A DNA stretch of 64,000 nucleotides from a virus. Its lineage: Duplodnaviria; Caudoviricetes. A model generated the notes under the pieces. It made no database searches, was not told where the DNA came from, and worked only from the letters and a program-made list of their open reading frames with translations. Shown here one piece after another: positions 1 through 64,000 of this stretch. Location of the stretch: the IMG/VR virus record IMGVR_UViG_3300010352_001543; one strand, 5' to 3'. The first letter of the stretch is position 1, and every line of letters starts with the position of its first letter. The translations under genes were made by a program, and so were the position numbers.

Positions 1-2
1 CT

Positions 3-617
3 TATAAAAAAGAACAAGATTTATTTAAAAAGGAATGTGAAGAACAAACCAACCTATTAAATGATGAAATCGAATATCTACAGGAACAAATCAAAACTCT
101 CCAAAATTTATACAATCCGAAAATAAATTTAAATGATTATAAAATCAAGTTAAAAAACCATAGGCTATTTCAAGCAATCGCTAATTGCATTAAACATAAT
201 GTATTTATTAAAGAATTTAAAACAGAAAAACTAAATAATGTTTATCAAATAATTGTAGTCAAAAAATTACAAGACTTATCTGATATGCTTATCCAATTTA
301 TAAATAGCCTCGACGAAACAAAATTCAAAGACATCCAAGTTTTAGGAAATGAACTAACATGTTTATTGTCCGATGTTCAAAATAAAAGTAATGATCGACT
401 GATCGAAATGGACATGAAACCTAAATTAAAAGAACAAATATATAAAATGTGTATATTGTATGATTTAATTGAAGTTGTTTCTTGTATGGCTCAATTTAAA
501 TCAATACAACCTAACATATTTTTGGATGGTGTTTTTGATCAACTTTACGAAAATTACATCACCGCTTTTCCTGATTACATAGAGACACAACTGAATCAAT
601 TGGATTGGTCGAACTAA
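3..617 (+). CDS. Hypothetical protein, 5'-truncated by the window edge
   Basis: Frame 3 is open from base 3 (YKKEQDLFKKECEEQ...) into the listed 285..617 ORF. Confidence 0.7.
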   Translation, partial: YKKEQDLFKKECEEQTNLLNDEIEYLQEQIKTLQNLYNPKINLNDYKIKLKNHRLFQAIANCIKHNVFIKEFKTEKLNNVYQIIVVKKLQDLSDMLIQFINSLDETKFKDIQVLGNELTCLLSDVQNKSNDRLIEMDMKPKLKEQIYKMCILYDLIEVVSCMAQFKSIQPNIFLDGVFDQLYENYITAFPDYIETQLNQLDWSN

Positions 618-874
618 AAATTATTCCTTTAAAAATACTCAAAAAAATGCAACTAAGAGATTACACTTACCAAATATACTTGGTAAAAAAATACAATCAT
701 TATCAAAATATTTTGAAAATACAAGAAGAACGAATGGAGGTTATACAACATATAACATCCAGGGTAAAGAACAAAGAAAACGAACTAGAAATATTAGCTA
801 GTAACATAGATAGAACAAAAAATCAAATAGAATTCATAAAAAATATATTTTCCTCTGAAAATATAGCTATATAA
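605..874 (+). CDS. Small coiled-coil hypothetical protein
   Basis: Open frame with heptad-like E/K/I pattern, convergent with the gp2 gene; the true start may be the ATG at 648. Confidence 0.55.
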   Translation: MVELKIIPLKILKKMQLRDYTYQIYLVKKYNHYQNILKIQEERMEVIQHITSRVKNKENELEILASNIDRTKNQIEFIKNIFSSENIAI

Positions 875-875
875 A

Positions 876-1514
876 TTATTTTTTATTCCAATTTTCTTGG
901 ATTTCTTTGGGTGATATTCCAATGAGTTTATTCGGAACAACAAATCCAATTTTGTACCAATCTTCCATTTCAATCATCCGAATATTCGTTGCTTTCTCTA
1001 TCCGATAAGCACGAATTGCTATCTCGTATTTTCGACCTAAAATCATTCTTAATGTAGTTCTGAAAGATTCACTTAGGTCGAAATTTTGGGAAAATAAAGT
1101 AGCAGGAATATATTTCTTATTATTTTTCATCAATTTTTCTTCAGCGTCAAAAACAGATCTATACATACCATAATATAAATTGAGTATCCATACCCTCATC
1201 GCTCCTGGAATGTAATGAAGGTTCAGCCCTACAAAAAGTACCGAATTTTTTTCCGGTAAATCTCTCTGGGATAATATTAAAGATATTGGGCGCTTATCAT
1301 AAAAATCTAATACGTCTTTCATAATAGGATCATAGTCGAATAAATAAACCCTACCTACAAAAAATGATCTATATTTTAGTACCGGTCTATCTGTCCAGGG
1401 CATAGCTGATCGGGACATATATTTATTTATAAAAAATTTATATACTGTTGAAAGTAATCTAGATAGCCCTGTTTTATTTAATTCTTTTTGATAACTATCA
1501 AGTGGGAGGATCAT
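876..1514 (-). CDS. gp2: T4 gp2-like DNA end protector protein
   Basis: GRVYLFDYDP...FYDKRP...FVGLNLHYIP...R matches gp2-family motifs (G-x-x-Y-x-F-x-YDP; GLNLHY[LI]P). Confidence 0.8.
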   Translation of the reverse strand: MILPLDSYQKELNKTGLSRLLSTVYKFFINKYMSRSAMPWTDRPVLKYRSFFVGRVYLFDYDPIMKDVLDFYDKRPISLILSQRDLPEKNSVLFVGLNLHYIPGAMRVWILNLYYGMYRSVFDAEEKLMKNNKKYIPATLFSQNFDLSESFRTTLRMILGRKYEIAIRAYRIEKATNIRMIEMEDWYKIGFVVPNKLIGISPKEIQENWNKK

Positions 1515-2070
1515 TATTAATGTCTGTTATTTGGTAATAATCAGTACTTTTGGTAAAACACCGGTCATTATTTTTTATTTTTGCTTGTATATGACATCTA
1601 TCTAATACAAAATCGTTTACATTAGTTCCTTTATATAATAACTCCATTAAATTTCCTGAACCAATATTCGGATTTATAATACCGTTTTGATTCAAGGCAT
1701 AGACAACACATAAATCTATTGAAGGAGATTCATCATCTTTAGTGAACTTATAAATAAATTTCGAACTAGGACTGTCTTCTGACAAAGCATCAGTGAAATG
1801 AGGCAATGTTTTTAATATCCAAATAGAATTATCGATGTTTATAGTATCATTTACAAAAAAATTATCTTTTGATATAACAGGTAAATCAGAAAATAAAAAT
1901 TTATTAGTACTATTGTATTTGTAAAGAATTATTTCGTCCGTGTCTTCAGGAATTTTGAAAACAAAGGCAACCACCTCAGAAAAACGTAAATAATCTAAAT
2001 TAATTTCTTCTCCAGTTTCCCCATCTGTTATAGAAAAAAGATGTTTTATTTTTATATTTTTTGTTTGCAT
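1498..2070 (-). CDS. Hypothetical protein, probably virion-associated
   Basis: 190-aa ORF in the tightly packed late operon. Confidence 0.6.
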   Translation of the reverse strand: MQTKNIKIKHLFSITDGETGEEINLDYLRFSEVVAFVFKIPEDTDEIILYKYNSTNKFLFSDLPVISKDNFFVNDTINIDNSIWILKTLPHFTDALSEDSPSSKFIYKFTKDDESPSIDLCVVYALNQNGIINPNIGSGNLMELLYKGTNVNDFVLDRCHIQAKIKNNDRCFTKSTDYYQITDINNDPPT

Positions 2071-2077
2071 ATAAATT

Positions 2078-3193
2078 TTATGATAATGTTAATCGTGCAG
2101 TCGTAGCATCTATAGGCAACTGATTTGATATAGTTTCTATTTCATCCATTTGTGTCTGTACTTCTTTGGCTGTTTCAACTGCACAAGGACCACACCATCG
2201 CAGAATAACACTATGATTATATTTCGAAAATAAAGGTTGTCCATTATCATCAACCGCTCCAGCTGGCAGACCCAAATTATAGGGTTTAACAGGTGCGCTT
2301 AGACCAGCGATAGGATCACCGTTTACATCAACTGCTTGTGTATTCATAGCATCTATAGCATTAGCCGATAAAGATATTTTGAAATCCTGTCCCACTCCTG
2401 CATACTTAGTAGCTAAAACAGATCCAGAATATCCAAACTCAGCATCGTCTTTATCTATAGCTGAAACAGAACCATCATTATTCTCTTTTATTGGTGTTTT
2501 TGCCATTCTACCTACATACAAGGTTCCTGCTGCTGTTTCTACTATTCGAAGATTACCAATCCATGTTGGATTACTAGCATTATTGAAAATATCATCAGCG
2601 TCAGCACCTTCTGCCAACACATTGAATGCATCTAATAATTTTTGTGCTAAAATCTCTAATTGGTCACAAGGTATTAAATCTTGTGAACTTACCGCGGTAT
2701 TAAAGGCTTCAAGTGCTTCAGCCCATGCTTGCATAGGTTTACTTAAATCCACTAAGTCATTTGGTGTTAAACCAGGAGTTAAATCAGTTGCTTCTCCCCC
2801 ATTGACGCCAGGGTTGGTATCACCGTCACCGCTGTATAAATCTTTCAGTGATATATTTTGTGGAGTTAAATCACCGGTTGCGCCATAATTACTAAATTGT
2901 AAAGCAACTAAATCTGCAATAGTTTGATCTCCTAAATAACCTTCTAATAATCTTCTTTTTGTTTCCGCTGGTATCTCAAAAAAATCAGATTCCACAATAA
3001 GACCTACCGGAACATTACCGAACTTATTAACACCATTATCCACAGCGTATCCTGTTTTTTTACCTCTTGACTTTCCGCCACCGGGTGCAGTTATCACATC
3101 TTCGAACGCCATAATATCTTTCGCGGTTAATACATCATCTTCTAAGATACTTTTAAATGTAATATTAGCGCTATGTGTTCCATTACTAGCCAT
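2078..3193 (-). CDS. Putative virion structural protein
   Basis: 371 aa, acidic and G/A/D-rich, late-operon context. Confidence 0.6.
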   Translation of the reverse strand: MASNGTHSANITFKSILEDDVLTAKDIMAFEDVITAPGGGKSRGKKTGYAVDNGVNKFGNVPVGLIVESDFFEIPAETKRRLLEGYLGDQTIADLVALQFSNYGATGDLTPQNISLKDLYSGDGDTNPGVNGGEATDLTPGLTPNDLVDLSKPMQAWAEALEAFNTAVSSQDLIPCDQLEILAQKLLDAFNVLAEGADADDIFNNASNPTWIGNLRIVETAAGTLYVGRMAKTPIKENNDGSVSAIDKDDAEFGYSGSVLATKYAGVGQDFKISLSANAIDAMNTQAVDVNGDPIAGLSAPVKPYNLGLPAGAVDDNGQPLFSKYNHSVILRWCGPCAVETAKEVQTQMDEIETISNQLPIDATTARLTLS

Positions 3194-3210
3194 CTATAAA
3201 CCTCTTTATT

Positions 3211-3828
3211 TTATGTTAGTCTGTTTATTTGAATTCCTGGTAATGTATAATCACCATAGTAAGAATTCATATTATTATATATAAATTTTTGATAATTTTG
3301 GCAATCCGTATTCTCATCTTGCAAGTCATTGTTGAAACCGAACAGCTCCAACTCTATTAATTCCAGTAATTCCAAAACTGAAATATCAGATGTATGATAT
3401 ACTAACCTTAAAGAACCATCGATGTTATTTTTACTGTTTCTAGTGAAATATTCTCTTATAGCTCCAACCGGATTATTTTGATTTAATGTGTTATATCTTC
3501 CCAGCAAAACAAAATATAAATAAGTAGAATCCCTAAATATTTTCACATCATTATTAGTAAACAAATTGTCTAAATACTGTCCTATAGTTAATTGAATATT
3601 ATTCATGTCAATCACATCCACCGGATCCGTATTTAAATCTTCTTCGATAAGTATTGAATTTTCCACGGCTAATTCATTAATAATAGATAAGGTAACCGGT
3701 TCCAGTCCTTCATCAATAATATACTGCAATGGTGTCCGGAGAGCAAAATAATCCCAATTAGTATATGTGTAGTCTATACTATCTATTAATAAATTTTTTA
3801 ATGTGACTTTTCTTAATGCGTTTGCCAT
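3211..3828 (-). CDS. Putative virion protein
   Basis: N-terminus (LRKVTLKNLL...YTNWDYFALRTP) resembles the 3833..4396 product. Confidence 0.6.
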   Translation of the reverse strand: MANALRKVTLKNLLIDSIDYTYTNWDYFALRTPLQYIIDEGLEPVTLSIINELAVENSILIEEDLNTDPVDVIDMNNIQLTIGQYLDNLFTNNDVKIFRDSTYLYFVLLGRYNTLNQNNPVGAIREYFTRNSKNNIDGSLRLVYHTSDISVLELLELIELELFGFNNDLQDENTDCQNYQKFIYNNMNSYYGDYTLPGIQINRLT

Positions 3829-3832
3829 TTTT

Positions 3833-4396
3833 CTATATAAATTTATATGTTATAGTTGTTGACCGGGTACAAGGTGAATTCTCTATATCCTCCTCCGACT
3901 CAACTAAATCAAAACCAATCACTATGATTTTAGGATAATTAATAGCTTCTATGATATCATATGAGTTACCTTTTATAATCAAACCGATATTTACCGCTCC
4001 GCTTGGAAAATTAGAAAATAAAGCTCCTCTTGATTGTAGTATATCATCTACATAATATTTTCCAACTGCTATTATATCAATATAATTTTTGGTCTCCACG
4101 AATAATAATTGGCCAGGAACTAAGTTAGATATTAATGTACCTAATTCAGAACTCACCAAACACTTATCATAATCAATATAATCTAAATTAGTATAATCCA
4201 ATAAATTTTCCGGATTTATATAGACCGTTTCAGTACTATATATTTCAAAAGGAAATAATTCTATAATATTATCTATAGTCGCCCCATCTTTCATTCTCTT
4301 TGGTATAGATATAACGTAATAACTCCAATCTATATAAGGATGAGTAGAATAAAGAATATTTGATATAACAATTTTTTTAACGGCCATGTTTTTCAT
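3833..4396 (-). CDS. Putative virion protein
   Basis: N-terminus VKKIVISNIL...YIDWSYYVISIP resembles the 3211..3828 product. Confidence 0.6.
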   Translation of the reverse strand: MKNMAVKKIVISNILYSTHPYIDWSYYVISIPKRMKDGATIDNIIELFPFEIYSTETVYINPENLLDYTNLDYIDYDKCLVSSELGTLISNLVPGQLLFVETKNYIDIIAVGKYYVDDILQSRGALFSNFPSGAVNIGLIIKGNSYDIIEAINYPKIIVIGFDLVESEEDIENSPCTRSTTITYKFI

Positions 4397-4399
4397 TAT

Positions 4400-5257
4400 T
4401 TATATAGTAAAGTCAGATTTCCATACTTTAAAAAATTTTAATTTATTTTCATCCTGTACTAAGGTAAAAATTTTAGGTGAATATTGAATAGCATTTATAT
4501 TAAACATTTCGGTTGTAGGTATAATACTTATTAAATTATTTCCGGAGTCAATCTCTCCGTTCTTTTTTAATTGGTCACTTTCCTTCTCAAAGCAAATACA
4601 ATTATAACCTAAACAATTAGTTCTGTCCATTGTTATTTCAAATAACTCGTCCATTTCATCATAAGTATAAGACAACCTAGATACAAGCATAACATAGTAA
4701 CTATATAAATCCACCGATATTTGTGTTTTCACGAACCTGAAAAAGATATCTAAATTTAAATCATTTGAACTAACAGTACTGTTCAATATTTTAGGATCTA
4801 AATTATCAACACTTAAAGGGTCCACCATATTGCCGGTAGATAATGTCAATAGATTAAAAAAGTTAAAAATTTTATCATCCGATGAATCTATATCGTTATT
4901 TAATGTACTGAACGGCAGAATAGAAGTCACATCGAAAAAATCACTTTTATCTAAATTAGCGTCGGTGAAAATGTAAGTAGTAGTATCGTCAAGATAATCA
5001 TATCCGGGACCATAATTATAAATAAAATTAGGAATAATATTTAAACGTATTCTATGGTCGTTATTCAGTAAATCGTTTACTCTCTCCGATAAATTAAATA
5101 AGACAAAATTGAACTCATTATTATATAATTCCGATGAATCTTCTACGCTATAAACACCCTCTTGTGTTAAGTTATCTATACAAGGTATTAAATTAGATTG
5201 AGAGTCCGGTCTTACCTGGTTCAAGCTCAGTCCGTTTATGTTAAAAGTTATTGCCAT
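4400..5257 (-). CDS. Putative virion protein
   Basis: 285-aa acidic N/D-rich ORF in the late operon. Confidence 0.6.
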   Translation of the reverse strand: MAITFNINGLSLNQVRPDSQSNLIPCIDNLTQEGVYSVEDSSELYNNEFNFVLFNLSERVNDLLNNDHRIRLNIIPNFIYNYGPGYDYLDDTTTYIFTDANLDKSDFFDVTSILPFSTLNNDIDSSDDKIFNFFNLLTLSTGNMVDPLSVDNLDPKILNSTVSSNDLNLDIFFRFVKTQISVDLYSYYVMLVSRLSYTYDEMDELFEITMDRTNCLGYNCICFEKESDQLKKNGEIDSGNNLISIIPTTEMFNINAIQYSPKIFTLVQDENKLKFFKVWKSDFTI

Positions 5258-5272
5258 TTTTCTTTTATGTCA

Positions 5273-7216
5273 TTAATTTAGTTGCTCACCTAATTGAAAA
5301 TTAATTTCTATTTTTCCAATTTTTTGTGTCGGAGACAATGAAAAAGTTGGACATGTTAATGTCATATTTATATATTTATTACCGAGTTCTGGATTCAAAA
5401 CAACATCGATTACAGAAGGAATAGTCAAAGCATCCCTTATCACATCAACTATGATGTTTCCTGAATCATAAACATAAACCAGGGAGTTGATATTTACTGC
5501 TGCTATTCCTGCATTTGGTATTAAATCGATCAATTCATCTATATCTACAATTATTCTATAATTTAATAAAGTATCAAAAGGTACCTCTATATCCGGAAGA
5601 GTATTTAACATAGAGAAAATATTTGTTCTACTTATAGAAGGAGCTGTTATTATAGAAGAACCGCCTGAACATTTCGTTTCATATTCTGTTAATAGTGGTC
5701 CAACTACTGTTTGGAATATAGCTGTAGTAACACTATTAATCGTCTTGTAAGGAATATCAACCGGAGGTAGTCCAGTATATGAATAAACATAAGTATAAGT
5801 TGATTCAATTGGAATGTCAAAGCAAGGCACCATTGTTGGTGCAGCATTGTCAATTGGAATGTCAGAGCAAGGCACCATTGTTGGTGCAGCATTGTCAATT
5901 GGAATGTCAGAGCAAGGCACCATTGTTGGTGCAGCATTGTCAATTGGAATGTCAAAGCAAGGAACTTCTGTTTCTGTAGGTAAATCATTATCTGGGTCGG
6001 TTGGATCAGGTATTGGATCCTTCTCTGGACAATCTTCTGTAGTAGTAACAGTAACTATTAAAATTCCGCCTTCAGGGATGTCTTTAGTACAATCATATTC
6101 TAATTCCAAGAATGGATCATTTATCGGAATTATACCATCACACTTCGGAAGATCTACTTTAATTGAAATATCTTCTGTTTGTTCACATTTCTTTAAGAAA
6201 TCACCAACTATACAACGTATTTCAAATTCGATTGATTCATAATCGGATATGTCAGTAATTTGATTTATTTCAGGATAAAAAGTTAAAAATCTATCCGGAT
6301 GAACTGAAGGATGTATTCGTTGGAGGTAAGCATTTACTGATTCAAATGATAACCTGTTCCATTCGGACCACGGAGTGGAATATGTATCACTGTTTAATCT
6401 TTGTCTGATTAAAAACTCGATATTATACTCAAGTGGGAAACCAAGAATATTACTTGCGAAATATTTTAGAATTAACTCATCGTACTCATCCTCTAAAATT
6501 TGGGTGAAATTAGCGGAAGCAGTAAAACCAAAATCAGTTGAAATAAGAAATGGCTCAGCAAGAGAAATCATTTTAGAATACGCGACATTATTTCCTTCTC
6601 CTCGCCGAGCACGGGCATATAGAATATGTGTTGGTTTAGTGGAATCCCAAAGAACATTTATATAGGCGCATTTTTTATTTGGTCCTAATAAATCAGCATA
6701 AACATTTGTTCCAAGACTTTCAGTATTGTCTGAATTATGATTATAAAGCAATCCATCTTCAGTCAAGAATTCGATGGCGTCTATTCCAAGTTTGGAGAAA
6801 TCATCACAACATAATTTATATGTCATAATATTATCTTTATAGATACAAGGAGTAATTCTTATTATGTTTCCGCAGATAGGAATGCATTCAGGACATTCAT
6901 TTTCAGTGACAGTAATTTCTAAAACAGGTTTAGAAATACATACCTCTTCGTCACCTTTAATGATCTGAACATTTGCTAAAATTTGGACCGTTTCATTCGG
7001 AAGATCTTTCAGAAATTTAAAAGTTGCTCTTGGTTCAAGCGTCCAAGCAGAACTTTCACTTTCTTTTGTTAGACCAACAATTTCATAGAAGGTTCTATCA
7101 TTAATATCACCGGAACGTTGGGCGAACCAGTTGTATCTCCAATCTTCATCAACAACATTTCCATCAGGACGTTGAATATTAAACGTTATTAATTCATATG
7201 TATTTACTACAGTCAC
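5273..7216 (-). CDS. Cys/Pro-rich putative virion surface protein with a 15-aa tandem repeat
   Basis: 647 aa, GTG start, many Cys, PC[SF]DIPIDNAAPTMV repeats. Confidence 0.65.
   Translation of the reverse strand: MTVVNTYELITFNIQRPDGNVVDEDWRYNWFAQRSGDINDRTFYEIVGLTKESESSAWTLEPRATFKFLKDLPNETVQILANVQIIKGDEEVCISKPVLEITVTENECPECIPICGNIIRITPCIYKDNIMTYKLCCDDFSKLGIDAIEFLTEDGLLYNHNSDNTESLGTNVYADLLGPNKKCAYINVLWDSTKPTHILYARARRGEGNNVAYSKMISLAEPFLISTDFGFTASANFTQILEDEYDELILKYFASNILGFPLEYNIEFLIRQRLNSDTYSTPWSEWNRLSFESVNAYLQRIHPSVHPDRFLTFYPEINQITDISDYESIEFEIRCIVGDFLKKCEQTEDISIKVDLPKCDGIIPINDPFLELEYDCTKDIPEGGILIVTVTTTEDCPEKDPIPDPTDPDNDLPTETEVPCFDIPIDNAAPTMVPCSDIPIDNAAPTMVPCSDIPIDNAAPTMVPCFDIPIESTYTYVYSYTGLPPVDIPYKTINSVTTAIFQTVVGPLLTEYETKCSGGSSIITAPSISRTNIFSMLNTLPDIEVPFDTLLNYRIIVDIDELIDLIPNAGIAAVNINSLVYVYDSGNIIVDVIRDALTIPSVIDVVLNPELGNKYINMTLTCPTFSLSPTQKIGKIEINFQLGEQLN
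5805..5962. repeat. 45-bp in-frame tandem repeat, 3.5 copies
   Basis: TCAATTGGAATGTCA[A/G]AGCAAGGCACCATTGTTGGTGCAGCATTG starting at 5805, 5850, 5895 and 5940 (partial). Confidence 0.97.
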
Positions 7217-7231
7217 ATTGTCTTATTATTT

Positions 7232-7579
7232 TTATCCTTCTTCCGCCCATAAGTCATTACTTACAGAATCTTCCAATTCTTCGTCCGAATACATGAGATC
7301 ATTTCCAGAATATCCTTGATCTAACATGCTTATAAATAAATGTTTTCCATTTTTCTTACCTTTATATCTATAACCGCCTCGCCATGCGCCATCTCCTAAA
7401 TCTAAAAGGCAATAATCCATTTGTGTCCTGAACTCCTTTACAGAACTGACCATGTCTCCGAGTTCAATATTATTATCGTCTAAAATACTGGTGTCCCAAT
7501 GTTTCTTTGGTTTAGATTCATCCAATTTATTTTCATTAATAAATTCATTGAATTTCAATACTTTGTTTTCTGTTTTCAT
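7232..7579 (-). CDS. Leader-tagged small protein (candidate capsid internal protein)
   Basis: MKTENKVLKFNEFINE leader; paralog of the 7659..8007 gene. Confidence 0.7.
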   Translation of the reverse strand: MKTENKVLKFNEFINENKLDESKPKKHWDTSILDDNNIELGDMVSSVKEFRTQMDYCLLDLGDGAWRGGYRYKGKKNGKHLFISMLDQGYSGNDLMYSDEELEDSVSNDLWAEEG

Positions 7580-7647
7580 AATTGTTTTTTTTTTTGTTAA
7601 TAATCTTATATTAATATAAACGTTTATATTTTAAATTTATTGTAAGC

Positions 7648-8036
7648 TTAGACTTGGACTATCCTCTTTCTGCAATCATTCCTTTTTTTATATAATCTAA
7701 TATTGTTTTTTCTCTGAGTTTCATTGTTTCACCTTTGGTAATATCACTATCATGCCATTTATTATCGTCGTCTTGTATCATCCAACTTCTAAATATATAA
7801 TCTCCCATTCTACTGCCAACCACCTACCCAGTTTTTTCCATAATCAAGATTAACAATACAATAATCCATATCTTTTTGTAAGTCTTCTAATGACGTTATT
7901 ACCTCTCCTAATTCTTCACCTTGCTCTTTGAGAATATCCATTCCATATTGATTGGATAATTTACTTTCATTTACGAAATCTTCATATTTCATTACATGTT
8001 TTAACATATTTATTTCTTTTTTAAACTTGGACTATC
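7648..8036. repeat. 16-bp direct repeat (15/16 identical) bracketing the frameshifted gene
   Basis: TTAGACTTGGACTATC at 7648..7663 and TTAAACTTGGACTATC at 8021..8036. Confidence 0.85.
7659..8007 (-). pseudogene. Frameshifted leader-tagged gene, paralog of 7232..7579
   Basis: MLKHVMKYEDFVNES...GGWQ stops at 7810; similarity to the paralog resumes in another frame (RMGDYIFRSW...KGMIAERG*, ending at 7659). Confidence 0.65.
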
Positions 8037-9385
8037 ATCAGTCTCTCGCATACTGGATCGTATTTATCAATCGTTGCCCAAACTTGTGCGGCTATAAAAT
8101 ATTTCTTTTTATCAGCATCCATAACCAACGGACTAAATGAAAATTTATTTAATAGTTTAAAAGTAGGAGCATTGTTAAATAAACTACTTTCTACTTTGAA
8201 ATGGTGAAAATAATTATCCACTTCATTGTTCAAACTGTCATTGATTATAAAGGTACCAGGCAACCACGAAATAGTTCTACAGGAAACTGTACTTTTATTA
8301 ACCTTGAATACAATGTTCTTCACTGTTATATTATCGGTAATTGATTTAACCAATTCTATCCGGTAGTCAATCAATACCCAGTTATTCAATCGTTTAAATC
8401 GAATGTATGAGTTATCGGTTAAATAGACCGGTAGATCCAAATCAATATTTTCTTGCTTTGTAATGTTATTGGTATTGCCACCCATGTTATAAGTGATACT
8501 ATCAATAGTAATTTCATTTGTTTCGTTTAGTACCACATCTCGGTACATCACTTCCCAAGTTTCTGCGTCATCTGTGGTGTCTTCCCAACAAGCGTTCCAT
8601 CCTGTTCTGTCAGGAATTCTGTTGATATTTGGTTTGGTCTGTTTTGTAATATAAAATGTGTTACCAAAGGCAGAAGTATCCTTATTTTCAATATCAATTT
8701 TGAAATATTCGGAACCTTCTTTGAATCTAAATATGGTGTAGTCATCGATAAGTTCAACAATGACCTGGTGATTTTCAATCAAAGAATTTCTAAAACCTTT
8801 TACTCTTAAAATTTCAGTTGTATTATCAAAAGCATCATCCGAAATACTAAACCCACTTTCACAAAGAAAATTATTGTTGTTCTTAGCAAGTTTACTGTTC
8901 ATCAGATGAATGTGTTTACCTCTTCCATCACTATCAGAATTATAAATCTTTAGCTTGTAGTCAGCGGCAACCGTATTGATAACACTTGAACTTTCTAACT
9001 CCTCAAGGAAAGAAGTATTGTCTAAAATTCCTTCACTGTCATCATAAAGATTGGTTAGAAGAATAGACTTATTAGAATATTTATTGGTAACAAGATTGAT
9101 TGTTTGGATCATATCTTCTATAGGCAAATTTAAATCAGTAGCACATAAATTGGATGCTACTAATCTTGACCATTCACTATCACCATCTTCTCCCTTAGGT
9201 CCAACAGGTCCCGGAGGTCCCGGTATGGACTCACCTTGTGGTCCGATTGGTCCAGCAGGTCCTCCACCATTTTCTTGAATCTCTCTGAAATTACGATTGA
9301 ATTTTTCGATCATTTCTTCGAAACCGTCTTCAATGTTCAGGACACTAAGATTTAGATATCTTTTATTGATATAAATTGTATTCAT
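8021..9385 (-). CDS. Putative baseplate/fibre protein with a short collagen-like segment
   Basis: N-terminal EKFNRNF motif followed by GPAGPIGPQG...GPPGPVGPKGEDG (Gly-X-Y). Confidence 0.65.
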   Translation of the reverse strand: MNTIYINKRYLNLSVLNIEDGFEEMIEKFNRNFREIQENGGGPAGPIGPQGESIPGPPGPVGPKGEDGDSEWSRLVASNLCATDLNLPIEDMIQTINLVTNKYSNKSILLTNLYDDSEGILDNTSFLEELESSSVINTVAADYKLKIYNSDSDGRGKHIHLMNSKLAKNNNNFLCESGFSISDDAFDNTTEILRVKGFRNSLIENHQVIVELIDDYTIFRFKEGSEYFKIDIENKDTSAFGNTFYITKQTKPNINRIPDRTGWNACWEDTTDDAETWEVMYRDVVLNETNEITIDSITYNMGGNTNNITKQENIDLDLPVYLTDNSYIRFKRLNNWVLIDYRIELVKSITDNITVKNIVFKVNKSTVSCRTISWLPGTFIINDSLNNEVDNYFHHFKVESSLFNNAPTFKLLNKFSFSPLVMDADKKKYFIAAQVWATIDKYDPVCERLMIVQV

Positions 9386-11536
9386 CTATTCTATTGATAA
9401 TATTTTTAAAATCTTCGGTAAATATTTATTACTTAATGTAACATAATTAGACGAATTATTCTTCATCTTATCATTGTTATTTTCTATACTAATTATATAT
9501 TTGTCTATTAATTCTGTATTATTTATATCTTTTAATAGTGCTATTTGGTTGTCAACGTTTACTGATGCTGCCTTTTCCTTTCCCACCATTGTATAAAGGT
9601 ATGAATCTTCGGTGACTTTGGATGCTTCTTCTCCATCCAAATAACAAACGGTTGAATCAATAATAGGTTTGGAAAATTCAACTTCATTTATTTTAGTTTG
9701 ATAAATGATGTCACCATTTCCATCTTTTATTATTTTACCTTGTACCGGAACACCGTTTATTTTGAAATTACCGATGTCCGAATTCGGTCTAAAATAATAT
9801 CTAAATTTAAAATTATTCCAACTATCGTTTTCATACTGAGACACCATCATAACATTATTTTTAAAAGGAATTGCTTTAAAAAATATATCTTCAAATGAAT
9901 TGAAGGCATCACAAATTGATTGTACAATATCACTTATTTTTTGCTTGGTATTAAAATACGTAAAATAATACGGTGGTTCCTTATAACTAAATTTCAAGTT
10001 AGTATATTCATGTTCATCTATCTTCTGAAAATTACTATCACCGAAATCATACAAGTCAAAAGTTGTTCTGTTTGTTCTTGGATTTTTCCGTAGGTTATAA
10101 ATAGGACTTTCTATATTAATTTCACCGAAATAAATTTTGACCGGCTGGAATTCATCGATTTCTAAATACTCATCTATCTCAACACTTAAAATATATTTGA
10201 TATAATCTCGGGTGTTAGAATTTGCTTGGTGTCTATGGCTAACGTCTTGTAACTCAAATTGACTTGTCTGAAAATGAAATTCAATGTTATTTTGTAGGTA
10301 CGGAGTATATTCAATGAAATCCAAATCATCTCTCGCGATGATTCTATATTCCATGCTGTTATTTACACATCCAGGTGATATACTTAAATAACAACCGTTC
10401 GTAAAAGGTCGAGACAATTCATTATCGATTGTTAAAATTAAATTGCTTGGTATTGAAATATTTTCCACCATGTTTCCAACAACACTTTGGGTAGTTAGTT
10501 CATTACCAAATAACTTATCTATTTTAAAAGCAGATGAATTAAACACCAGTAGATTGAAATATTTTTCTTGAATGGAAATTAATGACGAATACCTATCTAC
10601 TATTGTATAACAATGATCAATATCTAAAATCGGTTCATATGTTGGATAATTCACATTAAGTGTAATTTCGTTTTCTATTTGATTATTTAGATACTTAGAA
10701 TTAATAATATTGTTTTCATTAAAGTTCAGCTTGTAGCGTTTCGCAAAGGTATTATAATCTATATCAAACTTGCAAATTTCTTCTGTCTTAACTAGTAGAT
10801 ATTGGTATTCGTCAAAATCATAATTAGTGTCTTTAAAAAATATTTCAAAATTGAAACAGTTGGAGGAAATCAACTCATATTTTTGGATTTGTTTATTGAA
10901 GTCTTCTTGAGTGAAAGTTTTCTGAACAATGCCGGTTCCTGGATCAATGGTTGTTGTACTATCAAAAAGAAAACTTGTTTTATATGTTTCGTAGTTACTT
11001 GTCTTTGGGCGGATACCATACAAGTCAACCATTGCAGATGACTGAATGAAATCCTCCTTGCTTAAAATTTTGTCGGTGTATGAACCCAAAATATAATTAA
11101 TAAAATCTTTGACATGAAAAGAGTATATGATTTCAGAATTTTTAAAATCCTCCGGGATTAAGGTGTTTGTATTACCGTGAAATTTCTTTTGCTTGTTTCC
11201 TAAAATCAAAATATAATCCGGTAAATCAGTAAGATTAAATTGAACAGCAATTGAAAGACTTTTATCAAAATCAGTTGTTTTATAATACTTTAAATTTTCA
11301 TGAAATTCAATAGGAAAAGAAATAGTTCCGTCTTTGGATACATAAGTCAAATTCCTTCTATTGTAAAACTTTTTAAGATCAGAACTAAAATCAGTAGTGA
11401 TCTTATTTATTTTGTTTTTCTGTTCATCCTCATAGATATCATCAAAAGTTGATATGTAGATACTACTATCGACTATATCAAATTTTAAATTTCCTGTTCG
11501 ATTCAGATTTATATTTGTTTGGATTTTATTAATCAT
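9386..11536 (-). CDS. Large putative virion protein
   Basis: 716-aa ORF whose stop abuts the next start. Confidence 0.65.
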   Translation of the reverse strand: MINKIQTNINLNRTGNLKFDIVDSSIYISTFDDIYEDEQKNKINKITTDFSSDLKKFYNRRNLTYVSKDGTISFPIEFHENLKYYKTTDFDKSLSIAVQFNLTDLPDYILILGNKQKKFHGNTNTLIPEDFKNSEIIYSFHVKDFINYILGSYTDKILSKEDFIQSSAMVDLYGIRPKTSNYETYKTSFLFDSTTTIDPGTGIVQKTFTQEDFNKQIQKYELISSNCFNFEIFFKDTNYDFDEYQYLLVKTEEICKFDIDYNTFAKRYKLNFNENNIINSKYLNNQIENEITLNVNYPTYEPILDIDHCYTIVDRYSSLISIQEKYFNLLVFNSSAFKIDKLFGNELTTQSVVGNMVENISIPSNLILTIDNELSRPFTNGCYLSISPGCVNNSMEYRIIARDDLDFIEYTPYLQNNIEFHFQTSQFELQDVSHRHQANSNTRDYIKYILSVEIDEYLEIDEFQPVKIYFGEINIESPIYNLRKNPRTNRTTFDLYDFGDSNFQKIDEHEYTNLKFSYKEPPYYFTYFNTKQKISDIVQSICDAFNSFEDIFFKAIPFKNNVMMVSQYENDSWNNFKFRYYFRPNSDIGNFKINGVPVQGKIIKDGNGDIIYQTKINEVEFSKPIIDSTVCYLDGEEASKVTEDSYLYTMVGKEKAASVNVDNQIALLKDINNTELIDKYIISIENNNDKMKNNSSNYVTLSNKYLPKILKILSIE

Positions 11537-11547
11537 ATAGGTGATTA

Positions 11548-12063
11548 TTAACCATTCATTATTTTATTTTGCATTTGTTCTAAAATTTCTTTAAATAATT
11601 CTCTTGAACCATTAATTTCTTTTCTAATATTATTATCTATCTTATCAAATTTTTGGTATGAATCAATTCTTGTATCTATACTACTATATTCAAATTCAAA
11701 AGCAATAGATCCTTTTGAACTTAATAAAATATCATAATTTGATGTTCCTTTGATGTTTGGATCTGTATTATTATTCAAAAAAGTTTTTACTATCTTAGTA
11801 AAAATAGGAGAATTATTAATTTCATTTATGATATATTTATCGAATTTTATATGTTCTATTTCGTAATCTGGCTTATTACCTTTTGTTTCCGGTTTAAACC
11901 AACGTAGAAAAAATTCATTGTTATAAAAATTCATATAGAATAATAATCTATAATGTTCAAAAAATTTATATGGTTCTGTTGGTTTGAAATCTTCTCTAAA
12001 ACTCTCTTCCGTGTTTAAATTTTCATTTATAAACTCACTAAACTTTTTTAATCGTTGTTCCAT
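11548..12063 (-). CDS. Leader-tagged protein, paralog of 12069..12422
   Basis: Likely start MEQRLKKFSEFINE at 12063; shares FKPTEP and C-terminal KIMNG with its neighbour. Confidence 0.7.
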   Translation of the reverse strand: MEQRLKKFSEFINENLNTEESFREDFKPTEPYKFFEHYRLLFYMNFYNNEFFLRWFKPETKGNKPDYEIEHIKFDKYIINEINNSPIFTKIVKTFLNNNTDPNIKGTSNYDILLSSKGSIAFEFEYSSIDTRIDSYQKFDKIDNNIRKEINGSRELFKEILEQMQNKIMNG

Positions 12064-12068
12064 TATAT

Positions 12069-12422
12069 TTAACCATTCATTATTTTGAACTGAATACATT
12101 CTAAAATATAGCCAAATAAATCTTTTGACTTGTTTACTTCTTTGATCATATACTGATCAATAGGAACTTTGTCTTGATATGATTTTCCTTCGTAGTACCA
12201 ATTAAGTTCAATGGAACCTGACCAAAAATCAAAAATAGCAGACACTTTAGCATCTTTCATAAATTTTGCTGGTTCAGTTGGTTTAAAACTATTCTTTATT
12301 CCATCCGCTACACCTTCGTCCAGTATATGATGTTCATTTCTTAGTTGTTCTACTTCTTCGTCTAAAATGAATCCATGTTCTTCATTCATAAATTCATTAA
12401 ACTTTTTTACGTTCTGCTTCAT
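12069..12422 (-). CDS. Leader-tagged protein
   Basis: MKQNVKKFNEFMNEE leader; FKPTEP; ends KIMNG. Confidence 0.7.
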   Translation of the reverse strand: MKQNVKKFNEFMNEEHGFILDEEVEQLRNEHHILDEGVADGIKNSFKPTEPAKFMKDAKVSAIFDFWSGSIELNWYYEGKSYQDKVPIDQYMIKEVNKSKDLFGYILECIQFKIMNG

Positions 12423-12424
12423 AA

Positions 12425-14695
12425 TTAATTAACCTTAATTTTATACTGTGCCACCAATGGTGATCCGACTACAAATTTAGTCATTTGTTCATCTGAAAAC
12501 GAAACTGTTACTAAATCTGATTCTAAATTCCATGCACTTTCTTTTTGTAATAGTATTCCTTCATCTTCATCGAACAACATAAATGTATCAATATCTATCT
12601 TATTAGGGAATACTATTGTTTTATTATCTATATTTGTCTGTGTCAGATTTATTCTCTTTATATTTATTTGTGAAAATAATCCAGCATTTATGTTCGATTG
12701 AAGAATATCAATTTGTGCCAGTTTTGCATCAATATCCGAACGCAAGGATTCTTCCATAATGACATCAAGAGTATTTGTTTCAGAGACTAAAATAACATCA
12801 GGGAATTCAACCAAAATTGGTTTGGACCATTCAGAGGTCAGTGGATTGCTTGGATAACCAGCTTCCGAAATTGATTTAACTCTTATTTCAACTTTTTCGT
12901 ATGGAGAAATCGGAACTTCAACTTGGTTGACGTTAGGAACATTCTTTTCTAAGTCTTGGAACTCCCAAACATAGTCACCGATTGTTTGATCCCAAACCTT
13001 CTCACGAATATTTGTTTTCAATTCTTTCCATTCACTAAACAAAGCATCTCTAACCTCACCATCTAATTCTTCAAATTTAATTTTTACATTACATGTAGGA
13101 TTATCAAATAAGTCTAAGTAACGATACTGAACATTGAAACCGATTACGTCTTGAAATCTACCCTTCGCGTCTTTCTTCCGTTGAGGAATGTTCCAAAAAC
13201 CTTTGACCGCGTAAGACGGTGTAACTGTTTCAGCTTTTGAATTATATTCATATTTAGAAGAAGCAATTTGTTCACTAAGCGTTTTGATTTGTAAATTATT
13301 GGCCGCCAACTGTTGACTTAATTCAATTACATGAACATTAATTTGTTCCAGTGCTGTTGGTGTTATTCCTTCTTGAGATCGGGAAATATCTAAATCAATT
13401 ATGGACTGTTGAATTGTTTTGTTCTCTAATCTTAGTCGGAAAATTTCTTTGGCAGCAAAATCTATAGCGTCTGTTTTGATAGAACGTTTTTGAACATTAT
13501 TATCTTGCATTACCACGAAATTAGAAGCATTTAGAACTGGAGCATCTGGTGTTATTCCTTCGTATGCTGGAATACTATTGTACTCTATGTGGTCAAGAAG
13601 AACTTTTTCCACATCATAAATATTTTTAATGAAATAATCATTGAAACTTATTGTATTTCCATTAGAGTCAGTTTTGGTTAGACTGGCTGAATCAAATGCA
13701 ACCCCTTCTGACCAATCATCGGTTGTTATATGATACTCCGGATCAATTGGTTTAACAAAAAGAATAGTATGTTGATTATAATTTATAGGAATTTCTATAA
13801 ACTTAGATCCAATAGTGTCCGACACGATTCTAAGCATGTTAATACCTACAGAAACAGTCTCAAATCCATTTTTCATCGCTAAGGTAACAATATACTCATT
13901 ATCGATGAACTCAACGTTATACACAATATATGTCGCTTTTGAGTTTTTGGTTGTTAAGAGGTCACCTGCAACAAGTTGATGACCTTGTTTTGTTCCGGAA
14001 CCATTTTCTGTATAAGTAATCTTATTAAATTTATATTTCTTTATTGAAGCATACTCGGCTGTTTTCAAAACGTCCGGTAGTATCCCGATGACATCAAAAG
14101 TTCCAGAATACTGTAACTCAAGTGCTGGAAGTAATTCTTGTTTTACTTCTTCTGTGAAACTAATGTTCCTACTATTTAAAAATTCTTTGGTGGTGTAATA
14201 GTCGAGATTATTTCTACCTTGAAAATAATCAGCCCATGTTATTTTATCTACCTCTGTACTAATATCTAAATTCAGCCTTGAATAATAACAGAACTTTGAG
14301 AAATTATCAACCTTTCCAGTAAGGTCTATTTTGACTGTAAGATTTTCAGAAAGAAAATTCTTCAAGAACCAATTCTCTTCTGCACTGAAATTAACAGGAA
14401 ATTTGATAGCAGTAATTTTATCCGGCTCGTTGGTTAGTGTAACCTTACCATCAGCCGTCTTCTGATTGATACTATTTAATAATTCTACATTGTTGTTTAT
14501 TTCAGAAACTCTTCTAAGCATATAAGCATATGACGGAAGTCTGTAATCAATAGTATTTCCTTTTTCATCCTCTAATTTTACAGTGACCACATCTTTGTCA
14601 CTAACCAGTGATTCGGTGATCGCCTGAAGTATCTTTAGATTTTGACTATTTGTTTTTAAAATCTTTTCGTAGAATTGATCTATTGAATGTTGCAT
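12425..14695 (-). CDS. Large putative virion protein with a central coiled coil
   Basis: 756 aa; Q/L/I heptads centrally; beta-rich C-terminal part. Confidence 0.65.
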   Translation of the reverse strand: MQHSIDQFYEKILKTNSQNLKILQAITESLVSDKDVVTVKLEDEKGNTIDYRLPSYAYMLRRVSEINNNVELLNSINQKTADGKVTLTNEPDKITAIKFPVNFSAEENWFLKNFLSENLTVKIDLTGKVDNFSKFCYYSRLNLDISTEVDKITWADYFQGRNNLDYYTTKEFLNSRNISFTEEVKQELLPALELQYSGTFDVIGILPDVLKTAEYASIKKYKFNKITYTENGSGTKQGHQLVAGDLLTTKNSKATYIVYNVEFIDNEYIVTLAMKNGFETVSVGINMLRIVSDTIGSKFIEIPINYNQHTILFVKPIDPEYHITTDDWSEGVAFDSASLTKTDSNGNTISFNDYFIKNIYDVEKVLLDHIEYNSIPAYEGITPDAPVLNASNFVVMQDNNVQKRSIKTDAIDFAAKEIFRLRLENKTIQQSIIDLDISRSQEGITPTALEQINVHVIELSQQLAANNLQIKTLSEQIASSKYEYNSKAETVTPSYAVKGFWNIPQRKKDAKGRFQDVIGFNVQYRYLDLFDNPTCNVKIKFEELDGEVRDALFSEWKELKTNIREKVWDQTIGDYVWEFQDLEKNVPNVNQVEVPISPYEKVEIRVKSISEAGYPSNPLTSEWSKPILVEFPDVILVSETNTLDVIMEESLRSDIDAKLAQIDILQSNINAGLFSQINIKRINLTQTNIDNKTIVFPNKIDIDTFMLFDEDEGILLQKESAWNLESDLVTVSFSDEQMTKFVVGSPLVAQYKIKVN

Positions 14696-14708
14696 GTTCT
14701 AATCTTTT

Positions 14709-17051
14709 TTAATTTAAAAAATCTATAACGAATATGAAATTATCTGCGTCTAAACATTGTATTTCAATTACAGGACAATAATTTCTGCTTTTGAAATCAA
14801 CTGCTTCAATTTGAGCCACCAATGCTCCATAACTTGAACTGTTCTTCAACGTGTTGTTAGCGTCAGTATAAATTCTCAAAGTTTTACTTGCATTTATGTT
14901 TTCAAGATCATACGGAGTTTTCCAATACAATCTCATTACCTGTCCGGTTTCCCATTTAGTATATGAATCATCCAAATAAAGTTTCATATTATAGTTAGGA
15001 ACAAATGTAGTATAATTCGTTTGGTCATCAAAACGCAAATAGTTCTTCTTTGGTTGTAGTCGGTGATCAAGAGACAGGTACTTTGTTCCGGTTCCAACAT
15101 CTAAAATTTCACTCCAGTCCGTTTTAGCTACATATATTTTTTCGGCATAGGTGTACTCATTCTTGTATGTATCGATCAACAAGTTGTCACCTTCGTGTTG
15201 TAAACTTATACCTTGTCCAGCATTGATTGTTCCTAAATCAAATGCAACCTTCAGACTTGTTTTTCCTTCAAGAATGGAATAAAGTAGTTTGTAATTATTT
15301 TGAATTAAATTAACCAACTCTTCTCTTGTGGTCAGTACATTCGAAAGTTCCTGTTGGTTTAGAAAAGATTGAAGTGCGTCATACTTATCTGAAAGTGTTT
15401 GAACACTATTGACACCAATCATCTTCGAAATTTCTTCAATTTCTCTTACCCTCTGTTCCAGCGCAAGTGTGTTAATACTTTGATTATAAATGTCAGTAGA
15501 AACCCTGGCCATCTCAGTCAGTGATTCATGAAATAGTTCCATGCTAAGTGTGTTGGAATCAGAAATTTGGAATTCAGAATCAACAAACACATTTGAGTTG
15601 TTCAGGTTGACTTTAAAATTTAAACGGAAGCCGTAGCTATTTCCATTCAGTTTGAAATCATCATTTGGTCTACATTTTTCGTAACGGGAAATACCATAAC
15701 CGTCTGATTCTTCATTTCTGAATTTATCAACGAACAGAACACCGAATAGATTGGTAGCTTTTACTTCTTCCATCATATCATAAACACCGGTAGTTGAATT
15801 ATAAACTTCTGAATTTTCATAGATATCATAATACAACAAAATTGTATTGAACTTGAAACTGGTTGAGGTTGGTTGTAATGCAGAATCTATCAAAGTTGAA
15901 TAACCTAAGTTCTCAAAGAATTTTGAATATGAATTAGCATCAAAGTCAATTTCAATTCCATCTAATTTAGACCTAAGGAAACGAGTTGCTCCTGTTTCTA
16001 AATCAGTTGTATCAACGGCTGGATCATAAATAGCTAAACTATCATTAGAGGCGTCGTTGAAATCTTCTGGTTCAAGTATATAAGTATTAGAATCAGTAAT
16101 TGCAGTTGTTCCACCGGTCAAATACCACCAGTCATTCATTTTATAAGCTGATTCACTTTCGTCAAGACTTAGCTTGTTACCGTTTAGGCTGTTTGGTATT
16201 TTCTTGAAGAGAGTTGGACCGTTTTGATTTTCATTGACAGAAGATGAATCTATTCCAGAATCATTGTCATAAAAAGCAATTAAGCTTAGTCCGTCCGGGT
16301 GTTCCTCATTTACTTTTCTCCCAAGAATCAATTCGGAGTTTTCATCCACATCTGTTCTATAAAAAGAACGACCAGGTGAATAGTTATCATCCGAATTTGT
16401 TTTGAAAAGAACACTTGGAAAATTTCCCACTTCAAGAGGAATATGAACATATACACTATTGTAGGTATTATCATTTCCGGAGTACTTATCTACAAAATTA
16501 ATATCACCGATGTATTGAACAACCCTATTATAATTCTTTACTGCATCGTCTGCTTCTTCTATGAATCGGGTATCATTTAGACCATTAACCGGATAGGAGT
16601 CGAAACGAATTCCACCCATCTCTTTCAACCACTTGAAAAACACTCTTTCTGAAACTGTCTTATAAGATGATGAATTATATCCGTCAGAAGCAAGAATAGT
16701 GTTTTCAAGATTCAAACAGTAGTTTTGAAATGATTCAGCGAACTGGACATTTCGGTCAACCGTTAAACTTTCTTGCATATAATCATAAGCACCAGGAATA
16801 GCATCAAGACGAAGATTGTTTGAATTCTCAGGTAAAGACATAATATTCACTTGACTACGGAGAGCAGTATTCTTGATGTTCGGAATGTTTAACAAGGCAA
16901 ATTTCGAGAACCTAAATTTGGATTTAGTGTCCTCTCCAATGCTTAAGTTAAGATCTTCTGCAGCAGAAGACATGGTGTAGAAAGAACCTCCGCGGTTCTG
17001 AATTCTTCTGATTAGAGGAGTTGCTCGTTTATATTTGATAGCTTCAGCCAT
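14709..17051 (-). CDS. Large putative virion/baseplate protein
   Basis: 780 aa; blocks such as KFRFSKFALLNIP, AESFQNYCLNLE and SERVFFKWLKE that I recall from jumbo-phage structural proteins. Confidence 0.6.
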   Translation of the reverse strand: MAEAIKYKRATPLIRRIQNRGGSFYTMSSAAEDLNLSIGEDTKSKFRFSKFALLNIPNIKNTALRSQVNIMSLPENSNNLRLDAIPGAYDYMQESLTVDRNVQFAESFQNYCLNLENTILASDGYNSSSYKTVSERVFFKWLKEMGGIRFDSYPVNGLNDTRFIEEADDAVKNYNRVVQYIGDINFVDKYSGNDNTYNSVYVHIPLEVGNFPSVLFKTNSDDNYSPGRSFYRTDVDENSELILGRKVNEEHPDGLSLIAFYDNDSGIDSSSVNENQNGPTLFKKIPNSLNGNKLSLDESESAYKMNDWWYLTGGTTAITDSNTYILEPEDFNDASNDSLAIYDPAVDTTDLETGATRFLRSKLDGIEIDFDANSYSKFFENLGYSTLIDSALQPTSTSFKFNTILLYYDIYENSEVYNSTTGVYDMMEEVKATNLFGVLFVDKFRNEESDGYGISRYEKCRPNDDFKLNGNSYGFRLNFKVNLNNSNVFVDSEFQISDSNTLSMELFHESLTEMARVSTDIYNQSINTLALEQRVREIEEISKMIGVNSVQTLSDKYDALQSFLNQQELSNVLTTREELVNLIQNNYKLLYSILEGKTSLKVAFDLGTINAGQGISLQHEGDNLLIDTYKNEYTYAEKIYVAKTDWSEILDVGTGTKYLSLDHRLQPKKNYLRFDDQTNYTTFVPNYNMKLYLDDSYTKWETGQVMRLYWKTPYDLENINASKTLRIYTDANNTLKNSSSYGALVAQIEAVDFKSRNYCPVIEIQCLDADNFIFVIDFLN

Positions 17052-17066
17052 ACTTAATATTCTCTT

Positions 17067-17459
17067 TTATTTTATTGTCTTTTGTAAAATTTTGATCATT
17101 TCTTCTACTTGATCTTTGGTTACAGGAATACTTAGGGTGTCTATATCTGCCCAAATATTAATATAAAAAAGATTTCTATCAATTAAATCATTATCTACAT
17201 CATTTCCTTCACTGTCATTTAAGCCATATTTTTCAGCTGAACATACAGACATTTCACATTTATGTTTATAACTATCCATTAGCATAAAATCAGCACCATT
17301 TTTATTTGTACTTATTTTATGGTTTTTCACTGCATCAGCTTCCACGTTACAGCCTTCTGATTCCAATTCTTTAATGACGGTTTCTTTTAGAGATTCGTTA
17401 ATACTGTTGTTTAGACTTTCATTTGTGAAGTCATTGAATTTTTTAACTCTGTTTTCCAT
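17067..17459 (-). CDS. Leader-tagged small protein
   Basis: MENRVKKFNDFTNESLNNSINES leader. Confidence 0.7.
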   Translation of the reverse strand: MENRVKKFNDFTNESLNNSINESLKETVIKELESEGCNVEADAVKNHKISTNKNGADFMLMDSYKHKCEMSVCSAEKYGLNDSEGNDVDNDLIDRNLFYINIWADIDTLSIPVTKDQVEEMIKILQKTIK

Positions 17460-17474
17460 TTTTTAATCTCTTTT

Positions 17475-18332
17475 TTAGTTCATATCTCTTGCTGCTATCT
17501 TAGGTAGCAAATCAGAGGTTGAATATGAATTTAGATATATCCATGTATTATTGTAGAAAATAAAATTCACAGACATATATGAATGTTTTAAAAATATTGC
17601 TACTGAACTATCATTTGTTCCAACTGAGTTGTTAGGAAATGCAATATTTGTTCCTAATATTTGAACACCATAAGCAGCAAGTTCTTCGTTTAATATAACG
17701 ATCAAATTTAGTCTATGACCTGCTTGAATATTATCAGTCAATAATTTCAAATGTCTTATATTTAGATTAGCATTGTTCACTGTGAATGTACTAAAATCTA
17801 ATAATAGAACAGATGATTTATTAACAGACAATTGTCCTACTTTTTTATTGTCTATTACTTCATAATGGGAAACGCCACCTTCCCCACCGGTATAGTTAGC
17901 TAGTTGATTTGCTCTGAAAATTGAGGAGATTCCCGAATCAACAAATTTACCTTTATTAACAAGACCGCCGTTGTTATTAATAACACTTTCAGCTGATAGC
18001 AAATCAAGGGATCCTGCTTGTATTTTTAAAGCGGATGCTCCAGCATTGCTGAGTTCAGAGGAGGTTGCTGTTATGGTATAACCAACTATTAAATGTCCAC
18101 CAATGTTAGCGGAAGCATTTGTAGTAAAGTTGGTTGTGTTTGGATTCGGAGTGTTAACTGTTCCGGTCAACAACTGTAACGATTTGATAGTTGATAAACT
18201 CTTGTCGTCTACATTGACAATATCACCTATTGAATTTATTGCCGCTGCTAAACTTGTTAGATTTTGATTTATTATCAATTTCATACTCGGAATAGTTTCG
18301 TTTCCAAGAAGTTGTTTGATTGATACTGCCAT
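17475..18332 (-). CDS. Putative tail/baseplate fibre-like protein
   Basis: N/S/T/G-rich; IINQNL N-terminal motif; preceded by a late-type promoter. Confidence 0.55.
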   Translation of the reverse strand: MAVSIKQLLGNETIPSMKLIINQNLTSLAAAINSIGDIVNVDDKSLSTIKSLQLLTGTVNTPNPNTTNFTTNASANIGGHLIVGYTITATSSELSNAGASALKIQAGSLDLLSAESVINNNGGLVNKGKFVDSGISSIFRANQLANYTGGEGGVSHYEVIDNKKVGQLSVNKSSVLLLDFSTFTVNNANLNIRHLKLLTDNIQAGHRLNLIVILNEELAAYGVQILGTNIAFPNNSVGTNDSSVAIFLKHSYMSVNFIFYNNTWIYLNSYSTSDLLPKIAARDMN

Positions 18333-18358
18333 TGTTTTATAACCTTATTTTTGTTTCT

Positions 18359-18371
18359 TATTTATATATTT
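18359..18371 (-). promoter_or_regulatory. Late-type promoter (AAATATATAAATA, containing the T4 late consensus TATAAATA)
   Basis: The same AATATATA core recurs upstream of genes at 18413, 29036, 30694, 39493, 46628 and 59976 (minus) and 18481 (plus). Confidence 0.6.
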
Positions 18372-18463
18372 GTTTATGAAGTTTGAAAAAATCTTCAATC
18401 ATTCATATAAAGTATATATTTATTTTTATATTTACATTTTAAATTATTTTATTGTAAATTGAT

Positions 18464-19836
18464 TCTGTAATATTTTGTTTTAATATATACTTTATATAAG
18501 AAAAACATAAAATAGTTTATATAAAACTCAATGGTCCAAGTAGAACAACATATAGTTAACAAATCAAACAGCAGTAAGAATGACTGGCAAGTGATTGATC
18601 ACTTAGCATTCTTATCTAAGAACTTGTACAACACTTGCCTATGGACCATCAAAAATCATTTTGAAGCAACCGGAAAGTGGATGCGATACAACGAAATGTA
18701 TAGAAAGTTTTATACCGAGCAAACGCCTGCTTTTATTGCTCTTCCAGCCGCGTCTGCTCAACAAATCATGATGGTGATGGATAAAAATATGAAGAGCTAC
18801 TTTGCTCTGCTAAAAATGTATAGAAAGAACAAAAAATTGCTGACCGGTTGTCCTCAGTTTCCTAAGTACAAAGATAGTATAAAAGGTAGAAACATAATTG
18901 TTTTTACTTCACAACAAATGAGACTACAAAAAGATGGAATAATTAATTTTCCGAAGAAGTCTGACTTGAGACCATTAAAGACTAAAATTCCAGTTGGTAG
19001 TCTAAAACAAGTTAGGATCATTCCTCAGTCATCTTGCTATGTCATAGAAGTTGTTTATGAAAAAGAAGCCATTCAAGCGTTTCCATCAAATGATTCATGG
19101 TTGTCTATTGACTTAGGAATCAACAACCTAATGACCTGCTTTGATACAGTTTCCAGCAAACCAACTATCATCAACGGCAAGCCACTTAAATCCATCAATC
19201 AATTTTACAACAAGAAACATGCTAAACTTCAGTCACGATTACAAAAACAGTACCCTAAACGACGTAAGTCAAAGAAACTAACAAAATTAACAACAAAAAG
19301 AAATCGTAAAATCAAAGACTACCTCCACAAGAGCTCCAGGTTTGTAGTCAATTATTGCTTGGAATCAGGCATCTCTAACATTGTAGTAGGTTACAACGCT
19401 GAGTGGAAACAAAACGTCCAGCTTGGCAGTAAGAACAACCAAAACTTTGTTCAGATTCCTTTCTTAACACTAATAAACCAGTTAGAATATAAAGCAGCGT
19501 TGCTTGGCATCACTGTTGTAAGGAACGAAGAATCCTACACCAGTAAGTGCTCAGCGATGGACCTCGAACCAGTTGAAAAACATGACACCTATTGCGGTGA
19601 GCGAGTTAAACGCGGCATGTTCAAGAGTTCAACCGGCCAGTCGATCAATGCTGACTTAAACGGAGCCATCAACATTCTTCGAAAAGTAGCTGGAGATAAG
19701 GAACCTGTAATGACTGTTGTAAAGCAGTGGGTTCAAACTCAATCCAGTATAGGTCAAGTCGTTTGGCCGTTTCATACATGTATGAATAAATAGTTTTTGT
19801 TTTTAAATAAAAATTGATACGATATTTATAATTCAA
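18464..19836 (+). mobile_element. Non-autonomous tnpB-only IS element, ends tentative
   Basis: No tnpA in the window; TTGAT at 18459..18463 and TTCAA at 19832..19836 resemble an ISDra2-type TAM and right end but may be chance in AT-rich DNA. Confidence 0.4.
18531..19793 (+). CDS. tnpB: IS200/IS605-family (IS1341-like) RNA-guided endonuclease TnpB
   Basis: SKNLYN N-terminus, RuvC-I SIDLG, VVGYN..WKQ, EESYTSKCS, RuvC-III NADLNGAINI; visibly higher GC than the flanks; antisense to the surrounding operon. Confidence 0.92.
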   Translation: MVQVEQHIVNKSNSSKNDWQVIDHLAFLSKNLYNTCLWTIKNHFEATGKWMRYNEMYRKFYTEQTPAFIALPAASAQQIMMVMDKNMKSYFALLKMYRKNKKLLTGCPQFPKYKDSIKGRNIIVFTSQQMRLQKDGIINFPKKSDLRPLKTKIPVGSLKQVRIIPQSSCYVIEVVYEKEAIQAFPSNDSWLSIDLGINNLMTCFDTVSSKPTIINGKPLKSINQFYNKKHAKLQSRLQKQYPKRRKSKKLTKLTTKRNRKIKDYLHKSSRFVVNYCLESGISNIVVGYNAEWKQNVQLGSKNNQNFVQIPFLTLINQLEYKAALLGITVVRNEESYTSKCSAMDLEPVEKHDTYCGERVKRGMFKSSTGQSINADLNGAINILRKVAGDKEPVMTVVKQWVQTQSSIGQVVWPFHTCMNK

Positions 19837-19847
19837 ATGTATGAATT

Positions 19848-22800
19848 TTAATAAACCTGTATAAACGATTTCTTCTCTATCGTTTTGTTAAAAGTCTTGC
19901 CTATGATTTCCAATTTAATTGAATAATAACTTTGTTCCTTGAACATCCAATCGATATGTTTGTTGGTTGTTTTTAATAGTTGTTTTTTAGTTATCTCATC
20001 AGTCAACGTCCAAACAAATCGGATGTCCTGAGAATTCATTGTCTCGTCTTCAATTAAATTTAATTTTCCGTTTTCATATTTTTGTTTTATCAAATCATCG
20101 TCATATTGCTTGTTGGTATAAACAAAAAATACTGTTGTTCCTTTTGGAACTTGGAAATTTTTTGATTGGATAAAAGTATCAGCTATGGTAAAACTTCCAG
20201 AATGTTGAAGTTGAAATCTATTTATATTTTCAGGTGTTATTCCATCTGTTAGTTCCTTTGCTCCAAGAGCAAACCTGTTCCAATCAGCTGGATGATTTGG
20301 ACCACTAAAACTATATTTCTCATAGAATGACCAATGATGATCCATTGGATATGTAGTAGATGAGCCGGAAATTAATTCATATTTTAAGTCAAAAAATACG
20401 CGCTCACCGAAATTCTTAGCGATTGCTACTATCGAACTTACTCCGTTTTGAATATAATCAAAATTAGAAAGTGGTCCGTTCTGTAAACCATTAAGAATCT
20501 TAGTGAACTGTGAATACTTCCATTCTTTTTCTTGATCCGTAATTAACTCAGGTGCATCAATGTCTAACAATTGCTCAACCGGGAACCTATCAAGATGAAA
20601 TTCAAAACGTTCATTGTTAATTATGATAGTAGCCGGTTTAGTAACTACCAAATTATCCAATTCAAGGTAAGATGTTCCCATGTTTTCAATATTGGTCAAC
20701 TCAAAACCAAAGAGTGTATCGTTTCTGTAATCTAACATATCAGAAGTTTGATGATATAGATCATCAATAGTTAATCCTTCTAAGCTATCAATAGTTATAC
20801 TATCCACTTTGGTCGATTGTAATGCCCAATCAAGATCATATTCTGGATTCCATATAATTTTCCAATTAGTATCAATCTTGTTCATTATCTCGTTTTGATA
20901 GATTTTAATTTTTGTCTGGTTACTATCAGGAAGATATTCAATATTATATTCAGTGTCGAATCCATTTGTTTGACTAAGAGGACAAACAAACCATCCACTA
21001 TGAATTCCAAAATCAGCTTTGTATTTCAGGTCATTTAATTTAGCTTGTTGAACAAGCGCCAAATGATAAACTGGTTCAACCTTGATTCGTCTGATCTGAT
21101 TTAATGACCGGGTTGATGCAAATTTTTCATATTGTCTTTCTGTTGGTTCCGGATAATCTTCGATAACTGTTACTTCTTTAACTCTTGTCTCAATTAACTT
21201 TTCTTTTATCCTAATTATTCTCCACTTAGAACGATTATATTCATATCCATTTTCATCATAAAGAGTTTCAACAGTGGTAAGATTTGTTATGTTGTTATGT
21301 TCCACCGGTAAGAAAGACAAACTTCCATCGTCATTGATATAAATTTTAATTATATTATTTATGTAATCTTTTACAAGCTCGGTAATTATGAAACGTTTTT
21401 CTCTTTGATAGAATTCTTCATACAAGAAAATGTTCATTCCAGGTATTACATTGTCTGGAAATTTTTCAAACTGGTTATGAAAGTCAGGTGAATTCAAATT
21501 AAGTATGATACATTTGTTAGTATCATCAATTGAAAAATCAGTAAAAATATGGTCCTCATAAATAGAAATATGTTCACCTATTTTAGGAATATAGTTGGTC
21601 TGAATATCAAAAACATTATATGAATCGGACTTTACTACCTCCACAAATTCAGCATTGTAAACATCCTTACTGTCTCTGGCGACCACTACAACGTCTCTGA
21701 ACCACTTGGCTTTGTTTTCTATCCAATCATTATAAAAACTTTTACCTTCAACATATATTTCATTTTTTCCAATCGTTATTATTTCAGTTGTTTTATTTCC
21801 AATGTTAGCAAATTCTTGCTCAGCATAATAAATGTAGTTGAGTTCATCTAAGGAAATATTCAGGTCATCTATCTCGGAAACAAGAGGACAATATTTAACG
21901 GTGTCCAGTGTTCCGGTCCATTCATCAATAGTTGTTTCTTCCATATAAACAGGATCGTCATCAACCACGAATTGCCCGAATGCAATTATGTCATCTTGTA
22001 CCGATACTACTTCAATATATTTTTCCTTGTATGTAACATTAGGAAAATTATTTCGGTCAATGAAAGTTAATTTAACGTCATAGAACCCAACATAAGGTAA
22101 GAAAAGAATTATAGTCTTCAATTTTTCAAAGGTTCCTGTTATCTTATAGCAAAAATCAATCGTTGGATCATTATGTCTTATTAACCAAGTAACTTCTTGT
22201 TGACTCTTGTTGGTGACATCGTCAAGTGTACCTGATTTCGGATAATCAAGTTCTGCTACTCGTTCTGAAAATAATTCAATTCGGTGTTCCAAAATTGGAT
22301 TAGTTACAGTGACTGCATCCGACTCTCCATCGTTAAATCCGGATTCTCTTGTACCATCCAGAACTGGATTTTTCTCTATATCATAAGTTAATTTGTTTTG
22401 AACGATGTACGGTTGAGCTTCATCCCATGTCAAAGTTAAATCATCTAAGGTAAGTTCTTTGTAATCGATTACCAATTTAACTGGATGACCAAATAGTTTT
22501 TGGTTTTTAAAAGAAGAAACGTCAGCCGACCAATCAAAATAATTTTCAGCGCTTCTGTGACGACAAACATTTGTGTTTACTATACAGTCAGTGATGACAT
22601 TATATGCCTGTTGATATACTGGTATTTTTTCCTTAATTGTTTCAAAATCAAGTTCAGCATCGAAAGGGAAGTCCAGTTGATACGAATCCGAAAACTCTGC
22701 TAAGATATTACTTTTGAAATCAGCAAGTGTTTTATTATTAGCTACTAACTCTTTAAATGTTTTTTCAAACGTCAGGTCCTTGTTTAGGTCATGTTGGTAT

Positions 22801-24545
22801 TCATTTAATAATTTTCTTAGGTTCTTCAACTCTCCTTTTCGAGGGTAGCCGGTGAAATTAATAGTATTGTCAAAATCAAGACGGATGATAGGAGTCTGTT
22901 CATTCCATACATTCAAATTATACTTAGCAAAATAAATTCCTTCTGCTGTTATGTCAACTATACGAACATGATGGGCAGTGAAATACTTATGAAGAAATTC
23001 TCTCATTCCAAATAACTTTATGGATATTTCTTCGGGTGTAAATTGAGAAGTTGTTTCAAGAATAGGGAAACCATCAGAATCGTATTCACCTGACCATTGC
23101 ATCAAGTCAAAAATTAGACCAAACCGGGAAGTTTTTCTCCAGTCAGGATCTTGAACAATCTTTCCAAACTTCTGTTCATTGAATGACTGAGTTGTTGAAT
23201 AGTCTATGGTGTCCGGAACTTCTATAGTCGAATAGTAAATTTGTTTAGCTTCTGGATTGGTTTTCTTTATGTTGTAGAAATATTCTTTTAGACGAATATT
23301 AGAGTAACCAATCCAATCAAGTGCCGCTCTAAATGAACGGTAAGAACCAAAGTATTGATAAATCTCATCAGACAAAAGAATTAATTCTTTTCTCTTTTCG
23401 TTTATCTTTATCCAGTTCGGATTGTCTTCTTCAATGTCAATGTCCTTCAGAATATAAAAATCTTCGGTGTCTATTCTTCTTCCGAAATTTTCAAGTATTG
23501 TTTTGAGACCGGTGTTTTCTCCAATGACTTCTGCTTGAAAATTGATCTCAGCAAACTTATATGAATTACTGATCCAATCAATAGTTCCGTTCGTTTCTAT
23601 TTGGTTTCTTTTGATTATGAAAACTTCTAATTTTCGATGGAACAATCCTTCAGTATCAGAAGTAATAGCAAAATTAAGAACAAGCGGATCCTGTGAAATT
23701 TCTTCATTCGGATCATCAAACATTCTTGTCTCATTTGAGCCGGAGACAGTTGTTGGGTTTGATGTCGGCTGAAGGTCATAAAGAGGAAAAATGTACTGCC
23801 AGAATGGATTATTGTCATCTATAGACAGAAAATCATCATAGAGTGGAACAAAATTTAAAAAAGGTTTTGGTGTATCAATACAAGACTGTTTCTTTCCATC
23901 TCTTTCATAGTACGATAAATTTTGTTGGTCTATGAGAAAAGGAAATATCTTGTTTGCTACTTCCGGGTCATCCTCATCCATCCAGTGAAAGTAAAGATAT
24001 ACTAACTCATCTTTAGCAGGATCGTAATTGGCGAAAGGACGTGCTAATTTAGAAACATAATTTTGATATGTTAACTGTCTCTTCTCAATATTTTGGGTAT
24101 ACTCTTTTAAGTAGGCTTCGCCACTATAAGTAATATTATAGTAAACAGTCTTGACCATATCATCAGAGTATGAATAATACTTATCAATATATGTATTGTT
24201 AGATATTAAAAAATTATCTATATTGTCTTCAGTATCAACTATTCTATTGAAAAGAAGACAAACATCATTATATGTTCGTTTGCTTTCAATATTATCATAA
24301 AACTTCAAGTAGTTTAGTACATTGATAAGTAAATTCTCCGGCTGTTCCAGTTGTTGGTCGGTAGCGGTGAATTGAATGTTCTTGTTCTTCTGAAGTACCT
24401 CCTCCAGAATGTAAAGTTGTTGCACTTCAAATAAATCAGTTGATACTCGATCAAATGATAAATTAAACTCAAAGAAATTTCCATTGAACTTTGGTTGAAT
24501 GGAATTTCCTTGTTTGTTGAAAAATCGAAACTGATTTATTGACAT
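19848..24545 (-). CDS. Very large putative baseplate wedge/virion protein
   Basis: 1565 aa; GSYRSFRAALDWIGY resembles the wedge-protein G[ST]xxxxxxxxxxxG motif; PKD-like segment (GFYDVKL). Confidence 0.6.
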   Translation of the reverse strand: MSINQFRFFNKQGNSIQPKFNGNFFEFNLSFDRVSTDLFEVQQLYILEEVLQKNKNIQFTATDQQLEQPENLLINVLNYLKFYDNIESKRTYNDVCLLFNRIVDTEDNIDNFLISNNTYIDKYYSYSDDMVKTVYYNITYSGEAYLKEYTQNIEKRQLTYQNYVSKLARPFANYDPAKDELVYLYFHWMDEDDPEVANKIFPFLIDQQNLSYYERDGKKQSCIDTPKPFLNFVPLYDDFLSIDDNNPFWQYIFPLYDLQPTSNPTTVSGSNETRMFDDPNEEISQDPLVLNFAITSDTEGLFHRKLEVFIIKRNQIETNGTIDWISNSYKFAEINFQAEVIGENTGLKTILENFGRRIDTEDFYILKDIDIEEDNPNWIKINEKRKELILLSDEIYQYFGSYRSFRAALDWIGYSNIRLKEYFYNIKKTNPEAKQIYYSTIEVPDTIDYSTTQSFNEQKFGKIVQDPDWRKTSRFGLIFDLMQWSGEYDSDGFPILETTSQFTPEEISIKLFGMREFLHKYFTAHHVRIVDITAEGIYFAKYNLNVWNEQTPIIRLDFDNTINFTGYPRKGELKNLRKLLNEYQHDLNKDLTFEKTFKELVANNKTLADFKSNILAEFSDSYQLDFPFDAELDFETIKEKIPVYQQAYNVITDCIVNTNVCRHRSAENYFDWSADVSSFKNQKLFGHPVKLVIDYKELTLDDLTLTWDEAQPYIVQNKLTYDIEKNPVLDGTRESGFNDGESDAVTVTNPILEHRIELFSERVAELDYPKSGTLDDVTNKSQQEVTWLIRHNDPTIDFCYKITGTFEKLKTIILFLPYVGFYDVKLTFIDRNNFPNVTYKEKYIEVVSVQDDIIAFGQFVVDDDPVYMEETTIDEWTGTLDTVKYCPLVSEIDDLNISLDELNYIYYAEQEFANIGNKTTEIITIGKNEIYVEGKSFYNDWIENKAKWFRDVVVVARDSKDVYNAEFVEVVKSDSYNVFDIQTNYIPKIGEHISIYEDHIFTDFSIDDTNKCIILNLNSPDFHNQFEKFPDNVIPGMNIFLYEEFYQREKRFIITELVKDYINNIIKIYINDDGSLSFLPVEHNNITNLTTVETLYDENGYEYNRSKWRIIRIKEKLIETRVKEVTVIEDYPEPTERQYEKFASTRSLNQIRRIKVEPVYHLALVQQAKLNDLKYKADFGIHSGWFVCPLSQTNGFDTEYNIEYLPDSNQTKIKIYQNEIMNKIDTNWKIIWNPEYDLDWALQSTKVDSITIDSLEGLTIDDLYHQTSDMLDYRNDTLFGFELTNIENMGTSYLELDNLVVTKPATIIINNERFEFHLDRFPVEQLLDIDAPELITDQEKEWKYSQFTKILNGLQNGPLSNFDYIQNGVSSIVAIAKNFGERVFFDLKYELISGSSTTYPMDHHWSFYEKYSFSGPNHPADWNRFALGAKELTDGITPENINRFQLQHSGSFTIADTFIQSKNFQVPKGTTVFFVYTNKQYDDDLIKQKYENGKLNLIEDETMNSQDIRFVWTLTDEITKKQLLKTTNKHIDWMFKEQSYYSIKLEIIGKTFNKTIEKKSFIQVY

Positions 24546-24549
24546 GTTT

Positions 24550-24981
24550 TTAATATTCAGATTTTATATGTTTATACAACTCTAACAGTCCTTCAACAAT
24601 TCCAGCTTCCATGCCACTATTTATTTCGAAGTTATCTACAGGAACATATTTTTTAATTATATTAGGTTCAATTTTAATTGGTTCATTTTCTATAGTGATT
24701 ATACAATTAATTTTTTCACCTATTTCCATCCAAAATGATAACATATCTCTTTTAGTTCCGTTTTTAAAATAAAGATACATTTCCATTTCATAGCCATCGA
24801 ATTTTATGGTATCATAAGTGACTGAAATTTCTGTTGGTTTAGGTGCATATTTAAATTTGAAATTTGAAATTAATTTTTTTATTTCTTCTTTCATATTTTT
24901 ATCAGCTACCGTTATAAGAGCTTCATTCAAATGTTTATTTTCATTCATAAAACTATCGTAATCTTTTACAATTTTTTTCAT
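24550..24981 (-). CDS. Leader-tagged protein (Y-x-x-KP subfamily)
   Basis: MKKIVKDYDSFMNENKHLNEA leader; body similar to 28145..28585. Confidence 0.7.
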   Translation of the reverse strand: MKKIVKDYDSFMNENKHLNEALITVADKNMKEEIKKLISNFKFKYAPKPTEISVTYDTIKFDGYEMEMYLYFKNGTKRDMLSFWMEIGEKINCIITIENEPIKIEPNIIKKYVPVDNFEINSGMEAGIVEGLLELYKHIKSEY

Positions 24982-25000
24982 AATTTATTTCTTTTTATTT

Positions 25001-25390
25001 TTAGATATGTTTGGAAATAATATTGTTTGCTTTCGTTATTATTTCCAAATGATCTAATTCATCATTATAATATGTCTCGAAATATTTTTCTGTGTCACTT
25101 GAAAATTTATTTTTGTTAGGTTTAAAATTAGGAAATGACATATAAGACGAAAGCACATTACTGTAAAAATCTTGAACCTCATCATCCAATTCAATTTCTA
25201 ATGAAGCGTAGTTTTTCTTTACTTCATCAGGATCCATTCCTTTAAATTTGTTTGATAGCTTATCAATTGTTTTAATTAATTCATTCACTGCCTTGATATC
25301 AATGGATGACCAAATAAAATTATCATCTTCAGTTCTTTTTTGAATTGCTTCATTTAGAAATTCATTAAATTTCATCACAAATTTTTTCAT
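25001..25390 (-). CDS. Leader-tagged small protein
   Basis: MKKFVMKFNEFLNEA leader. Confidence 0.7.
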   Translation of the reverse strand: MKKFVMKFNEFLNEAIQKRTEDDNFIWSSIDIKAVNELIKTIDKLSNKFKGMDPDEVKKNYASLEIELDDEVQDFYSNVLSSYMSFPNFKPNKNKFSSDTEKYFETYYNDELDHLEIITKANNIISKHI

Positions 25391-25407
25391 TTCTTTTCTT
25401 TCTTTTT

Positions 25408-25731
25408 TTAATTAAATTTAGTATAGTCTTGGTCAATTATATAATTGAATGTTTTCTTTATTCGTTTTATATCATCCACCGACTTAACCCAAATACGGTC
25501 CATCATATTAATAATTGATGCTCTTTTAGTTTCAAGATAAAATACAGATGAAATTACCTTAGAGAAAATTCCTTTCCTTTTATAGTCATATCCAGTATGT
25601 TTGATGTTGTCCTGAGTGTGTTCAAGAATAGACCATTTACTTTTCTCGTCATACTCCGAATACGGATTCAGTACAACATCATATTGGTTGTTGGAAAGGT
25701 TTTGTTTATTTAGATCAATTGTGGTATCCAT
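25408..25731 (-). CDS. Hypothetical protein
   Basis: 107-aa ORF in the operon. Confidence 0.6.
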   Translation of the reverse strand: MDTTIDLNKQNLSNNQYDVVLNPYSEYDEKSKWSILEHTQDNIKHTGYDYKRKGIFSKVISSVFYLETKRASIINMMDRIWVKSVDDIKRIKKTFNYIIDQDYTKFN

Positions 25732-25806
25732 CTATTTCTCTTTTACTAATTTAAATCTATTTTGCTGGAACATGAAATAAGTTCCGAAATATTGTTCTTT
25801 GGTCAT

Positions 25807-26433
25807 TCATGGCTGTTCGTATTTCAAACCTACTAAACCACGAATTGATAAAATTCCAAGAGGACTGAATATTTGTCGTTGTCTCTTGAAAACACCTCCA
25901 CCGTTTGCTTGACTTCCAGTTGTTCCAGAAGAAGTGTTGAATTCAATTGTTACTATCCATCCTGCTTCACCTACTGCTACTATTCTTCCAATATGCCCCG
26001 AACTTGCATCTTTTCTACTTCTCCAAATAATCAGATCATTTACTTGAGGAACAAAGTCTGTTTTCTTTCCAATTTGTTTTGCTCTAATGAACCAGTACTG
26101 TGAACTTGCACAAGAACGTGCAACAAAAGGAATTTCTATTTTTGGACTTTTGTTGAGTTCAAGAGCTGCCCTACTAAGACAATAATACTGTCCTGCTCCA
26201 CAATATTTAATCGGCGAATGTAGTCCAACTGATGCTATGTAATCAATTACTTTTCCGCCCCAGTTTGGTTGTTTTTCAACCGTTCCTACTTGTTCATAAA
26301 GTATTTGATTGGAAAGTAATACAATTTCTCTATCAATCGGAACCTCATAACGGGCAACTAATGTTTTACCTGAAGAAAGTTGAATTGATAGAGAAATTAG
26401 AAGGAATGTTAAAATGAATTTTATAGTTTTCAC
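25807..26433 (-). CDS. CHAP-domain peptidoglycan hydrolase with an N-terminal signal peptide (endolysin candidate)
   Basis: MKTIKFILTFLLISLSIQLSSG signal; catalytic Cys in YCGAG, His in GHIG, TIEFNT. Confidence 0.75.
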   Translation of the reverse strand: MKTIKFILTFLLISLSIQLSSGKTLVARYEVPIDREIVLLSNQILYEQVGTVEKQPNWGGKVIDYIASVGLHSPIKYCGAGQYYCLSRAALELNKSPKIEIPFVARSCASSQYWFIRAKQIGKKTDFVPQVNDLIIWRSRKDASSGHIGRIVAVGEAGWIVTIEFNTSSGTTGSQANGGGVFKRQRQIFSPLGILSIRGLVGLKYEQP

Positions 26434-26444
26434 TTTTGGTTTAT

Positions 26445-27395
26445 TTATTTAAAATTAAACTCATAATCTGCATATAACATATAAATATCTAATAATTTAT
26501 TAACAAGATTAGAATTATCTATACGCTTATCGAAATATTTTTTGAATTGTTGTTCTTTCATATCTAAATAAGTAACTGTACTGACTTCGTCAGTGATGAT
26601 ATATAAATATCTGTTATTATGAACAGACGAAGTTATAATTTTCCCATTATCTAATTTAATGATTATATCATAATCATCAGGAGAATTGATAGTTCCTTTG
26701 GCGTGTTTTACTTTTACTCTTGGTGGTTTTGGTTGATAGTCAAAAGAATTTAATGTTTTAATTATAGCGTCTTCAGCTGCTTCATCTGTCGAAGTAATAG
26801 TTACGCTTTCATTGATATTATCATATGAACGGGATTCATTAGTTGGTTCGTTCGAAACTATTTTTTCAATCTTGTCTATTTCATCTGAAATGTATTTGAC
26901 TTGTTTTAATAGCTGATCTTCAATAACCTTCAATTTAGGTTTAATATCCGATCTACCATTGACAACAACAGTTTGTGTTTTTATATCCGCTAAAATATTT
27001 AAATTAGTTACTGTAAAACTCGAAGTTCCGCCACGTTCATCTTCAAAGTTTTCTTCGAACCAACTTGTAGGATAAATACTGACAGAATATAAATTAACGA
27101 TCCGGGAAAGATTGTTGAATAAATCCTCGCTAATCATGTCTTCAACTTCCCAAATTCTTTTGTGATCTTCTTTGGTGTTAAGTTGCATTTCCCATCCACC
27201 ATTAAAAGGTTGAACTTTTAATTTAAAAGATTTAAAAACTCCAATTTTTTCAAATTTCTTAAAAGCTGCTTCAAGTGGTTTTTGAATCTTAAATATGGTC
27301 GCTTTGATAGCATCTGACGCCATAGCGGATTCGTTTGATTCATTAACAAACGATTCATTTATGAATTCGTTGTATTTCATTATTTTCTCTTTCAT
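26445..27395 (-). CDS. Leader-tagged two-domain protein with an internal leader-like linker
   Basis: MKEKIMKYNEFINESFVNESNES leader; internal TNESRSYDNINES; C-terminal half similar to 28145..28585. Confidence 0.7.
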   Translation of the reverse strand: MKEKIMKYNEFINESFVNESNESAMASDAIKATIFKIQKPLEAAFKKFEKIGVFKSFKLKVQPFNGGWEMQLNTKEDHKRIWEVEDMISEDLFNNLSRIVNLYSVSIYPTSWFEENFEDERGGTSSFTVTNLNILADIKTQTVVVNGRSDIKPKLKVIEDQLLKQVKYISDEIDKIEKIVSNEPTNESRSYDNINESVTITSTDEAAEDAIIKTLNSFDYQPKPPRVKVKHAKGTINSPDDYDIIIKLDNGKIITSSVHNNRYLYIITDEVSTVTYLDMKEQQFKKYFDKRIDNSNLVNKLLDIYMLYADYEFNFK

Positions 27396-27420
27396 CTCAA
27401 TTGTTTTTTTAACGTCTTTT

Positions 27421-27807
27421 TTAATTGAATGCGAATCTACTTAAATAGATAGCATATACGGATAGTCCTACCATTATATGAACTGCCAAGAAGATTTTTC
27501 CCATCAAGGAAATAATTGCTTTCTTCTCTTCCGGTGAAAATTTTCCATCTCCATCAGTATCAAGTAATACTTTATTAAATTTTATATTGGTATAGAAAAA
27601 ATTCGAGAGTGTCGATAACAACAACGCAAGAACTTCAAATAGTACAATAATGTAAACTGTTTCTATTTCTTTGGTTGTTACTTTGAAAAGAAAATATACC
27701 AATGCTACAACCAGTGCAAGGACGGTATACCGGGAAACTGCATAAAAAGTATTGGATGTTTTAAACCAATTTTTTAACTTGTTCCAAATTTCTGTAATTT
27801 TATTCAT
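27421..27807 (-). CDS. Three-TM membrane protein with an EF-hand-like loop (holin candidate)
   Basis: Three hydrophobic helices; DTDGDGKFSPEE; likely start MNKITEIW at 27807. Confidence 0.55.
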   Translation of the reverse strand: MNKITEIWNKLKNWFKTSNTFYAVSRYTVLALVVALVYFLFKVTTKEIETVYIIVLFEVLALLLSTLSNFFYTNIKFNKVLLDTDGDGKFSPEEKKAIISLMGKIFLAVHIMVGLSVYAIYLSRFAFN

Positions 27808-27823
27808 TATTTGTTTTATATTT

Positions 27824-28135
27824 TTATTTATAATGATACCACAAATATTGTGGATTCTCATTTTTATATTTATTTAGACAATAATTCAGAGTGTTTCTGA
27901 ATTTATGTTCTTCTTTCTTATGGATTTTTAGATCACCAGTTATTTCATATTTCGCATTGCACCGAGCAACTTTGAAAGTCACTTGTTTATCTTTATTCAC
28001 ATATACTTTGATACAACCACGAATCTTTTCGAAATCTGTCATAAATGTAAACAGGTAAGACGGAGTAACTCCGCCTCCCTGGTTTACGAAAGTTTTTACG
28101 AGTAGTACTGCAAATATGTTAGGATCTTGTGCCAT
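27824..28135 (-). CDS. Hypothetical basic protein
   Basis: 103-aa ORF in the operon. Confidence 0.55.
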   Translation of the reverse strand: MAQDPNIFAVLLVKTFVNQGGGVTPSYLFTFMTDFEKIRGCIKVYVNKDKQVTFKVARCNAKYEITGDLKIHKKEEHKFRNTLNYCLNKYKNENPQYLWYHYK

Positions 28136-28144
28136 TGTTTAGTT

Positions 28145-28585
28145 TTATTTTGTTCCATCTAACCAGTGTTCGTAAAAACTAAGAACTATGTTTAGTATGT
28201 TTGAAGGTTCTACATTACTGAAATATTTTTTTAGTGTTTTGCTGTCTACCTTATAGTAAGTTTCCGTTCCGAATTTATTAGAAACAAAATAATTATATTT
28301 TCCTTTTGCACATACTGCTGAAATCCATTGATTGTTACTCATTTGTAATTCTATATCAAATTCATCTTCTGATTTAATATCAACATTCATTGAAGTGATA
28401 TATATTGGTTTTGATACATATCTCCAAGCATTTAGTTCTTGTTTTAATATAAGTTCTAAATTGTCTGCTTTTTCAATTGCTGGATCTACCTTCAGATTCA
28501 TTCCTTCATTCAAAGAATATCTACGGGATTCATTGGTTGATTCATTTATGAATTCATTATATTTTAATACTTTTTCTTTCATCAT
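28145..28585 (-). CDS. Leader-tagged protein (Y-x-x-KP subfamily)
   Basis: MKEKVLKYNEFINESTNESRRYSLNEG leader. Confidence 0.7.
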   Translation of the reverse strand: MMKEKVLKYNEFINESTNESRRYSLNEGMNLKVDPAIEKADNLELILKQELNAWRYVSKPIYITSMNVDIKSEDEFDIELQMSNNQWISAVCAKGKYNYFVSNKFGTETYYKVDSKTLKKYFSNVEPSNILNIVLSFYEHWLDGTK

Positions 28586-28603
28586 AGTTGTTTTTAATTT
28601 AAT

Positions 28604-29017
28604 TTATTTAGTAAAATAAGTTAAAGCATTTATATCTTTACCTTCTTCCAGTTTAGCAGCCATTTCTTTTAACAAGTCAGACATTTGTGACCAGCCAACA
28701 GGACCATTATTTTTCATGATGAATTTAGCTAACTTGATTGCTACATCGTTATAGCCTCTTGTTATGTAAGAGAAATCTTCGTCTAAAGATTCATTGGCTT
28801 CATTTCCAGGTTCATCCGGCCATTCTTTCTTAATTTCGCTAAAGAATTTCTTCTTTTCTGAATCGTCCAGTTCATCAGGTGAGTTGACATCATAGTCAGC
28901 CAATTTTTCTTTGAAGAACTTTTGGTATGCTTTTTGTTCCGCACTTAACTCTTCTTCATTTAAAGTGTTAATAAATTGGTCCCAATTTTTCACGTATTGT
29001 GTTTTCATAATTTTCAT
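28604..29017 (-). CDS. Putative prohead core-like protein with a leader variant
   Basis: Directly downstream of the portal gene; YQKFFKEKL...SPDEL...KKKFF..IKKEW motif recalled from T4-like head-region proteins; YVKNWDQFINTLNEE leader; own AAATATATA promoter at 29036..29044. Confidence 0.55.
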   Translation of the reverse strand: MKIMKTQYVKNWDQFINTLNEEELSAEQKAYQKFFKEKLADYDVNSPDELDDSEKKKFFSEIKKEWPDEPGNEANESLDEDFSYITRGYNDVAIKLAKFIMKNNGPVGWSQMSDLLKEMAAKLEEGKDINALTYFTK

Positions 29018-29046
29018 TTTATTTTATTTTTAATCTATATATTTCT

Positions 29047-30624
29047 TTACCAAGAACTTCCACCGCCATTTGTTTCGGCATCCACTAATTCTGGATTGTT
29101 TTCTTTTTCTCTGTCTAAGTACTCTTGATTTGCTTTTAGTTCTTCATCACTGAAACCTAAATATTTCTTCACTAAATAGGTAGCTGAGAAAATTCCACCT
29201 GTTTCCAATCCTAATTCTTTCAACGCATTTACATATTCCAAACGTTTATTAACAATATCCATTTGTTTTAAATCTTCAAAAATATTATTGGAGTTGAATT
29301 GTAATCCGAGGTTTTCTTTGAATAGGAAATCTCCAGCTAATTCAGGAAAATCTAAAATTGTTTGTATGTATAATGGTTTAGTTATAATTTCTTGGAACAA
29401 CGAACGAAGTCTTGAAATAAATCTACTAAATCTCACTTCATCCCTGGTGACTGAATTTGCACTGTCATATGAGTAACCATCTGTATTTCCTTCATCGAAT
29501 CGAGACATAGGAATACCAGATTCTACTCTAAGTTTATGTCTAAAATATTCAATGATATCAACATTTTGTAAATCAGGTCCATTTTCTTCAAGTGTTTCAA
29601 TTTCTGAATGTTCACCGTCTCTGTCCGGTAGCATATAATTTTTATAGAATGGAATATTTGCTTTACCGTTTATAGCAAGTTCCCCTGAATTCATGTCCAA
29701 GTCAAAATCTTCTTTGTACATTGCCTTTAATTCACCAAGTGTTTCACGAGCATCTTTACGTGACTGACTACCAATTGGAATAATCATTTTTATTCTGTAG
29801 GTAGAATGCATTATGTTCCAGATAACTCTTGAGTTTTCTAACAACCTTAAAATATTAAATGACCTAACCAGTTTCTCAAGGTATGAGTATTTTTGATTTA
29901 AATTGTTTTTGTTATATGAGATATAAATAATTTGGGAGTCAAGAAGAGTTCTTTTTATTAGAGGTTCATTTTCGTACTGCGTCCATACTTTTCTATAGGA
30001 TCCGTTTATCTTCATAACATCCGGTTTCAATGAGAATGGATCTATTTGGGAGAAACCAATTATCTTTGTTTGTTCCTTATTGAAAATAATTTCAAATGCT
30101 AACATTCCTTCAATTAAAAATTGTTTAAATAGTTGGTTACCACTAACACAATCAGAAAAATAAAAATAATTATAAATCTTTTTGAAATTAATATTTATTT
30201 TATCTAATACATCCTGAACTGCTGACTTCTCTGTATTTAGAAATGGTAAGATCATCGATAAGTCCGGTTTACAGAAATAGTTTTGATTGTCATATATAAT
30301 TGCTTCATCCGCTATAGTGTCAAGAATCATTTCTATTTCACCATTAGTAGCAAAGTCGTTTAAAATATCTCGACGAGCGGGATACTCTTGGTCGAAGAAA
30401 GCAATAAGTTTCTTATCACCAATATCAGAACTCTTTAAAGCATAAAGTAAATCTTTATCGTAACTATTGTATGCTGCTCCCATCATCATTTCTGTCGGGG
30501 AAACTGTCATACTTTGTTTTAAGACTTCGTCATTAAATTCTAAACCATAATTACCTAACTTTTTAAGAAGGGATTTCATAAAATTGTTAGATTGGTCGTT
30601 CGTTCTATCTACAAAACCTGCCAT
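29047..30624 (-). CDS. gp20: T4 gp20-like portal vertex protein
   Basis: IADEAI, SYLEKLVRSFNILRLLENSRVIW, SEIETL, DIIEYFRHKL..ESGIPMSRF, TRDEVRFSRFISRLR; 525 aa. Confidence 0.93.
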   Translation of the reverse strand: MAGFVDRTNDQSNNFMKSLLKKLGNYGLEFNDEVLKQSMTVSPTEMMMGAAYNSYDKDLLYALKSSDIGDKKLIAFFDQEYPARRDILNDFATNGEIEMILDTIADEAIIYDNQNYFCKPDLSMILPFLNTEKSAVQDVLDKININFKKIYNYFYFSDCVSGNQLFKQFLIEGMLAFEIIFNKEQTKIIGFSQIDPFSLKPDVMKINGSYRKVWTQYENEPLIKRTLLDSQIIYISYNKNNLNQKYSYLEKLVRSFNILRLLENSRVIWNIMHSTYRIKMIIPIGSQSRKDARETLGELKAMYKEDFDLDMNSGELAINGKANIPFYKNYMLPDRDGEHSEIETLEENGPDLQNVDIIEYFRHKLRVESGIPMSRFDEGNTDGYSYDSANSVTRDEVRFSRFISRLRSLFQEIITKPLYIQTILDFPELAGDFLFKENLGLQFNSNNIFEDLKQMDIVNKRLEYVNALKELGLETGGIFSATYLVKKYLGFSDEELKANQEYLDREKENNPELVDAETNGGGSSW

Positions 30625-30700
30625 TTTATTTCCTGTTTTTCTATATTCTTATTTTACGAATGGAATGATATTAATTAAAACCGTCATTAATAGTATATAT

Positions 30701-31594
30701 TTATGTAATGATCGGATCAATCAAATTGAAATTTGGTTTAATCAACTGAAATAATTCTTTGTGTTCAGTTTCTTCTGACACGTTGTTCTTCGATAAAACA
30801 GTTCCATTAACTGCATCAGCAGTACTCCAACTTTCTGTTGAAGAAGAACCATTTATTTCTCCATTTGAGTTCTGGATAGAAGATTTTTTAGAAGAGGCGA
30901 GATTGTCCGGATAAGAAGTTGATTGTCCTGCCACGTAATTACTATCTTCTGATAACTTTCCATTTGAATTGATTTTTAGAGGACTTTTTCCATAGTTTGG
31001 AGGAGTGTTATAAGTGAGGTCATCCGACCCTTTATCAGAGTACCATTTAGCTGCTGGGTTATTTTTTCCAGATGGTCCATTTGGATAACCATTACTGCTA
31101 TTTGTTTTGTTGTAGTAAGTAGTATAAGCTGCAATTTTTACACTCTGTCCTGACCAAAGAACATAGTCCTTTTTTCTTCTTCCAGCGTGTGAAGGAGTAA
31201 CATCAATGAAATCTTGTTCAGTTAATTTTCCACCGTTCTGTTTTATTTTTCGAGCTAAAGCAGTACAGTTGCCGTGTTGATAAGCAACATCACAAAGCGC
31301 ATCAAATTGATACTGGGTAAGACTATCCGGATTGATATCAAAATTTTTTAAAGCTCTAACAACCCGCTCGGTGTATGCACCGGCAGCAACTGAATAAAAA
31401 TGATTCTTTGCTTCTGTGATTGAGTTGTACATTGAGGACGGTTTAGTACCACTATGAATACCAAAACCAATTGTCCACTCAGCACCGCCTGACTTGGCTT
31501 TTAAATTATATGCTCTGATTTTTCCGTCAGGACAAACACAGCCAAGCGCCTCAAACCCCATTATAAAATCCGCACCGAATTTACTAATTACCAT
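30701..31594 (-). CDS. GH24-like lysozyme with a low-complexity C-terminal tail (probably tail-associated)
   Basis: ISKFGADFIMGFE, AY...WTIGFG, LTQYQFDAL..VAYQHG, RRKKD. Confidence 0.75.
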   Translation of the reverse strand: MVISKFGADFIMGFEALGCVCPDGKIRAYNLKAKSGGAEWTIGFGIHSGTKPSSMYNSITEAKNHFYSVAAGAYTERVVRALKNFDINPDSLTQYQFDALCDVAYQHGNCTALARKIKQNGGKLTEQDFIDVTPSHAGRRKKDYVLWSGQSVKIAAYTTYYNKTNSSNGYPNGPSGKNNPAAKWYSDKGSDDLTYNTPPNYGKSPLKINSNGKLSEDSNYVAGQSTSYPDNLASSKKSSIQNSNGEINGSSSTESWSTADAVNGTVLSKNNVSEETEHKELFQLIKPNFNLIDPIIT

Positions 31595-31599
31595 ATACT

Positions 31600-32424
31600 T
31601 TAACCTTTCCCTTTTTCAAATGGATAAACCAATTTATCAACCGGTAACATACCTCCTGAAGTTTTAGCGGTATCGGAACCCTTTATAGATGACAAGGAAC
31701 CTTGAATTTCAAATGCTCCTAAATTAGAAGAATTTTGGTAACTACCAGCTTCCGCTCTAATCTTACTACTTCTATTGTATTGTTGACTAAGTCCAGAATC
31801 ATAATAATTTCTTAGTCCAAAAGTTTCTTTTCCAGCGGCTTCAAACTCTGCTGGTGATAATTTAGGTAACCCCTTTTTTAGTGACTCATTGTCTTCTGGC
31901 CAAATTTTATAGTAACCTTTAAAATATCTGCCTTTTGCTGGATTTTTTACCTCCGCCCATGTTAGACGTTTCACAGAAGAAACACCACCGTTTCTATCTT
32001 GTGGTCTTCTTGCTGATGTATTTCCTTCAGCTGTCATAATCCCTGTGGTAGAAACAGCTACAACAACACCAGTATGTCCTGTTCCATCTCCATTCGACCA
32101 ACTGATAGCAACACCCGGAACAGCTTCTTTATAATTCTTAGAAAAAAGACCAGCTCCGGAGTGTTGGGAACTTGCACTATAATAACTTCTTCTTGGTTGA
32201 TTGTAATTGAAATGCTTGTCTGTCCAATAAGAAGTAGAAGTCACGAAACTAGCACACCAGGGATTTCCATCCCGGTGAGGAGAAGCATTTTCACTCTTTA
32301 ACCATTTAGTTAATAAAGGTCCTCTGTTGTCTCCGCCTGATTCATAGATATAATTAGTTTTTCCTCCATCAAATGTTAGAATCCAATTACAAAGCCAAGC
32401 TCTTTTTTCTGCCGCTGATGCCAT
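31600..32424 (-). CDS. CHAP-domain hydrolase (probably tail-associated)
   Basis: NRGP, PWCASFV, GHTGVV, TAEGNTS. Confidence 0.8.
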   Translation of the reverse strand: MASAAEKRAWLCNWILTFDGGKTNYIYESGGDNRGPLLTKWLKSENASPHRDGNPWCASFVTSTSYWTDKHFNYNQPRRSYYSASSQHSGAGLFSKNYKEAVPGVAISWSNGDGTGHTGVVVAVSTTGIMTAEGNTSARRPQDRNGGVSSVKRLTWAEVKNPAKGRYFKGYYKIWPEDNESLKKGLPKLSPAEFEAAGKETFGLRNYYDSGLSQQYNRSSKIRAEAGSYQNSSNLGAFEIQGSLSSIKGSDTAKTSGGMLPVDKLVYPFEKGKG

Positions 32425-32441
32425 TTAGTTATAAAATATTT

Positions 32442-32954
32442 TTAAAATATAACGCTATTTTCTAAAATGTTAGCTTCATTTTTTCCTTCTTCTTGAATAG
32501 TAGGAGGAAACAAATCTTTCGCTACATTCATCCCTTTGTTCTTCAATGTCTTTAGAAGATTATGAAATTTAGTTCTTCGTGGGTCAATGTTGGTAGTCTT
32601 TTCAATATACTGGTCTCTGATATTAAAAGTTGAACCTTTTGTCTCTTCTTTCTTCTTGACTGTATTGAATTTTGTTTTGAAATCTGATATCTCAGGAATA
32701 AAAACAATAGTATCTTTGTCTAGTGAATAAGGATTTGAAATACCATTGAACTTCAGAATGAAATCAAAATAGTTCTCGGTTCTGTAAGCCACATAGCTAA
32801 CAAGGTCAGGACGCATTTCCATGTCCGAAACATAAAACAAATCAATAATACGAACACCGGTACTTGATTGACCAATTACCGGTTCACATAAATTTACTAT
32901 TTGTTCACCATTTTTTAAAAATAATGGTTTTGCATTTAAAATTGTTGAATCCAT
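32442..32954 (-). CDS. gp53: T4 gp53-like baseplate wedge subunit (LysM-like)
   Basis: MRPDLVSYVAY...FILKFNGISNPYSL...VFIP. Confidence 0.7.
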   Translation of the reverse strand: MDSTILNAKPLFLKNGEQIVNLCEPVIGQSSTGVRIIDLFYVSDMEMRPDLVSYVAYRTENYFDFILKFNGISNPYSLDKDTIVFIPEISDFKTKFNTVKKKEETKGSTFNIRDQYIEKTTNIDPRRTKFHNLLKTLKNKGMNVAKDLFPPTIQEEGKNEANILENSVIF

Positions 32955-32955
32955 A

Positions 32956-33735
32956 TTATTGGAATAATTTTTTTGTTTTTCTATTTTTTAATCTTTTTAT
33001 AGCTATTTCATAGTACGTTGGAGATAATTCAAAACCAATAAAATTCCTGTTGTTATCTTTAGCTACTTTAGCTGTTGTTCCACTTCCCATAAATGGGTCT
33101 AATATTATATCTTCTTGATAACTGAGCAATTTAATTATTTTACTTGCAAACGACTCACTAAAATTAGCTTTAGTTAATCCTTTCGTCTCTGTAGGTGCTT
33201 TGATTATACCATGAGTTAAATTTATAAAATCTTCTTTCTCTATATCAGATATTCCTTTTGATTTTTTCTTCCATTGATCTTTATACATTATTAAAACTCC
33301 TTCAAATGGATTCATTATATTCGGAGAAGATGCTGACATCCAACTACCCCACGCGGAACCAACTGATAAATTATTATCCATCCATGTTAAAATAGAATAA
33401 GGACTAAAACCTAATTTTTTCATGATGTTATAAAATTCCGAAATTGGAGAGGTATTGAATTTATCTTTTCTTAAAGAAATATAATGATTTATTGCTATTC
33501 TTCCATCACTTTTTAACACCCTTAAACATTCTTTTAACCAATCTTCACACCAACTATAATAATCTTCCCATTCTAAATTATCCTTGTATATATCATATTC
33601 GATACCTATATTGTAAGGAGGAGAAGTAAAAATTAAATCTATTGAATTATCTGGAATTATTTGTAAACCTTTCAAACAATCCATATTATAAATTTTATTT
33701 AGTTCCAAATTTTTATTCCTTTTTATAATTTCCAT
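32956..33735 (-). CDS. Orphan beta-class N4-C/N6-A DNA methyltransferase
   Basis: MDCL, IDLIFTSPPYN (motif IV) preceding ILDPFMGSGTT (motif I); FIGFE. Confidence 0.92.
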   Translation of the reverse strand: MEIIKRNKNLELNKIYNMDCLKGLQIIPDNSIDLIFTSPPYNIGIEYDIYKDNLEWEDYYSWCEDWLKECLRVLKSDGRIAINHYISLRKDKFNTSPISEFYNIMKKLGFSPYSILTWMDNNLSVGSAWGSWMSASSPNIMNPFEGVLIMYKDQWKKKSKGISDIEKEDFINLTHGIIKAPTETKGLTKANFSESFASKIIKLLSYQEDIILDPFMGSGTTAKVAKDNNRNFIGFELSPTYYEIAIKRLKNRKTKKLFQ

Positions 33736-33771
33736 ACATATAATTTATTTTACAAATAAACAGTATAATTA

Positions 33772-36700
33772 TTACTCACCCATTCTCTTGAATGCTACTT
33801 TTTCTGATAGAGCGGCGGCTTTCTTATATCCACTAAAAGTTTCATTAGCATTTGCTATTCTCGGAAGTAAAACTTCTTCAGTTTGCTTTACCTCATCTGT
33901 ATATTCTTTGTTTGTGTTCAAGGTGTCTTGGTCATTAGTGTTCATTAAATTCGAAATTGACTCTCTTTTTCCAGTATGAGCATTTACATAGGTAGTAGGT
34001 CTCTTACCAAGAATGTTCGACATGTCAGTAGAAGAAACAGTTTGATTGTATTTCTCGGTTGCTTGTCCTTCATAGCCCCAATGTAATTTACCAAGTCCAC
34101 GGTTGAACATATTTTCAATTGCTCCTTTGTCTCTTGGCATTCCATGATCTAATGATACAGTAACCGTCATTGTTTCAGGAAAATCATCAATTCCTAAATC
34201 TTCCGAAAAACTAATTTGTGTTTTCGTTACAATTAAATTTCCGATCATTTCTATCGGATTGAAAGGATTTCCAATAACCAAATGCCATTCACCTACTGGT
34301 TCACCTGTTAATAATGATTTAATAGCTAAAATATTAGGCCTTGATTGAACTTTCTTTGCCATCCAAAGTTTTCCGGCACCAGAAGCAAGTTTACTAATTG
34401 TTCCGGCAGGATCACTTAACATTCCTGAAAGTGTTTCACCTAAATTTGCAAAACCTTCAGTAAATTTGGTTGCTATGGCATCTATGTATGTACTTGGATC
34501 TCCACTGAAAAATGCTTCTTGAGCTTTTTTTCCACCCATGAACGGGTATTGAGGATGTTGCGGAAAATATCTTATATCTCCGCCCCAAAAATCAGCATCT
34601 GTGTATGTCAGTGCAAGAATGTCAGCAAGGATATCAAGCATTGCCGCTTTGGGATTTATGCCACCAATTGATTTTAGTTCATATGTAAAAGTCACATTGA
34701 ACGTTTGGGTGTAGTCTATTCCTGCTTTTCTCGCATAAGTTTTAGTTATTCTGTTAACTGGACCAAATATTTTATTGACATATTTTCCGGAAGAATAAGG
34801 ATCATATTTTTCTTTCCACTCAGATGCCTCTATAGCATCTTCACCTGAAACATTAGAAGCACCTTGTCCACCAGAAGTAACAACATTAAAATCAAATAAT
34901 TTCTTCGCAACCTGATCAAATGGTCCGGTTGAAGAGCTTGCCTCATTTCCGTCTATTTCATTATCGTTTTGCATTTCTTCTGAGTCGATCGGAGCCCATT
35001 CTAAATTATAAGACATTCCAAGCATTTCTCCTAATGTATTACCTGTTCCATCACCATACCAAGCAATCGCCGATGCTACAGGTACTTGAAATAAATCCCT
35101 GTCAAAATCAGAACCATGTAATTTTCCTGAGTCATTTACTGGCATAGAAAAACGACGGAGAGTTATCATTCTATTGTTTGGAATTTTAGCATAATCTTTG
35201 GTGTAAAGAAGATCTTTCCATTGATAAGCAAATTGTGGATTGTCTTGCCAATTTTCAGCATCACAAAGATTCTCGAATGTTGGTTCAATTATTTTTGAAA
35301 GAGTAGGAGAATTGTTTGTCTGCTCTATTGGAACATAATCCTTTTGATATTCTTTGAAATACCAATTCTCTTCCAACCGGGAAAGAATTTCTTTTTTCAT
35401 ATCTTCCATTTCAAGTTCAAGAGTAGCAAGTTCTTCAGGCGCTATGGCAATAAAACTATTAGCATTTTCCTGATCGTCTTTTGCTTTCTGACAAAGACGT
35501 CCATCCGGATAATAATTTACTACTCCATTAGTTTCACACTTGATCCAACCTTTTTCTTTCAACCAATATTCTTCCACATTTGCAGTTGACAGTTGCATAG
35601 TAGCTGGTCCTTTTAAACCGGGACGAGCATTGTCACCCGGTTTAACATTTATAGTAATTGTATTACCTGCAATTTTTGTGTTCGATCCGTTTCCGGTCCA
35701 TGTATTTGAGTTATAACTCGTCGTAGCGGGATCTACTAATGATGAGCCAACACTATTGACCTTTTTCACCACAGCCGCCTTTAAATCAGTTGTTGACGCT
35801 GATTTGGTTATGTCGGTATTTTTAGCACCTGTTAAAACTTCATCTATAAATTTACCAACAGGTGATTTAGAAGAAACTCCAAGAGCTTTGGCACCGGCAG
35901 CAAACGCTCCTATGAAACCGGAAATTGAATTAGATGATTGTTTTTTGACGTCCATTGAATTGGCAGCTCCTAAAAACTTATTGACAAAGTTTTTAGTGTC
36001 TTCACTTGCAGCATTTCCGAGAGCGCTTAGTATATTAGCACTTTTTGTTTTCACATCAGCAAGTAATGCAGTCATTGACTTTATATCTGTTATGTCAGTA
36101 GTTGTTGCTTTTGCAACAACTGAATTGACGAAACTCATTACTTGATTACCTTCGGAACCCAAAACATTTAGTAAACTTGAATCGTTAACGAAGCCTTCTA
36201 CTAAACCGGAAACCGAATCCAGTGCCTGGTTGCCCGGAACTATGTTTTTTATTGATTTAGCGGAATCTTTTAAAAATTTCATAACATTGTCACCAATACC
36301 ATTTCCTGTTGGTTCATTTCCTGTTGTTTCTCCTGTTGAAGAAGGCTGAACTTCTGGTGATTGATCTGGGTTCCACATAGAAGTCATATTAGTAGGTGTG
36401 ACAGGAGTTGATGTTTTAGTAACATCAGAAACCCAAATTTCAATGTTCATGTTTTCTACTGCTTGATAAGCGGAGTCATTATTGTTTATAAAACTATCAG
36501 TTGTATTACCGTTTGCTTTGTCTAATAAATCAGTAGAAGTTGTTTTATCAGATAATGAATTAGTCCCTGATACAGCTACACCATTTTCTGTTTTTGTGAA
36601 AGTTATTGTTTTACCAATAGAAGAAAAACCAGGGGAACCTTCTTGGTCGATTAACATTTTATGATGATTCTGTCCGGCGATATGACCAAAACGAATTAAA

Positions 36701-38058
36701 ACGAATTCATTCATTAGAGAAGAGGAACCATAAAAATCAGGACCTTTCGGCATCTTATTACCAATTTGTTGGCTGTCTGAATACGAAAATTTAAAACGAA
36801 GATCCCAAGGACGTTCGAATCCTTTTGTTAAAGAGGAATTCTTTGGTGGTTGAGCAGTCGAAGTAGATAGAGGTGATTTTATAATTTTACTTGGAGACAG
36901 ATCCTTTACTTTTTCTATAGACGAACCGGAAATAGAAGGAACAACATTCAAAGCACTGTCAGCTGTCAGTAGTTTTAAATCATCTAATGTTTTACTCCAG
37001 AATTTAGAACTTGTTAGTTGTGAAGAAAGATTTTTTATTTCAGCTACCGCATCTTTATATTTTTCTTTTATCTTAGGTAAGGCAGCTTCAATTTTCTTGG
37101 CGGCATCAACACCTTTTGCGTAAGTAGAAGTAGTAAATTTTTTAATGGAAGCTGGATTAGTTATATCAACTTTTTTAGCATCTCCAAGAATTCCATTTAT
37201 AAATTTACCCGCATCCGACTTATCAGAAATTCCTAACTTCTTTGTAGTAGACTGAACATCATTTACAAAACCAGAAATTGAATTTTTTGCTTGTTTTGTT
37301 ATATCAAGGTTATTAGCAACCGCTGAGAATTTATCAACGAATGCTTTTGATTCAGGACTGTCAAAACTAAGAATAGCCTTTCCTTGATTGATGACTGAAC
37401 TAAGAAGTTGTTTCATAGAAGAGGCGTTCGTTAGATCAGTCGTCTTAGCTTTGGAAACAATGTTAGAAATAAAACCAGCTACGTCTGAACCGGACAAAGA
37501 ACCTGCATCAGCTATGAATTTTTCAACCATACCTGAAACAGATTCTAATGTTTGATTACCGGGAGATATATTTTTGATTGAGCTTGTTATTTCTTTAACA
37601 AAGCCCAGTGCTTTATTTTCTAAATTCTTTGTGTCTACACCAGCAGACGAAAGAAGTGAATTTAGCTGGTCAATTTTTAAATCATTGTTAGCAAGAAGTT
37701 CTTTAGCTGCATTGAAAATACCGGAAATACTTTTGTCGTTTCCAACTATGTTTTGGGCAGAATTAATAATATCGGAGAAATTAGAGTCACCGATTAGATT
37801 AGAAACAATGTCTATTATTCCATCTGTACTTTTGTTGGTCCCTTTTAAATCCTTTACTGAATCCAAAATATTTGATACGTCCAGAACAGAGAAATTAGAT
37901 ATCTGTTTTCTTATGCTATTTAATTCTGATTGTAAACTACTTTTTGTTAGTTCATCCGCTGAATCCAACAGCGATTGAATCTTAAATTCCTTGAGATTTA
38001 AATTCTGTAGTTTTTCAATATTTTCTTTGTTTACTAAATCACCTATTTTAAAAGACAT
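33772..38058 (-). CDS. Large tail/baseplate-hub-associated protein with an internal ~150-aa duplication
   Basis: 1428 aa; helical S/K/A-rich repeats; C-terminal GEWHLVIGNPFNPIEMIGNL...DDFP...V.L.H..PRD; lies upstream of the gp53-like gene. Confidence 0.6.
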   Translation of the reverse strand: MSFKIGDLVNKENIEKLQNLNLKEFKIQSLLDSADELTKSSLQSELNSIRKQISNFSVLDVSNILDSVKDLKGTNKSTDGIIDIVSNLIGDSNFSDIINSAQNIVGNDKSISGIFNAAKELLANNDLKIDQLNSLLSSAGVDTKNLENKALGFVKEITSSIKNISPGNQTLESVSGMVEKFIADAGSLSGSDVAGFISNIVSKAKTTDLTNASSMKQLLSSVINQGKAILSFDSPESKAFVDKFSAVANNLDITKQAKNSISGFVNDVQSTTKKLGISDKSDAGKFINGILGDAKKVDITNPASIKKFTTSTYAKGVDAAKKIEAALPKIKEKYKDAVAEIKNLSSQLTSSKFWSKTLDDLKLLTADSALNVVPSISGSSIEKVKDLSPSKIIKSPLSTSTAQPPKNSSLTKGFERPWDLRFKFSYSDSQQIGNKMPKGPDFYGSSSLMNEFVLIRFGHIAGQNHHKMLIDQEGSPGFSSIGKTITFTKTENGVAVSGTNSLSDKTTSTDLLDKANGNTTDSFINNNDSAYQAVENMNIEIWVSDVTKTSTPVTPTNMTSMWNPDQSPEVQPSSTGETTGNEPTGNGIGDNVMKFLKDSAKSIKNIVPGNQALDSVSGLVEGFVNDSSLLNVLGSEGNQVMSFVNSVVAKATTTDITDIKSMTALLADVKTKSANILSALGNAASEDTKNFVNKFLGAANSMDVKKQSSNSISGFIGAFAAGAKALGVSSKSPVGKFIDEVLTGAKNTDITKSASTTDLKAAVVKKVNSVGSSLVDPATTSYNSNTWTGNGSNTKIAGNTITINVKPGDNARPGLKGPATMQLSTANVEEYWLKEKGWIKCETNGVVNYYPDGRLCQKAKDDQENANSFIAIAPEELATLELEMEDMKKEILSRLEENWYFKEYQKDYVPIEQTNNSPTLSKIIEPTFENLCDAENWQDNPQFAYQWKDLLYTKDYAKIPNNRMITLRRFSMPVNDSGKLHGSDFDRDLFQVPVASAIAWYGDGTGNTLGEMLGMSYNLEWAPIDSEEMQNDNEIDGNEASSSTGPFDQVAKKLFDFNVVTSGGQGASNVSGEDAIEASEWKEKYDPYSSGKYVNKIFGPVNRITKTYARKAGIDYTQTFNVTFTYELKSIGGINPKAAMLDILADILALTYTDADFWGGDIRYFPQHPQYPFMGGKKAQEAFFSGDPSTYIDAIATKFTEGFANLGETLSGMLSDPAGTISKLASGAGKLWMAKKVQSRPNILAIKSLLTGEPVGEWHLVIGNPFNPIEMIGNLIVTKTQISFSEDLGIDDFPETMTVTVSLDHGMPRDKGAIENMFNRGLGKLHWGYEGQATEKYNQTVSSTDMSNILGKRPTTYVNAHTGKRESISNLMNTNDQDTLNTNKEYTDEVKQTEEVLLPRIANANETFSGYKKAAALSEKVAFKRMGE

Positions 38059-38087
38059 TGATACTTATTAATTTTAACTATTTTTCC

Positions 38088-38630
38088 TTAATCACCATAC
38101 ACATCGAAATAGTAAACAGTGAACAATTTAAAGATTAATGACAGGAATAGAACATTACAAACTCTTGCTATGTCCTTTGCCTCATACCAATCAACTCCGG
38201 GTAGATCTTTGTCATCATATTCGGTACAATCCAACTCAAAACATTTATAGTTGATTTGCGCTTCGTGATTAATTAGTTCACCTAAATGTTTAATATTTTT
38301 AATATCGATAGTTGGTAGGCCAATTGTTATGAGATGATCCACCATATCAATAATACTTGCGTTTGGAGTATACTCAAAAATCGGAAGAAGTTCATTCATG
38401 TCCTTAATTGTTGATAAGTCAACCGGGGAAACTGAACTTTTCTTTAGTTGTTTCTTTAAATCTTCTGCTTGGACTTCGTCACTTTTTTCATCCTCTGTCT
38501 TGAATAAATTCTTTGGATCCTCTTCTTCATCCCTAATTTCTTTGAGTTTATCCTGATTCAATAAACCAAAATAACGAATCTTAGCAGTCTTGCTGTGTCT
38601 GATTAGAAGGAAAACATTTTTCGACTCCAT
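38088..38630 (-). CDS. Hypothetical protein
   Basis: 180-aa ORF. Confidence 0.6.
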   Translation of the reverse strand: MESKNVFLLIRHSKTAKIRYFGLLNQDKLKEIRDEEEDPKNLFKTEDEKSDEVQAEDLKKQLKKSSVSPVDLSTIKDMNELLPIFEYTPNASIIDMVDHLITIGLPTIDIKNIKHLGELINHEAQINYKCFELDCTEYDDKDLPGVDWYEAKDIARVCNVLFLSLIFKLFTVYYFDVYGD

Positions 38631-38632
38631 TC

Positions 38633-38977
38633 CTATTCCTCTATAATGATTTTATGATAAAATTGTTCATACTTGTTAGTGTATTGTGTTTCAAATCCCG
38701 CTGGTATGTTTTCAGCTATCCAAAGGACATCATGTTTTAGATTTATCATAACATCTATAAAAAACATATCAACTTCATTTGAATATTTTTCGTATATATC
38801 CAAAAGACGGACCGGAGCAAAATAAAAATTATGACCTTTGATTTCAAAATGAACCATTGCTGTACTTGCGGTACCTTTCACAGTCCAATTTATTTCAATT
38901 GGTTCATACCATCCATCAACATTGATTTTGGAAGTCCTATCGAATTCCACCATTTCTTTACTATTAAACGTCTGCAT
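38633..38977 (-). CDS. Hypothetical protein
   Basis: 114-aa ORF overlapping the upstream gene's end. Confidence 0.6.
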   Translation of the reverse strand: MQTFNSKEMVEFDRTSKINVDGWYEPIEINWTVKGTASTAMVHFEIKGHNFYFAPVRLLDIYEKYSNEVDMFFIDVMINLKHDVLWIAENIPAGFETQYTNKYEQFYHKIIIEE

Positions 38978-39191
38978 TTTCGCCTTCTGTCTCTTCTGTT
39001 TGTTCAGCTACAATTTCTACATTTAGTAAGTCAAAAGCTACTTGAATCGCTTTATAATCTCCAAAATTATATGCACCTTTGTTACCGGCAAGGTAAACCG
39101 CCTTGATCAAAGTACCTACACCTTTTTCCCACTGTTCTGCTGTTAGAACAACCGTGTTTTGTTCTTCAACCGTTGTTTGATTATCTTCCAT
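38964..39191 (-). CDS. Small acidic hypothetical protein
   Basis: 75-aa ORF with an AGGA RBS. Confidence 0.6.
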   Translation of the reverse strand: MEDNQTTVEEQNTVVLTAEQWEKGVGTLIKAVYLAGNKGAYNFGDYKAIQVAFDLLNVEIVAEQTEETEGENADV

Positions 39192-39204
39192 TGATTTTTA
39201 TTTC

Positions 39205-39474
39205 CTATATTTTTGTTAAATATTTATCTAAAATGTTTAGTATATCATCACCTTTTCTAAATTCACCATGATTTGGATAAAGGAAATCCCAGTCATCCTC
39301 GTCTTCTTCAAATTTAATGCCAAAGTTCTTTAAAAGTTTAAATTGAATATCATATTTATCTTTTTGTGTCTTAGGTTTGCTGGTTACATTAGAAGTTAAC
39401 CAAGCAAGAACATCTTTTTCTTTTGCTTCTTCGTTTAAAACAAACGATCCACTGAGTTGAGTGTATTTTTTCAT
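39205..39474 (-). CDS. Leader-variant small protein
   Basis: Likely start MKKYTQLSGSFVLNEE at 39474, downstream of the promoter motif at 39493..39501. Confidence 0.6.
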   Translation of the reverse strand: MKKYTQLSGSFVLNEEAKEKDVLAWLTSNVTSKPKTQKDKYDIQFKLLKNFGIKFEEDEDDWDFLYPNHGEFRKGDDILNILDKYLTKI

Positions 39475-39506
39475 ATGTCGAATCTTTTTCTTTATATATT
39501 TGTTTA

Positions 39507-40343
39507 TCAAATTAAGAAATCTTTTTCTATATCAATATAGTATTGGTTCAGTGCCACCAAAGCATCTATGTTTCCCTGAGGAGTAAATGACCAACTATCA
39601 TACGATGAACTGAAATCATTCATGTTCTCTCCGTTAGCAATCGCGCATTTGGAAAATGTTTGAATTGCTATCTGTGGATAAATTATGAAATATTTTTTAT
39701 TATTTTTAGTAGTAACAGCATCCAAATGATATGTGTCTACTACATCCGGAATATGATTACTATATGCTGAAATTATATCATTAAATAAACCATTCTGGTT
39801 TGAATAAAGCATTGCATGACTACACCAGGGTCTTGTGTTCAATCCTTCAACCTCATAAATAAGTTCATCTTCGTTTTCTTTGAGTTTAATATTTTGTAGG
39901 TTGAATATTTCCTGACCGGTGAAGTTATTAAGTGTTCTTGTGTAGTGGCCTAAGAAGATCAAATCCCAATCTATTTTCTTGGTTTCTATTTCGGTAAATA
40001 TTTTATCAATGTAAACCTCAAAGTCCTTGTGGAGAATTGCATCGTCTTCAAAAATTAAAATTGTTTCATAGCCATGTTCAAGGGCATCCTGTACTGCCAT
40101 CCAGTGACTGAAAGTGGCCGCGGAGAATCCATTAATTCTTAGAGAAGATATAAAAAATTTATCTGAATTTCTTTCAAAGAATTTAGCCAGGAAACTATCA
40201 AGTACTTTCCCATTTATGGCAGTAATTCTATTTGAATTTATATCGAAATTAGCAAAGCGTCTTTCCATGAAAAACTGTCGGTCTGTTCTTACGTCTAAAT
40301 TAACATAATATATTTGGTCTATAAGTTCGTTTATTTTTCTCAA
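39507..40343 (-). CDS. Glycosyltransferase family 25, copy 3
   Basis: YYVNLDVRTDR, SHW, IFEDDA, WDLIFLG; likely TTG start at 40343 overlapping the upstream TGA. Confidence 0.85.
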   Translation of the reverse strand: MRKINELIDQIYYVNLDVRTDRQFFMERRFANFDINSNRITAINGKVLDSFLAKFFERNSDKFFISSLRINGFSAATFSHWMAVQDALEHGYETILIFEDDAILHKDFEVYIDKIFTEIETKKIDWDLIFLGHYTRTLNNFTGQEIFNLQNIKLKENEDELIYEVEGLNTRPWCSHAMLYSNQNGLFNDIISAYSNHIPDVVDTYHLDAVTTKNNKKYFIIYPQIAIQTFSKCAIANGENMNDFSSSYDSWSFTPQGNIDALVALNQYYIDIEKDFLI

Positions 40344-41149
40344 ATTATAAAGTCCTTTTCTATATTTACATAATGCTGATTTATGGATGCTATTGTTCGT
40401 TCGATGTCGGTCGGAACAAACCAACGTTTCAAAGATGAACTATAATCTTCCATTGATTCATTTCTTGATATATTTACATTTGTTTCTGTCTGTATTGAAA
40501 TTTGAGGAAAGGAAATAAAAATTTTCATATCTTTCCGGTTCTTCATTGAATCTAAATAATTTCTATCAATGTCGTTTGGAATATTGTTACTGTAATCCGA
40601 AATTATATCATTGAACAACCCATTCCTATCCGAATAAAGCAGAGCATGACAACACCATGAGTTAAAATTCAAATTGGTAATATCATATAGCATTTTATCT
40701 TTGATTGGGATATTATCTACACTAAGAGTCTCTTCATTCGTAAAATAATCAAAACCTCTTGAATAATGACCAAGGTAAATAATATCCCAATCGATATTTT
40801 CTTTTTTTATTTCATCAAACATTTTATTAAGATAACTATCAAAATCTTTATGGAGGATAGCATCATCTTCAAGTATCAAAATTGTCTCATAACCGCGCTC
40901 TAACGCATCTTGTACGGCTAACCAATGACTAAATGTACAAGACAAATAGCCGGCGCATCTAACAGCAGATGAATAATAATTATCTTTATTTCTTTGAAAG
41001 AACTTTTCCAAGAAGTTATTTAGGACATCACCATTTATAGCTGTAATTCTTTTTGAGTTCAGACCAAAATTAAAAAGACGTCTTTCCATAAAAAATTGTC
41101 TATCCGCCCGGTTGTCTAAATTAATATAATAAATTTGGTCTATCATCAT
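40340..41149 (-). CDS. Glycosyltransferase family 25, copy 2
   Basis: YYINLDNRADR, CTFSHW, ILEDDA, WDIIYLG. Confidence 0.88.
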   Translation of the reverse strand: MMIDQIYYINLDNRADRQFFMERRLFNFGLNSKRITAINGDVLNNFLEKFFQRNKDNYYSSAVRCAGYLSCTFSHWLAVQDALERGYETILILEDDAILHKDFDSYLNKMFDEIKKENIDWDIIYLGHYSRGFDYFTNEETLSVDNIPIKDKMLYDITNLNFNSWCCHALLYSDRNGLFNDIISDYSNNIPNDIDRNYLDSMKNRKDMKIFISFPQISIQTETNVNISRNESMEDYSSSLKRWFVPTDIERTIASINQHYVNIEKDFII

Positions 41150-41985
41150 ATGATAAAATCTTTTTCAAGGTCAATGTATTTATAATTTAATGAACTGTTA
41201 GAGATTTCTACTCCATCCTGTGTAAAAGCGCCACCAGCAGACGAAAATGAATTACTAAAATCACCCATCTTTTCGTTTTCGTAAATACTACACTTTGATA
41301 TTGTCTGTAAGGCCAACTGAGGGAAACAACAAAAATGGTTTCTTTCTTTGTGAGTGAAATCTTGTTCAATATTATATTGGTCACTTACTCCTAAGGATGG
41401 AATATTTAAACTATAGTCATTTATAATTTCATTAAATATTCCATTACGGTTAGAATAAAGAACACAATGATTACCCCAAGGTCTTAAATTCAATTCGTTT
41501 GAACTAAAGAGTAGCTGTGGTTTCAATTCAATATTTTTAAGACTATATTCTTCGTTGTTGGTAAGGAAACTGAAAGTTCTTGAATAGTGACCAAGGTATA
41601 TAATATCCCATTCAATTTTTCTTTCTCTAATCTCTTCGAATATTTGATTGAAATGATAATCAAAATTCTTATGAAGTATAGCATCATCTTCAAGGAGTAG
41701 TATTGTTTCATATCCATTCTCCAATGCGTCTTGAAGGGCTAACCAATGACTGAATGTACAAGTCAGATAGCCAGGAATAGTCGTTGACGGATGGTACCAT
41801 TCTTTGGAATGACGTTTAATAAAATTAGAAATAATACCATTCCACGTTTTTCCGTTCAATGCAGGTATTCTTTTTGACTGGATACCGAAATTAGACAATC
41901 TTCTCTCAATGAAAAATTGTCTGTCCGGTCGGCTATCCAAGTTTATATAATAAACCTGGTCCACTAAATTATTTATTGCTTCCAT
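41146..41985 (-). CDS. Glycosyltransferase family 25, copy 1
   Basis: YYINLDSRPDR, CTFSHW, LLEDDA, WDIIYLG; likely start MEAINN at 41985. Confidence 0.88.
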   Translation of the reverse strand: MEAINNLVDQVYYINLDSRPDRQFFIERRLSNFGIQSKRIPALNGKTWNGIISNFIKRHSKEWYHPSTTIPGYLTCTFSHWLALQDALENGYETILLLEDDAILHKNFDYHFNQIFEEIRERKIEWDIIYLGHYSRTFSFLTNNEEYSLKNIELKPQLLFSSNELNLRPWGNHCVLYSNRNGIFNEIINDYSLNIPSLGVSDQYNIEQDFTHKERNHFCCFPQLALQTISKCSIYENEKMGDFSNSFSSAGGAFTQDGVEISNSSLNYKYIDLEKDFII

Positions 41986-41986
41986 A

Positions 41987-43852
41987 CTACATGTAGTCAA
42001 AATTATTATCAATGCTAATTTCTTGTCTGTCTAAAATCAATGGTGGATAAACATAATAAGAATTGAATTGCGCATCATTGATTGTTTTGTTTAAATAGGT
42101 ATCGATATTGTCTTCGAAATTTTTATTGAATGAGTTTAATATGTGATCAACTACATGTGGAATTTTTTCGTCTTTTATTTGGAATGCAGTTGCGATCAAG
42201 CCATCATTTACTTTAAAATCAGTATTATGAAGTTTCTTCGCTAAGACAGGATAGTCATTAGGTCCTCTTTTATCAAAATATAAATCAAGTGTCTCTAAAT
42301 TATAACCAATATGTATAATATCCCAATAATCTAATTCTTTCAACCGTTGGATTATTGTATTCATATGAAGGTTGAAATTCTTGTGTAATCCTACTTCATC
42401 TCTAATTATTAAAAATCTTTTATAGCCTCTGACCTTTGCCCTATTAAGTAACGTCAAATAGGATAATGTTTCTGAAATATGTTCGGTTGAATTTAGAGCA
42501 TTAGTTTCCGTTGTGTTCGGATCAACAAATACATTGAATACTTGTGGATAGTAGGCAATGAATTCCTCAGCTAAAATATCATGAAGCATTAGCTTACTTT
42601 TGACCCTTTGATAACTTTCTTCGTTTTTAGCCAGCACATAGATTCGGTCGAAATAATTATTAACATTATCACTGAATTGAAAAGCTGTTTTAAAAACATC
42701 TGTTTTGATTTTCGGTACATCTATCGGTTTCTTTTTGAATGTTTTTGCAACTTTGGTAAATCTTTCTATATCTCTAATTTCTTGATTATATAAATAGTCC
42801 ATATTCTTTTCGTATAAATCTTCTTCTTTTTTCGTCGCTTCTTGCTTGATAACATTTTCCAACCAAACTTTCATCGAGGGTGAATAAATAGTAGCATAAT
42901 TTTTATCTTCAAAAAGAATTTCTTCGCTATTCTCCATTGATAAACCAGTATTGACAAAATATAATGCTTTTTCATAATCCTTGTAGTCATCCGCATAAAT
43001 TTTGCTTAGGAAAAAATATGGTTCTATTCGATTAGAATATTCACACATTGACATTAATGTATCAATAGCCGGTTGTATTTTCCCTACCGAACGGTAATGC
43101 TGGGCAAGATCCAACATAGCTTGAAGTTCTTCTGCCTTGTAATGATAATTTATTTTGTTACAAGTAAGAAGATAATTTTCATATGCTTTGATTGAATTAT
43201 CAATATCACCTTGACCACTATACGACTGAGCCAAATAAAAATGAGCTCGGGTATCGTTTGGATTCTTTTTAATAGCCGTATTTAATATTTCCACATACTT
43301 ATTGAAACGTGCAACATAATCATGTGTCTTGTCTTTATGGTCATGAATCACCACTACATCGTTTAACATAGTACTTTTTTTACAGTTTGGAGTTGCTAAG
43401 TACTCATGAACTCCAGGTCCTTCGAACTTCCATCCAAGTTTATATTTTTTATTTTTCCATGCTCTAACCCGGTGATAAGACAAGGTTACGTTTCCATTAT
43501 AGTCAACATCATTAATCCACGTAGAAATGACGTCAAACTTATTTGACTTGATAGCTTCAAGCAAGGATAGCTGACTATCATCGTCTCTCATATATTCATC
43601 TGCATCCGAAAAAATAATCCATGTTATCTCCGGCATTTCTGAAACTTTCTTCAGTAGATAATTTTTACTATCAACAAAGTTTTTAAATGGCTGTTCAAAA
43701 ACAGTTCCAAACTCTTTTAATTTTTCAACTGTTCCGTCGGTTGAACCGGTATCTAAAAATATAAATTCATTAACTATATTTTTATATGAGTCATACATTT
43801 TTTGAATGACGTTTATTTCGTCTTTAACCATTGAACAAAGTGCTATATTCAT
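41987..43852 (-). CDS. GT2 glycosyltransferase + TPR + degenerate GT25 domain
   Basis: MVKDE, DTGSTDGT, DADE (DxD), GVHEYL; TPR helices (PNDTRAHFYLAQSY); the C-terminal ~230 aa align by eye to the GT25 copies. Confidence 0.85.
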   Translation of the reverse strand: MNIALCSMVKDEINVIQKMYDSYKNIVNEFIFLDTGSTDGTVEKLKEFGTVFEQPFKNFVDSKNYLLKKVSEMPEITWIIFSDADEYMRDDDSQLSLLEAIKSNKFDVISTWINDVDYNGNVTLSYHRVRAWKNKKYKLGWKFEGPGVHEYLATPNCKKSTMLNDVVVIHDHKDKTHDYVARFNKYVEILNTAIKKNPNDTRAHFYLAQSYSGQGDIDNSIKAYENYLLTCNKINYHYKAEELQAMLDLAQHYRSVGKIQPAIDTLMSMCEYSNRIEPYFFLSKIYADDYKDYEKALYFVNTGLSMENSEEILFEDKNYATIYSPSMKVWLENVIKQEATKKEEDLYEKNMDYLYNQEIRDIERFTKVAKTFKKKPIDVPKIKTDVFKTAFQFSDNVNNYFDRIYVLAKNEESYQRVKSKLMLHDILAEEFIAYYPQVFNVFVDPNTTETNALNSTEHISETLSYLTLLNRAKVRGYKRFLIIRDEVGLHKNFNLHMNTIIQRLKELDYWDIIHIGYNLETLDLYFDKRGPNDYPVLAKKLHNTDFKVNDGLIATAFQIKDEKIPHVVDHILNSFNKNFEDNIDTYLNKTINDAQFNSYYVYPPLILDRQEISIDNNFDYM

Positions 43853-43854
43853 TC

Positions 43855-44292
43855 TTATTTCCTATTAAAATATTCTAAATCAAATTCGGTAGAATCAACT
43901 ATAGACAAATGATGAAACCTGTACCAGCCAGGTTTCATCATAATCTTTTCATAAATTCTGTTTCTAATTATTGTGTTTGCTTCTTGTGTAGGTTCCCAGT
44001 CGTTCCGGATGCTTCTATCCAAAACAGATATGTCAGGGAAATCCATTTTAGGAACAAATCCTCTGAACAACATTTCATCTTTCAAAAGATAAAATCTATT
44101 TTGTAGATAAACAAATTTATCTTTAAAGAAATTCATATGTCCTTTCCCGAGAGAGAATGTTTCTGGAATATCAGACTTGATTATAAAATTATTGTACCGA
44201 AGGCTACCAAACACCATTGGCAGCTCCCGATACTCAGCAATAAGGTGCTGATCCGTTAATTTCTCGGGTGGAACACCTACATTACATCTCAC
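43855..44292 (-). CDS. denV: Pyrimidine-dimer DNA glycosylase / endonuclease V
   Basis: MRCN...LTDQHLIAEYRELP, FSLGKGHMNFF, EMLFRGF, KPGWYR. Confidence 0.9.
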   Translation of the reverse strand: MRCNVGVPPEKLTDQHLIAEYRELPMVFGSLRYNNFIIKSDIPETFSLGKGHMNFFKDKFVYLQNRFYLLKDEMLFRGFVPKMDFPDISVLDRSIRNDWEPTQEANTIIRNRIYEKIMMKPGWYRFHHLSIVDSTEFDLEYFNRK

Positions 44293-44298
44293 AGTTTA

Positions 44299-44934
44299 CT
44301 AAGCCAAATATTCTGTTGGATCAAAACCTTCTAATGCTTCTTTTCGTTCGTTGCAAGTGCCGCAAGTGCCGCAATGCTTTTCAGTTCCTTTGTAGCAACT
44401 CCAAGTATTCGAAAAATCTACACCGTTTTTATGTCCTCTGAGGGCAATATCTCTTTTGGTGATATTCGTGTAAGGAGCAAGAATGTTAATATTTGTTTCT
44501 GTTCCATATGCAATCGCGTTACTCATTTCGTGTATAAACGTTGATCGACAATCAGGATAGATTGCATGGTCACCGGCGTGGTTTGCTATCAATATTTTCT
44601 TTGCGCCAATACTTTCTGCAAGACCGGCGGCAATACTAAGCATGATACCATTTCTGAAAGGCACTACTGTCTTCTTCATCATTTCATCTTCGTAATGACC
44701 ATCCGGAATTTCTCCACCTGACTTCAAAAGATCAGAAGCAAAATATTTATTGATAAAAGGCAAGTCAATAACTATATGTTTTATTTTTAATTTTTTGCAA
44801 TTCTTCTTAGCGAATGCTATTTCTTTGCTGTTATGTTTACTACCGTAATTAAAGCTAACAGCAAGCTTAATGTCGTTTTTATATTCATTTAGAAGAACGG
44901 TCGAATCCATTCCACCACTGTATATTATTAACAT
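44299..44934 (-). CDS. queC: 7-cyano-7-deazaguanine synthase QueC
   Basis: SGGMDS PP-loop, VPFRNGIMLS, YPDCR, TWSCY..G...HCGTCGTC.ER. Confidence 0.95.
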   Translation of the reverse strand: MLIIYSGGMDSTVLLNEYKNDIKLAVSFNYGSKHNSKEIAFAKKNCKKLKIKHIVIDLPFINKYFASDLLKSGGEIPDGHYEDEMMKKTVVPFRNGIMLSIAAGLAESIGAKKILIANHAGDHAIYPDCRSTFIHEMSNAIAYGTETNINILAPYTNITKRDIALRGHKNGVDFSNTWSCYKGTEKHCGTCGTCNERKEALEGFDPTEYLA

Positions 44935-45004
44935 TTTGTACCTATTTATAAATTCTAAAAATTCTTGTTTCTTTATTATACAATTTTAATTCATATAATT
45001 AAAA

Positions 45005-45676
45005 TTATTCAGCTACTTTTTTTCCAAGTTCGGAACCGTCTTTTAGTATGAAATTACAAAGTAAATCCTCGTAGGTATACTCAAATATTTCTCCTACTGA
45101 TTCCTCATGTACACCGTTCCAAAAATCATATATTTTTACGATTATAACGGACTCTTCCATAACATATTTAACTCTGAATATACATTTCCCGAATATCTTA
45201 ACAATTTCCAAGCCAGGGTATATCAAATCGGTATCATCCGGACCAAGAGGAACGGTCTTATACTTTCTATCTTCTGATATGATGTAATTATACTCTTCCC
45301 AATTCCAGACCGGAGAATCCACATACGATTCATCGGTTCCGATTATTTCTTTAATGTTTTGGCATATTCCATCACTGTTGTAATTTGCTTGAAGCATGGT
45401 CAATGCTTTTAACATTGTTTCGTACTCACAACGTTTAAACGTTTTCTTTTTTGCTTTGTTTTCTAATGTCTCTCTGAATTCATCAAAGATATTGAATTTC
45501 TTTTCCTGTTGGCATGCTGCTGGTGTTTCGCCCGTTACTGGTTTGGAACAACATTGATCATCACAACATTTTTTCGTTCCGAATTTTTCTCGAAAATTGT
45601 TCATGTGTTCTTTTCCGAAAATATCATCAAATACATTTAGTAGATCACTAAAGTCTACTTCTAAATCTTTTGTCAT
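45005..45676 (-). CDS. Hypothetical protein
   Basis: 223-aa ORF with a GGAG RBS. Confidence 0.65.
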   Translation of the reverse strand: MTKDLEVDFSDLLNVFDDIFGKEHMNNFREKFGTKKCCDDQCCSKPVTGETPAACQQEKKFNIFDEFRETLENKAKKKTFKRCEYETMLKALTMLQANYNSDGICQNIKEIIGTDESYVDSPVWNWEEYNYIISEDRKYKTVPLGPDDTDLIYPGLEIVKIFGKCIFRVKYVMEESVIIVKIYDFWNGVHEESVGEIFEYTYEDLLCNFILKDGSELGKKVAE

Positions 45677-45948
45677 TTTATATCTCCTCCATATCCTAAA
45701 AATTCTATTTTGCTATTTGCATATTCTATTATTGTCTTACATTTAAATGCTGTGTCTATTAACTCGGCTAATTCAGCTAAACTTCTATAATCTAAATCAA
45801 CCAATAATTTGGAAAGTACCACTTCAGGTATTTCGTTATAAAAATACTTATGAATTGTGTCTATATCGCTATACTTTATGTAATTCCAAGTACAAGTTAA
45901 TTTAACATCACCTGCTAAAAAATATTCATATAGAGTTATTTTAAGCAT
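45673..45948 (-). CDS. Hypothetical protein
   Basis: 91 aa; ATGA coupling to the next gene. Confidence 0.55.
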   Translation of the reverse strand: MLKITLYEYFLAGDVKLTCTWNYIKYSDIDTIHKYFYNEIPEVVLSKLLVDLDYRSLAELAELIDTAFKCKTIIEYANSKIEFLGYGGDIK

Positions 45949-46276
45949 TTTCGTCCATCTCCTTAATCAAGAAATCATATAATTTTTCAACTGTTGAAAT
46001 ATCAATAATACTGCTGTCTGAATCCGTTATCGAACCAGGAACCCATTTCTTACCAAAATCTAATTCATATAGCCAGTATTGAATCCAACCGTTTTCTTTG
46101 TCATCGAATATATTTTCTAATAATTCTATTATAGCATTATATAAAATATCATTACTATAACCAGTGACCCAATCATTAGAAAAAATTTGCTGAAACATAC
46201 CATTGCATTTATAATCAAAATCAGTTTGTGCCTGAAATTGTTGCATAGTGTTTGTAAATTGTTCTTTACTTATCAT
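45941..46276 (-). CDS. Conserved-looking phage hypothetical protein
   Basis: WIQYWLYELDFGKKW...LYDFL motif; AGGA RBS. Confidence 0.65.
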   Translation of the reverse strand: MISKEQFTNTMQQFQAQTDFDYKCNGMFQQIFSNDWVTGYSNDILYNAIIELLENIFDDKENGWIQYWLYELDFGKKWVPGSITDSDSSIIDISTVEKLYDFLIKEMDENA

Positions 46277-46328
46277 CTTTTTTCCTTTTGTAAAATATTT
46301 TTTACAGTTAAAAAGTTATGTTTTAAAA

Positions 46329-46562
46329 TCATCTCATATACCAAATATGTTCATCATATGTATTATCATCAATTTCGTAATTTAATTCTCTTATAACTCT
46401 TGCTCTTACCGATTCTATATCTGTTATTCTATGTACATGGTGGTACTCGGGTATATACCTAACTTTTCTTTGGTAAGATTCCTCTATTTCTTCTTCTATA
46501 TCTGTTGTTTCATCTACCTTATTACTCTTACCAAATAATCCTTTAAAAATTGATTTAAACAT
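46329..46562 (-). CDS. Hypothetical protein
   Basis: 77 aa; promoter motif at 46628..46636. Confidence 0.55.
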   Translation of the reverse strand: MFKSIFKGLFGKSNKVDETTDIEEEIEESYQRKVRYIPEYHHVHRITDIESVRARVIRELNYEIDDNTYDEHIWYMR

Positions 46563-46644
46563 TTTTATCCATTTTTTTAAAAAAATAAATTATTAAAAAT
46601 AGAATTAGACTTAATTCTATACCGATTTATATATTTGGTAATTG

Positions 46645-46872
46645 CTATCGACTGCTCTCCTTTGGTATAGTTAATTTTTGTTTGCCTTGTGCTAACCAGT
46701 TAATCAATTTGTTGATGTCATAAGCATAAGAACGGACGGTGTTTCCTACACCATCTGAGTTAACAATAGAAATATCGATACAAGCCAAATTGTAATCGAA
46801 CTCGAGTCTTAAAGTATTGAATGCGTCTTCTATTACAAGATCGCTCAGTTCATGTTTTGGAGTGGTTGACAT
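46645..46872 (-). CDS. Hypothetical protein
   Basis: 75 aa with an AAGGAG RBS. Confidence 0.6.
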   Translation of the reverse strand: MSTTPKHELSDLVIEDAFNTLRLEFDYNLACIDISIVNSDGVGNTVRSYAYDINKLINWLAQGKQKLTIPKESSR

Positions 46873-47269
46873 AAATATGTCTCCTTAAAATATTATATAA
46901 AATTAATAAAACTTTCATAAACGTTGTCTATTGCATTTTTTATTTGAAAATGAGTATTGTTATACCTACTCGCTTAAAAATGTCATATACATCATTTATG
47001 ATTGAATTATGATTGAATTATGAGTGTTCTACAAATTTAGCAATGAGCATTTCAACCGTAGTTTAAAAATGACCATTATTTGGACTAAATTGATTATTTC
47101 TCCACCTGAAAAAATATTTTGTACTTTATGTTATTATAATTAAACAAAGTATAAATTATTTTTAATTATTTTCAATTATTTTTAGAAATCTTGTTACAAA
47201 ATGTCTAAAAACGGTGTATAATTAATTAGTAATGCTAATCATTCAATAATATATTATAATATAGATTAT

Positions 47270-47320
47270 AGCTGCAACAACAGAAATGTTAGTCTTTCGA
47301 TGGCTGTTGCAGCTTTTTTT
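47270..47320 (+). terminator. Intrinsic terminator-like hairpin
   Basis: AGCTGCAACA (47270) / TGTTGCAGCT (47305..47314) followed by a T-run on the + strand. Confidence 0.6.
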
Positions 47321-47363
47321 CTTTTTTCAATTAACTTTTTTTCTTCAATTTTATTCTTCAATT

Positions 47364-49244
47364 TTATTCTTTGATTCTTTTTAACAAATCTTCATATGTT
47401 ATGATTTCGATTCCGAGCTTTGATGCTTTGACCATCTTACTTGAATTTGAGTTATAATCATCGGTGATTAGCATTCGACAATTCTTGTCCAGTTTGGTGT
47501 GTTCATAGCCGAATTCTTTTAAATCATTTTCCAAAGTTTCTTTTTTGTCGTAAAAAGGCTTTGGACTTCCAGTCATTTCGTAAGTAATTGAATTTTCCAT
47601 TTTAGTTTCCTCTTTTGGTTTTTCTATTTCTATACCTAAACTATTTAATTTTTCTATTTGTTGTTGCAATCTTTTAAAAGATTCTCCTTTGGAAACAAAA
47701 TCTTCTATGATTGATTTTTGTAATCCACTGAAGTCATATTTTTTTCCTTGGAACCAGTTGGTTAATTGTTTCGCTATTGATTTTCCTAAGTTGTCAATTC
47801 CTAAAGAAATTATTACTTGTTCTAAATTCAATGTTTTTATTTTTTTGATTTGATCAAGAAGGCGTTCAACACTTCTTCCGGTTCCAAATCCATGATTACT
47901 GAACCATTGTTCATCTAAACTGAAAATGTCTATAGGATTGGTTATTCCTGAACGATAAATGTCTTCTAATGTTGAAGGACCAAAGAATTCCATTTTAAAT
48001 GCAATTACAGCGGAGATAAATTTTTTCTCGTTTCCGCCGGTACATTCAGGATTACTACAAGTAGCATGTACTTCACCGATTGTTATTGGTCCGCCGCAAA
48101 TAGGACAAGTTCTTGGAATTTGTTTTGTATCTTCAGGTGCTACCGAAATAACTTTCAGCACCATCGGAATAATGTCACCGGATTTCACTAAAATTATTTT
48201 AGCGCCAGGGAAAAGACCGTTGTCTTTTACATATCTATAATTATGTAAAGAAACACGACTAACCATTGAACCGTCTAAATCTACTGGTTCTAAAATTCCT
48301 ACAGGAACAAGGTTTGATTGTTTTGAAATTTTCCATTCAATTCCGATAACAGTTGCTACAACTTCTTTTGGTTGAAATTTGATAGCCTTTGCCCAGTTAG
48401 GATCATGGCTATTTTCGCCAAGTTTGTTTCTTAGGTTGGTGTCGGCTACTTTAATAACGAAACCATCAAGCTGAAACTCACTATGTTTTTCACGATACTC
48501 TAACATAGATTGGTAAATATCATCAAATGTTCTGGAATTGAAATCAATAAGTGTTGACATTGATATTTCAGGAAAAAAGTTAGCTTGGAATATTTGGCGA
48601 GTGTTGGTCATATAATATGATGGTTCATCTTTTGGATGTACTTTAATCTCGTAAGGAACAAAACTAAAATCTTTGATAGTTTCGTTTTCAAGTTCTTCAG
48701 TGTGAAGAATACCAGCAACCAAGTTTCTTGGATTTTTGAATTGTGAATATTTTTTTAAGAATATTGATTTTTTTAGGAGTACTTCACCGCGAATTTCGGC
48801 AAGTTCATGAATGTTGATGTAGGCGGGAACAAGATGTTTCATTACATGAGTGATATCAATTCCTATTTCTCCGTCACCACGTGTTAGGGCACGAACCAGT
48901 GCTCCGTTTTCATATATTAAATTACAAGAGTTGCCATCGAATTTTGGTTCGATTATGTAACAACTATAGCCAATTTTTTTCATCCACTTTTCAACTTCTT
49001 CTTTTGGAGGTTCCGAGTTTGAAATTGCTTTGATTTTGCTAAGGCTCAACATTTTTGAAATGTGAGGAAATTTTGATTTTGTTGATGTGGTAAATGCACC
49101 AACTATTTCGATGACTGATGAACCGATGCCCTCAAGTTCTTTTTCCAAGGTGTCAAATTCTTCGTCTGTTAGAAATGGTGTGCCTTCGTAGTAGGCAGCT
49201 TTTGCTTTGAGATACAATTCTTCTTTTTCTGTAAACATTTTCAA
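47364..49244 (-). CDS. ligA: NAD-dependent DNA ligase
   Basis: YYEG...TDEEFD, MLSLSK, EPKFDG, TRGDG, EIRGE, NPRN, DGFVIK, AIKF, CPICG..C....C zinc motif, BRCT-like tail; ATG likely at 49238. Confidence 0.95.
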   Translation of the reverse strand: MKMFTEKEELYLKAKAAYYEGTPFLTDEEFDTLEKELEGIGSSVIEIVGAFTTSTKSKFPHISKMLSLSKIKAISNSEPPKEEVEKWMKKIGYSCYIIEPKFDGNSCNLIYENGALVRALTRGDGEIGIDITHVMKHLVPAYINIHELAEIRGEVLLKKSIFLKKYSQFKNPRNLVAGILHTEELENETIKDFSFVPYEIKVHPKDEPSYYMTNTRQIFQANFFPEISMSTLIDFNSRTFDDIYQSMLEYREKHSEFQLDGFVIKVADTNLRNKLGENSHDPNWAKAIKFQPKEVVATVIGIEWKISKQSNLVPVGILEPVDLDGSMVSRVSLHNYRYVKDNGLFPGAKIILVKSGDIIPMVLKVISVAPEDTKQIPRTCPICGGPITIGEVHATCSNPECTGGNEKKFISAVIAFKMEFFGPSTLEDIYRSGITNPIDIFSLDEQWFSNHGFGTGRSVERLLDQIKKIKTLNLEQVIISLGIDNLGKSIAKQLTNWFQGKKYDFSGLQKSIIEDFVSKGESFKRLQQQIEKLNSLGIEIEKPKEETKMENSITYEMTGSPKPFYDKKETLENDLKEFGYEHTKLDKNCRMLITDDYNSNSSKMVKASKLGIEIITYEDLLKRIKE

Positions 49245-49352
49245 ATCCTCTAAAATTATTAGTTTTTAAACATATAAATATAAAGACGATGCTGATTTGT
49301 TTTTATTGTATATAAAAAGAAAGAATTTTCAAATAAATTGAAAATTCTTTCT
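49245..49352 (-). promoter_or_regulatory. Terminator-promoter-RBS cassette, copy A
   Basis: AGAAAGAATTTTC...GAAAATTCTTTCT hairpin + T-run, TACAATAAAA, CGTCTTTAT, ACTAATAATTTTAGAGGA; homologous to copies B and C. Confidence 0.8.
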
Positions 49353-49386
49353 AAATTCAGGAATCGTAGAGGAGCATTAACAATTT

Positions 49387-50247
49387 TTAATAAATTGGCC
49401 TATGGTATCTAAATAGTAATGAATCTAACACAGCATCGGTTAAATAATTTCCAATTCCAGATAAAATAAGACCATTACAATTCTTTTGTTCATGACAACT
49501 ATCAATCCATGCATCCCAATTTTTAGAAAGTAATTTGATAAATGATTCTTCATTTCCTCTATCATGGTATCGTTGTAAGTATTCTTCTTTTAATTCTTTG
49601 TTTGGATATATTAGTTCAAAATCAATATTATTTTCAACCAAAGCCGTTCTGACCGCTTCATGTGAACTAACTAAGATAATGGACGCTTCTTCCATATTAT
49701 CTTTAATGTGTTGTATGTAATTTGCTGGAAAATTGGCTTTGTCGAATTTTGAACTATCAGAATCTAAAATTTTAAAATCAGGATAGTTGATAGACATAAA
49801 TCTACATAATTCAGTTTTACCTGTTCCAGGAAATGCTGAAATGACTTCACATCTTTTATTTATACCATCAGGTATTAAATGTTCATCAACATATTTGATA
49901 ATTCCGATCTTGATCAATCTTTTGAAATAATAACCACATTTTTCCGTGATAATAACATCTTTCATCCAATTGTTTTTAATATCTGAAAATATATAATCTA
50001 TTACTTGGATTTGATCATCAAATCCTAATAAATCCACCGCATCTTCTATCCTGTCATATAATATTATTTGGAAGTCAGAAGTGAATTCTTTTGCTTTAAC
50101 TGATTTTATTAATTCTTTTTTAAATCTTTCGAAATCACTATCAGATACTATTTTTTCAAATTTTTTAACTTGCTCAATAATTTCTTGAATGACATGTTGA
50201 TCTTTTAATAATTTCAATAATTTTAAATATACTTTTGTGTACCCCAT
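49387..50247 (-). CDS. Protein with a C-terminal P-loop kinase-like domain
   Basis: VISAFPGTGKT Walker A, LDSDSSKF, YLQRYHDRGN. Confidence 0.7.
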   Translation of the reverse strand: MGYTKVYLKLLKLLKDQHVIQEIIEQVKKFEKIVSDSDFERFKKELIKSVKAKEFTSDFQIILYDRIEDAVDLLGFDDQIQVIDYIFSDIKNNWMKDVIITEKCGYYFKRLIKIGIIKYVDEHLIPDGINKRCEVISAFPGTGKTELCRFMSINYPDFKILDSDSSKFDKANFPANYIQHIKDNMEEASIILVSSHEAVRTALVENNIDFELIYPNKELKEEYLQRYHDRGNEESFIKLLSKNWDAWIDSCHEQKNCNGLILSGIGNYLTDAVLDSLLFRYHRPIY

Positions 50248-50271
50248 TTTATTTTCCTTTTATATTTTATT

Positions 50272-50574
50272 TTATGCTTCTTGGAAGTCTTCTTCAGTCA
50301 AATCACTATTATCCCAAATTGGGTCCATAGCATCGTTCTCTCTATCCATGAATATTATTTCATCGTTCGAACATTCCGTTAATGGTCTATCCCAACAAGT
50401 TTTTGTTAGATATTCAAATTGTTCTAACGTTTTATTTAATTTTTCATTTATCCATTTAAAATTACATTCAGTTTTGATATCAGGTTGCTGATTATTCAAA
50501 CATAAATCATGATATGTAATCAACATATTTTGAGTTTGTTTAAATAACATTAAATCTTCTAATTCCATTAGCAT
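50272..50574 (-). CDS. Hypothetical protein
   Basis: 100-aa ORF in an operon. Confidence 0.55.
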   Translation of the reverse strand: MLMELEDLMLFKQTQNMLITYHDLCLNNQQPDIKTECNFKWINEKLNKTLEQFEYLTKTCWDRPLTECSNDEIIFMDRENDAMDPIWDNSDLTEEDFQEA

Positions 50575-50575
50575 C

Positions 50576-51055
50576 TTAGTTGTCCTTGTATTTTCTCATA
50601 GGATAAGCATATGAATCGCGTTCAAATTCCATACTTATATGATAATAAAAATCTCTTGTTATTTGATTCAATTGTTCGTCTGACACAGAAATTCCAGCAT
50701 ATAAAAGAATTTCTTTCACTGCTTCTAATTGTTCAGGATTTATAGGTTTTTCTAAATATTTGACTATTTTATTTGTTTTTATAGCATAATCTATTTCTTG
50801 TTTTGTTGAAGAACCAATATAACCATCCACATTTATAACAAAAATTTCGTCAGCTAAATCAATTTTTCGTTTGTGCATTTCATCTAACATATTCTTAGTA
50901 TCTTCTAACCAAACTTCATCATCTCCTGAATGACCGAATAAACCAACACTTATAACTATATTTCCTTCTAATGTCAAACGTTTTTGTTCTCTTAAAAATT
51001 CTTCTTTGAATTTAGTACTTCCACATAAAGTAATTATTTTAAAATTTCCTATCAT
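50576..51055 (-). CDS. Nucleoside 2-deoxyribosyltransferase-like (DUF4406-like) protein
   Basis: IITLCGS..F, H.RKIDLADEIFVIN..GYIGSST..EIDYA. Confidence 0.65.
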   Translation of the reverse strand: MIGNFKIITLCGSTKFKEEFLREQKRLTLEGNIVISVGLFGHSGDDEVWLEDTKNMLDEMHKRKIDLADEIFVINVDGYIGSSTKQEIDYAIKTNKIVKYLEKPINPEQLEAVKEILLYAGISVSDEQLNQITRDFYYHISMEFERDSYAYPMRKYKDN

Positions 51056-51056
51056 T

Positions 51057-51506
51057 TTAATATCCTAAAAATTTAGCGGTGTTTATGAAAATACGTTCCA
51101 ATTGGTCCGACATCTTGAAACGCTCTTTGTTGATGTCAATTGATTTATAAATGTCTCCATTGTCATGCCGTTCTGAACTTGCTTTCCAATCAGCAAATAG
51201 CTCCATTAAATCAATCATGTTCATATCATCAATTCCGTTTTCGAAATGTTCCGGATGGTGCCTATTATTTTCGTAATGATGTTGTAGCGCTGGACCCAGT
51301 TCCACTAATGCTTTTTTGTATTCAGGTGATCCATAAGTAGATGTTCTGAGATTGGCTGAATACTTGTCAAACATTTCTTTCTCAGGAGATTCTAATTTCG
51401 AAAGGTCATGTAGTAATCCTCTAAGATATAAATCTTTTTCTATGTCCGTTAAAATTTCTTGTACACGTTTAATATGTAATTCTGTTCCGTTTGTTAGGTG
51501 TTTCAT
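51057..51506 (-). CDS. HD-superfamily protein (DUF5662-like)
   Basis: H...V, LHDLSKL, HHYENNRHHPEH, DLMELFADW. Confidence 0.75.
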   Translation of the reverse strand: MKHLTNGTELHIKRVQEILTDIEKDLYLRGLLHDLSKLESPEKEMFDKYSANLRTSTYGSPEYKKALVELGPALQHHYENNRHHPEHFENGIDDMNMIDLMELFADWKASSERHDNGDIYKSIDINKERFKMSDQLERIFINTAKFLGY

Positions 51507-51508
51507 TT

Positions 51509-51889
51509 TTATTTTATTTCCTTGATTTGTGTTTTGAAAAACCAGGTTTCTGTTGAAAAATAGTATTGTTTTTTGTTTTTGTTAAAATGATGGTCCCAAT
51601 AAAGAACATAATTGCCTTTTAAATCAATTATGGTAATTGTGTCTATTTTCATCTCAAATGGATTCGGATCAAATGAAGAAAAACTAGAACTATAAAGGTA
51701 AGTTTGTCCTTTTTCAAGTTTTATGAATTGACTGCTAATATAATGTGGTATATTACAGTCAAATAAATAAAGCCACCAATAATATACAACTAAATAAATT
51801 AAAACACCTAATGATATTCGAAAAAATGTTTTTACTTTCATAGTCCTAACCACACTGTTAATTTTTCTAATAAATTTCTTTTCCAACAA
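51509..51889 (-). CDS. Single-TM hypothetical protein
   Basis: Hydrophobic ISLGVLIYLVVYYWWLYLF; start probably at MKVKTF. Confidence 0.55.
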   Translation of the reverse strand: MLEKKFIRKINSVVRTMKVKTFFRISLGVLIYLVVYYWWLYLFDCNIPHYISSQFIKLEKGQTYLYSSSFSSFDPNPFEMKIDTITIIDLKGNYVLYWDHHFNKNKKQYYFSTETWFFKTQIKEIK

Positions 51890-52140
51890 TAGTTTTTAAA
51901 GTCACGTGACTGGGACATTTCATATAATATATCAAATGGCAGTTCTTCAAAAGGAATGTGTTGAAAATTAGGATCGCAATACTTTGCTCTACCTCTACTA
52001 TATCCAATCGATGATTTGATAGGAGGATCATTCCAAAAATTTTTCAGATAATTAGTTTTTTTCGTTCCTAATTTCTTAATAGTAAGATATTCAATATATT
52101 CTTTTTCACTTATCATTTTTATCCTACCAGCTCCAATCAA
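51838..52140 (-). CDS. Hypothetical protein
   Basis: Open frame; start probably at MISEKE. Confidence 0.5.
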   Translation of the reverse strand: MIGAGRIKMISEKEYIEYLTIKKLGTKKTNYLKNFWNDPPIKSSIGYSRGRAKYCDPNFQHIPFEELPFDILYEMSQSRDFKNYCWKRNLLEKLTVWLGL

Positions 52141-52732
52141 ATAAATGATCTTTTAAAATTTTAAATAGTCTATCCAAGTCCTTACTTCTCTCACTGAAAT
52201 AAAATTCAATATTGTCTTTGGAAAGTTTGGAATAGATTAATTTTTCTTCATCTGTTCGTTCTTTTAGATATTTTTTAATATCTATATCTTCAGCTAAATA
52301 CTCTTCGTGCTGCTTTGCTACAAACTCTTTCATTTCAGAAGTCATGTAATAAAATTCATGATCGATTAATCTATCCAATATTTCAACCGCTACATTCATC
52401 TGCTCGGTTGCAATGTCCCATCCATCATAGTATTGAGCTTTGCTAAAATTTTTAGACATGTTATCAATTTTGAAACGCATTAATTTTAAAAGATCTTCTG
52501 AATCCCAATCAATGTCATTCCAAACAATTTTTCTGTATTTCCAAAGGTTGTTGATTCCTCTAACAAAATTACGGAAACCTTCTTTTATTTTACCCGGAAA
52601 AGAAAATGGCCAGTCCAGCCAATCTTTAAAATCACTTAATATTTCTTTGATGTTCATTTTTACATAACTCCCCAATGATGAAATAAAAGGTATATTAAAT
52701 AGACAGCAATGGCAAATACAAAAATTTTCCAA
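52124..52732 (-). CDS. Conserved-looking phage hypothetical protein
   Basis: NLWKYRKIVWNDIDWD...LFKILKDHLFDWSW; start probably at MNIKEIL. Confidence 0.6.
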   Translation of the reverse strand: MENFCICHCCLFNIPFISSLGSYVKMNIKEILSDFKDWLDWPFSFPGKIKEGFRNFVRGINNLWKYRKIVWNDIDWDSEDLLKLMRFKIDNMSKNFSKAQYYDGWDIATEQMNVAVEILDRLIDHEFYYMTSEMKEFVAKQHEEYLAEDIDIKKYLKERTDEEKLIYSKLSKDNIEFYFSERSKDLDRLFKILKDHLFDWSW

Positions 52733-52851
52733 GTATATTCTATTATTTGTAATATTATTCCCACTATGAAAGCAAAAACACTTAAAATAAATCCACCTAC
52801 TATAATTCCGATACTACCCAATATTTCCCAAAAATTATTGTTGTTGCTCAT
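52660..52851 (-). CDS. Small two-TM membrane protein
   Basis: 63 aa, almost entirely hydrophobic. Confidence 0.6.
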   Translation of the reverse strand: MSNNNNFWEILGSIGIIVGGFILSVFAFIVGIILQIIEYTWKIFVFAIAVYLIYLLFHHWGVM

Positions 52852-53053
52852 TCCAATTCTCCTGATATTTTTTAAGTTCTTCTATTTTTCTTAAATTATA
52901 TGAAATCATACCTTTGTATTGGCATTTTTGATATTCCATATTTAACGGTTTAGTCTTTTCTATTCTTTCTATTTCTTTAGACAACTCATTATTTGTCTTA
53001 ATGAGGAAACTAATTTGATGTAAGAATCCTACTTCTAAATGAGGTAAATTCAT
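52835..53053 (-). CDS. Hypothetical protein
   Basis: 72 aa with an AAGGA RBS. Confidence 0.55.
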   Translation of the reverse strand: MNLPHLEVGFLHQISFLIKTNNELSKEIERIEKTKPLNMEYQKCQYKGMISYNLRKIEELKKYQENWNEQQQ

Positions 53054-53063
53054 AAATTTTCCT

Positions 53064-53240
53064 TTATTTTTTAATTATTTTATCTTTTCTTATTTTGTAA
53101 CTAATGAAACAAATGATTCCGAGCAATACCAAGCAACCGAAATAAAGCATTTCATTAAGTGTTGCTATACCGAATGAAGCAAATAAAAATACTATAAATC
53201 CGATGCCATCAACAATGGTTAATTTTATGTTTTTATCCAT
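53064..53240 (-). CDS. Small two-TM membrane protein (58 aa, below the ORF-track cutoff)
   Basis: MDKNIKLTIVDGIGFIVFLFASFGIATLNEMLYFGCLVLLGIICFISYKIRKDKIIKK fills the gap between neighbours. Confidence 0.6.
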   Translation of the reverse strand: MDKNIKLTIVDGIGFIVFLFASFGIATLNEMLYFGCLVLLGIICFISYKIRKDKIIKK

Positions 53241-53342
53241 AGAACTACATCAATTCAAATTTATAACATAATTCATCTGTAGGACGAATTTCGATGTTAT
53301 GAATATAATCACTTGAACCATATTCAAGTATTAATATACCAT

Positions 53343-53786
53343 TCAATTCTTCTTTTTTCTGCAATATAGATATTCGCCAACTAAATCTTTATTTGAATTA
53401 TCTAATATAAAATGATCACCTGTTTTTATTTCCTTTAAAGTACAAGGAATTATTTTTATAGATTCTTCTACAGGAGACAATTGCATACAATCTAAATAAT
53501 AATAAACAAATTGTCCTTTTTCATTCATAACATAGAATGTCAATGAACCTAATCGACTATATGCGATATCATTGTCTATGAGAAATAAGCAAGGAAAATC
53601 ATCCACACTTAGACTCTCAGTTTCTACTTCATCTTCTATAATTTCATTTTTAAGTTCCTCTAAAATAGATATGATTCGATTGGTGATTGCATTTATTTTG
53701 AAAGTTCCTTCTAATACTCCTCTTTGTTCAAATAGTAATTGGTCTATTTGAGCTTCTGTTAAATTCATTTCTGATAGTACACTCAT
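53343..53786 (-). CDS. Hypothetical protein with a possible -1 frame extension to 53245
   Basis: Ends AGA-AAA-AAG-AAG-AAT-TGA; the -1 frame stays open for 35 more codons. Confidence 0.6.
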   Translation of the reverse strand: MSVLSEMNLTEAQIDQLLFEQRGVLEGTFKINAITNRIISILEELKNEIIEDEVETESLSVDDFPCLFLIDNDIAYSRLGSLTFYVMNEKGQFVYYYLDCMQLSPVEESIKIIPCTLKEIKTGDHFILDNSNKDLVGEYLYCRKKKN

Positions 53787-53796
53787 TTTTGTTTCC

Positions 53797-54171
53797 TTAA
53801 ATAATTGGTTCCGGATATTTAATTGTTTTGTTAGCTACATCAACAATTGCTATTTCTTCGTTTCCGAGAAGAATATACAACTGGTTGAATTCTGGATCTT
53901 TTTCTGTATTTTTTACATTGTGGATGTACACATTTGAAATCCAATCCAAAATAAAATAACCCATTGTACCGTCTTTGAAGACGATGAGATTGTTGTATTC
54001 TGTTTCATCCCTGTAAATGGAGAAGTCGTTGTTCCTGAAATAAATTTCATTAAAATTTACTTCATTTAGTTCTTCTGCATCGAACAACACCTCTTTGACC
54101 GTATCAAGTGGTTCTTCTGTTTTAACTTTACCTGTAACGAAGTCATCATATTTGATAATGTAATTATCCAT
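53797..54171 (-). CDS. Hypothetical protein with a weak leader-like N-terminus
   Basis: MDNYIIKYDDFV. Confidence 0.6.
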   Translation of the reverse strand: MDNYIIKYDDFVTGKVKTEEPLDTVKEVLFDAEELNEVNFNEIYFRNNDFSIYRDETEYNNLIVFKDGTMGYFILDWISNVYIHNVKNTEKDPEFNQLYILLGNEEIAIVDVANKTIKYPEPII

Positions 54172-54174
54172 TTT

Positions 54175-54984
54175 CTATCCTTGTTTAAAATTTTCAATCG
54201 CTTCATCAACTATACTTTGAAGCAACAATAATTTGTCCAAATCGGTAACATATATACTACTGCTACCTAATTCTGTATTTGAAAGATGATCAAAGTCCAT
54301 AAATATTCCACCACGTTGTAATGGTTTTACAAAGAATTTGATATCTGCATTGGAAGCTGTAAATGATTCCATAATTTTTTCCTTTTTTTCTCTTAAATAT
54401 CCTGTAGGACAATAATTTGTCCCATAGGCTTTGTCTATCTTTTTTAAGTACTTTTCTATTTTGCCGTGAAGTTTTAAAAGATGTTTGAATTGGTTTTCTT
54501 TTAACTGTTGCTTAATTTCTGGTCCTAAATTATTGATTTCCTCTGGGACGAATTCCATAATTAAAGACATTCCTGATTCTTTTAATTGATTATTTATTTT
54601 CGTTAGATGATTATAAAATCTTTGAACGTTTTTAATTGTAATCAAGCTTGAATGCAACCGGTGACGTCTCTTACATAGTTCAGCCAACGCGTCATGTTGC
54701 TCTTCTGTTAAAATACCAATCTTTTTGTTGTTTGCCATAACTTTTTTAACATATTCTTTTCTCTTTTCATAAACTTCTTTTGATAACTTTGGTTTGTGTT
54801 TCGAAATATATTCAATTGCGTGGTCAACCATCCTTTGCAAAATTGATATTTCATTCAGGTCTTTTATTTGTAATATGTTTGCCGGTGAATCTGTTCCTGA
54901 ACAATATTCCAAATTCAATCCACCATCAATCAAAGGAACTAAACACAAACTATTTTTTTTGGATTCCAATCTGAATTCGTCCAT
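54175..54984 (-). CDS. Hypothetical protein with a duplicated terminal domain
   Basis: PL..GG.....DL....LQ..VD.AIE at both ends. Confidence 0.65.
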   Translation of the reverse strand: MDEFRLESKKNSLCLVPLIDGGLNLEYCSGTDSPANILQIKDLNEISILQRMVDHAIEYISKHKPKLSKEVYEKRKEYVKKVMANNKKIGILTEEQHDALAELCKRRHRLHSSLITIKNVQRFYNHLTKINNQLKESGMSLIMEFVPEEINNLGPEIKQQLKENQFKHLLKLHGKIEKYLKKIDKAYGTNYCPTGYLREKKEKIMESFTASNADIKFFVKPLQRGGIFMDFDHLSNTELGSSSIYVTDLDKLLLLQSIVDEAIENFKQG

Positions 54985-54993
54985 GAATATTCC

Positions 54994-55617
54994 TTATTCT
55001 GTTATTTTTCCATCATAATCAATATCGTCAAAAATAACAGGTACTAATTGTTGTAATTCTTTCAATAGAGGAATCATCAAAGCTCTCATTTGTGGATGAG
55101 CTGCCTTAGCACATCTCATAGTAAAAATATGTCTCCATTCTCGAAGATTGGCAGTGACTACTATCTCTGTTTTCAAACTATTCGGAAGCACCTCTCTTGC
55201 TTGTTCTAATCTTGATTTTTGTTCTATTAATCTACAATATATCGCTTCAGTTGAAGACATAGATTTACCCCAAAGATTTTTCTCTTCATCACTCCATTTA
55301 TCCCACCAAACAGGCCTTATGAATTCCATATTACCATCATATTTAACATAACGGGTTGACTCTTGAGAAAATGCAGCAAGTCTATGACGAACCAATTCAT
55401 GGGTCACTCCGCGGTTGGTGATAAATTTAACAGTAAGGGAAACATGTTCAATCACCGACTGGTGGTTTTTCTTTAAAATCATTTTACAAAATTTTTCTGC
55501 CGATCCTGGTTTGATGTCGCCTTCTGATTGATAACAGGTCCGACCTATTTTCTCTAAAGTTTCTAAAATATTTTTAGGTATTACCATTATTTGATAACTC
55601 TGTTCTACTATTTTCAT
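54994..55617 (-). CDS. thyX: FAD-dependent thymidylate synthase ThyX
   Basis: HQSVIEH, THELVRHRLAAFSQESTRY, AREVLPNS, NLREWRH...R....AHPQMR. Confidence 0.96.
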   Translation of the reverse strand: MKIVEQSYQIMVIPKNILETLEKIGRTCYQSEGDIKPGSAEKFCKMILKKNHQSVIEHVSLTVKFITNRGVTHELVRHRLAAFSQESTRYVKYDGNMEFIRPVWWDKWSDEEKNLWGKSMSSTEAIYCRLIEQKSRLEQAREVLPNSLKTEIVVTANLREWRHIFTMRCAKAAHPQMRALMIPLLKELQQLVPVIFDDIDYDGKITE

Positions 55618-55621
55618 TTTG

Positions 55622-55822
55622 CTATTTCCTTTGATTGTTTTGATATAATGAGCAACTTTGTTCAGTCGCCTTTTGATTATTTAATTGTTCTGCAAGATAA
55701 ATTCTCAGTCCTTTTCGAACTGTATGAATTGTTTGTCTTCTTAAACATCCGTATTTAGAAGACGTTTCATTTTTAAAAATATTGTCACAACCAAGACAAA
55801 ATTGATCAGGATTTTTTACCAT
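55622..55822 (-). CDS. Small Cys-containing hypothetical protein
   Basis: CLGC...C...C. Confidence 0.45.
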   Translation of the reverse strand: MVKNPDQFCLGCDNIFKNETSSKYGCLRRQTIHTVRKGLRIYLAEQLNNQKATEQSCSLYQNNQRK

Positions 55823-56816
55823 ATAAAATATTGTCGCATATTATTGAAATAATTTCATTGATACTTTCTTGGTTTATATTTAAAACAAAATCTTGAAATG
55901 CTTCATGTGTAGAAAACATTTCTTTAAAATTATTTATGATCTTTCCTATGATAGCTCCTTCTTGAAGTCCGGTTACTTCCATGATGATTCGACCATTAAA
56001 CTTTTCAGCTACTGCTTTACTTCTTTCATATTTTGCTATCAATGTAGCCCACTTGGCTTCAACATATACTAACGGAAAATGTTTTTTACATAATTCAAAT
56101 ACTTTTTCTTTGCTTGGTTTTTCTATCTTAGCTGGAAACCTATCAACGTTTCTGTTCATCCAATCAACAAACAGATGATAATTGACTCTTAGATTATCTC
56201 GACGGTTCATTGCAGAATTCTGAAAACTTGGTTCAATGATACGGCGATTGAAAAATGGAGAAGTAGCACAAAATTCAAACACATCTTCCATTGTTTCAAA
56301 TCCTTGTAGCCACCGGTCAAAGTCCAGTCCTAAAACATTCATTGCTTGTCTTGGATCCTTTGTTAAAGCAATTTTACCAAGTTTATGACCGTCATAATGA
56401 ACTTTATAGTATAGACCATCGAACCCGAAGGTTAAGCCGATACACTTTGCTAACCTACCAACTATCAAACCAAAGTCATTGTAATTGTAGAATAGCTTAG
56501 TGAATTCAAATTCTTCCGGAGGAACCAGAATCAAATCAACTTGCAGATCATTGTAGTCAAATGAAACACAATTACTATTTGAATTTTTCTCAGTACATGT
56601 TATCATACTAAATATACCATCGAGCGTTTGTTTCCGGTCACCTGTTATTTCTACTAAGATATCCAAGTCCCCAAACGTTTCTTTTTGATTAAAAGATTTA
56701 ACCACATACACATTAGTTATTATTTCAAGTAGAGGAACTAACTCATTTACCACTTCTTCTATTTCTGCTTTGGAGTATCGTCGAGTATTGACTGTTTTAA
56801 GTGCTTTACCACCCAT
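55806..56816 (-). CDS. Pol-beta-superfamily nucleotidyltransferase
   Basis: MGGKAL, KETFGDLDILV (GDxD), QVDLI. Confidence 0.75.
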   Translation of the reverse strand: MGGKALKTVNTRRYSKAEIEEVVNELVPLLEIITNVYVVKSFNQKETFGDLDILVEITGDRKQTLDGIFSMITCTEKNSNSNCVSFDYNDLQVDLILVPPEEFEFTKLFYNYNDFGLIVGRLAKCIGLTFGFDGLYYKVHYDGHKLGKIALTKDPRQAMNVLGLDFDRWLQGFETMEDVFEFCATSPFFNRRIIEPSFQNSAMNRRDNLRVNYHLFVDWMNRNVDRFPAKIEKPSKEKVFELCKKHFPLVYVEAKWATLIAKYERSKAVAEKFNGRIIMEVTGLQEGAIIGKIINNFKEMFSTHEAFQDFVLNINQESINEIISIICDNILYGKKS

Positions 56817-57061
56817 GTTTTAAATTACTTTGTATTAGTTGTTAATTTGCTAATTTGTTCCAATAAAAATTCAGTCGAGATTGTCATCGATTCTGAACCT
56901 CTGCCACCCCATCCATGATCCCAATTAAATTCAATTTCAATTTTCACCTTCATCTTTTAAAGTAATCATGAAATCACTGTCATACCTTTTAGCAGTTATC
57001 CAGATTTCATTTGTAGAAGAAGGGCGGTAAAAATGTTCTTTAATTATTAAATCATCCATTG

Positions 57062-57514
57062 TTAAATTACCCCAAGTTCTTTGGTATGAATTTCAAAAGC
57101 GTTTAATACCATTTCAACACCATCCGCAGTTATTATAACAATTTCTCGCTTTTGATTTATTTGTAATTTTTTACAGCTGATGATCATTGTTTGTTCTTCA
57201 TCAAATAAAATATTAGCATTGTATCGAATTTCATAAATTTTAACACGGTCAGCGTCATAAATGTCTTTTTGTTCACAATAATACTTTTTAAAGGCATCCA
57301 TGAATTCATTCAAAGTTTCTTTTTCTGTTGTTCCATAATTTATTTTTGATCTATCTACTTCAGAGAAAAAATCAAACACACTACTAGCTATTTCAGGATT
57401 TTTTATTATTCCATAATACCGCAATTCCCAATTTGATTCATTGTCTTCAAAAACAGAAGATTTGAAAATCTTCTCTGCTTTCAAGTATATTTTTTCTAAT
57501 TCTTTGAATTCCAT
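57062..57514 (-). CDS. Hypothetical protein
   Basis: 150-aa ORF. Confidence 0.6.
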   Translation of the reverse strand: MEFKELEKIYLKAEKIFKSSVFEDNESNWELRYYGIIKNPEIASSVFDFFSEVDRSKINYGTTEKETLNEFMDAFKKYYCEQKDIYDADRVKIYEIRYNANILFDEEQTMIISCKKLQINQKREIVIITADGVEMVLNAFEIHTKELGVI

Positions 57515-57517
57515 CTT

Positions 57518-57859
57518 CTAATTCTCCTTATTTGGAATATAACCACAACCTTCATATTCGCGTCCGCCACCGGGTAAATCTTTTCTGATTTGAAATTCTT
57601 TGTCGGAACAATCCGAACAAATTATTTCGTCAGTGAACCAACTCATTATTCTTGAGACAAGAGGAGCACCGCATCTATCACAATTTGTTTGTGTGAAGAA
57701 GGTATCTGCATGTTTTTCGTTATTCATATTACTGTTTATATCTAATTGATTATTACGTGACTTTATGCTACACTCTTTGCATAAAATTCTTATTGGTGTA
57801 TCCCAACTGCCCATATGATCTGTTAGCGCACCGCATTTATCGCATGGTAAATAAGCCAT
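57518..57859 (-). CDS. Double zinc-ribbon protein
   Basis: CDKCG...CKECS and CDRCG...CSDCS. Confidence 0.7.
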   Translation of the reverse strand: MAYLPCDKCGALTDHMGSWDTPIRILCKECSIKSRNNQLDINSNMNNEKHADTFFTQTNCDRCGAPLVSRIMSWFTDEIICSDCSDKEFQIRKDLPGGGREYEGCGYIPNKEN

Positions 57860-57899
57860 GATTTATCTCTGTTTATTTTGTTTAAAAATATTAATATCT

Positions 57900-58202
57900 T
57901 TAGTCATCAAAAGATTGCCATATAACTTTGCCATCTTTCCACCATCCAAAATCATATTCATCTAATGGGTATTCGATAGGAATTACAAACATCTTAAATG
58001 TTCTTTCTTTTTCAATTAACCTCAATCTATTGTTAAGTTGATAGAAAGTAACATCAATTCCAAATTGGCAATTATTTGATTCAACATCTGCGAATACTGC
58101 AGCGTTCCAGTTTTGTAATCTTATTTTGTCTTCTGTCCTTACTATAATATCCATTTTATTTTCTCCACTTGCTTGGTAACGGTTTAATGTCTTTACGAGC
58201 AT
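57900..58202 (-). CDS. Hypothetical protein
   Basis: Open frame; start probably at MDIIVR. Confidence 0.5.
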   Translation of the reverse strand: MLVKTLNRYQASGENKMDIIVRTEDKIRLQNWNAAVFADVESNNCQFGIDVTFYQLNNRLRLIEKERTFKMFVIPIEYPLDEYDFGWWKDGKVIWQSFDD

Positions 58203-58527
58203 CCTTATCCGCCCACATTAATTCTTTACATATTAGATTCTGTCTATCAATTATAGCATCAATAGATTTGAGTTCTATGCCGAAGAACTCATCTATTTCA
58301 ACTTTTTTGTCCCACTTAGAAATTGCTTCAATATCTTTTGCTTTAAGATCTCCTCTCATGATTTTGATATTGATTTCTTTAATGACGTAGTCATTGCAAG
58401 TAACAATTACATCATCTGCTTTAAATTCTACATTCTGAATCCATTCGTAAAGCGCAAATGGGTTCATCGTCTTTTCTGGAAATACATAAGTTCCTTTTTG
58501 AAACTCGTCAGTAAATATAATTTTCAT
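58156..58527 (-). CDS. Hypothetical protein
   Basis: 123-aa ORF. Confidence 0.55.
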   Translation of the reverse strand: MKIIFTDEFQKGTYVFPEKTMNPFALYEWIQNVEFKADDVIVTCNDYVIKEINIKIMRGDLKAKDIEAISKWDKKVEIDEFFGIELKSIDAIIDRQNLICKELMWADKDARKDIKPLPSKWRK

Positions 58528-58529
58528 TT

Positions 58530-59099
58530 TTAATAGCCGTATAAATTTCGAAAAAGTTGACTTTCTTTAAACTCAATTTTGATTTCTTTTAATACATGAA
58601 ACATATGTACATTCATCCAGTTTTCCATTGCATCAGCATCGCTACCATGAAGTCCTATCAATATTCCTGGTCGGTGAGAAGTAACCCTAACAATAAATCT
58701 GTCATCTAATTCAGCAACTTCAATATCAGTGACATTCAAAAACATAGTAGGATTTTTTGATTTTTCTGTGAAGTGACAATCTAAGAACTGTTTTAGAGTT
58801 TTACGGAATTCCTTATCATCTGTTCGATTGAGTTTTTTGTCTTGAAACAATTTTTCTTTACCGATAGTAATACAATCCAAACAAGTCCATTTTCCATCTC
58901 TGCGAGTTTCACCTCCGTCAATTTTCTTGAGTTCTCCACACACACATAAGCGAAAATTATATTGAAAACAATCTTTGTGATAATATTTGCCTTTATGTTC
59001 TGTCATTTCTAATCCTGTTGCGATTTCATATCCACAAACTTCACAATACATTGGCTCCTTTTCTGGACTTGTAATTCCTAATTCTTTTGCTGGTGGCAT
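58530..59099 (-). CDS. Zn-binding domain fused to a ribosomal protein uS3-like type II KH domain
   Basis: CEVCG...HKDC, CVCG...CLDC; VRVTSHRPGILIGLHG versus uS3 VTIHTARPGIVIGKKG. Confidence 0.7.
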   Translation of the reverse strand: MPPAKELGITSPEKEPMYCEVCGYEIATGLEMTEHKGKYYHKDCFQYNFRLCVCGELKKIDGGETRRDGKWTCLDCITIGKEKLFQDKKLNRTDDKEFRKTLKQFLDCHFTEKSKNPTMFLNVTDIEVAELDDRFIVRVTSHRPGILIGLHGSDADAMENWMNVHMFHVLKEIKIEFKESQLFRNLYGY

Positions 59100-59101
59100 T
59101 T

Positions 59102-59320
59102 TTATTTCTCCTTAATTTCCACTGGAAAGAAATCAGCTAAAGAATTTCTCATCAATTCAATTGATTCTTTCACAGAATCAAATAAAAAAGTACGACAATA
59201 TGCTTCAGCATTTTCTAATTCAATTGTGGAATTCAATAATTTCATATCCGCTGAATAATCCAAAAGATCATTTTCGATAGATAGTTTATTCTGTTTTTTG
59301 TCTAAGTAAATATAATACAT
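59102..59320 (-). CDS. Hypothetical early protein
   Basis: First gene after cassette copy B. Confidence 0.6.
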   Translation of the reverse strand: MYYIYLDKKQNKLSIENDLLDYSADMKLLNSTIELENAEAYCRTFLFDSVKESIELMRNSLADFFPVEIKEK

Positions 59321-59435
59321 TTTTTAATCCTAAAATTATTAGTGTTGTTATTTAATTTATATAGTATAGACGTCACTGATGGAATTTTATTGTAAATAAA
59401 AAGAAAGAATTTCAAAATAAATTGAAATTCTTTCT
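59321..59435 (-). promoter_or_regulatory. Terminator-promoter-RBS cassette, copy B
   Basis: Hairpin 59402..59435, TTTACAATAAAATTCC, CGTCTATAC, CTAATAATTTTAGGA. Confidence 0.82.
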
Positions 59436-59437
59436 GA

Positions 59438-59600
59438 TGATAGGAGCAGGATTCGAACCTACATGAAGCGTACCAAGTGGATGTTATGCCATCTCTTCAC
59501 TGTCAGGCCTCCGTTTTGCGTTCGGAGCCAAGCTCATCGCTGAATGCTTCTTAGTTATGAGCCATATATTAGCGTCTAAAACCAATTCCGCCATCCTATC
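59438..59600 (-). ncRNA. tRNA-like RNA (163 nt) with three hairpins in place of the anticodon/variable arms
   Basis: Acceptor GATAGGA/TCCTATC + A; D-arm GCG-GAATTGGTTTTAGA-CGC; T-arm GTAGG-TTCGAAT-CCTGC; ~109-nt structured insert. Confidence 0.8.
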
Positions 59601-59613
59601 AAAATATAATATT

Positions 59614-59949
59614 CTACTTTTTTAAATATTTTTTAATTGTCGCTAACATAACATAATCAGGAACAGCATATTCGAAATAACCATCCAAAGTATTACTTAA
59701 TTCGGAATAATCGGAGGTAGGACGATTATTTACAAAGTCTTTCTTTTTAGCTATAGCTAAAATTTCTGTAGCAACATTTTTAATATAATTTAGTTTATCT
59801 TGTACCGATTGTGAACGATCCATTAGTACAAGTTTACCACGTAAATCTTGTATATGATCCATGACATCAGAAGTTTTCTTATATCCTATATTAACAGCCA
59901 ATCCATTTTCGTTTAAAAATTCATTGCTTGTCATTACATATTTTTTCAT
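59614..59949 (-). CDS. Leader-tagged small protein in the early region, with its own late-type promoter
   Basis: MKKYVMTSNEFLNE leader; TAATATATA at 59976..59984. Confidence 0.7.
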   Translation of the reverse strand: MKKYVMTSNEFLNENGLAVNIGYKKTSDVMDHIQDLRGKLVLMDRSQSVQDKLNYIKNVATEILAIAKKKDFVNNRPTSDYSELSNTLDGYFEYAVPDYVMLATIKKYLKK

Positions 59950-59981
59950 AATTTCACTTTTTTTTTGTTATAGTTTATATA

Positions 59982-60179
59982 TTACTTATTTTGTATAAAA
60001 TCTATTTTAGGTGGTCCGGTCATAAAATCGTCATCTCTATTGTTACCACAAGTATTACCAGCAAAATATTCTTCAACTGTTCTTGGACCTCCGGTCGGAG
60101 ATAATATACCTTCGAATTCTTCCGGATGAGCTATCATGTCTTCCATGTAGTCTTTGTATGAATATGGCTCACCCTTCAT
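59982..60179 (-). CDS. Hypothetical protein
   Basis: 65-aa ORF. Confidence 0.5.
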   Translation of the reverse strand: MKGEPYSYKDYMEDMIAHPEEFEGILSPTGGPRTVEEYFAGNTCGNNRDDDFMTGPPKIDFIQNK

Positions 60180-60269
60180 ATTTTCTTCTCAAGTAAGGAT
60201 TCGGTTCCGGTTCTCTACTTGATTCTTCTTTTTCTGTTGGAAAAAGAAGATCAAAAATTGCTCCAAAGC

Positions 60270-60482
60270 TCATATGACAAACACCTTGACTCGCTTAGGG
60301 CACCAAGCAGGAATCGTTAAATTTTTGTCATTCCATTCCACAAACGGGTAAATAATCTTTCCGTCCATCTCTTTACATGTCCATTTTTCACCACGCTCCC
60401 AGCTGTCTTCACCATAAGCAGGTTGTATGTTGCATTCTGGACATTTCTTACATGTTTCAATTTCGATTGTTACGTTGCTCAA
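60270..60482 (-). CDS. Small Cys-rich protein
   Basis: CKKCPEC...W.C...IPAWCP. Confidence 0.6.
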   Translation of the reverse strand: MSNVTIEIETCKKCPECNIQPAYGEDSWERGEKWTCKEMDGKIIYPFVEWNDKNLTIPAWCPKRVKVFVI

Positions 60483-60712
60483 TATTGTATCTCCTCTATA
60501 ATATACTCAACTGTTAATGATTCTTCTCCGGAAACCTCTAATCTGGCAAAACGTCTTTCTTTAACGATCCAAATATCCTTTGATATACCTATTTTAGATA
60601 TGACAAGGTCACCAACGATTGGCAGAACTTTAAAGTCAATCCAATGTGATTTAATGCACTTAAGTGCATCCGGAACTTCCGTAGCATATGTATTTAAAAC
60701 TATAAATTGCAT
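60479..60712 (-). CDS. Hypothetical protein
   Basis: LPIVGDLV...W.V..R; ATGA-type coupling. Confidence 0.55.
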   Translation of the reverse strand: MQFIVLNTYATEVPDALKCIKSHWIDFKVLPIVGDLVISKIGISKDIWIVKERRFARLEVSGEESLTVEYIIEEIQY

Positions 60713-60716
60713 TTAA

Positions 60717-61553
60717 TTACCTCTTTTTCTTTTTAGAAAGTTTATGAAGGATGTTACCTTCTAAATCAGTTATTTGATAATTTTTCTTGGAGTAAATTAG
60801 TCCAGTACATTGAATAACTTCATAATCGAGCTCTAAGCGATTAATATCTTCTAACAATCCTTGACTAATACAGTTTTTAACATAAATATTATCTACATCT
60901 ATCAGTACTATTTCTTCATATTTGGAAAAAATCTTATGAAGAAAATTAAAATATGGATAAAATTCATTTTGAATATACTTATTAGAAAAATTATTTTTTA
61001 TCTTGATGAAACAGTCCGGTCCTTCTTTAGGCGTGAGTGTTATAGAAATGTTACTGTTCCTCGTTGATTGATTACTGGTAACTCCGGTATTTAATGCTCC
61101 GTAAGTACAGTTAATAAACATTTTTATTATATGTCTTACACCATATGTAATAGTTTCAGTATTTAATATTTCATCTATGTTTTTTAAAACAAATGAATAT
61201 AAATTTCCAAATTTAGGAATATTGTATTCTATTTGTTTTGTTTCCCAAAGATCATTTAAGATATGGCTAAACAAATATTTGAATGAAATACATTGTAAAT
61301 CTGTTTGTTCCGCTATAATATCATTATCGATGAGATTAGCGGTTTTGATACCGCATTTATCAACGAATTTTTCATCGTTTCTGAATTTGGTCGGACCATA
61401 AAATTTCAAGAGGAGCGAACCAACCAAACCGTTGTATTCGTCCATATCAAATTTGTTATTGGTCAAGTTCGGAAGTTCTAACCCTTTGACAAATTCGATT
61501 AGATTATCAATAGTTAGTGCGCTGGTGATGTGCTGGTGTTTGAATAAATTCAT
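60717..61553 (-). CDS. Truncated, degenerate family-B DNA polymerase palm-like protein
   Basis: ISFKYLFSHI (motif A remnant), KMFINCTYG (B), LIDVDNIYV (C) and KKNY, in the expected order. Confidence 0.6.
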   Translation of the reverse strand: MNLFKHQHITSALTIDNLIEFVKGLELPNLTNNKFDMDEYNGLVGSLLLKFYGPTKFRNDEKFVDKCGIKTANLIDNDIIAEQTDLQCISFKYLFSHILNDLWETKQIEYNIPKFGNLYSFVLKNIDEILNTETITYGVRHIIKMFINCTYGALNTGVTSNQSTRNSNISITLTPKEGPDCFIKIKNNFSNKYIQNEFYPYFNFLHKIFSKYEEIVLIDVDNIYVKNCISQGLLEDINRLELDYEVIQCTGLIYSKKNYQITDLEGNILHKLSKKKKR

Positions 61554-61595
61554 TTTTTGAATTCCTAAAATTATTAGTTTTGTTAATTATTAGTT

Positions 61596-62012
61596 CTATA
61601 TTATTAATAAATCAGTTCCGAGTATTTTCCAAAAGGATTCGGGTAAGTAAATGTTATCTATATTAATAGCACCATAAAACAAAAGTGCTATATCTTCTGG
61701 AGTGTAACCGGCAAGACCACACCCAATTTCTGTTACTAAGTACATCTTATTTGTTTCTCTTTCCACTGATTCTATAAAATGTTTAATATACCGGGCAATT
61801 TCTTTTAGTTCCAAAGTTTCTAAATTTTTATCTTTTGTTGGAATGGCGAAGGTTCGTCCATACTCACCAAATCCTCGACCCATTTCGGCGCCCCATTGTA
61901 GTGCCATCTTTGCTGCACCAGCGCCATGTATTCCAGCTTCGTTACTACCAAAGACGAATATTTCACCTTCTCTTAGATTTGTTATATTTTCAGGTGTTGT
62001 TCTATTTCTCAT
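61596..62012 (-). CDS. A1S_2505-like phage protein (macro-domain-related)
   Basis: TPENI..L..GEIFVFGSNEAGIHGAGAA, FAIPT, LVTEIGCGLAG. Confidence 0.75.
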   Translation of the reverse strand: MRNRTTPENITNLREGEIFVFGSNEAGIHGAGAAKMALQWGAEMGRGFGEYGRTFAIPTKDKNLETLELKEIARYIKHFIESVERETNKMYLVTEIGCGLAGYTPEDIALLFYGAINIDNIYLPESFWKILGTDLLII

Positions 62013-62014
62013 AG

Positions 62015-62242
62015 TTATTTTCCTTGTAATATTTTTAAGTATGCTTCGACCGCAATATAATTATTGAAATTAAGATTAAGTAAGTTCTGTAAGAATCCTT
62101 CGTTCCATGTTATTAGTTCTTGATGACTATCGAATAGTAGATGATATTTTTCATTTCCCTGATGTATATAATAATAAGGAACAATTTTATAATTTTCGAT
62201 GTTGTAAATAACATCACCTTGTTTTAAATCAGTTATTGTCAT
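62015..62242 (-). CDS. Hypothetical protein
   Basis: ITDLKQGD N-terminus. Confidence 0.55.
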   Translation of the reverse strand: MTITDLKQGDVIYNIENYKIVPYYYIHQGNEKYHLLFDSHQELITWNEGFLQNLLNLNFNNYIAVEAYLKILQGK

Positions 62243-62244
62243 TT

Positions 62245-62601
62245 TTATTTCCTCTCTGTTACCATTGATTGTTTCGATACCGAATCAAAAATTTCGATGT
62301 GGTCATATTCATTCCAATCATCATTAGATAAACTACTGGCTATCCGGTATGCTCTTTGTAAATTACTATCATAGGTTATTCGAATTTTTTCCAAAGGACA
62401 ACCATCATCGTTATATGTATGAAGATTTATAATATATCTTTCTTCTTCTATTTCAGGCGCATTGTAATATTGATCTATTACTTTTTGAGCTTTACTGGCT
62501 AACATCTTCTCTTCATCTTCGTCAAATGTTAATTCATCCAATATTTCATCTATTAATGATTTTGCTTCTAAATCAAATTCTTTTTCTTCTTTCTTTTCCA
62601 T
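62245..62601 (-). CDS. Acidic hypothetical protein
   Basis: 118 aa with an AGGA RBS. Confidence 0.6.
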   Translation of the reverse strand: MEKKEEKEFDLEAKSLIDEILDELTFDEDEEKMLASKAQKVIDQYYNAPEIEEERYIINLHTYNDDGCPLEKIRITYDSNLQRAYRIASSLSNDDWNEYDHIEIFDSVSKQSMVTERK

Positions 62602-62618
62602 TGTTTTATTCCTAATTA

Positions 62619-62975
62619 TTAGTTATTGAAACCTAAATTGTTTTGTGGAAATCTGCCGATACTTTCTTTCAATGCAAGAATGTCGTTTGTTGCTTCTTTT
62701 AATGTGATCAATGAATAGTATGAAGATCCGTAAACATCGTTTGATTTCTTTTTACGATCGCCTGATTCTAAGTCATATGACTCATCGTCACCGTATCCAC
62801 CGGTTACCCTAATTGATTTTTTATTGACAGTTTTGACTGTTCTTTTTTCATAAGTGTAATAAACACCTAATTGCGGGTTGTGACGTTCCATCATTCTAAC
62901 ACACGTATCACCTTTTTTCAAATCTCTGATTGTGATTGCAGTGTTTTCATTTTTTAATTCTTGTTGCTCGTTCAT
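62619..62975 (-). CDS. Hypothetical early protein
   Basis: First gene after cassette copy C; IRDLKKGD. Confidence 0.6.
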   Translation of the reverse strand: MNEQQELKNENTAITIRDLKKGDTCVRMMERHNPQLGVYYTYEKRTVKTVNKKSIRVTGGYGDDESYDLESGDRKKKSNDVYGSSYYSLITLKEATNDILALKESIGRFPQNNLGFNN

Positions 62976-63086
62976 TTTTTTAAATCCTAAAGTTATTAGT
63001 TGTTATTTAATTTATAATATATAGACGTTGCTAATGGAATTTTATTGTAAACAAAAAGAAAGAATTTTCGAACGAAAATTCTTTCT
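62976..63086 (-). promoter_or_regulatory. Terminator-promoter-RBS cassette, copy C
   Basis: Hairpin 63057..63086, TTTACAATAAAATTCC, CGTCTATAT, ACTAATAACTTTAGGA. Confidence 0.82.
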
Positions 63087-63110
63087 GATAATAATATTCG
63101 ACCGGAGAAC

Positions 63111-63485
63111 TTATTTTCTAAGCTTTTCCAAATCTTCGATTGACATTTCCTGTAATTGTGATTCTTGCTTCATAGCAATCAATGCATCAATTTTTTGATT
63201 ATGTGCTTTAATTGTAGCAGCGTCCCGGATTTCTTCTGCTTCTTTTTTCTTCGTTAGATATACATCTTTTAGTATATCAAATCTTAGTTGATTTTCTGTG
63301 TCAACTACTGTATTTGATTCAAGAAATGACAATTCATCATCATTGTCTTTTACTAATACCTTTTTAACAGCTTTAATTGCTGATGATAATAGAGCAGGTG
63401 TTAGACCCCATAATTGCTCAACGGATAGTTCACCTTTTTCTGTAGTGAATCTTAATCTTAATCTCGATGCTTGTTTGTATAACAT
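63111..63485 (-). CDS. Conserved large-phage hypothetical protein
   Basis: ASRLRLRF....G.LSVEQLW.L motif and a C-terminal coiled coil. Confidence 0.7.
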   Translation of the reverse strand: MLYKQASRLRLRFTTEKGELSVEQLWGLTPALLSSAIKAVKKVLVKDNDDELSFLESNTVVDTENQLRFDILKDVYLTKKKEAEEIRDAATIKAHNQKIDALIAMKQESQLQEMSIEDLEKLRK

Positions 63486-63516
63486 TTTGTTATCCTTTAA
63501 TATGATAAATAATTAA

Positions 63517-63999
63517 TTAAAACTTTATTTTTATAGTTCGTTTGAAGGAACCTTGTAATTTTACTATGACTTCATCTCTTACTGTTGCGTTAAATCCTAA
63601 ACCGGATAGCTGTTTGTCTGTTGGTTCAATCATAGTGGTGTTACCCAAAACTTCTAGCACTTTACGATGTTCCGCAAGTTCTGGTATTAAATTTTCGCTG
63701 TGGAAAGATCTCAACGATGTTGGACATTTACAACCGTCTAACATGAATAGATAATGCTTATTTCCAACGTTATTGTCACCCCAATGATTTGGTGTTAAAC
63801 AGATTAGATTAACTTTGTGGAATTGCTCTGTCTGTAGTCCATATAATTCTTTAGATGAATGTGATTCGCTTAAAGCATGCTTAATGGAGAATTTACCATC
63901 TTTGAACGTTACAGTCGCTACGTCAACACAACCAGCAACTGGTTTATTATATTCATAGGTGTATATTTCACCATCAAATTCGATTTCAGCTTTAAACCC
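63517..63999 (-). CDS. C-terminal part of a larger conserved phage protein (5' end outside the window)
   Basis: Frame open from 63999 (GFKAEIEFDG...TPNHWGDN.VGNKHYLF...HRKVLEVLG...QLSGLGF). Confidence 0.75.
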   Translation of the reverse strand, partial: GFKAEIEFDGEIYTYEYNKPVAGCVDVATVTFKDGKFSIKHALSESHSSKELYGLQTEQFHKVNLICLTPNHWGDNNVGNKHYLFMLDGCKCPTSLRSFHSENLIPELAEHRKVLEVLGNTTMIEPTDKQLSGLGFNATVRDEVIVKLQGSFKRTIKIKF

Positions 64000-64000
64000 T

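Follow-up and report, generated by a model that had tools for sequence, protein, structure and literature searches.

In bacteriophage T4, the N-terminal leaders of the internal proteins IPI, IPII and IPIII and of Alt are cut off by gp21, the protease of the prohead (reviewed in PMC9026906, PMC3012670 and PMC5694885, after Mullaney and Black 1996). IPII and IPIII both begin with MKTYQEFIAE (read from NC_000866), and T4 genetics has assigned targeting to residues 4 and 7 (Y4, F7) and processing to residues 8 and 10 (I8, E10) of this capsid-targeting sequence (CTS) (PMC9026906). Across the T-even phages, at least ten Ip proteins are described, and each of Ip1–3 inhibits a GmrSD of its own (PMC12373910, citing Repoila et al. 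1994). Head and ejection proteins with propeptides that are cut by gp21-related proteases are also found in phiKZ, 201phi2-1 and SPN3US (PMC5694885, PMC9026906).

Here, we analyzed a window of 64,000 nt from the virus record IMGVR_UViG_3300010352_001543 (Duplodnaviria; Caudoviricetes), which belongs to a 161.6-kb contig representing a partial genome with a G+C content of 31%. The phage is large, uncultured and only distantly related to T4, and it probably infects Bacteroidota. Its genes include a dispersed set whose shared N-terminus is probably a T4-type capsid-targeting propeptide that is cut off after N-E. The principle is already known from T4, while the repertoire is unusually large: three IPs plus Alt compare with 23–28 genes bearing the tag sequence in this partial genome. 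As in the T-even internal-protein loci, whose products serve as injected anti-restriction proteins, the set is variable, similar in the leader only and recognized by it. The T-even genes, however, occupy a few hotspots in closely related coliphages, whereas the genes described here are dispersed over the genome of a very distant phage. The phages phiKZ, 201phi2-1 and SPN3US resemble the case proposed here in that a diverged gp21 homologue cleaves many of their head proteins behind a Glu and that paralogues have conserved N-termini; they differ in their S/A-x-E motif, in propeptides that often exceed 100 residues, and in having no short, portable T4-like tag on dozens of unrelated proteins.

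Leader genes and head genes

The genes listed below span positions 7,232–59,949 of the window. All 12 ORFs named in the original prediction are present on the minus strand with the N-termini described there. The family is real, but the estimate of about 12 members was too low, as at least 13 further members lie outside the window; the contig has about 23 strong and 5 weak leader genes (about 25). Scores in the following list refer to a position matrix iterated over the whole contig (threshold, 16.9).

7232..7579, minus strand: w7232, 115 aa, start MKTENKVLKFNEFINE; score 27.4
7810..8007, minus strand: w7810, 65 aa, start MLKHVMKYEDFVNE; short paralogue of w7232; score 24.0
11548..12063, minus strand: w11548, 171 aa with the ATG at 12063 as start codon, start MEQRLKKFSEFINE; body paralogous to w12069; score 22.5
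12069..12422, minus strand: w12069, 117 aa, start MKQNVKKFNEFMNE; score 27.7
17067..17459, minus strand: w17067, 130 aa, start MENRVKKFNDFTNE, with a second INE site behind it; score 22.8
24550..24981, minus strand: w24550, 143 aa, start MKKIVKDYDSFMNE, followed by LNE; score 20.9
25001..25390, minus strand: w25001, 129 aa, start MKKFVMKFNEFLNE; score 30.1
26445..27395, minus strand: w26445, 316 aa, start MKEKIMKYNEFINESFVNESNES; C-terminal half similar to w28145
28145..28585, minus strand: w28145, 146 aa, start MMKEKVLKYNEFINESTNES...SLNE; score 26.6
28604..29017, minus strand: w28604, weak variant, 137 aa, start MKIMKTQYVKNWDQFINTLNEE; immediately downstream of the portal gene; score 5.5
29036..29043, minus strand: AATATATA motif, 26 nt ahead of the w28604 start codon
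29047..30624, minus strand: portal gene of the T4 gp20 family (PF07230, 1.3e-69; phrog_213), marking the head-morphogenesis module
39205..39474, minus strand: w39205, weak variant of 89 aa with the ATG at 39474 as start codon, start MKKYTQLSGSFVLNEE; score -3.3 in fixed register
39493..39500, minus strand: AATATATA motif, 26 nt ahead of the w39205 start codon
59614..59949, minus strand: w59614, 111 aa, start MKKYVMTSNEFLNE; score 28.9; sub-type without an aromatic residue at T4 position 4
59976..59983, minus strand: AATATATA motif, 34 nt ahead of the w59614 start codon

Some gene calls required revision. The interval 7659–8007, previously listed as one member, contains two ORFs in different frames, w7810 and an ORF at 7659–7823, so that the pair apparently represents a split paralogue of w7232. 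For w11548, membership was upheld, and the true start is probably the ATG at 12063 rather than the one called before. The variants w28604 and w39205 also belong to the family, but their matrix scores mark them as weak members, and the start of w39205 had to be moved to 39474; this gene matches the F[IV]LNE sub-type found in the contig genes g151575, g153077 and g153905. The w59614 gene is located in a non-structural part of the window. RNA genes were not found within the window by ARAGORN or Rfam searches.

The portal protein is accompanied by further members of T4 head-gene families. The capsid protein belongs to the gp23 family (PF07068, 2.2e-33) and carries LNE at residues 3–5 and 49–51, both N-terminal to the part alignable with mature T4 gp23. 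The protease belongs to the S77/gp21 family (PF03420, 1.1e-10); its GEVDHP and ISSRSAG segments align with GELNHP and VSSRGLG of T4 gp21, and the catalytic His and Ser are kept. The protease ORF encodes 622 aa (genome positions C1:158874–160742), of which about the first 200 make up the protease domain. In a departure from T4, the protease is fused to a repeat-rich scaffold, which consists of ten 14-residue repeats that each open with Y-S-E-Y-L-S-E. This unit is similar in pattern to the leader core [FY]-N-E-F-[IL]-N-E.

The AATATATA motif lies ahead of w28604, w39205 and w59614, as had been predicted, and the association extends to the contig, where it precedes 10 of 28 leader genes and 7 of 225 others (P = 6e-7). 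It is also present ahead of the protease-scaffold gene and of four TnpB genes. Neither the TnpB placement nor a search of the contig with T4 gp55 as query, which returned no homologue, supports its description as a late promoter.

Conservation and distribution of the leader

The motif is concentrated at protein starts and does not occur equally often at internal positions. In a six-frame translation of the window, the strict form [FYS][NESD][EDS]F[IMLVT]NE has 10 matches, all on the coding minus strand, 8–38 residues past an in-frame stop, and none internal. Over the contig, 24 of the 26 matrix matches scoring at least 16.9 fall within 40 codons of an upstream stop (binomial P = 1.5e-22, with 8% of residues near a start as background). 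A looser motif, applied to all contig ORFs of at least 50 aa, was found only at 11 N-termini and at four sites within the scaffold portion encoded by the protease ORF. Chance or composition as a source of the motif was rejected by residue shuffles: at a matrix threshold of 11, 27 matches were observed compared with 0–7 in residue-shuffled six-frame translations. Behind the leader, where additional NE units had been noted, the next 30 residues show a 5.8-fold enrichment of [ILMVFT]NE sites (P = 5e-5).

For comparison with T4, 21 leaders were aligned on their final Glu. An aromatic residue occupies T4 position 4 in 13 leaders and Arg or Ser in the other 8; position 7 is Phe in all 21, position 8 is [ILMV] in 20, and position 10 is Glu in 18 in register, with the remaining three shifted by one residue. 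The T4 IPII leader itself scores 12.0 with the matrix of this phage. Both systems have in common a short N-terminal tag on unrelated small proteins, with an aromatic residue, Phe and Ile/Leu as key positions and a hydrophobic-x-Glu ending, and the proteases, portals and capsid proteins of the two phages fall into the same families; the tagged proteins of T4 are small and non-essential. Two differences stand out. The middle residue of the final triplet is nearly always Asn here, for which T4 offers no precedent, and a third of the leaders do not have the aromatic residue at position 4. Literature searches with the motif strings retrieved the T4 CTS only.

Codon usage indicates which level of information is conserved. 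The invariant Phe is encoded by TTT in 10 and TTC in 11 leaders, and the hydrophobic position by nine different codons. Such free use of synonymous codons at conserved residues points to selection on the peptide rather than on the DNA. It bears on a reading in which the similarity is a DNA-level feature, either a repeated cassette of promoter and 5' gene end that recombination has spread, or a favorable AT-rich translation start, and the peptide has no function. A conserved module of about 70 nt, comprising promoter and 5'UTR, does precede five or six members; among seven module genes, mean identity is 0.56 over the first 45 nt and 0.33 over the body; and a G+C content of 31% favors codons for Lys, Asn, Phe, Ile and Glu. 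Most members, however, do not have the module, residue shuffles do not reproduce the motif, and the same peptide recurs in distant phages of 21–45% G+C. Spread of a cassette would account for movement of the tag but not for conservation of the peptide. We consider this explanation very improbable, and its cassette-only form was rejected on the codon variation at conserved residues.

The leader is widespread in IMG/VR; both carriers that are at least 90% complete encode S77 and Gp23, and one of these two, a 294-kb record, contains 26 or more N-termini of this kind. The nearest cultured relatives, Tenacibaculum phage PTm1 and Flavobacterium phage MaF61, do not contain the motif, so their virion data are not transferable to this phage; Lak-B5 does not contain it either. 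The portal region yielded no match as a DNA query against GenBank phages, nor did a portal peptide pattern against IMG/VR, which leaves no close relative for a gene-by-gene comparison.

The distribution also speaks to the proposal that the leader is no capsid signal but the recognition sequence of a modifying enzyme, such as a radical SAM maturase with many precursor substrates. One radical SAM protein is encoded in the contig (genome positions 33505–33876). The 294-kb relative, by contrast, has no PF04055 match and yet encodes the S77 protease and Gp23; the leader genes here extend over about 150 kb, mostly distant from the single radical SAM gene; and the motif agrees with the T4 CTS at the genetically mapped positions. 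This proposal is scarcely credible, and a radical SAM/RiPP-type leader was rejected because the tagged genes do not consistently co-occur with the enzyme.

Putative loading of tagged proteins

The portable T4-type targeting and cleavage leader put forward in the original prediction is supported indirectly by the match to the T4 motif, the head genes, selection at the peptide level, homologues that keep the leader, and the linkage to AATATATA; scaffold binding, cleavage, packaging, ejection and the role of the cargo are inferred from homology to T4. By analogy, the leader genes would be expressed together with the head genes, and the leader of 10–16 residues with its core [FY]-N-E-F-[ILMV]-N-E would bind the prohead scaffolding core, built by the protease-scaffold fusion protein. 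The bound protein would be enclosed by the gp23-type shell, whereupon the S77 protease would cut behind the Glu that ends [ILMV]-N-E and, in many cases, a second time at an xNE site a few residues past the leader. The mature body would thereby be freed inside the head, stay with the DNA and exit with it at infection. Since such a short tag does not depend on the body behind it, an ORF would become cargo simply by gaining it, which would explain why about 25 unrelated bodies occur in one phage. A large protein cargo is thus probably packaged and injected by this phage; that this cargo consists of effectors with anti-defense or takeover functions is less certain.

Should the tag function as it does in T4, the injected proteins of this phage and of its uncultured large relatives could be listed from their sequences, providing a catalogue of candidate first-minute effectors with anti-defense or host-modifying roles. 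We know of no such injected proteins in this phage group, which probably infects Bacteroidota. The loading signal would furthermore be ancient and portable across the gp20/gp21/gp23 lineage, with a bearing on protein-delivery tags.

A more far-reaching version, which we put forward tentatively and regard as possible rather than probable, holds that the tag copies one 14-residue scaffold unit, that phages from T4 to those of several hundred kb share the mechanism, and that a promoter-plus-leader cassette of about 70 nt spreads the tag. A protein with one unit would then co-assemble into the scaffold array and be freed by the same cut. Were this true, the injected proteome of a large, mostly uncultured phage group could be read from sequence, with dozens of injected proteins per phage, including enzymes with an ADP-ribosyltransferase fold.

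Bodies of the tagged proteins

After removal of the first 22 residues, the bodies are unrelated by BLASTP, in line with the earlier description of them as mostly unrelated, apart from three small sets of paralogues: w28145/w26445/g901, w12069/w11548 and w7810/w7232. No informative family was found in Pfam for ten bodies or in PHROGs for all 28 members, and w11548 retrieved nothing from the protein atlas.

Two members have homologues in other phages that likewise carry a leader. For w26445, a word-index search found near-identical copies only, while an exhaustive search recovered a family: the N-terminal domain (residues 22–182) has about 40 homologues, all with leader and double xNE site, and leader and NE site are retained in 36 aligned members. 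The well-folded domain of w26445 had no Foldseek match in the PDB. One homologue is encoded four genes downstream of an S77 protease, inside a T4-like head module. In the g24800 family, all 32 aligned homologues have a short leader ending in x-E directly before a conserved KQVG.LYH.T domain. In both families, the conserved domain starts right after the leader Glu.

These data also bear on whether the tagged proteins are instead accessories of the prohead core or scaffold, like T4 gp67, gp68 and gp22, which would co-assemble via the leader, be chopped by the protease and leave the head. Several members are directly downstream of the portal gene, the site of T4 genes 67 and 68, several xNE sites follow the leader, the leader resembles one scaffold-repeat unit, and the w26445 family is conserved within T4-like head modules. 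The members adjoining the portal gene could equally be prohead-core proteins like gp67/gp68 that are degraded and not delivered. For the family as a whole, such a role is unlikely. Past the first 30 post-leader residues, the bodies contain 7 xNE sites, which is near the proteome rate and no excess, so that they would survive the protease intact. About 25 unrelated bodies fit a structural role poorly, and many members lie at a distance from the head genes, with promoter motifs of their own. Packaged cargo, the preferred reading, is further favored by one contig member outside the window (genome positions 24800–25303), for which a compact enzyme-like domain with an ADP-ribosyltransferase-type fold is predicted (pLDDT 86). 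It is the only member with a recognizable enzyme fold, and the predicted structure recalls T4 Alt.

Occurrence and coding of the leader

All twelve leader-bearing ORFs of the original prediction are present in the window and begin as it gave them, save that the start of w39205 was corrected to the ATG at 39474 and that of w11548 probably lies at 12063 instead. The members at w28604 and w39205, listed as variants, are present but weak. The count of about twelve genes holds for the window, with 12 candidates, but not for the contig, which carries 28 including weaker variants. One member has an identical copy on a 280,711-bp contig, and the full genome therefore probably holds more leader genes.

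Six-frame translation of the window yielded ten matches to the strict motif [FYS][NESD][EDS]F[IMLVT]NE, all on the coding strand, none internal and each 8–38 residues past an in-frame stop. Across the whole contig, an iterated position matrix gave 26 matches at a score of at least 16.9, 24 of which lie within 40 codons of an upstream stop (P = 1.5e-22 for the N-terminal bias of the matches, against 8% of residues near a called start). At a lower threshold of 11, shuffled translations gave 0–7 matches and the real contig 27. The shuffles and the N-terminal position contradict chance or composition as the origin of the motif.

The leader is conserved as a peptide signal: its invariant Phe is encoded by TTT in 10 cases and TTC in 11, and the five residues found at the hydrophobic position are written by nine different codons. 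These codon data contradict a DNA-level cassette alone as the cause of the likeness; a conserved promoter and 5′UTR module of ~70 nt is found in front of five or six members and is absent from most. This module (TTACAATAAAA ... ACGTCTTTAATATATAA ... TAAATA ... TAACAAAAAAAAGTAAA) lies upstream of genome 901, 72380, 73347, 151575 and 153077, with a partial copy at window 59950–60020, and looks like a repeated promoter and 5′UTR cassette.

The predicted link between leader genes and a promoter motif was borne out. The motif AATATATA, with 28 occurrences on the genome plus strand, lies 15–90 nt upstream of 10/28 leader genes vs 7/225 other genes (odds ratio 17, P = 6e-7), and it likewise stands ahead of the protease–scaffold gene, of all four TnpB copies and of several structural genes. 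The motif is similar to the T4 late promoter TATAAATA and may act as a late promoter; a search of the partial contig for a gp55 homologue found none. The TnpB/OrfB_IS605 genes (PF01385, PF07282) are located at window 18531–19793 (plus strand) and at genome 1–772, 7644–8903 and 146053–147300, where the contig end truncates one of them; TTTTGTTTTAATATATAC, which includes AATATATA, stands in front of each copy.

The stretch 7659–8007, originally read as one gene, consists of two ORFs in different frames that apparently form a split copy of w7232. The leader ORF (7810–8007, minus strand) stops at a TAG and the next ORF (7659–7823) lies in another frame; jointly they resemble w7232–7579, and the copy may be a broken paralogue.

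Head genes and the T4 tag

The window is the reverse complement of 75496–139495 of a 161,592-bp IMG/VR contig (CheckV completeness 71%, G+C ~31%), and its minus strand holds nearly all genes. No known family was found for several of its very large ORFs. Recognizable genes are as follows.

Head-related and other genes of the contig
w29047–30624: portal, T4 gp20 family (PF07230, 1.3e-69)
w30701–31594: lysozyme gene, just upstream of the portal gene
w31600–32424: second CHAP gene, just upstream of the portal gene
within the window: gp2-like DNA end protector
non-structural part of the window: glycosyltransferases and NAD-dependent ligase
contig, outside the window: gp23-family capsid protein (PF07068, 2.2e-33)
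genome C1:158874–160742, minus strand, outside the window: protease–scaffold ORF, 622 aa

The first ~200 residues of the 622-aa ORF form an S77 prohead protease of the gp21 family (PF03420, 1.1e-10), and the remainder is a long tail rich in repeats; in a BLASTP alignment, GEVDHP pairs with GELNHP of T4 gp21 and ISSRSAG with its VSSRGLG. The same fusion is annotated in Tenacibaculum phage PTm1 as "prohead core scaffolding protein and protease". The nearest database relatives of the capsid protein (29–41% identity) belong to an uncultured 462-kb phage, Prevotella Lak phages, and Flavobacterium and Tenacibaculum phages. These head genes, the capsid relatives and the PTm1-type fusion mark the phage as a remote member of the T4 head lineage, one that probably infects Bacteroidota.

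In T4, the first ten residues of IPIII are enough for packaging, residues 4 and 7 mainly determine targeting, residues 8 and 10 processing, and gp21 cleaves after L/I-x-E (PMC9026906). The N-terminus is MKTYQEFIAE in IPII and IPIII, and MKTFKEFTST in IPI (NC_000866). When 21 leaders were aligned with these on the terminal Glu, position 4 was aromatic in 13/21, position 7 was Phe in all 21, position 8 was [ILMV] in 20/21, and position 10 was Glu in register in 18/21, the others being shifted by one residue. The matrix built from this phage alone gives the T4 IPII/IPIII leader a score of 12.0. T4 gp61.1 (NC_000866 18966–19130, minus strand; 54 aa, annotated "hypothetical") begins MKTFKEFIKE and fits the capsid-targeting pattern as well as IPII/IPIII (11.5 vs 12.0).

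Within the 30 residues that follow the leader, additional [ILMVFT]NE sites show a 5.8-fold enrichment (P = 5e-5), which is absent further along the bodies. LNE occurs twice in the capsid protein, at residues 3–5 and 49–51, both upstream of the part aligning with T4 gp23 from residue 93; cleavage of T4 gp23 falls after residue 65.

The tail of the protease ORF contains ten tandem 14-residue repeats, [YH]-x-[ED]-[YH]-[LI]-x-E-x-[LV]-[DN]-x-x-[IL]-x, each opened by a heptad like the leader core, and a 294-kb relative has repeats of the same type. Among contig ORFs of at least 50 aa, a looser motif matched 11 N-termini and four sites in this scaffold part, and none elsewhere. Because the motif is shared with these repeats, the leader looks like a single scaffold repeat unit, and by this resemblance it would join the prohead core.

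T-even phages have polymorphic sets of leader-bearing internal proteins, at least 10 across them, and each of T4 Ip1–3 blocks a separate GmrSD enzyme (PMC12373910; PMC3012670). The tagging principle is already established for T4; our literature search found no report with these motif strings or describing such tags in huge phages. What stands out is that the tag is nearly identical to that of T4 in a phage evolutionarily very far from it, that the repertoire is large and that the tag resembles the scaffold repeat.

Bodies of the leader genes

Once trimmed of their first 22 residues, the bodies are mutually unrelated in BLASTP save for three small paralogue groups. None of the ten bodies searched against Pfam matched a family, and a PHROG search with all 28 members hit just two families, each through one member. 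A structural-core role is possible for the members adjoining the portal, but it is at odds with compact enzyme-like bodies and with 25 unrelated ones. Two members were characterized further.

Leader-bearing proteins with structure models
genome 24800–25303, plus strand, outside the window: 167-aa protein
window 26445–27395, minus strand: w26445, 316 aa

The 167-aa protein has invariant Y-H-x-T, S-F-T-R and E residues. The confident model of its family (pLDDT 86) leaves the leader disordered, and its best Foldseek PDB matches are Tpt1/KptA RNA 2′-phosphotransferases and DarT DNA ADP-ribosyltransferases (probabilities near 1, E-values from 1.4e-3, TM-scores 0.4–0.5); the sequence profile matches DarT1 weakly (E = 0.19). 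These matches point, with moderate strength, to an enzyme of ADP-ribosyltransferase fold, reminiscent of T4 Alt.

The N-terminal domain of w26445 resembles the member at genome 901 and ~40 proteins of ~170 aa from other phages; its fold is confidently predicted, yet without a PDB match. A poorly predicted linker with TNES...INES leads to a C-terminal half like w28145, so that the protein looks like two cargo modules joined. No predicted function was obtained for the remaining bodies. Within the head module, a CHAP-domain protein (window 25807–26433, minus strand) with the signal-peptide-like N-terminus MKTIKFILTFLLISLSIQLSSG lies among the leader genes.

Related leaders in other phages

An IMG/VR scan for K-[FY]-N-E-F-x-N-E matched at least 101 contigs; among the matches listed, about half are N-terminal (M-x(0-4)-K[FY]NEF.NE) and the others are internal copies in a few conserved proteins. 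We selected fifteen of the longer contigs with N-terminal matches. According to CheckV, most are 6–30% fragments and therefore come from very large phages. The two selected records with a completeness of 90% or more (640 kb and 294 kb) both encode an S77 protease and a Gp23 capsid protein. So do two marine fragments of canonical T4-like type, for which the closest capsid proteins are those of Methylophilales phage Melnitz and Pelagibacter phage Mosig.

In the 294-kb phage, at least 26 N-termini fit M-x-N-[IL]-P-T-[FY]-E-E-F-[ILV]-N-E, and GenBank phage LR756500 (462 kb) has 10 pattern matches vs 1 for a control pattern. Scans of PTm1, MaF61 and Lak-B5 found essentially none. Reading the leader as a recognition sequence for a radical SAM enzyme conflicts with the 294-kb relative, in which leaders are numerous and a radical SAM gene is lacking.

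Leaders are also retained on homologues of individual members. The 167-aa protein has 50, and in 32/32 aligned a short leader ending in x-E directly precedes an invariant KQVG.LYH.T block. The ~40 homologues of the w26445 N-terminal domain keep the leader and a double xNE site; one is encoded four genes downstream from a 207-aa S77 protease, within a terminase–portal–protease head module, and small genes nearby carry other recurrent leaders, such as MKKSELRQIIKEE. These leaders suggest lineage-specific versions of the tag. On the metagenome contigs with the w26445 homologue, which represent another T4-like lineage, different N-termini recur on small genes around the S77 protease: MKKS[ED]LR[QK][IM]IKEE and W[RK]K[FL]LNEGK.

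What the first reader, a model, noticed from the sequence alone, without database searches (positions are those of the whole stretch)
59438..59600. tRNA-scaffolded RNA with three hairpins instead of an anticodon arm
Seen (minus strand): a perfect 7-bp acceptor stem, a Leu-like D-arm and discriminator A, and a canonical T-arm (GGTTCGAATCC). Between the D and T arms lie ~109 nt folding into three helices: GCTCAT/ATGAGC (59532..59562), GGCTCCG/CGGAGGCC (59506..59529) and AGTG-AAGA-GATG/CATCCACT (59476..59501). I cannot draw a 5-bp/7-nt anticodon arm, and the 3' end reads A-TCA rather than A-CCA. It follows the leader-tagged gene at 59614 and ends at a terminator, forming a late promoter-cargo-RNA-terminator island. 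Established: bacterial LeuRS relies on A73 and the tRNA elbow rather than the anticodon. Inference: a processed, possibly chargeable tRNA mimic (decoy for anticodon nucleases, ribosome/RelA modulator or stable ncRNA scaffold) rather than a decayed tRNA.
Basis: partly seen in the sequence, partly recalled or inferred. Interest (0 to 1): 0.7.

Follow-up and report, generated by a model that had tools for sequence, protein, structure and literature searches.

The report
Phage tRNA shell carrying variable cargo
This virus of bacteria makes an RNA with the outer shell of a transfer RNA but a folded insert in place of the part that reads the genetic code; the same shell turns up in phages with more than a hundred unrelated inserts, which points to a large, overlooked class of phage RNAs whose job is still unknown.

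Summary
The source is a T4-like phage, probably of Bacteroidota. A 90-nt paralog in the same genome differs by compensatory changes in the acceptor, D and T stems. Features I did not search for are conserved: U48 (101/103), a class II two-base linker, and U at -1. No deletion restores a cloverleaf, so it is not an intron. A73 and CCA are not conserved, so charging is unlikely to be the shared function. The closest known RNA is phage T5 RNA1 (GenBank: 'tRNA-like stable RNA with unknown functions'), which has the same shell and a covarying insert. It is built like YrlA Y RNA but fails the Y RNA tests. Best reading: the host processes and stabilises the shell, which carries an exchangeable, probably protein-binding module. 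The structure is shown by comparison; expression as a discrete RNA and the partner are not. No homolog of this particular insert was found.

The parts
59438..59600 (-). tRNA-shell RNA, 163 nt including discriminator A
59594..59600 (-). acceptor stem, 5' strand; U at -1 (59601), as in RNase P leaders
59572..59591 (-). class II (Leu-type) D arm: 3-bp stem, A14, A15, G18, G19
59463..59571 (-). 109-nt insert replacing the anticodon and variable arms; ends in U48 (59463); no homolog found
59531..59563 (-). insert helix 1 (outer pairs p 0.84-0.99)
59506..59529 (-). insert helix 2 (p 0.9-1.0 apart from one ambiguous pair)
59464..59505 (-). insert helix 3, in the variable-arm position; register uncertain
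59446..59462 (-). T arm, canonical loop
59438..59445 (-). acceptor 3' strand and discriminator A; no encoded CCA
59394..59435 (-). intrinsic terminator (14-bp stem and U tract); near copies recur in the genome, one behind the paralog
59340..59396 (-). repeated promoter-like unit (about 7 copies in the genome) in front of the next operon
59614..59949 (-). upstream 111-aa gene with an N-terminal tag shared by at least 15 genes; probable capsid-targeted internal protein (inference from T4, from memory); no family hit
59975..59982 (-). ATATATAA motif, putative late promoter of the island
59484..59594 (-). 36-codon ORF called by a gene finder inside the RNA; judged spurious

Best explanation
A non-coding phage RNA in which a class II tRNA shell (acceptor, D arm, U48, T arm) is a carrier. 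Step 1, shown by comparison: the shell folds like the tRNA elbow and is under selection. Step 2, inferred from the leader bases and the intact 7+5-bp branch: host RNase P and 3' trimming cut it out of the late transcript and leave a stable RNA of about 163 nt that cannot decode. Step 3, shown for relatives but not for this copy: the interior is a folded, selected module that differs between lineages and between copies in one genome. Step 4, inferred: the module binds a protein, most likely a host defence or RNA-metabolism factor, and acts as a decoy or tether, as the Ro-binding stem does in YrlA.
For: Paralog at G000:73146-73235 differs by compensatory pairs at 2:71, 11:24 and (with a G.C to A.U type change) 49:65, and has no anticodon arm. 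80/112 viral hits close a distant acceptor stem, against 7/120 bacterial-genome hits, two of them artefacts. Features not imposed by the search: U48 in 56/57 and 101/103; last helix ends 2 nt before the T stem in 24/57 against 6.4 shuffled; U at -1 in 34/56 against a 28% background. Inserts fold better than shuffles as a set (median z -0.84, p 3e-7). T5 RNA1 insert: 97% of cells paired, 7/20 pairs with changes on both sides, covariation 0.37 against 0.14 shuffled and at most 0.09 slid. Seven copies of one shell with different inserts beside 17 normal tRNAs, including a true Leu(TAA). The same insert occurs on different acceptor stems. A bacterial array of seven tRNA-like shells, several with the YrlA Ro motif in the insert, lies directly upstream of Ro60.
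Against: No homolog of this insert, so its own structure has no covariation test, and it is only weakly stable. No partner gene travels with the family and no motif is shared by the inserts. RNA data are contigs only, at low word depth (about 2), and do not show a discrete RNA. The D-loop and T-loop letters were imposed by my search. The ten T5-like sequences are related, which inflates covariation counts. T5-like phages tolerate large deletions in the tRNA region in the lab; I did not check that RNA1 lies inside them.
Confidence: 0.45

Rival explanations
1. The shell is the working part: an anticodon-less, uncleavable tRNA look-alike that titrates elbow- or acceptor-binding host factors (tRNA nucleases, sensors, synthetases). 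The insert need only be folded filler. It may be leucylated.
For: The shell is the only universal part and minimal forms exist (78 and 90 nt). T stem RCAGG in 43/57 against 2/121 tRNA-Leu suggests selection on the shell's sequence. Bacterial LeuRS needs A73 and core contacts, not the anticodon arm (PMC9976931). YrlA was proposed as a competitive inhibitor of a tRNA nuclease (PMC7790460). Phage tRNA regions counter tRNA-cutting defences (PMC11555353).
Against: It does not explain seven different inserts in one genome, nor invariant loop sequences in the T5 insert. A73, CCA and the acceptor sequence are not conserved. Rescue from retron Eco7 was lost when the tRNA's anticodon or stem-loop was changed.
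Confidence: 0.25
2. A processing signal: RNase P and 3' nucleases cut at the shell and so punctuate or stabilise the phage's polycistronic mRNA. The released RNA is a by-product.
For: RNase P-type leader bases. 30/56 members are followed by an ORF within 45 nt, against 57/282 normal phage tRNAs. Many lie alone between genes (49/84 loci hold no other tRNA).
Against: Here and in the paralog a terminator follows at once, so no downstream gene is released. The ORF comparison is confounded by tRNA clustering. A cut site needs no large covarying insert.
Confidence: 0.13
3. A decaying tRNA-Leu gene that was hit by an insertion.
For: Leu-type D arm; no encoded CCA; insert without homologs and only weakly stable.
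Against: All shell pairs are intact, with compensatory changes against the paralog. No remnant of an anticodon stem (best 3/5 pairs). T stem unlike tRNA-Leu. T5 RNA1 is kept in at least 424 phage records with covariation.
Confidence: 0.07
4. A tRNA with an intron that is spliced out, like the Lak phage tRNA 'introns'.
For: The nearest capsid relatives include Lak phages, which have oversized tRNAs. The genome has an RNA ligase (PF09414).
Against: No single deletion gives a canonical anticodon arm; 2/57 members do, against 0.8 by chance. The same test recovers 2 of 3 Lak intron tRNAs. No joint skipping the insert in three RNA runs (weak).
Confidence: 0.03
5. A small protein gene (36 aa) or a tmRNA-like tag reading frame.
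For: A gene caller predicts a 36-aa ORF from the ATG at shell positions 7-9.
Against: Family ORF lengths equal those of shuffled inserts (median 16 against 15). Indels among close copies break frame. No tmRNA is called and there is no G3.U70 pair.
Confidence: 0.03

Closest known systems
Phage T5 RNA1 (NC_005859:30501-30644; GenBank note 'tRNA-like stable RNA with unknown functions'); also T5 RNA2
   Same: RNA1 has the same Leu-type D arm, U48, two-base linker, T arm and acceptor helix, a folded insert in place of the anticodon loop, and no CCA.
   Different: Unrelated insert sequence. T5 keeps a 5-bp stem at positions 27-31 and a separate variable arm and has a frayed acceptor end. The target has a perfect acceptor with A73, no stem at 27-31, and lies outside any tRNA cluster. 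RNA2 has a different D region.
Phage T4 species 1 RNA (rnaC)
   Same: Stable late RNA of 139 nt, function unknown, ending in a T arm and an acceptor-like helix (PMC9697503).
   Different: No Leu-type D arm; imperfect acceptor; no sequence likeness.
YrlA bacterial Y RNA (RF02553; PMC4201824)
   Same: A tRNA elbow with a non-decoding, protein-binding module; substrate of tRNA-modifying enzymes, RNase P and the CCA enzyme.
   Different: In YrlA the RNA's ends lie in the Ro-binding stem; it carries GNCGAAN0-1G and lies within 4 kb of Ro60. The target has native tRNA ends, lacks the motif and has no Ro60 in the record.
Lak megaphage tRNAs with 'enigmatic introns' (PMC6784885)
   Same: Oversized tRNA genes of 150-190 nt in related Bacteroidota phages.
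   Different: They keep both halves of a normal anticodon arm and an anticodon; the target does not.
allo-tRNAs and irregular tRNAs (PMC5389517)
   Same: Non-canonical tRNAs, some with extra stems and no role in translation.
   Different: 8/4 or 9/3 acceptor branch and an anticodon; the target is 7/5 without one.
Engineered tRNA scaffolds for RNA expression (from memory, not checked)
   Same: Cargo placed in the anticodon arm is processed and protected by the host.
   Different: Artificial; this is a natural counterpart on a class II shell.

Membership tests
T5 RNA1-type tRNA-like stable RNA (no formal family definition) | Class II D arm, U48, T arm and acceptor helix around a non-anticodon insert | tested here: met
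T5 RNA1-type tRNA-like stable RNA (no formal family definition) | Sequence homology of the insert to T5 RNA1 | tested here: not met
T5 RNA1-type tRNA-like stable RNA (no formal family definition) | Accumulates as a discrete stable RNA | tested here: inconclusive
   contigs only, low depth; cannot show ends or level
tRNA-Leu (RF00005) | 5-bp stem, 7-nt loop, U33 and a Leu anticodon | tested here: not met
tRNA-Leu (RF00005) | A73, A15:U48, G18 G19, 7/5 acceptor branch | tested here: met
   identity elements from PMC9976931
tRNA-Leu (RF00005) | CCA addition and leucylation | not testable with these tools
   CCA is not encoded; no CCA-enzyme gene in the 71%-complete record
YrlA Y RNA (RF02553) | GNCGAAN0-1G motif | tested here: not met
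   absent from the target; 3/103 inserts against 3.9 shuffled
YrlA Y RNA (RF02553) | Ro60 gene within 4 kb | tested here: not met
   none in G000; 1 of 30 family phages has one, far from the element
YrlA Y RNA (RF02553) | Rfam model match | tested here: not met
Intron-containing tRNA (Lak type) | Removing the insert restores a cloverleaf | tested here: not met
   positive control
tmRNA | G3.U70, stemless D loop, tag reading frame | tested here: not met
   pair 3:70 is U-A, a D stem is present, no tmRNA call
allo-tRNA / tRNA-Sec | 8/4 or 9/3 acceptor branch | tested here: not met
   7/5 (PMC5389517)

The most novel reading that the evidence does not exclude
Phages use a class II tRNA shell as a general, recombinable cassette for a repertoire of RNA aptamers or decoys, each aimed at a different host defence or RNA-binding protein: an RNA counterpart of anti-defence gene islands. 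This would also explain the long-unassigned T5 RNA1 and perhaps T4 species 1 RNA.
Probability: 0.3. Interest if true: 0.9.

Novelty: new variant of a known kind. Interest (0 to 1): 0.7.

Why it matters
The stable tRNA-like RNAs of T4 and T5 have been annotated as 'unknown function' for decades. This finding places T5 RNA1 in a large phage class with one shell and many inserts, which ARAGORN misses and Rfam either misses or labels weakly as tRNA. The shell-versus-insert question can be tested at once in T5 and E. coli. If the inserts are protein-binding modules, they are an unmined set of natural RNA anti-defence factors and natural stable RNA scaffolds. I found no description of the class in the searchable literature (10 searches), but most subscription journals and the older T5 papers are not held, so prior description cannot be excluded.

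Tried and rejected
Homologs of the exact element: none in viral contigs, metagenome contigs or GenBank phages; three motif hits were chance; the only other assembly is identical over 2.8 kb. Jumbo phages reached through a neighbouring gene gave no match to the shell pattern, nor did two of three capsid relatives, while Lak-A1 gave only a normal tRNA-Leu. RNA contigs of two runs stop 30 nt inside the paralog; this fits an assembly fork caused by another organism's copy, so it was not taken as an RNA end. Low-share groundwater runs were not used as evidence. Antisense or derivation from the own genome: longest shared word 12 nt, as in shuffles. Hammerhead core: none in 103 inserts. A recalled link between T4 TifA and rnaC was not borne out. 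No consistent partner gene. A weak RelA_SpoT hit on the upstream protein (E 0.019, below cut-off) was dismissed. Two papers I wanted (Wang 2005 on the T5 genome; Burroughs and Aravind 2016 on bacterial Y RNAs) are not held. No covariance model of the whole RNA was built, because the inserts do not align.

Full report
1. Observation. On the minus strand, 59600..59438 reads as a 7-bp acceptor stem, a Leu-type D arm, a 109-nt insert, a canonical T arm and discriminator A followed by TCA. ARAGORN finds no tRNA in the window and Rfam nothing at gathering score; only the T arm scores, weakly. A 14-bp terminator follows at once. A generic detector of the shell finds two sites in the genome and none in 40 shuffled genomes.

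2. Source and context. The window lies in a 161.6-kb phage record, 71% complete, from activated sludge. It has a T4-type capsid gene whose nearest named relatives are Lak (Prevotella) phages, with Tenacibaculum and Chryseobacterium phages also among the hits, so a Bacteroidota host is likely (inference). The record has no normal tRNA; ARAGORN's only call is the paralog. The paralog (G000:73146-73235, 90 nt, outside the window) has the same shell, no anticodon arm and a plain variable arm. Against the target it shows compensatory changes at acceptor pair 2:71 and D pair 11:24, and a pairing-preserving change at T pair 49:65. Both copies lie just behind a gene with a shared N-terminal tag and just ahead of the same repeated terminator-promoter unit. 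The motif ATATATAA precedes 5/15 tagged genes against 7/217 others. That the tag targets proteins to the capsid and the promoter is late is inferred from T4, from memory.

3. A family. In 80 of 112 stretches the distant T arm closes an acceptor stem with the D arm's 5' flank; in bacterial genomes only 7 of 120 did, two being artefacts, the rest being tandem tRNAs. One of the bacterial hits lies among phage-like genes. With two more patterns the lower-bound census is 142 distinct RNAs of 74-196 nt in 103 unrelated insert clusters. The D-loop and T-loop letters were imposed by the search, so only unconstrained traits count. U48, the partner of A15, is kept in 56/57 and 101/103. The last insert helix ends exactly 2 nt before the T stem in 24/57, against 6.4 in shuffles, as in class II tRNAs. 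U at -1 occurs in 34/56 against 28% background, as in phage tRNAs. The family is not simply damaged tRNA-Leu: T stem RCAGG occurs in 43/57 against 2/121 true Leu tRNAs, A73 in 42/57 against 121/121, and encoded CCA in 2/57 against 64/121 Leu and 105/289 phage tRNAs.

4. The inserts. They are folded as a set (median z -0.84, p 3e-7), share no motif, ribozyme core or reading frame, and cannot be removed to give a cloverleaf, whereas 2 of 3 Lak intron tRNAs pass the same test (PMC6784885). They are modular. One 170-kb phage has seven copies of a single shell, with identical 3' ends and different inserts (78-148 nt), among 17 normal tRNAs that include a true Leu(TAA). Conversely, near-identical inserts sit on different acceptor stems with A or U as discriminator. 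No homolog of the target's own insert was found.

5. Known relatives. GenBank annotates T5 RNA1 as a 'tRNA-like stable RNA with unknown functions'; it has the same shell. It is kept in at least 424 T5-like records, and its insert helices covary: 97% paired, 7 of 20 pairs changed on both sides, score 0.37 against 0.14 shuffled and at most 0.09 slid (related sequences, so not a probability). It lacks CCA and has a U.U first pair, although all 25 T5 tRNAs encode CCA, which argues against charging as the shared role. T4 rnaC is a looser analogue, a late RNA of unknown function. YrlA Y RNAs join a tRNA elbow to a Ro60-binding stem and are handled by RNase P and the CCA enzyme (PMC4201824). The phage family fails the Y RNA tests: motif in 3/103 against 3.9 by chance, Ro60 in 1 of 30 phages and far from the element. 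One bacterial hit is telling: seven tRNA-like shells with native ends lie directly upstream of Ro60, and several inserts carry the Ro motif. That shows the design 'tRNA shell plus protein-binding insert' is plausible in nature, though binding was not tested.

6. Expression. Three sludge metatranscriptomes hold this phage. The bin with the element is covered at word depth of about 2 and no joint skips the insert, but contigs cannot show ends, strand or level, and DNA carry-over is possible. Expression as a discrete RNA is not shown.

7. Mechanism. Shown by comparison: a selected tRNA shell; no anticodon arm; no splicing solution; exchangeable, folded inserts, selected in relatives. Inferred: excision by host RNase P and 3' trimming into a stable RNA; binding of a protein by the insert; a role against host defence or in host RNA metabolism, by analogy with YrlA and with the anti-defence role of phage tRNA regions (PMC11555353). 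I put about 0.88 on 'real, unspliced, selected tRNA-like RNA of the T5 RNA1 design', 0.45 on the carrier-and-cargo mechanism, 0.25 on a shell-only decoy, 0.13 on an mRNA processing signal, and 0.13 on decay, intron or small ORF together.

8. Verdict. A new variant of a known but never-defined kind. The design has a named precedent in T5, but the breadth of the class, the multi-copy cassette behaviour and the shell's signature were not found in Rfam or in ten literature searches, which miss most subscription journals. Interest 0.7: it makes an old open question testable in T5, while this copy's own insert and partner remain unproven.

Noticed in passing
G000:C1:73146-73235 (L114:3147-3236), outside the window: 90-nt paralog without an anticodon arm, miscalled tRNA-Ala by ARAGORN. 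An RNA run holds a contig under 90% alike over this stretch with other flanks, so probably another organism's copy.
   Followed up: partly
L236:3766-5108, minus strand; Ro60 at 2088-3725: Array of seven tRNA-like RNAs with native ends upstream of a Ro60 gene in a bacterial genome. The inserts share a CCTTGCC ... GGCCGAA stem, which looks like a Y RNA with the reverse topology of YrlA; Rfam calls five of them tRNA, not YrlA. May be known from a paper I could not read.
   Followed up: partly
L288, L330, L359, L286, L343 and others: Phage tRNAs with G73, a very long variable arm (up to 107 nt in all), often CCA, and an anticodon loop CTGTTTA (GTT anticodon, U at 37): Ser-like bodies with an Asn anticodon, possible missense tRNAs.
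   Followed up: no
L005, L050, L095, L059, L027, L041, L113: Inserts that contain a second T arm or a nested tRNA-like element (3/57 against 0.15 shuffled), recalling the nested Lak introns.
   Followed up: partly
L029, L046, L068, L112: A lone T-arm hairpin starts 5 nt after the shell's discriminator in four unrelated phages.
   Followed up: no
L274:10473-10534 and L025:576-626: freshwater-1 RNA (just under gathering score) and DUF2693-FD RNA lie near shells; a GGAAAGAC hairpin often ends just upstream, suggesting islands of phage non-coding RNAs.
   Followed up: no
window 59340-59435 and G000 25952, 38652, 50083, 63643, 72333, 73278, 76445: Repeated terminator and promoter-like unit; could serve recombination between gene cassettes.
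   Followed up: partly
window 59614-59949 and 14 or more other genes: Shared N-terminal tag of the form M-K-x-x-x-x-x-x-E-F-L-N-E, like T4 capsid-targeting leaders (from memory).
   Followed up: partly
window 55806-56816 and 58530-59099: A 336-aa protein with a nucleotidyltransferase-like motif (PHROG 'DNA polymerase' hit, no Pfam hit) and a 189-aa Cys-rich protein with a weak KH-domain hit lie downstream; a link to RNA handling was not tested.
   Followed up: no
L116 (T5 tRNA region): T5 annotates eight stable RNAs of unknown function, several closed by acceptor-like helices.
   Followed up: partly
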